Below, piece by piece: positions 1 to 64,000 of a stretch of 64,000 nt of DNA. The DNA comes from an uncultured Rickettsiales bacterium (GTDB taxonomy: Bacteria; Pseudomonadota; Alphaproteobacteria; Rickettsiales; CANDYO01). Made by a program: the position numbers and the translations under genes. The notes beneath the pieces are model-generated. The model was given only the letters and a program-made list of their open reading frames with translations. It was not told the DNA's origin and ran no database searches. Each line of letters starts with the position of its first letter. The stretch's first letter is position 1. The DNA is taken from contig CAZVLF010000003.1 of assembly GCA_964627795.1 (NCBI GenBank), positions 77,547 through 141,546 of the forward strand. Direction: 5' to 3'.

Positions 1-19029: not shown

Positions 19030-19926
19030 TTAATAATTTGCAATGTTGCATTTCCTTAGTTTTACTGATTTACCTTGTTGCTCTAATTTAAATTCACTAT
19101 TTAAAAGATTAAATAGTTCTGCATCTGATTTGCTTACATTATTGAAATTAAAATCATATGAAGCAAAATGCTTATATAATGTAGCAAGTGAACCTATGTC
19201 TTCCCACTCAAAATCAATAATAAATGCATTTAGTTTAGAAGTTTTTTGAGATATTGCTTTATCAATAGATAATTTTTGGGGTAATTGTACTGGATAAAAT
19301 TTATGAAATTCTTCTAAGAAAACTTCTGCTTTACCTATATATATACCAAGATTTTTATATGTTTTTTCACCAAGTTCGATGCTACTTTCTGGCTTCTCAA
19401 CAAATTTCTTAACTGTAAAATAACTAGTTTTAATTTGAGAATCTAAAATTGCATAGCCAAATTTATTGGAAATTAAATTTGTTTGTTCCACAAGAATATT
19501 AATTTTATCTTGGTTTAATTTAGTTAAAATACTAGCTAAATCATCATTATTATCAAAAAATATATGATCAGTTGGAAAAAAACTATATAAAGCTTGATCT
19601 AAATTATTGTGTGCTATTTTGCAAATATTGTAGATGGCCATAGCAGTATCAATTTTTTCAGGTTCAAAGTAAGTGATTAATTCATTAGGATTTAAGCCTA
19701 ATTCAGTAATTTGTTCACTTACAACTTTTTGATGAAGAAGATTTGCGGTAATAATAATATTTTGAGAGTTAGTTATCTTAAGACTTCTTATTAATGATAA
19801 TTGGAAAGTTGATAAATCCAATAGAGGAATTTTTAAGAATTGTTTAGCTAGAAAATTATTGCTCAATGGCCATAATCTTTCTCCTTTACCACCAGCAAGC
19901 AATATTATTTTGATATTTTCCTTCAA
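19030..19926 (-). CDS. Sugar-phosphate nucleotidyltransferase (mannose-1-phosphate guanylyltransferase-like, N-terminal domain only)
   Basis: 298 aa. The start is TTG with a GAGGTG RBS. It carries IILLAGGKGERLWPLS, and no C-terminal cupin/isomerase domain is present. Confidence 0.7.
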   Translation of the reverse strand: MKENIKIILLAGGKGERLWPLSNNFLAKQFLKIPLLDLSTFQLSLIRSLKITNSQNIIITANLLHQKVVSEQITELGLNPNELITYFEPEKIDTAMAIYNICKIAHNNLDQALYSFFPTDHIFFDNNDDLASILTKLNQDKINILVEQTNLISNKFGYAILDSQIKTSYFTVKKFVEKPESSIELGEKTYKNLGIYIGKAEVFLEEFHKFYPVQLPQKLSIDKAISQKTSKLNAFIIDFEWEDIGSLATLYKHFASYDFNFNNVSKSDAELFNLLNSEFKLEQQGKSVKLRKCNIANY

Positions 19927-20049
19927 CTAAACACCTCGAAAAATTGAATATTCTAGCGAGTGTATACCAGATGCATTTTTATAAATCAAAATAAAAATTG
20001 GTTTGAATTAAATTTATGGTTATATTTAGTGTTAAATAAGCAAATTTAA

Positions 20050-22122
<2,073 letters not shown>

Positions 22123-22653
22123 TTAAAAAATACTTTTTATTTTAAAGTAACATTTAATATAGAGATTAAGCTTTAAGAGAGTTATTTTGGCTATACTTAT
22201 CGGTAGTTATTATAATATAAATCTATTATCAAAATAAAGGGAAAATAACATTAATGACTAAAGCAAACATATATGCATACAGGATTAAAGTTACCTAACT
22301 ATCTTTATTATTATGATAAAGATAATTACTTTGATTGTGGAGAATAAGTAATAAATAAGCTTAATTTTTAAAAAGATAAGAGTTTTATTTGCTGCAAGTT
22401 ATTATTTCTTTTCTAACTTTAAATATAATATTAGAAAGCTTACAGCAAATAATATACTTATGGCTTAATAGTTACCATTCTTATTTAATGTTTTAAAACA
22501 AGGCAAAACTTGCTCCTTTTGCTTTGAATAATCAATTATTAAGATGTATTGTTAAACGGTTAAGAGAATAAAATCCAATTTTATCTAGACAAATTGCTAT
22601 CCCTAATTATTATAATATTTAAAAAATCATATAGGATTAATTGATTGGCGAAT

Positions 22654-23475
22654 ATGAACACAGTTGTTATTACTACTTTTTATCATTTTATTAACTTACC
22701 AAATTTTGAAGAGTTAAAATTTCCTTTGCTAGAATTTTGTAACCAAAATGATTTAAAAGGGACTATTTTACTTGCAAGAGAAGGTATTAATTCTACTATT
22801 TCTGGTCCAAGAGAAGGGATCAATAACCTTTATATTTATTTAAAAGATGTAATTGGAATAAAAAATTTAGTTTACAAAGAAAGCTTTAATAATGAAAAGC
22901 CATTTAAAAAAATGAAGGTTAGCCTTAAAAAGGAATTGGTTGCATTAGGCATGCCTGATTTAGATGTAGAAAATTTAAAAGGTGATTATATAAATCCTAA
23001 ACACTGGGATGATTTTATTTCTCAAAATGATGTTATTGTAATTGATACAAGAAATAAATATGAGACTTTGCTTGGCACTTTTAAAAAAGCTATTGATCCT
23101 TGTACCAATAATTTTAGGCAGTTTCCTAAGTGGTTTGAGAAAGAATTTGCTGAAGCTGATAAAGATCAAAAAATTGCAATGTTTTGCACTGGAGGTGTAC
23201 GTTGTGAGAAATCTACAGCTTATTTAAAAAGTCTTGGTTTTAAAAATGTTTATCATTTAGAGGGAGGTATACTTAAATATTTTGAGGATACTGAAGCTAA
23301 GGCTTGGGAGGGAAGTTGTTTTGTTTTTGATGAAAGAGTTGCTCTTGATAAAGATCTTAAAACAGATACTAACTTACATTGCGGTTCTTGTAATAAGAAC
23401 CTTGGTACGGACGATCTTAGAAGATCTGCTCTTGCTCATGAAATGATTTGTATAGAGTGTGTAAAAAATGGATAA
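22654..23475 (+). CDS. trhO: Rhodanese-domain tRNA uridine(34) hydroxylase (UPF0176/TrhO)
   Basis: I prefer the ATG at 22654 over the TTG at 22645. FYHF..., the rhodanese loop CTGGVRCEK and a C-terminal Cys cluster are present. Confidence 0.8.
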   Translation: MNTVVITTFYHFINLPNFEELKFPLLEFCNQNDLKGTILLAREGINSTISGPREGINNLYIYLKDVIGIKNLVYKESFNNEKPFKKMKVSLKKELVALGMPDLDVENLKGDYINPKHWDDFISQNDVIVIDTRNKYETLLGTFKKAIDPCTNNFRQFPKWFEKEFAEADKDQKIAMFCTGGVRCEKSTAYLKSLGFKNVYHLEGGILKYFEDTEAKAWEGSCFVFDERVALDKDLKTDTNLHCGSCNKNLGTDDLRRSALAHEMICIECVKNG

Positions 23476-24292
23476 AGCTCACATTATTGTTATAGGTAAT
23501 GAAAAAGGTGGCGCAGGTAAAACCACAACTTCCATGCACCTAATTACAAGCCTTCTACATTTAGGATTTAAAGTTTCTTCAATAGATGTTGATTGTAGAC
23601 AAAAGTCTCTTTCACGCTACCTTGAAAATAGAAATAATTATGCTTTAAAGCATGGTCTTGACTTGCATAAACCTAATCATTTTCCTTTTGATGAAACGGT
23701 AGATTCTAGTGCAGATATTGCTAAATTATCTGACTTAATTGAGAGCCAAATGGAAGTATGTGATTTTATACTCATTGATACTCCCGGAAATAATACGGCT
23801 ATTTCAAGTTTTGCTCATTCTAAAGCAGATAGTATTATAACCCCTATAAATGATAGCTTTCTTGATCTTGATGTTATTGCTCAAATTGAAGCGGATACCC
23901 TTAAAATTATTCGACCAAGTTTCTATGCGCAGGCAATTTGGGAGCAAAAAATGAATAAAGCAAAGAGAGATAAGGGTGAAATAAATTGGTTAGTTATTAG
24001 AAATAGAATGAGCTCCGTTGATGCTAGAAACAAACAAAAAATGACGGAAGTTTTATCAAAATTATCAGTAAGATTAGGGTTTAGAGTAGCTGTTGGGTTT
24101 AATGAAAGAGTTATTTATCGAGAATTATTCCTTCATGGATTGACTTTGCTTGATATAAAGCCAGGAGTTGGTGAAATTACTCTTAATTTATCTCATATTA
24201 CTGCTAAGCAGGAACTAAATAACCTTCTTAGAAATCTTAATTTAGAAAAGTTAAATACAGCCTTAGCAAGGCTTGAAGGAATTAATAGTTAA
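23468..24292 (+). CDS. mipZ: ParA-like ATPase, MipZ family (division-plane positioning)
   Basis: 274 aa. HIIVIGNEKGGAGKTTTSMHL...IDVDCRQKSLSRYLENR closely follows the Caulobacter MipZ N-terminus. The start overlaps the trhO stop by 8 nt. Confidence 0.75.
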   Translation: MDKAHIIVIGNEKGGAGKTTTSMHLITSLLHLGFKVSSIDVDCRQKSLSRYLENRNNYALKHGLDLHKPNHFPFDETVDSSADIAKLSDLIESQMEVCDFILIDTPGNNTAISSFAHSKADSIITPINDSFLDLDVIAQIEADTLKIIRPSFYAQAIWEQKMNKAKRDKGEINWLVIRNRMSSVDARNKQKMTEVLSKLSVRLGFRVAVGFNERVIYRELFLHGLTLLDIKPGVGEITLNLSHITAKQELNNLLRNLNLEKLNTALARLEGINS

Positions 24293-24319
24293 AAGCTGCA
24301 ATAAAGGAGAATAAGCGCC

Positions 24320-25555
24320 ATGGAAAAAACAAAAAAAAACAGTTTGTTGTTTGTTTTGGGAGCAGCCTTTGAATATTATGATTTTATAATTTATGGCTTG
24401 ATGAGCAATTATATTGCGGCTTTATTTTTTCCTAATGATGCTCCTTTGGTGGGGCAGCTAAAAGCTTTTTCAATTTTTGCTCTTGGTTATGTTGCAAGAC
24501 CTGCTGGAGCATTAATTTGGGGAGCAATAGGCGATGTAAAAGGAAGAAGAGAAGCTTTTATTAAAAGTAATATTTTTCTTGGTTTAACCATGATAGGCAT
24601 AAGCATTCTTCCTGATTATTCACAATTAGGTGTATTTGCAACTATTCTACTTATTATTTTAAGAGTTGTTCAGGCCGTAAGCTTTGCAGCTGAAATTCCA
24701 GGTGCTTCCATTTTACTTAAAGAACAGGGGCAAAATTATTTTAAAAGATTTAGTTTTGTTATATCAGGTTCAGCTCTTGGTGCAATTTTAGCAAGCTCTT
24801 TCATGTATATACTTGAAAATAATTTTACTAATGAGCAAATTTTAAATTACGCATGGAGATTACCTTTTATATTTGGGACTATTCTTTTTATTATTGGGAT
24901 TTACATGAGAAAAAATATTTCTTTTGTAAAAGAAGATAATGCAGAGAACAAGACTAAGTTATTTACCATGGTTTTTTCTCAAGTTAATCAAGTTATTCCT
25001 TTAGTTTTAATTATTGCTGTGCCTGCTTATTTAATTGTTATGAACGTGTTTTTCACTGGCTATATTCCTAACTTTTATGGTTATAAGTCTACCCAGGTAT
25101 TTTCTGCCATGACTATATCATTAATGTGGTCAGCTATTTTCGCGCCTACTTGTAGTTATATATTTGATCTTAAGAATTTGACTACAGAAAAAATATTAGG
25201 TTATGTTCGATCTATTATTTTTGCTGCAATGATATTAGGATTTGTAATAAATTTTCTTCTTCTAAGAGGAGAAAACTGGCATCTTGTTACAGCATTATGT
25301 TTATATCAATCAATTAATACAAGTTTAATGGTGTTGATTTTTCCGCTAATGAATGAGGTTTTTCCTAAACAAGCAAGATTTACCTTAGTTGCCTTTACCT
25401 ATAATATCACTTATTTATTAATTTCCTTTGTTCCAGTTTTTGTAGGGAAAATATCTGGATCTCTTAAAAGCCCACTTCCTGCTTGGCTGGTTTTATTGGT
25501 GATTTGCCTATTTGCTTTATCAAATATGAATCGCTTACTTGAAGAAAAAGATTAA
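24320..25555 (+). CDS. MFS transporter, metabolite:H+ symporter (ProP-like) family
   Basis: 411 aa with about 12 TM helices. It has an FEYYDFIIYG N-terminal motif and GAIGDVKGRR in loop 2-3. Confidence 0.8.
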   Translation: MEKTKKNSLLFVLGAAFEYYDFIIYGLMSNYIAALFFPNDAPLVGQLKAFSIFALGYVARPAGALIWGAIGDVKGRREAFIKSNIFLGLTMIGISILPDYSQLGVFATILLIILRVVQAVSFAAEIPGASILLKEQGQNYFKRFSFVISGSALGAILASSFMYILENNFTNEQILNYAWRLPFIFGTILFIIGIYMRKNISFVKEDNAENKTKLFTMVFSQVNQVIPLVLIIAVPAYLIVMNVFFTGYIPNFYGYKSTQVFSAMTISLMWSAIFAPTCSYIFDLKNLTTEKILGYVRSIIFAAMILGFVINFLLLRGENWHLVTALCLYQSINTSLMVLIFPLMNEVFPKQARFTLVAFTYNITYLLISFVPVFVGKISGSLKSPLPAWLVLLVICLFALSNMNRLLEEKD

Positions 25556-25624
25556 TATTATTTGACTATTAATATTATTTTTGTTAAGTTGCCGCGTAAA
25601 ACTGCGACTCAGTGAGACAATAAA

Positions 25625-27217
25625 TTGAATAAAAAAGATAAGGCTATAATCAAGCAACATATATTATACCTAAAGTCAGAATTGGAGCTATATAGTTTAA
25701 AAAGCATAATGGGAATCTTTTTTTTAAAAGAGATAGGTTATTGTTACTATCTTTTAATGAATTATGATGTTGCTATGACTTATCTTTATACAGCTGAATC
25801 TAATCTAAAACAATACATGGTTGAAAATAATTTAACTAAGAGAGATTTTTTAGAATTTGTTATAGATATTAAAGAAAAAATTGCAGAAGCACTTTTAGAT
25901 GAAGGTATAGAGTTTGAAAAGGCAAGAGAATATTATGATGAAACTCTGTTGTATAAAAAAAGAATATTATCACTGGGAAAACTAGATGAAAAAAATAAGA
26001 TAGATAAAGATTTAAATAGTGATGAAAGAAAGCGGGTAGAAGAAAATTTAAATCACATTGAAACTGCTCAAATAAGAAGATTTGCGCCAATAGATAATTA
26101 CAATGGTTATCTTTCTTTTACACCATGGTTATTAAATGCTTTGCCTTTTTTAAGTATAAATTTTTTTAAGCCAGTTTTATCAATTAAAAATAATACAAAA
26201 TCTAATAATAGTAGTTGGAAGATTTTCTCCTTAAATAAGGTTACTTCATTATTAAGTTCTTGGTGTGTTTTTTTTTCTTTTGGAAAAACCTTAATTACTA
26301 CTAAGAGTAAAAATGTAAAAAAGAAGAAAAAAAAGAAAAGCTCCATTCAGGTGGTTACTATAAATCAGGCCCTAGAAGAAAAGATATTAAACCAAGAAAA
26401 TCCTTCAATAAAAAATAATTTCTACCAAAATAGCTTTAAAGTAGCATGTTTTGGATTCTCTAATTTTGTTCATAATTATTATAATATTAAATATTTTTTT
26501 AGTGAAATAGTGCCAATAGGAGAGTTAATTCCTGCGTCATTTAAAAATAGTTCTTTAGTATCTTGGACTTCTAATAGTTTAATGTGGCCATTGATTAAAA
26601 CTACTATGTATCACGTTTCACTTATGAATGCTTTTGATATAAAAGATATGTCTCCTGACTATATTAACCTAACTAAAAGATCTACTAAATTCCTTGCTAC
26701 TGAATTTATAAATAGTTTATTGCATTACGTTCTAGATGCTATAGCTATAAGAAACTTTAAAGCTATGAAATGCACTGCTATAGCAGCAAATAATTATCTT
26801 TATAGAAGAACAATAGATGATAATGACTTGTCTTATTTAGTTAACAAGCCTGTAAAAGTATTTAATGACGGTTATTATGGATCTCAAATGGTTTTTGAAA
26901 CTTTAAGTTGCCTAAATTTAAATGGATTGATTAAGAGTAAGAACATTAACTCTAACTATCTCAAGAAGATTCCTTATGTTATAGATGGAGCTATAGCAGG
27001 AATCACTATATTTTCATTTTATAAATTAAATAATGATTTTAATATAGATGCAAATTCTCCAATTGGAAAATTTATTTATACTAGTGAGGCATTTTTTACT
27101 ATAAATGCTGTTGTAGTTGCTGATTATATATCAAAATTAGTTATTACTAATATAGAAACTTTAGCTTATTATTCTGGAATAATAAGTAATCATTCAATCA
27201 GTGATGAAAATATTTAA
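25625..27217 (+). CDS. Hypothetical protein (helical N-terminus, hydrophobic segments, poly-Lys tract)
   Basis: 530 aa with a TTG start and no recognisable family. It contains KNVKKKKKKKSS, encoded by an A-rich run at about 26315-26340. Confidence 0.5.
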   Translation: MNKKDKAIIKQHILYLKSELELYSLKSIMGIFFLKEIGYCYYLLMNYDVAMTYLYTAESNLKQYMVENNLTKRDFLEFVIDIKEKIAEALLDEGIEFEKAREYYDETLLYKKRILSLGKLDEKNKIDKDLNSDERKRVEENLNHIETAQIRRFAPIDNYNGYLSFTPWLLNALPFLSINFFKPVLSIKNNTKSNNSSWKIFSLNKVTSLLSSWCVFFSFGKTLITTKSKNVKKKKKKKSSIQVVTINQALEEKILNQENPSIKNNFYQNSFKVACFGFSNFVHNYYNIKYFFSEIVPIGELIPASFKNSSLVSWTSNSLMWPLIKTTMYHVSLMNAFDIKDMSPDYINLTKRSTKFLATEFINSLLHYVLDAIAIRNFKAMKCTAIAANNYLYRRTIDDNDLSYLVNKPVKVFNDGYYGSQMVFETLSCLNLNGLIKSKNINSNYLKKIPYVIDGAIAGITIFSFYKLNNDFNIDANSPIGKFIYTSEAFFTINAVVVADYISKLVITNIETLAYYSGIISNHSISDENI

Positions 27218-27917
27218 TCTGTTCTTTAAATAATTCATATGCTTTTAAATCTCCAATATGATACCATTTACCGTGATATTGGCAGCCGAAAATTTTTTGT
27301 TCTTTGATTAAGTCATTAAGAATAGTGGGAGAAAGTTCAATTTTTTCTTCATCATAATTATCAAAGAGACGGTAATCTGTTATATACATACCTGGATTAA
27401 TATATTCACGCTTAGGATTATTTTGGTTTATATGGCCTTCTTTATCCATGTCGAAATCACCATTAGCAAGCCAATATCCAAAGGAATTATCCCTTTTGGT
27501 AAGTAGCATTAAAATTTTCATTTTTTCGGGATGCCAATGTTTTTCTAATAGTTTAAAAGCTGGTTTCTCGTCAATAAATATTGAATCATTATTTATTACA
27601 AAAAATGGTTGTGAGCCTAAAAACTTTAATGCTTTTTTTATTCCTCCAGCAGTTCCAAGTAATTCTTTTTCTCGAGAAAAATAAATTTCAAATTTATTTG
27701 AAATAGGAAGAGAAAGGATAAATCTTTCTAATTTTTCAGCCATATAAAAAGTATTTATCACTAATTTATGAATATTATTTTGATCTAGATAACGTAAATG
27801 TCTTTCAATTAAAGTAATTCCTGCAACCTCAACCATAGGTTTAGGGCGATCTTTAGTTAAATAAGACATACGGCTGCCAAGACCAGCAGCCAATATCATT
27901 GCCTGTTTAATTATCAT
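27198..27917 (-). CDS. murU: Nucleotidyltransferase, MurU-like (N-acetylmuramate-1-phosphate uridylyltransferase)
   Basis: 239 aa with AMILAAGLGSRM. It is the last gene of the conserved alphaproteobacterial tsaE-amgK-murU trio. Confidence 0.7.
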   Translation of the reverse strand: MIIKQAMILAAGLGSRMSYLTKDRPKPMVEVAGITLIERHLRYLDQNNIHKLVINTFYMAEKLERFILSLPISNKFEIYFSREKELLGTAGGIKKALKFLGSQPFFVINNDSIFIDEKPAFKLLEKHWHPEKMKILMLLTKRDNSFGYWLANGDFDMDKEGHINQNNPKREYINPGMYITDYRLFDNYDEEKIELSPTILNDLIKEQKIFGCQYHGKWYHIGDLKAYELFKEQIKYFHH

Positions 27918-27921
27918 GTTT

Positions 27922-28914
27922 TTAGTATTTCATTTGCAATGGAACTACTTTATTAAGCCATTTTTTTATTGGCATTAACATTGGATGTTTAACTCCATTA
28001 TTAATATGTCGCCATACTCTTGGTAATAAAGTTAAATAATAATTATTCTTATGTAGAGTTGCAAGCCTTGCAAAAACTCCAACAATTTTCAAATTTCTAT
28101 GAAGTGCTAAAATAGCATAAGCCATATTAAATTCTTTTTTAGGAATTAAAGGGAAGGCCTTTAAGTATCTATTTTTCATCTTTTCAGCAAGCTCAGGGCT
28201 TACATCTCTTCTAGCATCCTCAAGAAGAGACACTAGATCATATAAAGGAGAGCCAATTACTGCATCTTGAAAGTCAAGTATACCAACTTTTTTAATATCT
28301 TGTCTATCAGGTAACCACATTAAATTATCTGCATGATAGTCTCTTAATACAACTACTTTAGAAAAGGCATCAGCAAGAGTGAGTAAATGCTTGAATATTA
28401 CTATATATTCTTCTAATGTTTCTTTTCTAACCACGTCATTATTTAATATTTCAATATAATATTGAACAAAGATTTTTGCTTCTTTTATGAGTTTTGTTTC
28501 ATCGTAAGCTTCAAAAGCTAAAGATTTGGTAGGAATTTTATGAAGCTCAATTAGAACATCTATTGCTTTTTCATACATTTGTTCTTCTAACTCAGTTGAT
28601 TTTTGAGGTTGAGATAAAATTTTTGTATATAAATTATCTCCAAAATCTTCTAATAAAAGAAATCCATTTTCAGTATCTTGCTCATAAACTAAAGGAGCAG
28701 AAAAATTATTTGATGTAAGAAAATTAGCTACTTTTAAATAACTTTTAGCACATTCCTTTTCAGGAGGAGCATCCATCAATATTAAAGTGGATTTATCTTC
28801 TTTAATAATTCTTTCATATAGGCGATGAGAGGCGTCCTTCTTTAGCAATGATTTTTCAAAATTTCCAAGATTACATTTTGTTAAAAATTGTTCTTTTAAA
28901 GTCTCTCTACCCAT
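27922..28914 (-). CDS. amgK: Aminoglycoside-phosphotransferase-fold kinase, AmgK-like (anomeric MurNAc/GlcNAc kinase)
   Basis: 330 aa with the APH catalytic loop RDYHADNLMW and ILDFQDA. The gene context also supports the call. Confidence 0.7.
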   Translation of the reverse strand: MGRETLKEQFLTKCNLGNFEKSLLKKDASHRLYERIIKEDKSTLILMDAPPEKECAKSYLKVANFLTSNNFSAPLVYEQDTENGFLLLEDFGDNLYTKILSQPQKSTELEEQMYEKAIDVLIELHKIPTKSLAFEAYDETKLIKEAKIFVQYYIEILNNDVVRKETLEEYIVIFKHLLTLADAFSKVVVLRDYHADNLMWLPDRQDIKKVGILDFQDAVIGSPLYDLVSLLEDARRDVSPELAEKMKNRYLKAFPLIPKKEFNMAYAILALHRNLKIVGVFARLATLHKNNYYLTLLPRVWRHINNGVKHPMLMPIKKWLNKVVPLQMKY

Positions 28915-29363
28915 TCGTAATGTCCCTCTAGCTTTATATTTCTACTATTATCTTTACTTATAAAATCTATAGTAATATCAAGTTTGTTCTTTGGCAAGAT
29001 ATCATTGATTATTTGTGGCCATTCAATCAAACATATTGCTACTCCGTAAGCATCTTCAATCCCTAGTTCAAATATTTCTTCTTTATCTTTAAGCCTATAT
29101 AAGTCAAAGTGCCAAATTTTACATTTTAGTGAATCATATATATGAACTAAATTAAAAGTGGGGCTTGTAACTTCTACATCAACAATGTTTAGAGCCTGAA
29201 CTATTGACTTAATTAAAGTTGTTTTTCCTGCACCTAAATTACCTATAAAAGTGATTATATCGCCTGGTTTTAAATGGTTAGCTAGTTTTTTTGCAAAATG
29301 CTCAAGATCTTCAAGTGAATTTATAAGAAAATTCTTAGTTTTCATTGCTAAACTCTGTTTCAT
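28896..29363 (-). CDS. tsaE: tRNA t6A37 biosynthesis ATPase TsaE
   Basis: About 150 aa with the P-loop GNLGAGKTTLIKS and SPTFNLVH..., HFDLYRL. The true start may be the ATG at 29345. Confidence 0.85.
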   Translation of the reverse strand: MKQSLAMKTKNFLINSLEDLEHFAKKLANHLKPGDIITFIGNLGAGKTTLIKSIVQALNIVDVEVTSPTFNLVHIYDSLKCKIWHFDLYRLKDKEEIFELGIEDAYGVAICLIEWPQIINDILPKNKLDITIDFISKDNSRNIKLEGHYEWVERL

Positions 29364-30462
29364 ATAAAGCTGCTAGAGTGGATAACCTGGCAATGAAGTG
29401 ACAGCAGATTTTATATTTATGTTCAATTTTAGCGTTGTTAATGATTTTCATCCCTACTGAATTTAAGTTGCTATATTTATCTTTTTCTAAATGAGTTCGA
29501 TAAAAGAATGAAACAATTTCATTATTGATTAAGTAAAGAAGTGGTTCAGCTGTTTCACCATTTATAATTTCAATTGTTTTTACACCTTCTTGTAATATTA
29601 CTTGCTGGTTTATTACATTTCCTTTTGTAATGTGCATTTGCTTACGCATTTTTTTATTTATATTCTCAATTTCTTCTATTGACCTTATAGCTGTAACTCC
29701 CATTCCATATGTGCCATAGTCAGATTTAATTACAATAAATGGATCTTCTTGATTATTTAAATTTTCAAATAAATTTTGAGTTTTGCTTAGTAAATCTTCA
29801 AGTCCAATTTTTTCCTTAAAATTTATATTTTTACATACTTCAAATTTAGTTGTTATTAATTCATGAGGAAAGTTAAATTCTCTTTCAAATTCTTGAGCTA
29901 AAGAATTATAAACTGCAAAATGATTGGATTTTCTTCGCTTAAACCATCCATTAAGAGGATTAGGTATTATTGGTTGCTTGATATTTTCTAAAGCTAAAGG
30001 AAAACCTGCCATTAAATCATTATTAAGAAAGATAAGATCAGCTTCTATTGAGTTATTTAAGCTATCAAGACTTAAGGTTTGGCATTTGATATTAGATGAT
30101 TCAATTATTCTACTTATAATTGAAATATTTTCTTGGTAATTTTCATTCCTAGTATGATTTTCTCCTACAAGCAGAATTTTTTTAGCCTTTGGATAATAAG
30201 TCTTAATGTAATTAGCAAATATATTTTTAGCTAAATTAAATTGTTCTTCATTTAAATTATTAAAGCCAGCAGGAAATAAATTAGTGTCAATAGGAGCTAG
30301 TTTGTTACCAGAAAAACGTATATCAACTGATGAATAAGGAAGCATAATTCTGTTACCAATTTTATCCTTAAACCATTGATTAATTTTTTGCGATTCTGCT
30401 GAAACTATATTATATAGAAAATCTAACATGCAACCTTCATTATTTTTGGGATAAATTAGCAT
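29335..30462 (-). CDS. Possible glutamate-cysteine ligase of the GshA (T. ferrooxidans-type) family; ATP-grasp-like
   Basis: 375 aa. SVDIRFSGNKLAPIDTNLFPAGFNNL resembles, from memory, the N-terminal signature of the PF08886/TIGR02049 family. This was not verified. Confidence 0.4.
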   Translation of the reverse strand: MLIYPKNNEGCMLDFLYNIVSAESQKINQWFKDKIGNRIMLPYSSVDIRFSGNKLAPIDTNLFPAGFNNLNEEQFNLAKNIFANYIKTYYPKAKKILLVGENHTRNENYQENISIISRIIESSNIKCQTLSLDSLNNSIEADLIFLNNDLMAGFPLALENIKQPIIPNPLNGWFKRRKSNHFAVYNSLAQEFEREFNFPHELITTKFEVCKNINFKEKIGLEDLLSKTQNLFENLNNQEDPFIVIKSDYGTYGMGVTAIRSIEEIENINKKMRKQMHITKGNVINQQVILQEGVKTIEIINGETAEPLLYLINNEIVSFFYRTHLEKDKYSNLNSVGMKIINNAKIEHKYKICCHFIARLSTLAALYETEFSNEN

Positions 30463-30605
30463 AAAATATTAATTTAAGCTAATATCTTTTTTAAGTTTAT
30501 TATAAGCAATTTAATTTAAATTAAAAAAATTAGAATTAGCTTGTTAATCTTTTATTAATTTATAGAGGGTAAACTATCTATTAGTTTTAAAGGGAGTGAT
30601 AAAAT

Positions 30606-31160
30606 ATGGCTAATAAAAAAAATGAATCCTCACACAATCAACAATATTATCATAATCAGATGATGGATCTTAGAGAGATTCAACAAAAAGCTTCAGAAGA
30701 GAAAAAATCTAAAGAATCTTCTTTATATAAAGTTTTTACAGAAGCTGCACAATCTGCAACAGAAATGATGGGCTCTATGGCTGAAGCTTATAAAGAGGCT
30801 ACCACAAAAAAATCATCTATGCAGGGATCAGAAATTCAAGATATTTATCAAGAAAAAATACTAGAATCAAGAGTAGTGCGTGATGAAATCATAAGAATGG
30901 ATAAAATTTATCCTGAGAAAACTCAAGAAACTTCTGGAATTAATACTTATAGGCAAGAGTTAAAGAAAAAAGAAACAAAGGCAAAGGAAACAAAGAGAAT
31001 TAGCTTTGATGATATTTATCCGGATAAAAGTAATGAAGTTCTTTCAGAATCACCAAAATCTGTTTCAACTATAAATTTTTTTGAAGAAGCAAGCTCAAAA
31101 AGAATAAATATCAATGCTACACCAATAATGAAAGAAGGGGATAAAGGACAAACAAGATAA
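30606..31160 (+). CDS. Lys/Glu-rich low-complexity protein with three (D/K)-I-Y-(P/Q)-(E/D)-K motifs
   Basis: 184 aa with a GGGAG RBS. The motifs are IQDIYQEK, MDKIYPEK and FDDIYPDK. There are no TM helices or signal peptide. Confidence 0.6.
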   Translation: MANKKNESSHNQQYYHNQMMDLREIQQKASEEKKSKESSLYKVFTEAAQSATEMMGSMAEAYKEATTKKSSMQGSEIQDIYQEKILESRVVRDEIIRMDKIYPEKTQETSGINTYRQELKKKETKAKETKRISFDDIYPDKSNEVLSESPKSVSTINFFEEASSKRININATPIMKEGDKGQTR

Positions 31161-31176
31161 TATAAAGGAGTTTATT

Positions 31177-32373
31177 ATGACCAAGGATTCGCAACAAGGT
31201 AAACAAAGCCAAGGAAGAACATGGGAAGAATGGGCAAGAGAAGGGCTTCCTGAGTATATAGCTGAACGTTTTGGGATCGATGAAATTGATACAAAGGCTT
31301 TTGCTACTAACTTAGTTAATGAAGGAAGCGAGATTGTTGCATCCTTTTTTAAACAAAGTGAAACAACAAGAAAAAAGCCAGCTGAGCAAAGCGAAATAGA
31401 TTTAAAATATGAAGAGATTTACGAATATAATGGAGAGGAGTTTAAATCTTCAGATAAGCCTTATAAAGAAAAATCTTCTAAGACTCAAAGTCTTGAAAAT
31501 AAAGAAAACTTTAAACTAAAGAAAGATTTTTTAACTAAGACTAAGGATTTGATTGATGAAAACGACCGAGAATATAAATATGGTGATATTTATAAATCCC
31601 AAGAAGATATTCAAGTTTTAGAAAATCCTTTAAGTATTAAAAGTGATAAGGAATTTTTAAAATTAGATAAAGAAAGGCAAACTGTTGTAATAGAAAAAAC
31701 CTTAGAAAATCCAGATCAAGGGAAAAAACTAATTAATCATATTATGAAGGATGAAGAATTAGTTAAAAGGCTATTGGGTGACCTATTAAAGGCTCATGAA
31801 GCAAGAATGCCTCTTATGATTGAAGATGCCCCAGCAAGAATACCTCAAACTGTAAAATTAGGCAAAGTTCCTCAATCAATTGAGTTAGAAGGTAGAGAAG
31901 ATCTTAAATCAAGAAAAATGCCTTTAATGATAAAAAATGAGCCTGAGAATAAAGAGCAAGTAGCTGTTTCTGCTGGAACTAAAGGTAAAAAAGAGCTTAA
32001 TATTGATACAGCTCTTTTAGAAACTGCAGGTGAGCGAAGAATTTCTCCTACTTCTGTTGCTCAGTCTTTTTCTCGCCCTGAAACTCCAGTAAATAATGTT
32101 AAACATGAGGTTCAGGAGGCAACTCAAAATGTTAGTGTTAAAGATAGGACGAAAGCATTTCAAGGAAATGGCGGAGTCAATCCAAAAGCAACAGTACAAA
32201 CAACTGAAGGAAAAAGGTTTGGGGTTAGAGGACCTGTTCCTGCACGACCACAAGGCAGAGGATTAACTAATGAAGAGCAACAAATGATTAGTGAAAATGT
32301 TGATACTATAAAACCTGGTAGCGTAGCTAGTTTAAGAGGTAAATTTGATAGAAAAGGGCAAGGAAGACAGTAA
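31177..32373 (+). CDS. Lys/Glu-rich low-complexity protein with YEEIYEYNGEEF and GDIYKSQED motifs and a duplicated MPLMI element
   Basis: 398 aa with an AAGGAG RBS, 16 nt after the previous stop. The C-terminal ~90 aa are richer in Gly/Arg/Pro and basic. Confidence 0.6.
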   Translation: MTKDSQQGKQSQGRTWEEWAREGLPEYIAERFGIDEIDTKAFATNLVNEGSEIVASFFKQSETTRKKPAEQSEIDLKYEEIYEYNGEEFKSSDKPYKEKSSKTQSLENKENFKLKKDFLTKTKDLIDENDREYKYGDIYKSQEDIQVLENPLSIKSDKEFLKLDKERQTVVIEKTLENPDQGKKLINHIMKDEELVKRLLGDLLKAHEARMPLMIEDAPARIPQTVKLGKVPQSIELEGREDLKSRKMPLMIKNEPENKEQVAVSAGTKGKKELNIDTALLETAGERRISPTSVAQSFSRPETPVNNVKHEVQEATQNVSVKDRTKAFQGNGGVNPKATVQTTEGKRFGVRGPVPARPQGRGLTNEEQQMISENVDTIKPGSVASLRGKFDRKGQGRQ

Positions 32374-32387
32374 TCTAATAATAACTT

Positions 32388-32552
32388 TCTAAAGCCAAAT
32401 CTGTTAATATATGTTCCTGGATCCTTAGGTGAATGACCAAGTTTTATATGCTGTGTTAGACTCTTCATCCTTGGTCTAGCCGAAAGAATCTAGTATAAAT
32501 CTCTAATTCTAAAGCTGTTGATATATTCCTGAATCCTTAGCAGGATGAACAT
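32388..32552. repeat. Two copies of a ~45-bp imperfect direct repeat (TTCTAAAGC..TGTTRATATAT.TTCCTGRATCCTTAG..GRATGAMC) about 118 bp apart
   Basis: Aligned by eye at roughly 32388-32440 and 32506-32552, about 85% identical. They sit in the intergenic region between 31177-32373 and the BT1 transporter. Confidence 0.5.
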
Positions 32553-32663
32553 ATTATTTTAAAGCTCTATAAGAGCTAAATGCTTTAAAATAATATTTCT
32601 AATTTGCATATTAATTTAAAAGATATATTGTTTTTTATAACAATAAATAAAAAACAAATATTA

Positions 32664-34157
32664 ATGTTAAAAAATAAAATAAAGAAAATTTTTTATAATT
32701 TACAATCTTATATAAAACCTAAATATCTTCCCTTATTGTCAGTATATTTTGCTTTCAATTTTTCTAATTTCTATAAAATTGCAGAAAAATTTTGGATTAA
32801 AGAGAGCTTAAGCCTTTCTGCTTCCCAAATTATCTCAATCACCATATTAGGTAGTTTACCATGGACCTTAAAAATATTTTTTGGCCAATTAATAGATGGG
32901 GTGAAAATATTTGGAAGCAATAGAAGAAGTTATATATTTATTGGTGCTATATTATTGCTAGTAAATAACTTTCTTACTTTGCTGGTGGTAAAAGAATTTA
33001 TTGCTGATGAATATATTTATATTATGCTTGTAATAGCTGATTTTATTGCAAATTCTGGTTTTGTGTTACAGGACTTAGTTGCAGACACTATGTGCTATGA
33101 GGTAGTTGATAGAAAAAATAAAGATGGAAGTAAAAGGGTTGAGGAAGAAATTAAAGAAGAGGTGGCAAATGTTCAGGTATTAATAAGGATTATATGCATT
33201 CCTCTTGCGTCATTATGTTCAGTTTATTTAAGTAGTGTTATTGCTAAAAAATATGATTTTGTGGCTGTTTGCTATATGCTTCCTTCGATTGCTTTTATTA
33301 GCATTATTGGAGCTTTTTTTTGTAAAAAAGAGCCTAAAATTAAGCTTGAGCCTTTAAATTATAATCTGCTTAAGCTTGGATCATTATATCTTTTATTCAT
33401 TCTCCTTTCAGTTATAATGGATATAAAATATTCCCAAGAAATATTATTTTTAATCGGAATTATTGTTGTTAGTTTTTCGCTGAAAAAACTATGTCAAGAT
33501 TTTACTCCTGCCAAAAGAAAAAAAATTTTAGCTATTTTAGTAGTGATTTTTGCTTGTAGAGTGGCGCCTGAGCATGGGCCAGTAGTGGAATGGTGGCAAA
33601 TTGATGTGCTTGGGTTTACCCAAGAGTTTTTCGTTCGCCTAAGGCAGGTTGGTTTAGTTTTAGGGTTTTTAGGATTATGGTTTTTCGGTAAAAGATTAAT
33701 TAAGTTTAATATGGGTTTAGCATTACTGGGTATTAATACTTTACATGTTATTTTGCAACTTCCTATTATTGGTATGGCATTTGGGCTTCATGAATGGACT
33801 ATACAAAATTTTAATTTTGGGGCTAAAGAAATAGCTATGATTGATGTGGTTGCCGAATCGCCTTTTGTTCAGCTTAATTTTTTCTTACTTTGCACAGTTA
33901 TTACCTACCACGCGCCAGAGCATAATAGAGGAACTTGGTTTGCTTTGACCATGAGTTTAATGAGTTTGGCTTATGTTTCAGGAGGAAGGATAATAAAAAG
34001 AATAATTAGCGATATTTTTATTGTTGAAAGAGGGATATATGAGAATATTGCTAATCAAATGATTTATACTTGTTTACTTGATTTTTTAATACCAACAATA
34101 GCAATTCTTATCTTCATGAATCCTTTTAAGAAAAAAGCTATTTTACCTCAATGTTAA
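32664..34157 (+). CDS. Folate-biopterin transporter (BT1) family MFS transporter
   Basis: I prefer the ATG at 32664 over the TTG at 32604. The signature is GSLPWTLKIFFGQLIDGVKIFGSNRRSYIFIG, and there are about 12 TM helices. Confidence 0.7.
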   Translation: MLKNKIKKIFYNLQSYIKPKYLPLLSVYFAFNFSNFYKIAEKFWIKESLSLSASQIISITILGSLPWTLKIFFGQLIDGVKIFGSNRRSYIFIGAILLLVNNFLTLLVVKEFIADEYIYIMLVIADFIANSGFVLQDLVADTMCYEVVDRKNKDGSKRVEEEIKEEVANVQVLIRIICIPLASLCSVYLSSVIAKKYDFVAVCYMLPSIAFISIIGAFFCKKEPKIKLEPLNYNLLKLGSLYLLFILLSVIMDIKYSQEILFLIGIIVVSFSLKKLCQDFTPAKRKKILAILVVIFACRVAPEHGPVVEWWQIDVLGFTQEFFVRLRQVGLVLGFLGLWFFGKRLIKFNMGLALLGINTLHVILQLPIIGMAFGLHEWTIQNFNFGAKEIAMIDVVAESPFVQLNFFLLCTVITYHAPEHNRGTWFALTMSLMSLAYVSGGRIIKRIISDIFIVERGIYENIANQMIYTCLLDFLIPTIAILIFMNPFKKKAILPQC

Positions 34158-34163
34158 AAAAAA

Positions 34164-34189
34164 GCTCCTGCAAATAAAGTGACAGGAGC
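34164..34189. terminator. Bidirectional hairpin GCTCCTG n12 CAGGAGC flanked by A- and T-runs
   Basis: It lies between the convergent stops at 34157 (+) and 34235 (-): AAAAAAAAGCTCCTG...CAGGAGCAAAATTT. Confidence 0.5.
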
Positions 34190-34234
34190 AAAATTTGTAG
34201 TTAATTATAAAAATTATTAGATAACTTCTTCAAC

Positions 34235-35131
34235 TTAAGAGCTCATTTCCTCATCGAATATATTAAACGCACCAATATACGATGATGAAAAATAACCACC
34301 TTCTTCAACCGACATAGTGGTATTAGGAATTATTCCACTGGTAGGTTGATTAGGAGTAACTAACATTGAAGAATTAGCTGGTGATGTATAATAGATAGTT
34401 GAGGCACTATTATTAGCGCTGCTTTCTATTGACATAGCACCTTCACTTAAAGGCGTTTGATATCTAATAAGGCTAGGAAAAATTCTAGATGATGGAGTGC
34501 TTAATATCATATCATCATCTTCATTATTTAAAGAAGATGAAAAGAAAAAATTCCTTGGGCCTAATGCTGAATTTATTGAAATAGATGCAAACATATCATC
34601 TAAATCAATACCAACATTATCATCTTGCTGTTCATATGATTGAACGCTATCAGGAGAAAATTCAAGACTACCTGATGTTGATTGATCTTCTTCTATTATG
34701 CAAGCAGGGGTTCTAAGCATATAGAAGGGGTCATTATTTTCTTCTAAGCTGGCTTCTGTGCTTTCTTCTAAGCTGGTTTCTGTGCTTCCTCCTAAGCTGG
34801 TTTCTGTGCTTTCTCCATCTGAGTCTAAAATAGAGTTTAAATTAAAATCTTCTTCAAAAGATTGAGAACTTAAAGTGCTCGTTTTTATAGGAGATTGAGA
34901 GCTTAAAGTGTTAGTTTCTTCAGAAGTTGTAGCTTCATCAAAGAAATCATCTCTTTTAATATTTATTCTTTTATTTATAGGTCCATTTTCTTTGTCTTCA
35001 ATTTCTTCAAAAGAAATAACTTTTTTTCTTTTTTTGCCGCTTAATTTTTGGTCAGGTATAGGTTTGATACCCCTTCCAATTAATTCTTGAGGAAATTCCT
35101 CATTAAATTTTCTTTTCATAATTTTTTCCAA
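34235..35131 (-). CDS. Acidic Ser/Thr/Glu-rich repeat protein with basic KKRKK cluster (nucleomodulin-like candidate)
   Basis: 298 aa. The N-terminus carries SGKKRKKVISFEEIEDKENGPINKRINIKR. The remainder is acidic, with STETSL(G/E)(G/E) repeats and duplicated TLSSQS. Confidence 0.6.
   Translation of the reverse strand: MEKIMKRKFNEEFPQELIGRGIKPIPDQKLSGKKRKKVISFEEIEDKENGPINKRINIKRDDFFDEATTSEETNTLSSQSPIKTSTLSSQSFEEDFNLNSILDSDGESTETSLGGSTETSLEESTEASLEENNDPFYMLRTPACIIEEDQSTSGSLEFSPDSVQSYEQQDDNVGIDLDDMFASISINSALGPRNFFFSSSLNNEDDDMILSTPSSRIFPSLIRYQTPLSEGAMSIESSANNSASTIYYTSPANSSMLVTPNQPTSGIIPNTTMSVEEGGYFSSSYIGAFNIFDEEMSS
34739..34810. repeat. 3 x 24-bp in-frame tandem repeat (TTCTTCTAAGCTGGYTTCTGTGCT)
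   Basis: Read directly. The units are 34739-34762, 34763-34786 and 34787-34810. They encode STE(T/A)SL(G/E)(G/E) on the minus strand. Confidence 0.9.
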
Positions 35132-35343
35132 ATAATACCAAGGTTAATAAAAATTAACTACTAAACAAGATATAATCAACTTTTTTAAATAATCAAGAAC
35201 AAAATTATAAAAAATTAATATTATTTATATATTGCTAGCAAAGAAAATAAAATTTTTTAATTTTGGTGATATGACATTTAATTTTATGTGTGATAAATTA
35301 AAAATATAACCAATAATCAATAAAAATATTTGGCTTACCTCAT

Positions 35344-36528
35344 ATGAAAAAAAACTTTATCTCTAATTTATTTAAAAAAAATAGCTTAAGTTTTAGCTTC
35401 TCAGATCAGGCTTTTTTCTTTAATGACAAAAGGCCAAATTGGAGCTTAAGAGGATATGAGCAATTTGCAGATCAGGCTTATGTAAAAAACGTTATTGCTC
35501 ATAGAGCAATAAATATTGTTGCTCAAGCTGCTGCAAGTGTGCCTTGGTCTTTATTTAAGCAAAATAAAACTCAAATTATATCTCACCCATTATTAAATTT
35601 ATTAAAAAGACCAAATCCATATATAGCTGGTGCTGAGTTTTTTGAAAATATTTATGCCTATAAATTAATTAGTGGAAATTCTTTTATTCTTTCGATCACT
35701 AAAGAAAATAGGGCACCGCATGAATTATTTATCTTAAGGCCTGATAGAGTGAGTGTGATTCCTGATGAGTCTGGTAAAGTTATTGGTTATATCTATAAAG
35801 TTGGAGAATATGAAAAATTTTACCCTTATAAGAATGGTAAATCGCATATTCTTCATATTAAAAATTTCCATCCGCTAGATGATTTCCGTGGGCTTTCTTC
35901 AGTTGAAGCTGCTGCATTTAGCATTGATCAGCATAATCAAGCATCGGCTTGGAATAAGTCTTTGCTTGAAAATGCTGCTCGTCCAAGTGGTGCGTTAATT
36001 GTTAAAAATAATGGGCCATTTGAAGGAAATTTAACTAATGATCAATATGAAAGATTAAAAGAACAAATGGAAGATGTTTTTAGTGGAAGTAAAAATTCAG
36101 GAAGACCGATGTTAATTGAAGGTGGGCTTGAATGGAAGGAAATGAGCCTTTCTCCTAAAGATATGGATTTTATTGAATCTAAAAATAGTTCAGCTCGGGA
36201 TATTGCTCTTGCTCTTGGGGTTCCACCACAGTTGCTTGGTATACCTGGAGATAATACTTATAGTAATATGCAAGAAGCAAGATTAGCTTTATGGGAAGAA
36301 ACGGTTATACCATTGCTTGATCATTTAACTGATAGTTTAAATAACTGGTTGGTTACGATGTTTGGTGAAGATTTGAATTTAAAATATGATATCAACGATA
36401 TAAGCGGATTATCAACCAGACGAGAAAAAATATGGTCAAGAATTGAAAATGCCTCTTTTCTTACTATTAATGAAAAGAGGCAAATGGTGGGGCTTTCTCC
36501 TATTAATGGAGGAGATAAATTAAACTAA
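35344..36528 (+). CDS. Phage portal protein, HK97 family (RcGTA g3-like)
   Basis: 394 aa with AYVKNVIAHRAINIVAQAAASVPW...HPLLNLLKRPNP...GNSFIL and SLSPKDMDFIESKN...IALALGVPPQLLG. Confidence 0.9.
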   Translation: MKKNFISNLFKKNSLSFSFSDQAFFFNDKRPNWSLRGYEQFADQAYVKNVIAHRAINIVAQAAASVPWSLFKQNKTQIISHPLLNLLKRPNPYIAGAEFFENIYAYKLISGNSFILSITKENRAPHELFILRPDRVSVIPDESGKVIGYIYKVGEYEKFYPYKNGKSHILHIKNFHPLDDFRGLSSVEAAAFSIDQHNQASAWNKSLLENAARPSGALIVKNNGPFEGNLTNDQYERLKEQMEDVFSGSKNSGRPMLIEGGLEWKEMSLSPKDMDFIESKNSSARDIALALGVPPQLLGIPGDNTYSNMQEARLALWEETVIPLLDHLTDSLNNWLVTMFGEDLNLKYDINDISGLSTRREKIWSRIENASFLTINEKRQMVGLSPINGGDKLN

Positions 36529-36550
36529 AAGGTAGATTGTGATTAGTGTT

Positions 36551-38059
36551 TTAAGCACCTCCTACTACATGATCAAGTTCATACATGCAAAATGTTGCTA
36601 ACGAACCTGCGCTTGCTGGAACTGCAGATGCAATTAGTTCAGGTATAATTAATGATGATGCGATATCAGACGAAGATATATCCGATGGTGCAGCATATAA
36701 AATATCTTGGCATGTATAAGTGTTTGCAGCAGTTATTGAAGAAGAACATGCTAAATTAATTTGCTGTGAAGTGCATACTGAATTTGCACAAGCGAAAGGT
36801 ATTGAAGGAAATACAAAATTAAACATATAAAAAGGATAATTAAATTCATAACTATGGCATGAATGATCTTCACAGAATACAGGTAAATTGTAGTGAAGCA
36901 GTTCGAAATTAGAGTCACCCAAACCTGTAATTCTTGTTTTTGGAACAAAAAAACCGCCGACAGCATCAAAACAAGGACCTTCGGGACTTGTTGATACATA
37001 AACATGAGGTTGAGTTCCATCGATAGCAAGTGAATAATCACCAAAATTCTCAAATTCAGTTAAGAACGCCCAGTTATTGCATTTTTGTCTGGCTAAATCT
37101 CTTCCTTCTAATGTATTAGAGCCTTCAGCAATGAGAGTGATTTCACTTGCAACTGCGCTTGCGCTTGGACAAGAATAAAAAGATCCAAGCGTTCCTAATT
37201 GAGCATTGCCAGAGCTGCTTGAAAGACTTTGTTGGATATTAGTTATTTGATTAGCTAAAAAGTTAATATGATCAACTAAATTAGCATTTGAGTTTCTATA
37301 TATTACTTCATTGGTTAAATCAGGAGTAAAGTTGGTGTCATGGTCATTAAAGACATTAAGTTTTAACTCAAGTTCATCCAATGTAAATGTCTCAGGCAAT
37401 CCATTAAGGTTACTTATGATTGCTAATGCAACTTGTGAAGGTCCTCCTTCAAATGAAAGGATATTATTCCTTAAGTCACTACCATCAATCATATGAGGTG
37501 AGCCTGGAATTGTTATTAAATTTTTAAGTAAATCACTTGTTAGAGCATTGCTACCACTAATATCTGAAGTATATGTAGCTAAATTTTCGTTTAAAGAGTT
37601 TAATAGATTATCTTTGATTAAATTTAATGAGATATAACTTGATATGGTTGGATTTAGATTATAAGTATCACCAATTTGATTGTCATGAATAAATGATTTT
37701 ATATTAAGTAAAAGCTTTTCAACAGCTTCATGAATAGCTTTTTTATCAGTTAATTGGTTTTGGTAGGTATAAGTTGTTTCACGCAAATCAATTAAATCTG
37801 CATATTCAGTATTATCATTAGTTATATATTCTTTTACATCAGCAATAAAGCTTAAGGCTGATTGGCTATCATCTTGATTAAGAATATATAATATGGATTC
37901 AAAAGTATTTTTAATACTATTTTTAATTTGCTCCTTAGTTTGAGGGGTATGCGCATTATATTCACGTAAATCTGGGTCAGCATGCGTGAAAAAGCGGGTT
38001 GAAACTGAAGAAAGTAGTAATGCATTAAGCGCAATAGCGATGTTTATAAATGAAAACAT
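36551..38059 (-). CDS. Secreted hypothetical protein, Cys-rich C-terminal half
   Basis: 502 aa. The Sec-type N-terminus is MFSFINIAIALNALLLSSVSTRFFTHA. The last ~200 aa contain about 14 Cys. It is antisense to, and inserted between, the portal and protease-capsid genes. Confidence 0.6.
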   Translation of the reverse strand: MFSFINIAIALNALLLSSVSTRFFTHADPDLREYNAHTPQTKEQIKNSIKNTFESILYILNQDDSQSALSFIADVKEYITNDNTEYADLIDLRETTYTYQNQLTDKKAIHEAVEKLLLNIKSFIHDNQIGDTYNLNPTISSYISLNLIKDNLLNSLNENLATYTSDISGSNALTSDLLKNLITIPGSPHMIDGSDLRNNILSFEGGPSQVALAIISNLNGLPETFTLDELELKLNVFNDHDTNFTPDLTNEVIYRNSNANLVDHINFLANQITNIQQSLSSSSGNAQLGTLGSFYSCPSASAVASEITLIAEGSNTLEGRDLARQKCNNWAFLTEFENFGDYSLAIDGTQPHVYVSTSPEGPCFDAVGGFFVPKTRITGLGDSNFELLHYNLPVFCEDHSCHSYEFNYPFYMFNFVFPSIPFACANSVCTSQQINLACSSSITAANTYTCQDILYAAPSDISSSDIASSLIIPELIASAVPASAGSLATFCMYELDHVVGGA

Positions 38060-38112
38060 AATTTTTTACTCCTATTTTAATTAAATAAATATAGACCAAA
38101 TAAATTAATAAT

Positions 38113-39756
38113 ATGTTAACAGGGAAGAGGATGGATAAAAAAAGTTACAATTTTGAAATGTTAGAGGATGATAAGGGTTTGGTTAAAGGTTATGCAAGCG
38201 TATTTAATGTTTGTGATAATCATAAAGATATTATTGTTAAAGGAGCATTTAGCAATTTAAATGTCAATCAAGTTAAACTTTTATGGCAACATAACCCGGA
38301 AGAACCAATAGGAGTTATTGAAGATATATATGAGGATGAATATGGGCTATTTTTTCAAGCTAAACTCTTAATCGAAATTCCACAAGCAAAGCAGGCATAT
38401 GAATTAATCAAAGCAAAAGCTATTTCTGGAATTAGCATAGGATTTGTTCCGGTTTCATACCACTACGAAGGTGATTTAAGAATTATTAAAGAGGTTGCTT
38501 TATGGGAAATTAGTTTAGTTACTTTTCCTGCAAATATCCATGCAAATATTTTAGAAGTTAAACAACAATCAATTAGACGAGGCAATATGAAAAATAACAC
38601 AGAACAAACCTGGGAAGAGTTTAAAGCAGTTAATGAGGAAATTTTAAAAGCAAAAGAAAATAAAGGGTTTGCTGATCCACTATTAACTCAGCAATTACAA
38701 AGAATTAATGAACAATTTGATGAATATAAATCAAGAATTGATTCTTTAGAAACGACTATCTCTAGGCCATTTATTGGTAGTTTGAATGCTTCTTCTTCAT
38801 GGATAGAACAAGAACATAAAAATGCTTTTACTAATTATCTTCGCACAGGTGTTGAGCAAGAACTCGTTAACTATGAGAAAAAGTCTCTCTCATCAATTAG
38901 TGAGCAAGATGGAGGTTTTCTTTTAACTAAGCAGACTTCATCACATTTAATTAAGGCTTTAGATGAAATATCACCTTTACGTAAATTAGCTTCTAAAGAG
39001 CAAATTTCTTCTGCCTCGCTAGATGTGATTGAAGATTATGACAATGCTCAAGCTGGTTGGAGTGGAGAAGTAAAGCAGGTTAATGATACTGAAACACCCA
39101 AAATAAATAAACGAAATATTCCTGTGTTTCAGCTTTATGCACAACCAGCGGCAACTCAAAAATTAATAGATGATTCTTCAGTTGATATTGAACAATGGTT
39201 GGCTGAAAAGTTAATCAGTAGTTTTTCTAAACTTGAGTCTCAAGCTTTTATCAATGGAGATGGGGTGACTTGTCCAAGAGGTATGTTAACTTATGCCGAT
39301 GGTAAGGAATGGGGTAAAGTTCAGCAAATAAAAAGCGGAATAGATAGTGGATTTGATGCAGATGCCATTTTCAATTTATATTTCCAGCTAAAATCACATT
39401 ATTGCCAAAACGCAAGCTTTATAATGAATAGATTTACTTTACATGCTATTAGAACTTTAAAAGATAAAAATAGTGGAAGATATTTATGGAGCCCTTCTAT
39501 AAGTGAAAAAAACCCTAATACTTTAATAGGTTTGCCAGTTTATGAAGTTGCTGATATGCCTATTCCAGATAAAAACTCTTTATCAATAGCTTTAGCAGAT
39601 TTTAAAGCAGCTTATAAAATTGTTGATCGTATGGGAGTTAGAATTTTAAGAGACCCATATACATTTAAGCCTTTTGTTAAGTTTTACACTACTAAAAGAG
39701 TTGGTGGTGATGTAACCAACTTTGAAGCAATAAAATTATTAAAGCTTGCGGCTTAG
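38113..39756 (+). CDS. Fused HK97-family prohead protease (g4-like, aa 1-~150) and HK97-family major capsid protein (g5-like, aa ~159-547)
   Basis: One uninterrupted frame. The protease part carries KGYASVFNVCDNHKDIIVKGAF...ISIGF...EISLVTFPAN. The capsid part runs from the in-frame ATG at 38587 (MKNNTEQTWEEFKAVNEE...LESQAFINGDG...IMNRFT...YTTKRVGGDV). Confidence 0.85.
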   Translation: MLTGKRMDKKSYNFEMLEDDKGLVKGYASVFNVCDNHKDIIVKGAFSNLNVNQVKLLWQHNPEEPIGVIEDIYEDEYGLFFQAKLLIEIPQAKQAYELIKAKAISGISIGFVPVSYHYEGDLRIIKEVALWEISLVTFPANIHANILEVKQQSIRRGNMKNNTEQTWEEFKAVNEEILKAKENKGFADPLLTQQLQRINEQFDEYKSRIDSLETTISRPFIGSLNASSSWIEQEHKNAFTNYLRTGVEQELVNYEKKSLSSISEQDGGFLLTKQTSSHLIKALDEISPLRKLASKEQISSASLDVIEDYDNAQAGWSGEVKQVNDTETPKINKRNIPVFQLYAQPAATQKLIDDSSVDIEQWLAEKLISSFSKLESQAFINGDGVTCPRGMLTYADGKEWGKVQQIKSGIDSGFDADAIFNLYFQLKSHYCQNASFIMNRFTLHAIRTLKDKNSGRYLWSPSISEKNPNTLIGLPVYEVADMPIPDKNSLSIALADFKAAYKIVDRMGVRILRDPYTFKPFVKFYTTKRVGGDVTNFEAIKLLKLAA

Positions 39757-39776
39757 ATATTTAGGGTTTTAAAGGC

Positions 39777-39802
39777 TTCTTGAAAAAAATATTTATCAAG
39801 AA
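39777..39802 (+). terminator. AT-rich hairpin TTCTTGA n12 TCAAGAA after the capsid gene
   Basis: Read directly, 21 nt after the stop at 39756. The stem is weak and AT-rich. Confidence 0.3.
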
Positions 39803-39817
39803 ACCAAAAGTGAGGTT

Positions 39818-40030
39818 ATGATGAATTACGATTCTGAGATTGAAAAAATAAACTTAGAAATCAGGTTGTTAAAGGAAGAAATTAATTTAATTAAAAAGGA
39901 AAAAGGAAATAACAAATCTTATTCATATGAGAAAAATTATCCTACTTTATCTGATATGAAAACTTTAAATAAGATTTACAAAATGTTTCATAATTCTTTG
40001 CCTAATGTGATGAATGATTTTGATTGGTAG
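39818..40030 (+). CDS. Small coiled-coil hypothetical protein in the head module
   Basis: A 70-aa ORF with a GTGAGG RBS, positioned between the capsid and connector genes. No motif was recognised. Confidence 0.4.
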   Translation: MMNYDSEIEKINLEIRLLKEEINLIKKEKGNNKSYSYEKNYPTLSDMKTLNKIYKMFHNSLPNVMNDFDW

Positions 40031-40042
40031 GCATGATTTAGC

Positions 40043-40567
40043 ATGAATAAAAAAATAGAATTAATTAGCCAAGAAAGTAAAGAAGTTATTAGCTTATTAA
40101 GGGCTAAGAAATTTTTACGAGTTGAACATAGTTATGATGATGATTTAATTCAAGAAATGCTCAACATTGCTGTTATAGCTGGTGAGAATTATCTTGGTAT
40201 GAACCTTATTAATCAAAATTGGAAAATGACCTTTTTTAATAATCTTTCAAGAATTGTTAAGTTTACTCAATATCCTTTACTTAAAATTAACAGCATTAAA
40301 CTTATAAAGCATAATCAAGAAGAAGTTTATCTTAACCAAGAAAGTTATTATATAAATGAGCACAAATCAGAGCTAATTCTTAACCGAGAATATTGCATAA
40401 AAAGCGCTGAAATAAACTATATTATAGGATTTAAGGATATCCCCTCACTAATTATTCATGCAATTCTTGAACATTTAGTAAAAATGTATGATTTACGAGG
40501 AGCTGATCAGTCACTTCCTTTTTCAGCAAGAACAATTTACCAAAAATATAGAAGAGTAAGGTTATAG
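40043..40567 (+). CDS. Phage gp6-like head-tail connector protein (RcGTA g6-like)
   Basis: 174 aa. ISLLRAKKFLRVEHSYDDDLIQEMLNIAVIAGENYLG matches the head-tail connector N-terminal signature. Confidence 0.7.
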   Translation: MNKKIELISQESKEVISLLRAKKFLRVEHSYDDDLIQEMLNIAVIAGENYLGMNLINQNWKMTFFNNLSRIVKFTQYPLLKINSIKLIKHNQEEVYLNQESYYINEHKSELILNREYCIKSAEINYIIGFKDIPSLIIHAILEHLVKMYDLRGADQSLPFSARTIYQKYRRVRL

Positions 40568-40902
40568 TGAGTATAAAAAACTTAGCTTCCTCATTGCGCC
40601 ATGTTATTATTATTCAAAACAAATTAGCTGCAATAAATGATGGTATAGATATAGAAGTTTGGGAAAGTTTTGCTGTAGTTAGAGCAGCAATTAAGCCTCT
40701 TTACGATAATAAAATTGGAGAAATTTACTCTGCTATGCAGTTAATTGAGAATGCTTATTCTAAATTTACCATTAGATTTATTCCAAATTTAAGCATCAAT
40801 ATGCGAATTATTTATAATAATAGAATCTTTATTATCAAAAGAATTACAAATAATAATGAATTAAATATCTCGCTTAGTATAATTGCTCAGGAGACAATAT
40901 GA
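40567..40902 (+). CDS. Phage head-tail adaptor / head closure protein (RcGTA g7-like)
   Basis: 111 aa with a GTG start abutting the g6 stop. The pattern is LRHVIIIQ...VWESFAVVRAAIKP...FTIRF...RIIYNNRIFIIKRI. Confidence 0.7.
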   Translation: MSIKNLASSLRHVIIIQNKLAAINDGIDIEVWESFAVVRAAIKPLYDNKIGEIYSAMQLIENAYSKFTIRFIPNLSINMRIIYNNRIFIIKRITNNNELNISLSIIAQETI

Positions 40903-41267
40903 TATGGGATTTCCAAGATTATTTAAGAGAACAAATATGTTCAAATAAGTCTATTGCGAATGAATTAGGAATTTATTTTTCAGTTCCCTCAAACAGTAAG
41001 TTTCCATATATTTATATTGGAGATTTTGTTTGCAAGGATGCTTCAGTTAAACTAAGAAGAATAACTGAAATTAACTTTAATATTTTTATATATTATCGTG
41101 ATAAAAGGGGAAAATATTATCTTCGATTTGCTAAAGAAGTAGAGAATACTTTGCTTTTATCTGAAATTATAAAGATCAAGTATAAGGGTCTAAAAATTTC
41201 TTCTCATTCAGATGGTGTAACAGAGCATATATGTTTATTATATAAGGCATTGATTGAAGAGGTATAA
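40899..41267 (+). CDS. RcGTA g8-like (DUF3168-type) neck/tail-completion protein
   Basis: 122 aa with a 4-nt overlap with g7. The assignment rests mainly on position and size. Confidence 0.4.
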   Translation: MIWDFQDYLREQICSNKSIANELGIYFSVPSNSKFPYIYIGDFVCKDASVKLRRITEINFNIFIYYRDKRGKYYLRFAKEVENTLLLSEIIKIKYKGLKISSHSDGVTEHICLLYKALIEEV

Positions 41268-41273
41268 ATAATA

Positions 41274-41663
41274 ATGATTTCTGATGGATCTTTGTTATTA
41301 GTGGAAGTTCTTATAGATGAAAAATTCTATCCAATTGGAGGAATGAAATATACAAAAATTTCTCTAAATAACAAAGTAGTTGAACAAAATAATATCAATA
41401 GCCAATGGAGAGAGCTTTTTGCAGGAGAAAAATCAGCTGAAATAAGTTTAAAAGGTATAGTTACGAGATCTAAGGCGGAAGAGTTCATTCATTATTTAAG
41501 CTTAAGTGGTGAAAAATCTAAATATAAAATTATATTTGATGGAGGAGTAAATATTGAAGGTGATTTTTTCATAAATTTTTACCAAAGATCTGGAACAGTA
41601 AATGAAGAAGAGGAATATTTTATGACTCTTATTAGTAGTGGAAGCTTAAATATTATAAAATAA
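41274..41663 (+). CDS. Phage major tail protein, TP901-1 family (RcGTA g9-like)
   Basis: 129 aa with GSLLLVEV...IGGMKYTKISLNN...WRELFAGEKSAEISLKGIV...GDFFINFYQRSG...EEEEYFMTLISSG. Confidence 0.75.
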   Translation: MISDGSLLLVEVLIDEKFYPIGGMKYTKISLNNKVVEQNNINSQWRELFAGEKSAEISLKGIVTRSKAEEFIHYLSLSGEKSKYKIIFDGGVNIEGDFFINFYQRSGTVNEEEEYFMTLISSGSLNIIK

Positions 41664-41727
41664 TAGATTTTATTAACTTTTTTTTAATTACAATGAAGTT
41701 CAATATATTGCTAAAAGGGAGTTTCCA

Positions 41728-42603
41728 ATGAAAAAAAATTCTAACCTTAAGCCTGAGGTAAATGAAGGGGTTAAAGAGGACATAGCAAAATTAGCAAAGC
41801 AGATTGAAAATGGTCAATATGGTAATGATGAATTTACTAAAAATATGACTGATGAAGTTGCTAATTCTATCATTGAGTTAGCAAAATTAATTGAAGATGG
41901 TGGAATTGGTGACAAAGAATTGGCTAATTATCTTGCATTAATATTAAGAAGATTATCACGAGAAAAAGAAAAAAAAATTAAAAAAGATAAAGTTAAGAAA
42001 AAAACAGCTCTTGAAGTGCTTATGGAACAGCTTTTAAGAACTTTCGCTCAGAATAACGCTAATAAAAAAAATAATATTAATAAAAACAAAAATCATGAAC
42101 CAGGATATATGGTAAAACAAATGATAAATGATTTAGATAGAGCCATTTCTAAGCTGGTTAGTGCTTCACGCTTTGATAGTGATGTTAATACTATTAACTT
42201 AATTGAAGATACGATTGCTGTTAATCAAAAGGTTGCTGCTTTAACTGGAAATAAATGTAAATCAGTTAGAGGGCTCTCTACGAAATTAGTAAGGGCAAAA
42301 ATTGCCACTTCTACTCAAGCATTAGATAGCACTATTTCAAATCTATCAACCTTAAAAAGCGGTAGAGCCTTTGAATCATGGTCTCAAGCTAATGAAATTG
42401 ACTATAATCATGGGGGAGGGCTAGATTTAAGAACTGAAGCAGCAAAAGATTATCAAGAAGAAATGATAAAAAAGCTAAGATTTAGCTCTGAAAACGCTAA
42501 AATACCTTCTGGCCCAGATGATATCCCAATCACTGAAACAGCAAAAAAACAAAAAGAAAAAGAAAACCAAGAATGGATTAACACATTTAATTATAAAAAA
42601 TAA
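41728..42603 (+). CDS. Lys-rich helical hypothetical protein at the position where tail chaperone/tape measure genes would be expected
   Basis: 291 aa with a GGGAG RBS and a low-complexity KKIKKDKVKKK...NKKNNINKNKN segment. I recognise no g10/g11 motif. Confidence 0.5.
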   Translation: MKKNSNLKPEVNEGVKEDIAKLAKQIENGQYGNDEFTKNMTDEVANSIIELAKLIEDGGIGDKELANYLALILRRLSREKEKKIKKDKVKKKTALEVLMEQLLRTFAQNNANKKNNINKNKNHEPGYMVKQMINDLDRAISKLVSASRFDSDVNTINLIEDTIAVNQKVAALTGNKCKSVRGLSTKLVRAKIATSTQALDSTISNLSTLKSGRAFESWSQANEIDYNHGGGLDLRTEAAKDYQEEMIKKLRFSSENAKIPSGPDDIPITETAKKQKEKENQEWINTFNYKK

Positions 42604-42663
42604 TATTTATTCGCAAAAAAATATATTATTATAAGGAAACACATGGATACAAACTTATAATTT

Positions 42664-43377
42664 ATGAAAATTTTTAGTCTTGATAACGTTAAAAATGGAA
42701 ACTTTAAATATTTAATTTCCATTGGCAAAAGACAGCCTATGCATATAGGACATAAACGTTCTTTAGAAAGGATTTTATCATTAGATGCTTTAAAGCTTAT
42801 TTATGTGATTGGTTCATCAAATAAAGGCGGTGACGCTCTTTTTAATCCTTTTATTAATCCTCTTAATTTAAATCAGCAAATAGAGCAGTTTAAATTTGTT
42901 TTTCCTGATGCTAACCCTATCTTTATATCAATTGACGATATTACAGATATGAGCAAGTGGGGATCAAGTATTGTATCAAAATTAGAAGAGATTAATATTA
43001 AACCTTCTGAATGTGTAATTCATTTTATTGGTAAAGAAGAAGATAGGATAACAGCGCCTTGTAGCTTTATGATTGAATCGGGAAAAAAAATAACCCTTGA
43101 AAAAGGAAGATGGTTAATTGAAGCTTTAGAATATTATGAATTTGATATATGGTTTGATAATGAAGCAGAAGTTAATTTGTCTATCTCTGCAAGAAACTTA
43201 AGAAATATAGACCTTATAAATATATCTAAAGAGGATAAAAATCTCTTTTCAGCTTATGACTACATTGTGAAAATAGCTAAAGAAGCAAGAGCTAGTGATC
43301 CAGAAAGAGATAAAATACTAGATATACCTTTAACTTTAGGTGATTTAAGTAAGCAAAGAATAAGATTAGAAACCTAA
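42664..43377 (+). CDS. Nucleotidyltransferase-superfamily protein, NadM/NadR-type nicotinamide-nucleotide adenylyltransferase-like
   Basis: 237 aa. GKRQPMHIGH resembles GRFQPFHxGH, and LSISARNLRN resembles the ISSTxxR motif. Confidence 0.55.
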   Translation: MKIFSLDNVKNGNFKYLISIGKRQPMHIGHKRSLERILSLDALKLIYVIGSSNKGGDALFNPFINPLNLNQQIEQFKFVFPDANPIFISIDDITDMSKWGSSIVSKLEEINIKPSECVIHFIGKEEDRITAPCSFMIESGKKITLEKGRWLIEALEYYEFDIWFDNEAEVNLSISARNLRNIDLINISKEDKNLFSAYDYIVKIAKEARASDPERDKILDIPLTLGDLSKQRIRLET

Positions 43378-43419
43378 ACTTAAATCGAAATTAAAGAAAA
43401 ATTGCTAGAAGGTGGGAAT

Positions 43420-44511
43420 TTATTTTTCTACAACGATGTTTTTTCTAAAGCTATAATACTGCATTATAATATTAAAAATAGCTAAGCAGACTAAAATTGG
43501 ATAAACAACATTTAAAATTGGCCCTAGAATTTTCATTAAAGAAGAAAATCCAATTGAGGAAACAACAAAGGAAATAGAAAGGCTGAAAAATAATATTAAT
43601 TTATAGGTAAATTTAGGGAAATAAGAAGAAATAAAATCACTCCATACAGTTATTGCAGCAATTGCTGTGGTAATGCAAGCTAAAAAAATTAGCAACGCAA
43701 ATATAATTGAAAACTTACTGCCTAAAGATCCTTTAACAATAGTAGGTAATATCAGTTCTGGAGAAACATTATGAAGAAGATGCTGATATGCTAATCCTAA
43801 ATAAATAAAGAGTGAGTAAACCGCAATTAGCAAAACTGAGCTTATTAAGCTTGATTTTATACCGTTTTTTAAAATTTCATTCTCATCTTTACTAATAGAG
43901 TTAAGATAAAACATAGCGATTGTTGTAAAATACAAAGCCCCAGGAAGGTCATAAGTTAAATATCCTTTAAAAAGACCATCTATAAAAGCATTGGAGTTAG
44001 AAAGTTCAAAATTTATATTTTTTAATCCAAAAGTCATATAGCTTGAAAAAACGATAATAACTAAAAAAATAAGCATTGCTGGTGTTAAGATGTTACCTAT
44101 TATCTTAATAATTCTGCCTTTATTTAGAGCAAGAAAGTAAATTAATACACAGCATAAAAAATAAAATAATTCTTGGTTAAATGAAGGACATATATTTACT
44201 ATACCACCATATGAGACTATTAAACTTCTTGGCACTATACCAAATGGTCCCTCAATTAAAATAAGAATAATTTGAATAAAAAGAGAAAATATACCTAAAG
44301 GAGCAAAAAAATTCTTTAAATTTCCTTTAACCATTACTGAGCCAATAAGGCCAAGTAGGGTAAAAAAAACTGCTGTTATACAAAATCCAGTAAAGGCTGA
44401 GAACCAATGGTTATGCCAATCTTGCATTAAATGAAGGGGAAGAACCATATTTCCCGCACCAAAAAACATTGCAAATACAGCAAAACCAGTAGTAATTATA
44501 CCTTTATTCAT
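43420..44511 (-). CDS. brnQ: Branched-chain amino acid transport system II carrier (LIVCS family)
   Basis: 363 aa. The N-terminus is GFAVFAMFFGAGNMVLP, with about 10-11 TM helices. It is shorter than typical BrnQ. Confidence 0.75.
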   Translation of the reverse strand: MNKGIITTGFAVFAMFFGAGNMVLPLHLMQDWHNHWFSAFTGFCITAVFFTLLGLIGSVMVKGNLKNFFAPLGIFSLFIQIILILIEGPFGIVPRSLIVSYGGIVNICPSFNQELFYFLCCVLIYFLALNKGRIIKIIGNILTPAMLIFLVIIVFSSYMTFGLKNINFELSNSNAFIDGLFKGYLTYDLPGALYFTTIAMFYLNSISKDENEILKNGIKSSLISSVLLIAVYSLFIYLGLAYQHLLHNVSPELILPTIVKGSLGSKFSIIFALLIFLACITTAIAAITVWSDFISSYFPKFTYKLILFFSLSISFVVSSIGFSSLMKILGPILNVVYPILVCLAIFNIIMQYYSFRKNIVVEK

Positions 44512-44512
44512 T

Positions 44513-45241
44513 TTAAGTTAGATGCTCTATAGCTGATTTTAATAGTTTATCATTTGAGGCTAAAAAATATTCATCAAAATATTTAATGTTGCCTCCCGAT
44601 TCAGTAACGAATATTGTGGCAGCTTTTGACATCAGATTATCAAGCTTTTTGATAATTATATCAAATCTTGCTCCTGCAAAATAAGCTATTTCAAGAATAT
44701 CACATGATAAATTTAAATGTTGTAATGATTTATTATGCGAAGAATTTATAAAAGCATTATCAAAATTAATTTGATTTGAAACTCTCATTCTTGATTTGGG
44801 AACGATTGTATCATTGTAGTTTTCAAACCAGGCGCCAAGCAATTTACCAGTGTAGAATGTTTCTCTTAAAATTGGATTATGAATTGCTATTGCTATTGGT
44901 TCACATTCTTGAGTTTTAAAAAGAGCAGCTGAAATAGCGCAGAATGGAATTCCTCTTTTAAAATTGTTAATTCCAGCTATTGGTTCAATTACAATAAAAT
45001 AATCACCTTTAAGAGGTGGCTTTTCATGAGGTAAAATAATAGGATAATTAGGGCGTTTTTCCTGAATTGATTTTGTTAGTCTTGATTTTAATCTTTCATA
45101 ACATTTTGTTGCAAAATCTTGAGTACCTTTAAGTGAATTTTGTAAAAGAGTAATCTCTCCAAAATCACGTTGCATAAAGTGCGAAGATTCGTGAAGCACA
45201 TCCCTAAGCATAGTCATTTGATGGGTAAAATTTGTACTCAC
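44513..45241 (-). CDS. Inositol monophosphatase-fold (SuhB-like) protein with degenerate metal-binding motifs
   Basis: 242 aa with an IMPase-like layout. It has IEPIAGINNF in place of DPIDGTxNF, HEK in place of GEE, and no WDxAAG motif. Confidence 0.65.
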   Translation of the reverse strand: MSTNFTHQMTMLRDVLHESSHFMQRDFGEITLLQNSLKGTQDFATKCYERLKSRLTKSIQEKRPNYPIILPHEKPPLKGDYFIVIEPIAGINNFKRGIPFCAISAALFKTQECEPIAIAIHNPILRETFYTGKLLGAWFENYNDTIVPKSRMRVSNQINFDNAFINSSHNKSLQHLNLSCDILEIAYFAGARFDIIIKKLDNLMSKAATIFVTESGGNIKYFDEYFLASNDKLLKSAIEHLT

Positions 45242-45243
45242 GG

Positions 45244-45810
45244 CTATTTTGCTCTTTCAACATATGTTGAATCAGTAGTACGAACAACAATTTTATCACC
45301 TGGGTCCACAAAAGGAGGCACCATAACTCTAACACCATTATCTAAAATAGCTGGTTTGTAAGAAGCCGCAGCGGTTTGTCCTTTAACTACAGGTTCTGTT
45401 TGTTCGATAGTGGCTACTACTCTTTCTGGAACTCTAGCTGTAATAATTTCTTCGTTGTATAATTCTACGGTTAAATTCATTCCGTCTTGAACGTAAGGAA
45501 GTTGATCTCCTAAAATATTCTTGTTAACTAAGATTTGTTCAAACGTTTCATTATCCATTAAAGTTAGGTTGTCTTCATCAAAATAGAGAAATTGGAATTC
45601 TTTTTCATCAAGACGAACCTTTTCTACTGTTTCAGAAGAGCTAAATCTTTCATTTAATTTAGTTCCTGTTTTAATGTCTTTCATTTCAACTTGAACATAT
45701 GCTCCGCCTTTACCTGGTTGAGTATGTTCAGGGTTTTTAACCACAATCCATAGACGATTATTATGTTCTAAAACCGTTCCTAATCTAATTGAATTTGCAT
45801 TGATTTTCAT
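45244..45810 (-). CDS. efp: Elongation factor P
   Basis: I prefer the ATG at 45810 ([12 protein letters not shown]...). The KPGKGGA loop is [16 protein letters not shown]. Confidence 0.92.
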
Positions 45811-45883
45811 TTCCAACCTTTAAAAATAAATTCTAATTTTGTCAGAAGATATATAGATATTGTGAATTAGTCAATTATATCTT

Positions 45884-47137
45884 TTAATGTCTGATACTTT
45901 GGGTGCTTGAATTTCCTTTTGAAGGGGTGGGGCGTGGATAACCTATTTTAGCAGAAAATTTCTGGATTGAAGATTTAGAAACTGGTTTACGCTCGATTTG
46001 ATGTGCTTGGTGAACACTCGGCTGTTCTTTAGTCACTGAATGCTTTTTATTAGTTTTTTCTAATTCTATACTGGAAATATTACTTTCATTAGTAGTTGAT
46101 TTAGAGCTAAAGTAAGAAATAAATCCTTTTATATTATTTCTTAAGTTGCTTATAAATTTTTGAACTCCTTTTACCATTTTTGTAAATTTAGATAAAATTG
46201 AGCCAGTTGTTTGTGAGTTAAATAAAGCATGCTCTTTAATAGATTTAAGTAAATCTTCACTAATTTCGCACCCAATTCCATCTTTAGAAGAGTATGAAAT
46301 GGTTATTTTATTTGGATTAAATTTAGGAATATAGTCGTTTTTATCAGGTTCAATTATTGATTGAGATTTTTCCGAAGACGCAAGATTTGATAGATCAGCT
46401 TTTACTGCTGATGTAGCTTTTTTTGGTTGTGAGTCAGTAATTTCTACAATAGAGGATTTAACCTCAACATATGTTAGCTTTCCTTTTTCAAAATGAAAAT
46501 AGTCAACCCTTTTCTTAGCAGGATCAGGTTCAACCATAGCTATTATTTGGCCATCTTGAAAGAAACCAGTATCAGTTATACTGCTGGCACTACCTAATGG
46601 GCCTGATTGGTTCCATTGACTGCGAAGAAAATTTCGTTGCTCTTCAGATATTGAAACATTATGTTGATCTTGAAGATAATTTACAACCATATCCATAGTA
46701 ATTTTTTCTGATGGATCTCTTTTGGGGTGATGGTTAGCAACCTTAGAACCTAAATCCTCAATAACTACTTCAACCCCGTCTTTAACTAGATGAAGTTTAC
46801 TTAATCTGTCTGTATCAGCGATAGATATACTTCTATAGCTTTCTTCAATATTTTGCTGTTGATTTTGATCATAGGCTTTAGCTTTAGAATAAATACTTGT
46901 TAAAGATTCTTCATTAAGATTTTTTTTGCTTTCTGCTTGAGAGATAACTTTTTCCCTAAAATTAGGATCTTTATATAATGAGGTTTGAGTAACTAAATTT
47001 ACCGTTTCAGCAAATGATTCTAATTGAATTTGAGAGCTAAAATCCTTAGCGCTTGATTCCTTTGAATGTAATTCTGTTGATAAGTTGAATAAGTTACTAG
47101 GATCTAATTCAATTTGAAAATCTGTATATTTAGGCAT
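45884..47137 (-). CDS. Hypothetical protein (Ser/Lys-rich, basic C-terminal tail)
   Basis: 417 aa with no recognisable domain. It overlaps the upstream 100-aa ORF by 8 nt, suggesting an operon. Confidence 0.55.
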   Translation of the reverse strand: MPKYTDFQIELDPSNLFNLSTELHSKESSAKDFSSQIQLESFAETVNLVTQTSLYKDPNFREKVISQAESKKNLNEESLTSIYSKAKAYDQNQQQNIEESYRSISIADTDRLSKLHLVKDGVEVVIEDLGSKVANHHPKRDPSEKITMDMVVNYLQDQHNVSISEEQRNFLRSQWNQSGPLGSASSITDTGFFQDGQIIAMVEPDPAKKRVDYFHFEKGKLTYVEVKSSIVEITDSQPKKATSAVKADLSNLASSEKSQSIIEPDKNDYIPKFNPNKITISYSSKDGIGCEISEDLLKSIKEHALFNSQTTGSILSKFTKMVKGVQKFISNLRNNIKGFISYFSSKSTTNESNISSIELEKTNKKHSVTKEQPSVHQAHQIERKPVSKSSIQKFSAKIGYPRPTPSKGNSSTQSIRH

Positions 47138-47432
47138 TTTTATTTATCGTTTTTGATTGTTTGGTTTGCGCAGCAATAGCTTTTTCATTTTGACCAGTGG
47201 CAGCATAATAAAGTTTTTTTCCATTATTGATTATGGATTGATATTCTTCATCACTTATTGAAGATATTACTTGTTCTAAACTATTTTTTTCTTCCTTTTT
47301 AAAAGGGGTATTATCAGAAGATTTATACTTAACGGGCTCAGAAATAGGAGATACAATTGGTTGTTGAGATTGTTCTTTACTGCTGCTTTTTCCTAAAAGA
47401 ATATTTTTTAATTGAGAAAATATGTTAGCCAT
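47130..47432 (-). CDS. Hypothetical small protein
   Basis: 100 aa, first gene of a two-gene minus-strand unit divergent from g15. Confidence 0.45.
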   Translation of the reverse strand: MANIFSQLKNILLGKSSSKEQSQQPIVSPISEPVKYKSSDNTPFKKEEKNSLEQVISSISDEEYQSIINNGKKLYYAATGQNEKAIAAQTKQSKTINKNA

Positions 47433-47487
47433 AGGTTTAAAATCATAATTCGCACAGTAACTAATAATTTAGAGGAAAACTTATATT

Positions 47488-50400
47488 ATGTCATCTACTT
47501 TTTTTGGAGGATTTGGCAAATTTTTAGGTCAATCAATTGCAGGGCCAATTGGAGGGATGATTGGTAGTGAACTTGATAAAGAATTATTTTCACCAAAAGT
47601 AGCTCCTAAACAAGGACGAAGAATTAATGAATTTACTCTGCAAACGGCAGTTTATGGAAGAGAAATTCCTATAATTTATGGAAAGGTAAAGCTAGGAGGA
47701 AATATAATATGGTCCTCTAAAATAAAAGAACAAAAGGAAGACTTTTATCAAAAAAGAAGCAAGTTTGGAGGAAGGTCGCTGATTGCAAGCCAGTTTAATT
47801 ATTCAATATCACTGGCAATCGCTTTAGCTGAAGGAGAAGTTGATGAGATTTTAAGAGTGTGGGCGGATGATCACTTAATTGATTTAAAGATGGTTAATTA
47901 TAGATTTTATAAAGGATGTGAAGACCAAACACCAGACCCGCTAATTGAAGCTTATCAAGGTTTTGGAATGACACCTGCTTTTAGAGGGTTATGCTACGTA
48001 GTTATAGAAGATTTACCTTTAAAAGAATATGGAAACCATATACCTAATTTTACTTTTGAGGTTGTTCGAAATATTAAAACTAAAGCTAATAATGGTGATG
48101 AACCAATTGAAGATAGAATTAAATCTATGGTAATAATTCCCGGTTCAGGTGAATTTGTTTATGATACTATTATTCAATCAAAAGTCCCTAACAAATATAA
48201 TCCAAATTTTGGTTACTTTAATTACCATAAAAGTAAAATAAATCAAAATAATAGAGAAAATAAAGCAGATAGTTTGGTCTCTTTAGATCAACTACAAAAA
48301 ACTTGCCCAAATATAGAATGGGTTGCACCTGTAGTTGGATGGTTTACAACGAGCCTTGATCTAGGTAGATGTAAGATTATGCCAGGAGTTGAATATAAAG
48401 ATGGTGATACAATCCCTGATCCTTGGAAAGTAAATTTTTATACACGTGATAATGCTTATTTAATTTCAAGATCAAAACATGGAGGGGCAAATTATGGAGG
48501 AACTGTAAATGATCTTTCTATAATAAGATATCTTGAGGAACTAAAAGCCCGAGGCTATAAAATTTTATTTTACCCAATGTTATTTGTTGACCATGTAAAT
48601 AAGCCGTGGAGAGGAAGAATTACAGGTAGAGCAAACCAAGTTGAAAGTTTCTTTAAAAAGAATCAAGGATATAATAAATTTATCTTACATTATGCCAATT
48701 TAGTGAAAGATAAGGTTGATGCATTTTTAATAGGTTCTGAGCTAATTGGCATAACTAGAATAAAAGATGAAAATGATAGATTTCCTGGTGTTGATTGTTT
48801 AATTGATCTTGCAAAGCAAGTAAAAGAAATTATGGGAGATAAAGTTAAAGTAAGTTATGCTGCAGATTGGAGCGAATATCATCATAGTGAAAATGGTTGG
48901 TATAACCTTGATCCTTTATGGGCTTGTAATTATATAGATTTTATAGGCATTGATGCATATTTTCCTTTAACCAACTCCACTCTTTCAATAAAGAATGAAG
49001 AAGATATTTCAAAAGGATGGAATAGTGGAGAAGGTTGGGATTATTATTATGAAGATCAAAGTAAAACAATTAAAAAGCCCCTAAAACCAGAATATGCCTG
49101 GAAAAATATTGAATTTTGGTGGAGTAATAAGCATGTTAATCCAGATGGAAAGCAAACTTCTTGGGTACCAAAAAGCAAAAAAATCTGGTTTACTGAGATA
49201 GGATTTCCCTCGGTAGATTTAGCTTCTAATCAGCCAAATGTTTTTTTTGCTCCAGATTCAATGGAAAGCAAGTTTCCTATTCATTCTAAAGGGAGAGTTG
49301 ATTTCGTTTCTCAGCGCCAAGCACTTTCAGCAAGTGAAAAATTTTGGCGAAACAGCAATTTTCTAGAGCGAATGTTTGTTTGGACATGGGATGCAAGGCC
49401 TTTTCCATTCTGGCCCGATATGTTAAAGATTTGGAGTGATGGTGGATGCTGGTCTAGAGGCCATTGGGTGAATGGAAAATTAGGAAAAACATCATTAAAT
49501 TCTATAATAATAGATGTGCTTAATCGAGTTGGTATAAATGATCAATATATAGAAGTTGAGCAATTAACTGATATAGTAGATGGTTTTATAGTAACATCAA
49601 AAGATACAGCAAAGGAAATTATAGATATTCTAAAATCTGCATATTGTTTTACAACTTATGAACGCGATGGAAAAATTAAATTTATTAAAAAGAAAAATTT
49701 TGAAACTCATTATATTGAATATGATAGTTTAATTATAAGCTATAACGAGAATAATTATAAAACTAAAATTAAAAAAAGTTCTATCAACGAAATACCTAAA
49801 TCGGTTGAAATTTATTATTATGACTATCTTTATGATTATAATCCTACTTTAGAGATAAGGCATAATTATAATGTTGAAGGAATACAAAAGTTATGCATTC
49901 AGATTCCAATAAATTTAGATAAAGCTAGTGCTAGCTTAATAGCAGAAATAATTTTAAAAGAATTATACTATAAACAATTAACTTATGAATTTTATCTTTC
50001 AACTGAGTATGCAAAAATTGTTCCTAATGATATAATTTTTTTGAATGATCACAAAAAGACTTTATCGTTAAGAGTAGAAAAATTAGAATTTGGTGCTGGA
50101 AAAATATGCAAAATTAAAGCTTCATCGGTTAATCCAGAGATTTATGAACAATATTCCTCATTGAATTTAAATAACTATAATGTACTTCTTAATAAAACAA
50201 ATTTAGATCCTGGAGCCACTGAATTAATTGCTTTAAAAATTCCTCCATTACCTTATGAACATATGAATAACATTATATATTTAGGGGTGATAGGGGAAGA
50301 TAAAGATTGGAGAGGAGCTTGTGTAATTTGTCCTGACAATAGTTTATTGTTTTTTCCTTATGAGATAACCTATGGAATAATTGAAATAGATGAGGACGGG

Positions 50401-50721
50401 GAATTAATAGTTCAGTTATTCAATGGTGAATTATCTAGCAAAAATGAAGAAGAATTAAAAAGATATGCAAATCTTGCAGCTATAGGCGACGAAGTTGTGC
50501 AATTTGAAATTGCAGAATATATAGCAAAAGATAAATATCGTTTATCTAATGTAAAAAGAGAATTATTTGGATCTAAAAGGCAAGATAAAAAAAGATTTAT
50601 TTTAATAGAGCATAAACTACATAAATTTCCACTTCCACTCAGCTACCCAGATGAAAAAATTGAATTTATTGTAACTAGTGTTGGGCATAGTCAAGAAAAA
50701 TCAATAAAATATAAATTTTAA
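47488..50721 (+). CDS. RcGTA g15-like host-specificity / baseplate (megatron-type) tail protein
   Basis: 1077 aa with a Gly-rich N-terminus (FFGGFGKFLGQSIAGPIGGMIGS). It carries IIPGSGEFVYDT, GGANYGGTVNDLSIIRYLEELKARGYKILFYPMLFVD and a GH-like central domain. Confidence 0.8.
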   Translation: MSSTFFGGFGKFLGQSIAGPIGGMIGSELDKELFSPKVAPKQGRRINEFTLQTAVYGREIPIIYGKVKLGGNIIWSSKIKEQKEDFYQKRSKFGGRSLIASQFNYSISLAIALAEGEVDEILRVWADDHLIDLKMVNYRFYKGCEDQTPDPLIEAYQGFGMTPAFRGLCYVVIEDLPLKEYGNHIPNFTFEVVRNIKTKANNGDEPIEDRIKSMVIIPGSGEFVYDTIIQSKVPNKYNPNFGYFNYHKSKINQNNRENKADSLVSLDQLQKTCPNIEWVAPVVGWFTTSLDLGRCKIMPGVEYKDGDTIPDPWKVNFYTRDNAYLISRSKHGGANYGGTVNDLSIIRYLEELKARGYKILFYPMLFVDHVNKPWRGRITGRANQVESFFKKNQGYNKFILHYANLVKDKVDAFLIGSELIGITRIKDENDRFPGVDCLIDLAKQVKEIMGDKVKVSYAADWSEYHHSENGWYNLDPLWACNYIDFIGIDAYFPLTNSTLSIKNEEDISKGWNSGEGWDYYYEDQSKTIKKPLKPEYAWKNIEFWWSNKHVNPDGKQTSWVPKSKKIWFTEIGFPSVDLASNQPNVFFAPDSMESKFPIHSKGRVDFVSQRQALSASEKFWRNSNFLERMFVWTWDARPFPFWPDMLKIWSDGGCWSRGHWVNGKLGKTSLNSIIIDVLNRVGINDQYIEVEQLTDIVDGFIVTSKDTAKEIIDILKSAYCFTTYERDGKIKFIKKKNFETHYIEYDSLIISYNENNYKTKIKKSSINEIPKSVEIYYYDYLYDYNPTLEIRHNYNVEGIQKLCIQIPINLDKASASLIAEIILKELYYKQLTYEFYLSTEYAKIVPNDIIFLNDHKKTLSLRVEKLEFGAGKICKIKASSVNPEIYEQYSSLNLNNYNVLLNKTNLDPGATELIALKIPPLPYEHMNNIIYLGVIGEDKDWRGACVICPDNSLLFFPYEITYGIIEIDEDGELIVQLFNGELSSKNEEELKRYANLAAIGDEVVQFEIAEYIAKDKYRLSNVKRELFGSKRQDKKRFILIEHKLHKFPLPLSYPDEKIEFIVTSVGHSQEKSIKYKF

Positions 50722-50781
50722 CTCTTTTAAAATTCATCTAAAAGTTTTATATTAAACCAGTTGCTTAATTAAAGATATGAA

Positions 50782-51543
50782 ATGAGATTTCTAACAATAA
50801 TTTTTATTTTTTTTATTGCTTTTATAACTTTTCTTTATGAATTATCTCACTATGTAAATTCAGAAAAGTTAGAATATTTAGATAAAGAAATAGGCTCTTT
50901 TGAGGTTGTAGTTGCTAGATACAATGAAAATATTGATTGGATTTTAAAAGAATTTCCGCATGATAAAGTTACAATATACAACAAAGGAAAACAAAATCTT
51001 AAAACTCATTCCAATTATAAAATTATAAAACTTCCTAACCTTGGTAGAGAAGCGCATACTTATCTTTATCACATAATTAATAATTATGATAATTTAAGCG
51101 ACAGAATATTATTTCTTCAAGGGAATCCATATACTAATCATGAGATGCATTTTATTTTTCTGCCTTTAAAAAAATATAAAATACTTAAAGAAACCAATTG
51201 TAAAGCCATAATTGCAAAAGATTGTTTCTTAACTACTGAAAATAAAGAAAAAAAATTACTCTTAAACTTAAGCAATACAAAATGGAAAGATGTAATTTAT
51301 AAAAGTTATGATTTTATTGATTTTAAAAGGAGGTTTGTTGATTTAAATGGTTCTTCTAAAGAATATTTTTATACCAATTACCAAGCAAATTTTTCTGTGG
51401 ATAAATGCAAAATTTTATCTCACAGTAAAGAATATTATGAAACTCTTTTTAACACTCTAGATAATGCAGCACCAATTGAAGGACATTATTTAGAGCGCCT
51501 GTGGGATGTGATTTTTTCAAATAATTCTCAATCTTGCAAATAA
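50782..51543 (+). CDS. DUF3431-like protein with N-terminal membrane anchor (eukaryote-type family)
   Basis: 253 aa with the TM anchor FLTIIFIFFIAFITFLY. VVVARYNENIDWI and LPNLGREAHTYLYHIINNYDNLSDRILFLQG match my recollection of the DUF3431 core (NKGREA..YL..II.NYD.L). Confidence 0.55.
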   Translation: MRFLTIIFIFFIAFITFLYELSHYVNSEKLEYLDKEIGSFEVVVARYNENIDWILKEFPHDKVTIYNKGKQNLKTHSNYKIIKLPNLGREAHTYLYHIINNYDNLSDRILFLQGNPYTNHEMHFIFLPLKKYKILKETNCKAIIAKDCFLTTENKEKKLLLNLSNTKWKDVIYKSYDFIDFKRRFVDLNGSSKEYFYTNYQANFSVDKCKILSHSKEYYETLFNTLDNAAPIEGHYLERLWDVIFSNNSQSCK

Positions 51544-51642
51544 CTTCTATAGTAAAATAAATTTAATCAGCTGCTTAAATATTGATGCAAACTTTATTTT
51601 GTTTCTCAAGTTTTACTCAAAAAAAAACTATCAAATATACAT

Positions 51643-52239
51643 ATGAATAATTTTTACGAAATACAATTTCCTTCTGATATTGCTTATGGTGCCACAGGTG
51701 GACCTGAGTTTTTAACTGATATATACACAGCTTCAAGTGGAATTGAAACAAGAAATATTAATTGGAATAATTCTAGATGTAGATATAATCTTGCACCAGC
51801 AATCAAAACAAAAGATCAGCTAGATATAATAGTTACTTTTTTTAGAATATGCAAAGGAAAGGCAATTGGTTTTAGGTTTAAGGATTGGATGGATTATTCC
51901 ATATCAAAACAAAAAATTGATATGGGTGATGGAAACAAAACAGAATTTCAAGTTATTAAAACTTATATAGTAGAAAGTATCAAGATAGAAAGAAAAATAG
52001 CTAAGCCAGTCAAGGACAGACTTAAAATTTATGTAAATAATGTGCAAGTAAAACCACATATAAATTACACCACCGGAAAAATTATCTTTGAAACTCCTCC
52101 TGCAAAGGGAAGTGAAATTTTAGTTGAAGGAGAGTTTGATATTCCAGTCAGGTTTGATATAGATAAACTAACCACTTCAATTGAAAATCATTTAATTTAC
52201 TCACATTATGAGATTCCTCTTATTGAGTTGAAACTTTAA
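51643..52239 (+). CDS. RcGTA g12-like protein (DUF2460 / TIGR02217 family)
   Basis: 198 aa with FYEIQFPSDIAYGATGGPEFLTDIYTASSGIETRNINWNNSRCRYNL. Confidence 0.8.
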   Translation: MNNFYEIQFPSDIAYGATGGPEFLTDIYTASSGIETRNINWNNSRCRYNLAPAIKTKDQLDIIVTFFRICKGKAIGFRFKDWMDYSISKQKIDMGDGNKTEFQVIKTYIVESIKIERKIAKPVKDRLKIYVNNVQVKPHINYTTGKIIFETPPAKGSEILVEGEFDIPVRFDIDKLTTSIENHLIYSHYEIPLIELKL

Positions 52240-52306
52240 AAAAACTTGCACTTGAAGTTAATTTGCATTATTAGTGATATTAATTAATTAGACTTAAGTA
52301 ACTAAA

Positions 52307-53197
52307 ATGCCCCAGCTGAAGAATAATCAATTAGCTATATCAATGATGATGTTGCATGCTCTGGCTGTAGCTGGATTATTTGTGTTAATGAAGTTATTAA
52401 CTAAAGAAATAAGTTCTAATTTTGCAGTATTCGTTTATAAATTCATTTCTCTTTTTTTTCTTTTGCCATGGGTATTAAGCAAAGGCGGTTTAAGCAATTT
52501 ATACACTAAAAAGATCTCTATTTATATTATTGGATCAATTTTAGGAACTTCAGCAACATTATGCTTAATGTATGGACTGAAATTTATTCCTGTGGCAAAT
52601 GTAACTATACTAGGATATTTAGAAAAAGTATTATTAATACTAATAGGGATTTTTTATTTTAAAGAAAAATTATCGTGGACTATTATTTTATCGATAATAA
52701 TATGCATTGCTGGTGCAATTATTATTGTTATTCCTAAATTTAACCATCAAATAGAGTTTAATCATTATTACACATATATTCTTTTATCAATAATATTATG
52801 GGTTTTATATTGCCTTACAGTGAAATATTTAGGTGACACAGATAGTTTTAAGTGTCAAACATTTTATACAGTAGCTTTATCTACAATATTATCTTTTTTT
52901 GTTAGTTATTTTCTAGATAAACAAGATTATTTTGTTAAACAAGCATTTACTAGCAATCAATTAATACTATTTATTTTTAGTGCATTTCTTTATATTATTA
53001 TTTCTACATCTTTGTTTAAGTCGTTTAGAACAGGAAATTTATCTATAATAACTCCATTTGGATATACTAAAGTGGTGTTTGCCGCAATATTAGGTTATAT
53101 TTTCTTTGGTGAAATTCCCTCACTAATCCAAATTATAGGCTATAGTATGATTATTATATCTTCTTGGTATATTGCTTATCAAAACTCTTCAAAATAA
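52307..53197 (+). CDS. EamA/DMT-superfamily transporter
   Basis: 296 aa with 10 TM helices in a two-EamA-repeat architecture. It is inserted between g12 and g13. Confidence 0.7.
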   Translation: MPQLKNNQLAISMMMLHALAVAGLFVLMKLLTKEISSNFAVFVYKFISLFFLLPWVLSKGGLSNLYTKKISIYIIGSILGTSATLCLMYGLKFIPVANVTILGYLEKVLLILIGIFYFKEKLSWTIILSIIICIAGAIIIVIPKFNHQIEFNHYYTYILLSIILWVLYCLTVKYLGDTDSFKCQTFYTVALSTILSFFVSYFLDKQDYFVKQAFTSNQLILFIFSAFLYIIISTSLFKSFRTGNLSIITPFGYTKVVFAAILGYIFFGEIPSLIQIIGYSMIIISSWYIAYQNSSK

Positions 53198-53219
53198 ATT
53201 ATTTTCTAAATAAAATTTT

Positions 53220-54002
53220 ATGAATATAACTAATTACGTTACATGCATTAACATTATGCTAATGGATGGAAATCAAATAAACTTAACTACTTCTGATGAA
53301 GAAGTTAGGTATAACAAACAAATATTTTATCCAATAGGAGGTCTTAGTATAAGTAAAATATCAACTTCTGAGCAATTAGGAGAAGATAACTTTTATTTTA
53401 ACTGTGCTATTGATGATAATTTTTTTAAATATAAGGATTTAATTGAAGGAAGATTCAATCAAGCTATGCTTGAAGTATGGTTGGTTAATAATAATGAAGA
53501 AAAAATTTTGTTAAAAACGGGCTTTATAGGAGTAATTAGTATAAAAGCTGAGAATTTTTTCACGGCTGAAATCGAATCATTAAGTAGTAAAACTAAAAAT
53601 ACACTAGGAAAATGTTACCTTAGAACTTGTAGGGCAAATTTTGGTGATATGAATTGTAAAATAGATGCTTCTAAATATAGTTTTCCAGGGCAAATAAGCT
53701 TTGTAAATATAGGTAATTCATTTAGTGATAAAGATCGCTTAGAACCAGATGATTATTTCACTTATGGAAAAATAAAATTTGTTAGTGGAAAATTTCAAGA
53801 TAAAGAGTTTCAGGTTTCAAGTTACTTAAACTCTAGCATTTATATTGATTGTCATTATAAGCTAGATTTTAAAGTAGGAGATGAATATATAATCACTGCG
53901 GGATGTGATAAGGAATTACAAACATGTATTTCGAAATTCGCAAATGCTATAAATTTTCGAGGTGAGTCTTTTATTCCCTCTAAAACTCAATTAGTTCAAT
54001 GA
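53220..54002 (+). CDS. RcGTA g13-like protein (DUF2163, BR0599-type distal tail protein)
   Basis: 260 aa with CRANFGDMNCKIDASKY and a C-terminal ITAGCDKELQTCISKFANAINFRGE. Confidence 0.75.
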   Translation: MNITNYVTCINIMLMDGNQINLTTSDEEVRYNKQIFYPIGGLSISKISTSEQLGEDNFYFNCAIDDNFFKYKDLIEGRFNQAMLEVWLVNNNEEKILLKTGFIGVISIKAENFFTAEIESLSSKTKNTLGKCYLRTCRANFGDMNCKIDASKYSFPGQISFVNIGNSFSDKDRLEPDDYFTYGKIKFVSGKFQDKEFQVSSYLNSSIYIDCHYKLDFKVGDEYIITAGCDKELQTCISKFANAINFRGESFIPSKTQLVQ

Positions 54003-54412
54003 CAAATAATAATATAGTTGAGCAAGCAAGATCATGGATTGGAGTTAAATTTAAACACCAAGGGAGACTCAAGAGTGGATGTGATTGCTTAGGTTTAATA
54101 ATGAATTTAGAAATAATATGTAAAAATGGCAAAAAATTAAAATATTATGATGAAACTAATTACCCAAAAATCCAATTAAGTAATCATTTAATGGAGAAGC
54201 TAGATTTGCTTCTGCACCAAGTTGATAATAATAATATCAAACCAGGAAATATAGTTCTTCTTCAAGTAAATGATCTTACACAGCATTTAGCTGTTATTAG
54301 CCAAATATCCCCACTTATATCAATAATACATTCTTATGCTCAAGTAAGGTCTGTAGTTGAACAAACGCTTCCAACATACTGGAAGATAGCAAGAACTTAC
54401 AAATCTAATTAA
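53999..54412 (+). CDS. RcGTA g14-like NlpC/P60 cell-wall peptidase
   Basis: 137 aa. ARSWIGVKFKHQGRLKSGCDCLGLI contains the catalytic Cys, and HLAVIS and IIHS are also present. It overlaps g13 by 4 nt. Confidence 0.75.
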   Translation: MTNNNIVEQARSWIGVKFKHQGRLKSGCDCLGLIMNLEIICKNGKKLKYYDETNYPKIQLSNHLMEKLDLLLHQVDNNNIKPGNIVLLQVNDLTQHLAVISQISPLISIIHSYAQVRSVVEQTLPTYWKIARTYKSN

Positions 54413-54440
54413 TCAATAAATAATATTTAGGAGGTTTTAA

Positions 54441-54884
54441 ATGATAACTCTTGTTGCTTCATTGGTGGGTTTTATCAGTTCATTAATTCCGGAGATAATG
54501 AAATATTTTTTGGATAGAAATGATAAAAAACATGAGATAAAAATATTAGAACAACAAATGAGAATGAAAAAAGTAGGGATTTCTTATTTGGATGAAGTTA
54601 TGATTAATAATGACTATAAAGAGACTCAGGCGCTTTATAAAACCTATAAAACAGGTATTTGTTGGGTTGATGCTTTAAATGGGACTGTTAGACCTGTATT
54701 GGCTTATTCTTTTTTTGCAATCTATACTTTTGTTAAGTTTTTACAATATAAAATTATATCTACAACAATAAGTATTAACGAAATAATAAATGTGCTTTGG
54801 AGTGTGGATGATCAAGCAATTTTTGCCGGAATAATAAGTTTTTATTTTGGTCAAAGAGCTGTTAGTAAGCTAAGAGGTAAATGA
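54441..54884 (+). CDS. Three-TM holin-like protein (GTA_holin_3TM-like)
   Basis: 147 aa with a GGAGG RBS. There is an N-terminal TM helix, a charged linker, then WVDALNGTVRPVLAYSFFAIY and a third TM helix. It overlaps the lysozyme start by 4 nt. Confidence 0.5.
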   Translation: MITLVASLVGFISSLIPEIMKYFLDRNDKKHEIKILEQQMRMKKVGISYLDEVMINNDYKETQALYKTYKTGICWVDALNGTVRPVLAYSFFAIYTFVKFLQYKIISTTISINEIINVLWSVDDQAIFAGIISFYFGQRAVSKLRGK

Positions 54885-55309
54885 TGGATATATCTTTAGA
54901 AGGCATAAGTTTAATTAAAAGTTTAGAAGGATTTAAAGCTGAACCCTATATATGTTCAGGCGGTTATAAAACAATAGGTTATGGGCATGTTATTTTAAGT
55001 AATGAATATGATGTAATAACTGAAAGCGAAGCAGACGTTATTTTATTTAAAGATATTGCTAAAGCTAAAGAATCTGTTTGCAGGAATATAGAAATAAAAT
55101 TAAAGCAATGCCAATTTGATGCTTTAGTATCTTTTACATTTAATGTTGGAGGGGCGGCCTTACAACGATCTACGCTAAGACAAAAAATAAATAGAAGTGA
55201 ACATGATTTAATTCCCAAAGAGCTACAAAAATGGGTATATGCTGGAGGAAGAATAATTCCTGGTTTAATAAAAAGAAGAATTATTGAAGCAGAAGTTTAT
55301 TCTAATTAA
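54881..55309 (+). CDS. Phage lysozyme (GH24 endolysin)
   Basis: 142 aa with LEGISLIKSLEGFKAEPYICSGGYKTIGYGH and ALVSFTFNVGGAAL. Confidence 0.85.
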   Translation: MMDISLEGISLIKSLEGFKAEPYICSGGYKTIGYGHVILSNEYDVITESEADVILFKDIAKAKESVCRNIEIKLKQCQFDALVSFTFNVGGAALQRSTLRQKINRSEHDLIPKELQKWVYAGGRIIPGLIKRRIIEAEVYSN

Positions 55310-55311
55310 AT

Positions 55312-56481
55312 TTAATGTTTTTTTGCCATTGCATACTCAACAAAAAATTTTTTTAATTTGGGCATATTATTTATCATGCTTAAACCAACTCTTCTTATTT
55401 TAGCAATTGGAGTTATATTGTTTGAAAAAAGTTTATTTAAACTATCTGTAATGATAGCCATTTTACGATTATCATTTTGTCGGGATATTTGATATTCACT
55501 AAGAGCTTGATAACATCCATAGTTAAATCCAAGTTGTTGATATTTGCTTATAATTTCTGCCAGCGCTTCTATATCTTTAATGCCCATATTAAACCCTTGT
55601 CCAGAAATGGGGTGAATTGCATGAGCTGCATCTCCAACTAAAACAACATGGTTATGGAAATATTTTTTTGCCATAATTATTTTTAATGGATAGTTACTTA
55701 TTTCGCTATCTAATTCGGCTTGTCCAAGATAACATTCAAGTTTTTCATTAATGTAAAAATTGAATTTATCTTTACTTAATTTAGCAATAGTATCTGCAAT
55801 TTCCACTTCTTCTGCCCATACAATGCCTGATTTATGTTGGTCTTTAAAAGGTAAAACAGCAAAAGGTCCTCCTTTAAAAAACATTTCTTGTGCAATATTA
55901 CCATGTGGAATTGAGTGTTTTATTTTGCAAACCAAAGCATTTTGGTTATAGCTTTTTTCAGCAAAGTCAATTTTGCATAATTGTCTTAAGCTAGAATATT
56001 TTCCATCAGCAGCAATAATAAGGTCTGTTTGATAGATTTTATTATTAATTTTAATTTTTGCTTGGTCTAAATCATTCTCAAGCAATTCATACTTAGAATT
56101 ATCAATAATTGTAATATTTGAATCGTCTTTTACTTTTTCTAATGCTAGGTTCAATAAATTTCCACCTTCAACAATATATCCCATCGTACATTGGTTATCA
56201 AAATGCAAAAAAAGTGGGGAATGATTATCTGTTACTCTTATTTGTTCTATTTTACCAGCAAATGGTTCAATTTTTTCCCAAATATTAATTTGCTCAAGAA
56301 ATTGTTTAGAACCATAGGTTAAAGCTATTGCTCTTCCATCTTCTGCTTTTCCTAGAATAATCTCTTTTTGATCTATTAAAATAGACTTTATTCCTTTAGC
56401 GCTTAAAGCAAGGGAGGTGAATAGGCCACTTAATCCAGCGCCAACTATAATTAAAGATCTTGACATAAAAGTTATTTGCAA
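55312..56481 (-). CDS. ubiH: FAD-dependent ubiquinone biosynthesis hydroxylase (UbiH/UbiF/Coq6 family)
   Basis: 389 aa with LIIVGAGLSGL, the DG motif AADGKYS, and VLVGDAAHAIHPISGQGFNMGIKD. Confidence 0.8.
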   Translation of the reverse strand: MQITFMSRSLIIVGAGLSGLFTSLALSAKGIKSILIDQKEIILGKAEDGRAIALTYGSKQFLEQINIWEKIEPFAGKIEQIRVTDNHSPLFLHFDNQCTMGYIVEGGNLLNLALEKVKDDSNITIIDNSKYELLENDLDQAKIKINNKIYQTDLIIAADGKYSSLRQLCKIDFAEKSYNQNALVCKIKHSIPHGNIAQEMFFKGGPFAVLPFKDQHKSGIVWAEEVEIADTIAKLSKDKFNFYINEKLECYLGQAELDSEISNYPLKIIMAKKYFHNHVVLVGDAAHAIHPISGQGFNMGIKDIEALAEIISKYQQLGFNYGCYQALSEYQISRQNDNRKMAIITDSLNKLFSNNITPIAKIRRVGLSMINNMPKLKKFFVEYAMAKKH

Positions 56482-56540
56482 ATTTAATAATTACAACATA
56501 ATATACAATTTAATAGCAAGCTTAGTAAAGGCAAATTTAT

Positions 56541-57152
56541 ATGGATTTTTCAGAACTGCAAAATTTTGATTATGCAATAATTATTGTAATGGGTTTATCT
56601 ATTTATGCTGGTTGGAAAGCTGGCTTAATAAGAAGTATGATAGGTTTTTTTGCTTGGTTTGGTTCATTGATAATTGTAGCCGATAGCCATAATGTGGTGT
56701 TTAACTTTGTCAATAGCTTAATCCATAGTAAGTTTATTAGCTTATTTATTTCAACAATTGGCTTTTATATAATATTAGTTATAGCTTTTTCCATGCTTGG
56801 AGAAAGAGTTTCTAAAACTACTGCTAAATTTGGTGGAAGCTCCACAGATAAAATAACTGGTGGTATTTTTGGAGCTATGATAGGCGGTATTATTGCCTGT
56901 ACTATATTCTGGCTTACTTATATGGCTTTATATGCTCTAAATGATCAAAAATTCCCTAATTGGTTTGCAAAAGCAAAATCATATAAACTCCTCAAAATAA
57001 GTTCTGATACTCTCATAGGAGTTGCGTTTTCCGAAGAAGAAAGAGCCAAATTAATGAACTTGGTGAAAAAGAAAAGCAATAAGCTAGAAGAGGAAGTAAA
57101 AAGAAATTTTGAAAGAAGAAAGCAAGGAAGTTCTGATAATTCTGAAGAATAA
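56541..57152 (+). CDS. cvpA: CvpA family membrane protein
   Basis: 203 aa. The N-terminus is FDYAIIIVMGLSIYAGWKAGLIRS, with 4 TM helices. Confidence 0.7.
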   Translation: MDFSELQNFDYAIIIVMGLSIYAGWKAGLIRSMIGFFAWFGSLIIVADSHNVVFNFVNSLIHSKFISLFISTIGFYIILVIAFSMLGERVSKTTAKFGGSSTDKITGGIFGAMIGGIIACTIFWLTYMALYALNDQKFPNWFAKAKSYKLLKISSDTLIGVAFSEEERAKLMNLVKKKSNKLEEEVKRNFERRKQGSSDNSEE

Positions 57153-57441
57153 TTTTTTTTAAAAACTTCAATCATATATAATCAATGTCTAATAATGATA
57201 ATAAACTAAAGATCATTAAAGATGATCTTTTTATCCTAATTTCTTCTTTAGGGAAGGGAATTGAGGATAAAATGATTCACAATAAAATAGATTCTCAAGC
57301 TATCTTTGCTTATACTAAATTAATTGAATCACTACTAAAAATAGAAGTTATAGTTAAAGAAGATAATATGAATCAATATGAAGAGATCAGCGAAGAAGAT
57401 AAACTAATTGTAAGCTTATTTGAAAAGTGTATTGAAGATGT

Positions 57442-57516
57442 GGCTCCTCGGGCCGGATTCGAACCAGCGACCAAGCGGTTAACAGCCGCTTGCTCTACCA
57501 CTGAGCTACCGAGGAA
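57442..57516 (-). tRNA. tRNA-Asn (GUU), CCA encoded
   Basis: Folded by hand from the reverse complement: TCCTCGG TA GCTC AGTGGTA GAGC A AGCGG CTGTTAA CCGCT TGGTC GCTGG TTCGAAT CCGGC CCGAGGA G CCA. The four cloverleaf stems pair, and the anticodon is GTT. Confidence 0.92.
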
Positions 57517-57680
57517 CGATAACAAGCAATAGTTGCTTAGGTGGATCTTTATAGCAGATTATTTTTTAAGTTTCCAGAGTTTTTTTCAAAAAAAAACATT
57601 TTTTTTTATTTTTTTGATTTTAGGTTGTTATTAGACTAACCTATGGTAAAAATAAACAATAAAAATTTTAAATTAGTTTA

Positions 57681-64000: not shown

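Follow-up and report, generated by a model that had tools for sequence, protein, structure and literature searches.

[quoted passage not shown] The RcGTA of Rhodobacter capsulatus is encoded by a g1–g15 head-tail cluster (rcc01682–rcc01698) and is represented by the structures 6TBA, 6TEH and related entries. In Rickettsiales and Holosporaceae, GTA genes are reported to be spread over several loci, transcribed and under purifying selection (George et al. 2022, PMC9254644). The same is reported for Orientia (Giengkam et al. 2023, PMC10732058), and dispersed conserved Rickettsiales GTA genes are described in these two studies as well as by Lang & Beatty 2007. The same three papers contradict the view, taken in the first-pass annotation of the present DNA, that intracellular lineages with reduced genomes generally lose their GTA clusters, and they have already put forward the idea that such genes were repurposed for host interaction. 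When George et al. 2022 imaged endosymbionts of other species, they saw no particles in over 850 cells (PMC9254644).

The locus described here lies within a 64-kb stretch of DNA (the window, meaning the whole stretch analysed). It resembles the Rickettsiales/Holosporaceae endosymbiont sets in gene family, in bacterial order and in its distribution over several loci with unrelated genes between. As in those sets, where purifying selection has been reported, the terminase (often a singleton elsewhere) is not with the other genes, the tail chaperone and tape measure (usually undetected) are missing, and the head genes are better conserved than the tail genes. The clade to which the locus belongs differs from them in being fairly complete, a segment of about 20 kb holding 11 homologs of RcGTA head-tail genes, and in having a g4–g5 fusion, a g15-first order and a linked holin–endolysin pair; the main text of George et al. 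2022 makes no mention of these last three features. Scattered Rickettsiales GTA genes are already documented. What is new is confined to particulars of the layout: the g4–g5 fusion found throughout the clade, the linkage of the lysis cassette and the clade-specific ORF at the tape-measure position may not have been described before.

On balance, the region is probably a chromosomal, vertically inherited RcGTA-type head-tail gene set, derived by domestication of an HK97-like siphovirus and carried by an AT-rich, uncultured endosymbiont of Rickettsiales type. The RcGTA type, as first proposed, is borne out by family matches and by the fact that RcGTA chains are the best solved-structure (PDB) match for six of the proteins (portal, capsid, tube, megatron, distal tail and hub); curated Pfam/NCBIfam cutoffs are passed by the megatron, distal tail and hub proteins. 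The locus contains homologs of g3, g4, g5, g6, g7, g8, g9, g12, g13, g14 and g15, and its hub protein retains the Fe-S cysteines. The holin falls within or near the RcGTA holin family PF11351 and, like RcGTA, the locus has neither an integrase nor a replication module. The locus differs from RcGTA in that terminase g1/g2 is unlinked, g4 and g5 are fused, g3.5, g10, g10.1 and g11 are unrecognisable, g15 lies ahead of g12, and the cluster is interrupted by housekeeping and lineage-specific genes. The holin and endolysin genes are linked to g14, whereas those of RcGTA occupy a separate locus, rcc00555/556 (PMC5721377). Clusters from other uncultured Rickettsiales/Alphaproteobacteria MAGs (e.g. 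L043, L012, L061), with orthologs 40–57% identical and likewise a chromosomal setting and no integrase, are contiguous; unlike the close clade, they carry TerL directly upstream of the portal gene (in about 28 loci), separate protease and capsid genes and the canonical g12-g13-g14-g15 order, and lack an adjacent holin–lysozyme pair. The close relatives used for comparison were four to five uncultured Rickettsiales genomes, represented by loci L005/L089, L018, L001/L088 and L008/L090.

As originally annotated, the GTA genes are uninterrupted ORFs on the + strand. The head module, at 35.3–41.7 kb of the window, encodes a portal, a fused prohead-protease/major-capsid protein, an adaptor, a head closure protein, a tail terminator and a tail tube. 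The g3 portal protein (394 aa, 35344..36528; Phage_portal 2.5e-85, TIGR01537 4.8e-70) has the RcGTA portal Rcc01684 as its best PDB match (2.9e-92) and is 72–75% identical in clade relatives. The g4–g5 fusion (547 aa, 38113..39756) comprises Peptidase_S78 at residues 17–154 (2.3e-31) and Phage_capsid at residues 267–544 (6e-75), and matches the RcGTA capsid Rcc01687 in the PDB with 6.5e-72. About 45 full-length fused homologs are present in the protein database; among the fetched loci the fusion occurs in the close clade only, with 77 other loci having separate protease and capsid genes. Residues H60 and S108 of the protease are invariant across 23 fused sequences. In phage prohead protease/major capsid fusions of family NF045541, too, one polypeptide begins with an S78-type protease and continues into an HK97-fold capsid protein, but the match of the present protein to that model is partial and weak (2.1e-6; 26.6 bits, cutoff 525), and therefore the fusion appears to have arisen independently inside the GTA lineage. 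The locus encodes both a portal and a self-processing protease–capsid fusion.

Between capsid and adaptor lies a small coiled-coil-like ORF of 70 aa (39818..40030, +), which aligns weakly with the 75–103-aa ORFs that L005, L007, L018 and L001 have there; it gave no alignment to the TAC_11-like ORF and no family match in Pfam, NCBIfam or PHROG. The connector chain of adaptor, stopper and terminator and the tail tube are encoded downstream. These are the g6 head-tail adaptor (40043..40567; TIGR02215 4e-16, Phage_connect_1 1.4e-4; 40–49% identical in relatives), the g7 head closure/stopper protein (40567..40902; Phage_HCP 1.5e-12, TIGR01563 3.9e-5), g8 (40899..41267) and the g9 major tail (tube) protein (41274..41663; Phage_tail_2 1.9e-16, RcGTA tube Rcc01691 3.2e-9). 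The assignment of g8 as tail terminator is weak (Tail_completion_gp17 E=0.009, below cutoff; PHROG 176 tail terminator 1e-4), but its position is conserved, and the L001 and L004 orthologs match the same Pfam family.

The tail module, at 47.5–55.3 kb, encodes a baseplate consisting of a distal tail protein, an Fe-S hub, a peptidoglycan peptidase and a megatron. The g15 megatron (47488..50721) is an NCBIfam GTA_megatron equivalog (886 bits, cutoff 800) with GTA_TIM (1.6e-67), Phage-tail_3 and Rcc01698_C domains, and matches the RcGTA megatron with 1.1e-118; at 1077 aa it is about 230 aa shorter than the 1304-aa RcGTA protein. It precedes the g12 distal tail protein (51643..52239; TIGR02217 'Rcc01695 family', 196 bits, cutoff 136.65; RcGTA Rcc01695 2.8e-35), an order noted at first reading that is also conserved across the clade. 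In the g13 hub protein (53220..54002; TIGR02218, 164.5 bits, cutoff 80.5; RcGTA hub 6e-18) all four Fe-S-binding cysteines of the RcGTA hub align (PMC7296036). The g14 NlpC/P60 cell-wall peptidase (53999..54412; TIGR02219 2e-11, below cutoff; NLPC_P60 5e-4; PHROG 329 2e-6) is 46–49% identical in relatives. Directly after g14, as the first-pass annotation had it, come a holin-like protein with three TM segments (54441..54884; PF11351 4e-4, below cutoff; PHROG 6637 1.1e-25) and a GH24 endolysin (54881..55309; Phage_lysozyme 3.1e-36, BaGTA BgtA-type 7.9e-35). PF11351 (GTA_holin_3TM) is the sole Pfam match of the holin-like protein in four of four clade members, at best 5.8e-5 and below cutoff, and identity across the clade is 62–70%. 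The lysozyme, in which an E16-x8-C25-x5-T31 motif is readable, is 57–60% identical in relatives and is always immediately 3' of the holin gene.

The two modules are separated by a housekeeping block, brnQ–IMPase-like–efp (43420..45816, −), whose identity was upheld by Pfam matches (Branch_AA_trans 2.5e-61, Inositol_P 4.9e-11, three EF-P domains). This block is found between g9 and g15 in the same orientation in L005/L089, L018 and L088. The g4–g5 fusion, the block between the modules and the placement of g15 before g12 are common to the clade, in which the gene order is g15-[insert]-g12-[insert]-g13-g14-holin-lysozyme, then ubiH/cvpA downstream; protein identity across the clade genomes is 56–75% and synonymous sites are saturated. 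Ancestral to the clade and maintained under purifying selection, this arrangement of two modules on either side of housekeeping genes is an old, stable architecture and not a recent scramble. The earlier argument that retention despite extensive rearrangement speaks for selection stands as regards selection, but not as regards recent scrambling, the split layout, g15-first order, block and lysis genes being conserved in the clade. A conventional prophage of recent acquisition, whole or fragmentary, would account for phage-type structural and lysis genes on one strand and for the PHROG matches of several ORFs. It is nevertheless extremely improbable and effectively refuted: as the first reading reported, no integrase, repressor or replication genes were found among the window ORFs scanned, and the window holds no terminase; G+C is even (about 0.26–0.33); housekeeping genes flank the region as well as lying between its modules; the chromosomal context is shared with relatives at 56–75% protein identity; and the sole tRNA, 2 kb downstream, adjoins no module end.

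Several non-GTA genes are inserted at the places first described. An antisense ORF of 502 aa (36551..38059, −), lying between portal and fusion genes, starts with what resembles a signal peptide, carries about ten Cys towards its C-terminus and has no match in Pfam, PHROG or PDB; it has homologs in the near-identical strains L002/L003 only, and other, different genes occupy its position in relatives. A membrane-anchored DUF3431 protein (50782..51543, +; Pfam 5.8e-19) lies between g15 and g12 and has a 48% identical ortholog at the same position in L089, where L088 and L090 instead carry ferritin and unknown ORFs. The EamA/DMT transporter (52307..53197, +; Pfam EamA 6.2e-28) between g12 and g13 has no counterpart there in L088, L089 or L090. 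Two lineage-specific orphan ORFs of 417 and 100 aa (45884..47432, −) gave no family matches and no homologs at the relatives' loci. Only these inserts vary between genomes; for the non-GTA NMNAT-like nucleotidyltransferase (237 aa, 42664..43377, +; weak NCBIfam NMN adenylyltransferase matches, 6.5e-6), L018 and L001/L088 have orthologs in the corresponding position, at 52–56% identity. The inserts had been called cargo that could be co-expressed. Their tight same-strand spacing within the tail module would allow co-transcription, but most inserts are lineage-specific and variable, one is antisense, and loading or co-regulation is unsupported. The simplest view is that they are passengers sitting where insertion is tolerated, rather than cargo. 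Effector-like ankyrin proteins are among the variable genes within the L001 modules.

The terminase (g1/g2) was confirmed to be missing from the window: three Rickettsiales TerL sequences used as tblastn queries gave only E>0.8, a TerL profile HMM hit no window ORF at E<=10, and the 64 kb, like every close-clade locus fetched, yielded neither large nor small terminase. Because Rickettsiales terminases are commonly unlinked singletons (PMC9254644), absence within 64 kb says little. Homologs of g10/g10.1/g11 (tail chaperone and tape measure) were also unrecognisable in the 64 kb, as first noted. Their slot is occupied by a clade-specific 291-aa ORF (41728..42603, +), found after g9 in L005, L007 and L018, with just seven representatives among 1.84 billion proteins. 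It has no Pfam, PHROG or PDB match and no detectable likeness to any phage protein, and its AF2 model is all-helical at low confidence (pLDDT 49); we infer that it is a candidate tape-measure substitute.

If the conserved head and baseplate served a role other than DNA transfer between bacteria, such as a compartment or protein/DNA delivery to a eukaryotic host, terminase and tape measure would be dispensable. Such repurposing, raised before for endosymbiont GTAs (PMC9254644), would fit the lack of terminase, chaperone and tape measure from the window and the relatives' loci, the shortened megatron and the variable same-strand genes within modules, some effector-like elsewhere in the clade (the L001 ankyrin proteins). 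We consider it unlikely, given that envelope-crossing parts are conserved (the NlpC/P60 peptidase, the Gly/Phe-rich N-terminal segment of the megatron, the hub Fe-S site), holin and endolysin rank among the best conserved proteins, the inserts vary by genome, and terminases are so often unlinked. Of the devices first suggested, a tailocin-like one is hard to square with the conservation of portal, protease and capsid genes, and a host-directed one with that of the peptidoglycan peptidase, holin and lysozyme. Under the preferred reading of a GTA gene set, a small tailed particle would still be built in a subpopulation of cells, released through holin–endolysin lysis, and would deliver packaged DNA to bacteria of the same population across a peptidoglycan-containing envelope. 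For packaging, the terminase would have to come from another part of the genome, and tail length would have to be set by an unlinked tape measure or by the 291-aa ORF. Against this reading stand the missing terminase, chaperone and tape measure, the lack of particles in the cells imaged by George et al. 2022, and a search for CtrA-box enrichment or other regulatory signals that found none.

Comparison of the GTA genes with the relatives' orthologs gave pN of 0.16–0.45, far below pS of 0.6–0.78 (saturated). By gene, pN was 0.16 for portal, 0.22–0.25 for capsid, 0.28–0.30 for g15, 0.19–0.22 for holin and 0.25–0.29 for lysozyme; flanking genes gave 0.12–0.15 (efp), 0.24–0.26 (brnQ), 0.31–0.34 (IMPase) and 0.30 (ubiH). 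At non-synonymous sites the GTA genes have thus diverged to an extent also seen among the housekeeping genes that flank them, and therefore the sequence comparison supports purifying selection as the reason for their retention. The faster divergence of g6–g9 and g13 (pN 0.33–0.45) could reflect relaxed constraint; tail genes are likewise faster-evolving in George et al. 2022 (PMC9254644).

That divergence, the local absence of terminase, chaperone and tape measure, the weak family matches of g8 and g14, and the absence of g6–g9 downstream of the capsid gene in L008 would also suit a relic in slow decay, which makes no complete particle and is kept by slow deletion or by co-option of a single protein (e.g. 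lysozyme or peptidase). Unconstrained DNA is rapidly deleted from reduced endosymbiont genomes, however, and about 13 GTA ORFs are each intact in at least four genomes at synonymous saturation, with pN far under pS and on par with neighbouring housekeeping genes, so that we hold slow decay to be rather unlikely. While the ORFs are intact in the clade relatives, the frameshift check did show one exception in favour of decay: in strain L002 (99.5% identical) a 1-bp indel splits the fused capsid ORF. It lies in an A7 homopolymer run on a low-coverage contig and may be a sequencing error or genuine decay. Catalytic and ligand residues are kept, namely H60/S108 of the protease, the four hub cysteines and the E-x8-C-x5-T of the lysozyme.

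The GTA region consists of two runs of plus-strand ORFs spanning 35.3 to 55.3 kb of the window, which is evenly AT-rich with a G+C content of 0.26–0.35 throughout. The first run opens with the portal gene g3 (35344–36528, +), identified by Pfam/NCBIfam and followed by an antisense 502-residue ORF without a family match (36551–38059, −). Next comes a 547-residue g4-g5 fusion (38113–39756, +), in which an S78 prohead protease occupies residues 17–154 and an HK97-fold major capsid protein residues 267–544. A 70-residue ORF (orf70; 39818–40030, +) separates the fusion from the plus-strand genes for the adaptor (g6), head-closure protein (g7), tail terminator (g8, a weak match) and tail tube (g9). 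The second run begins with the megatron gene g15 (47488–50721, +), which scores 886 bits against the NCBI equivalog GTA_megatron (cutoff 800), and continues on the same strand with a DUF3431 protein (50782–51543, +), the distal tail protein g12 (TIGR02217, "Rcc01695 family", above cutoff), an EamA transporter, the hub g13 (TIGR02218, above cutoff) and the NlpC/P60 peptidase g14 (TIGR02219, 2e-11, under cutoff). A holin-like protein with three transmembrane segments and then a GH24 lysozyme are encoded directly after g14, also on the plus strand.

Each module was concatenated and searched against all PDB sequences. The best match was a chain of the RcGTA particle for the portal (E 2.9e-92), capsid (6.5e-72), tube (3.2e-9), megatron (1.1e-118), distal tail (2.8e-35) and hub (6.7e-17). 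Single-sequence searches of the PDB with g6, g7, g8 and g14 gave no RcGTA match, and these genes were assigned from Pfam, TIGRFAM and PHROG together with their position; g4, g6 and g7 are identified by Pfam/TIGRFAM, and the matches of g8 and g14 are significant yet under the curated cutoffs. The RcGTA-like genes listed in the first-pass annotation are thus confirmed, at the coordinates given there, far beyond chance. At the level of residues, the four cysteines that hold an Fe-S cluster in the RcGTA hub (PMC7296036) are all aligned and conserved in g13 of the window, for which a homolog search returned the source's own protein and one distant protein, and nothing else. His 60 and Ser 108 of the protease are invariant in 23 of 23 fused sequences, and the lysozyme contains the motif E16-x8-C25-x5-T31. 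The holin-like protein is 62–70% identical across the clade of uncultured Rickettsiales genomes that carry the fusion (the close clade), and PF11351, the RcGTA holin family, is the sole Pfam match in all four members compared, over the full length and below the gathering score.

The annotation had found no terminase in the window, and this was borne out. In about 28 related MAG loci an ORF of about 465 residues upstream of the portal gene encodes a Terminase_6C protein. A tblastn search of the window with three of these proteins gave only E>0.8, and a profile HMM built from twenty sequences and run with filters off retrieved no window ORF at E<=10; a large terminase (g2) is absent from the 64 kb of the window and likewise from the fetched loci of the close clade. 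The reported lack of recognisable g10, g10.1 and g11 also held. TAC_11/TAC_6-type chaperone ORFs lie between the capsid and adaptor genes of Rickettsiales bacterium Ac37b (locus L004, 11310–13121) and of the clade member L005 (11623–11943). The TAC_11-like ORF follows the capsid gene in these two genomes and, in its canonical place, g9 in the related loci L040 and L059. None of the window ORFs matches these chaperone ORFs, and no tape measure was recognised in the window. As a relocated chaperone, orf70 was rejected: it aligns with another small post-capsid ORF of the relatives and not with the TAC_11-like one.

A 291-residue ORF (orf291; 41728–42603, +) follows g9. It has no similarity to Pfam or PHROG entries, its profile matches nothing in the PDB at E<=10, and its family has seven representatives among 1.84 billion proteins. 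The AlphaFold2 model is all-helical with a pLDDT of 49, too poor for a fold search. Because it occupies the g10-g11 slot, orf291 may be a candidate substitute for the tape measure.

No integrase, repressor or replication gene was found among the window ORFs scanned, and the other ORFs are housekeeping or effector-like genes (PntAB, GlpX, LigA, MipZ, DapF, Dxs and ankyrin/OTU proteins). A conventional temperate prophage was rejected on these absences, on that of a terminase in the window, and on the occurrence of the region, in one and the same context, in every clade relative examined. The locus is chromosomal and, given its identical context in relatives and uniform G+C, vertically inherited.

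Positions 28131–49756 of the window match a Logan contig of run SRR10083296 at 100% identity, and a second strain (L002; GCA_006365035.1, contig VFQO010003233.1) is 99.46% identical. More distant relatives were gathered by a genome-contig scan with alignment of the fused protein, which yielded 80 loci, nearly all titled uncultured Rickettsiales or Alphaproteobacteria MAGs; with g15 by itself such a scan retrieved no relatives, and the source genome is not one of the GTDB species representatives. Within the set of fetched loci, the g4-g5 fusion is confined to the window and its near-identical strain L003 and to the loci L001/L009, L005/L006/L089, L007, L008 and L018, and in the other 77 loci the protease and capsid genes are separate. 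About 45 full-length fused homologs are present in the protein database. Of the named genomes beyond the fused clade, that of Rickettsiales bacterium Ac37b is the closest. One clade member is represented by a complete chromosome of 1.55 Mb (OZ245841.1), an ordinary genome size for Rickettsiales and not an extremely reduced one. In L005, which shares the GTA layout, a full chemotaxis operon (CheA, CheW, CheB, CheR and response regulators; 2129–8014) lies some 2 kb upstream of the gene for the fused capsid protein, and therefore the clade members are not all strongly reduced. The only match outside Proteobacteria-labelled genomes comes from the planctomycete Limnoglobus roseus PX52 (L076, 10001–11113), where the major capsid protein and the capsid portion of the fusion are about 50% identical.

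Across the clade the portal gene is followed by variable genes, the fusion, g6–g9 and then a member of the orf291 family and/or an NMNAT-like gene; brnQ, an IMPase-like gene and efp come next, all on the minus strand. The tail module reads g15, insert, g12, insert, g13, g14, holin and lysozyme, and is followed by a ubiH-like gene (minus strand) and cvpA. In other Rickettsiales MAGs TerL remains linked to the portal gene and the order is the canonical g12-g13-g14-g15, and the holin-lysozyme pair adjoins GTA genes only in the close clade among the fetched loci. The locus had been described as rearranged, and its deviations from the canonical cluster are real, but a recent scramble is contradicted by the shared architecture; the layout is old. 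One clade member departs from it. In MAG CAZJZY01 unknown ORFs of 548 and 984 residues stand where g6–g9 would follow the fused capsid gene (L008, 11782–18215), and the tail module is on a separate contig (L090), which shows further fragmentation inside the clade. In several further Rickettsiales/Alphaproteobacteria MAGs (L012, 11835–12957; L014, 2245–3384; L069, 11819–12964) g12 comes directly after g6 with g7–g9 not detected between them, suggesting GTA variants that have no genes for stopper, terminator and tube at this point. Downstream of the tail module, a 115-residue ORF (57185–57532, +) overlaps tRNA-Asn (57441–57515, −), the one tRNA gene that the window contains, and is conserved after cvpA in the clade locus L089.

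The inserted genes are less stable. The antisense 502-residue ORF, the EamA transporter, the pair of orphans and the acidic ORF that precedes the portal gene have no counterparts in the relatives. DUF3431 at the g15-g12 position is common to the window and L089 only (48% identity), and ferritin and unknown ORFs take its place in the clade loci L088 and L090. DUF3431 is a mainly eukaryotic (fungal) family; the protein encoded here, inside the tail operon, has an N-terminal membrane anchor. Neither it nor the antisense 502-residue protein has a significant match in the PDB. The inserts in the tail module are on the same strand as the GTA genes with spacers of 23–100 bp, an arrangement compatible with their co-transcription. 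Functional cargo is not evident; since insert content differs between genomes, the "cargo" looks like the replacement of genes at a small number of sites that tolerate insertion.

All ORFs are intact between the window and its clade relatives even though synonymous sites are saturated (pS 0.6–0.78), so that only the comparison of pN with pS and with the flanking genes is meaningful. Among the structural genes, conservation is highest in the portal (pN 0.16) and the protease-capsid fusion (0.22–0.25), both of them intact, with g12 at 0.27–0.29, g15 at 0.28–0.30, g14 at 0.33–0.36, g13 at 0.39–0.41 and g6–g9 at 0.33–0.45. Values for the holin (0.19–0.22) and lysozyme (0.25–0.29) place the lysis pair among the most conserved parts of the set. 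In the flanks pN is 0.12–0.15 for efp, 0.24–0.26 for brnQ, 0.31–0.34 for the IMPase, 0.30 for ubiH and 0.30–0.37 for cvpA. Constraint on the head, baseplate and lysis genes is thus similar in strength to that on their neighbours, and it is weaker on the connector and tube genes. Between the window and L002 the head genes differ at 14 synonymous and 12 non-synonymous positions, and numbers this small do not allow a firm estimate; assuming about three times as many non-synonymous sites, the ratio would be roughly 0.25–0.3. An extra A in an A7 run of L002 (3700–3725; window 39505) splits the protease-capsid ORF into 462 and 84 residues and may reflect either a true frameshift or a mistake in the assembly.

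The locus is a fairly complete Rickettsiales GTA gene set with a clade-specific but stable architecture, and is not categorically new. Its conserved genes provide a complete head assembly set of the HK97 type (portal, protease and capsid), a chain of connectors and a tube, together with a baseplate of RcGTA type that includes a peptidoglycan peptidase, and a lysis pair of holin and endolysin. By analogy with RcGTA (PMC7296036, PMC5721377), a subpopulation of cells would express the modules; the fused protease-capsid protein would build on the portal and cleave itself; a terminase encoded elsewhere would package a few kb of host DNA; tails would then be assembled; and the producer cell would be lysed by the holin and endolysin. 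The envelope of a recipient bacterium would be opened by the baseplate, through the N-terminal segment of the megatron and the g14 peptidase. A tailocin, or phage-tail-like bacteriocin, was rejected, the portal and protease-capsid genes being intact, and we favour a bacterium-to-bacterium GTA over this and over a device directed at the eukaryotic host because both the peptidoglycan-directed parts and the head genes are conserved. Since the terminase, chaperones and tape measure are missing, our confidence in the GTA mechanism is only moderate. That the particle is a derived, largely self-contained GTA, combining the protease-capsid fusion, a clade-specific replacement of chaperone and tape measure, and a dedicated holin-endolysin cassette joined to the tail operon, seems to us unlikely. 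If it were so, programmed lysis of some endosymbiont cells inside the host would itself be selected, and the benefit could be DNA exchange or the release of other contents, with DUF3431 and EamA co-expressed.

Scans for promoters, terminators and CtrA boxes gave counts at the level of chance in such AT-rich DNA (for CtrA-type TTAA-N7-TTAA sites, 14 found and 20 expected), and no GafA-like protein was identified in the window. A LuxR/GerE-type regulator of 280 residues (9813–10655, −) is present without a demonstrated link to the GTA genes. The division ATPase MipZ (23468–24292, +) supports an alphaproteobacterial origin.

The retention of lysis-dependent gene exchange by small, clonal, genome-reducing endosymbiont populations is a recognised puzzle. 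The first-pass annotation held that the most reduced intracellular lineages generally lose GTA genes, which is wrong: RcGTA homologs dispersed among unrelated genes were described, according to PMC9254644 and PMC10732058, by Lang & Beatty (2007) in Rickettsia, Wolbachia and other members of the order, and Orientia carries six conserved GTA genes over several loci (PMC10732058). In protist endosymbionts dispersed GTA genes are transcribed, have dN/dS below 1 and were proposed to be repurposed for host interaction (PMC9254644). The annotation's central inference of selection and possible repurposing was therefore already in print; on the side of selection it finds support from pN against pS. The stronger constraint on head than on tail genes is shared by this clade and the data of George et al. 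(PMC9254644). The available text of the earlier Rickettsiales GTA papers cited here contains no mention of a clade-wide g4-g5 fusion, a g15-first tail module, a linked and strongly conserved lysis cassette, or a clade-specific ORF in the tape-measure slot.

The picture of endosymbiont GTAs is left unchanged, with the addition of one relatively complete example, fixed in architecture across its clade, that has 11 head-tail homologs and linked lysis genes. Its lysis pair shows the same degree of conservation as the housekeeping genes beside it, an argument that lysis still serves for release. Shakya et al. (2017) defined a large cluster as at least nine head-tail homologs, merging regions fewer than 15 ORFs apart, and in the Rickettsiales genomes then available all the clusters that they found were small, with five genes at most (PMC5721377). 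With 11 homologs (g3–g9 and g12–g15) and seven ORFs between g9 and g15, the present locus is a large cluster by that rule, so Rickettsiales-affiliated genomes can reach a class once thought limited to other alphaproteobacterial orders. Should a clade member be culturable in its host, the fusion and orf291 would be targets for work on minimal GTA assembly. Elsewhere in the window, an effector-like protein of 1138 residues (6365–9781, −) combines a methyltransferase domain, ankyrin repeats and an OTU cysteine protease, and a second effector-like protein of 609 residues (11258–13087, +) contains ankyrin repeats; both are typical of host-interacting intracellular bacteria.
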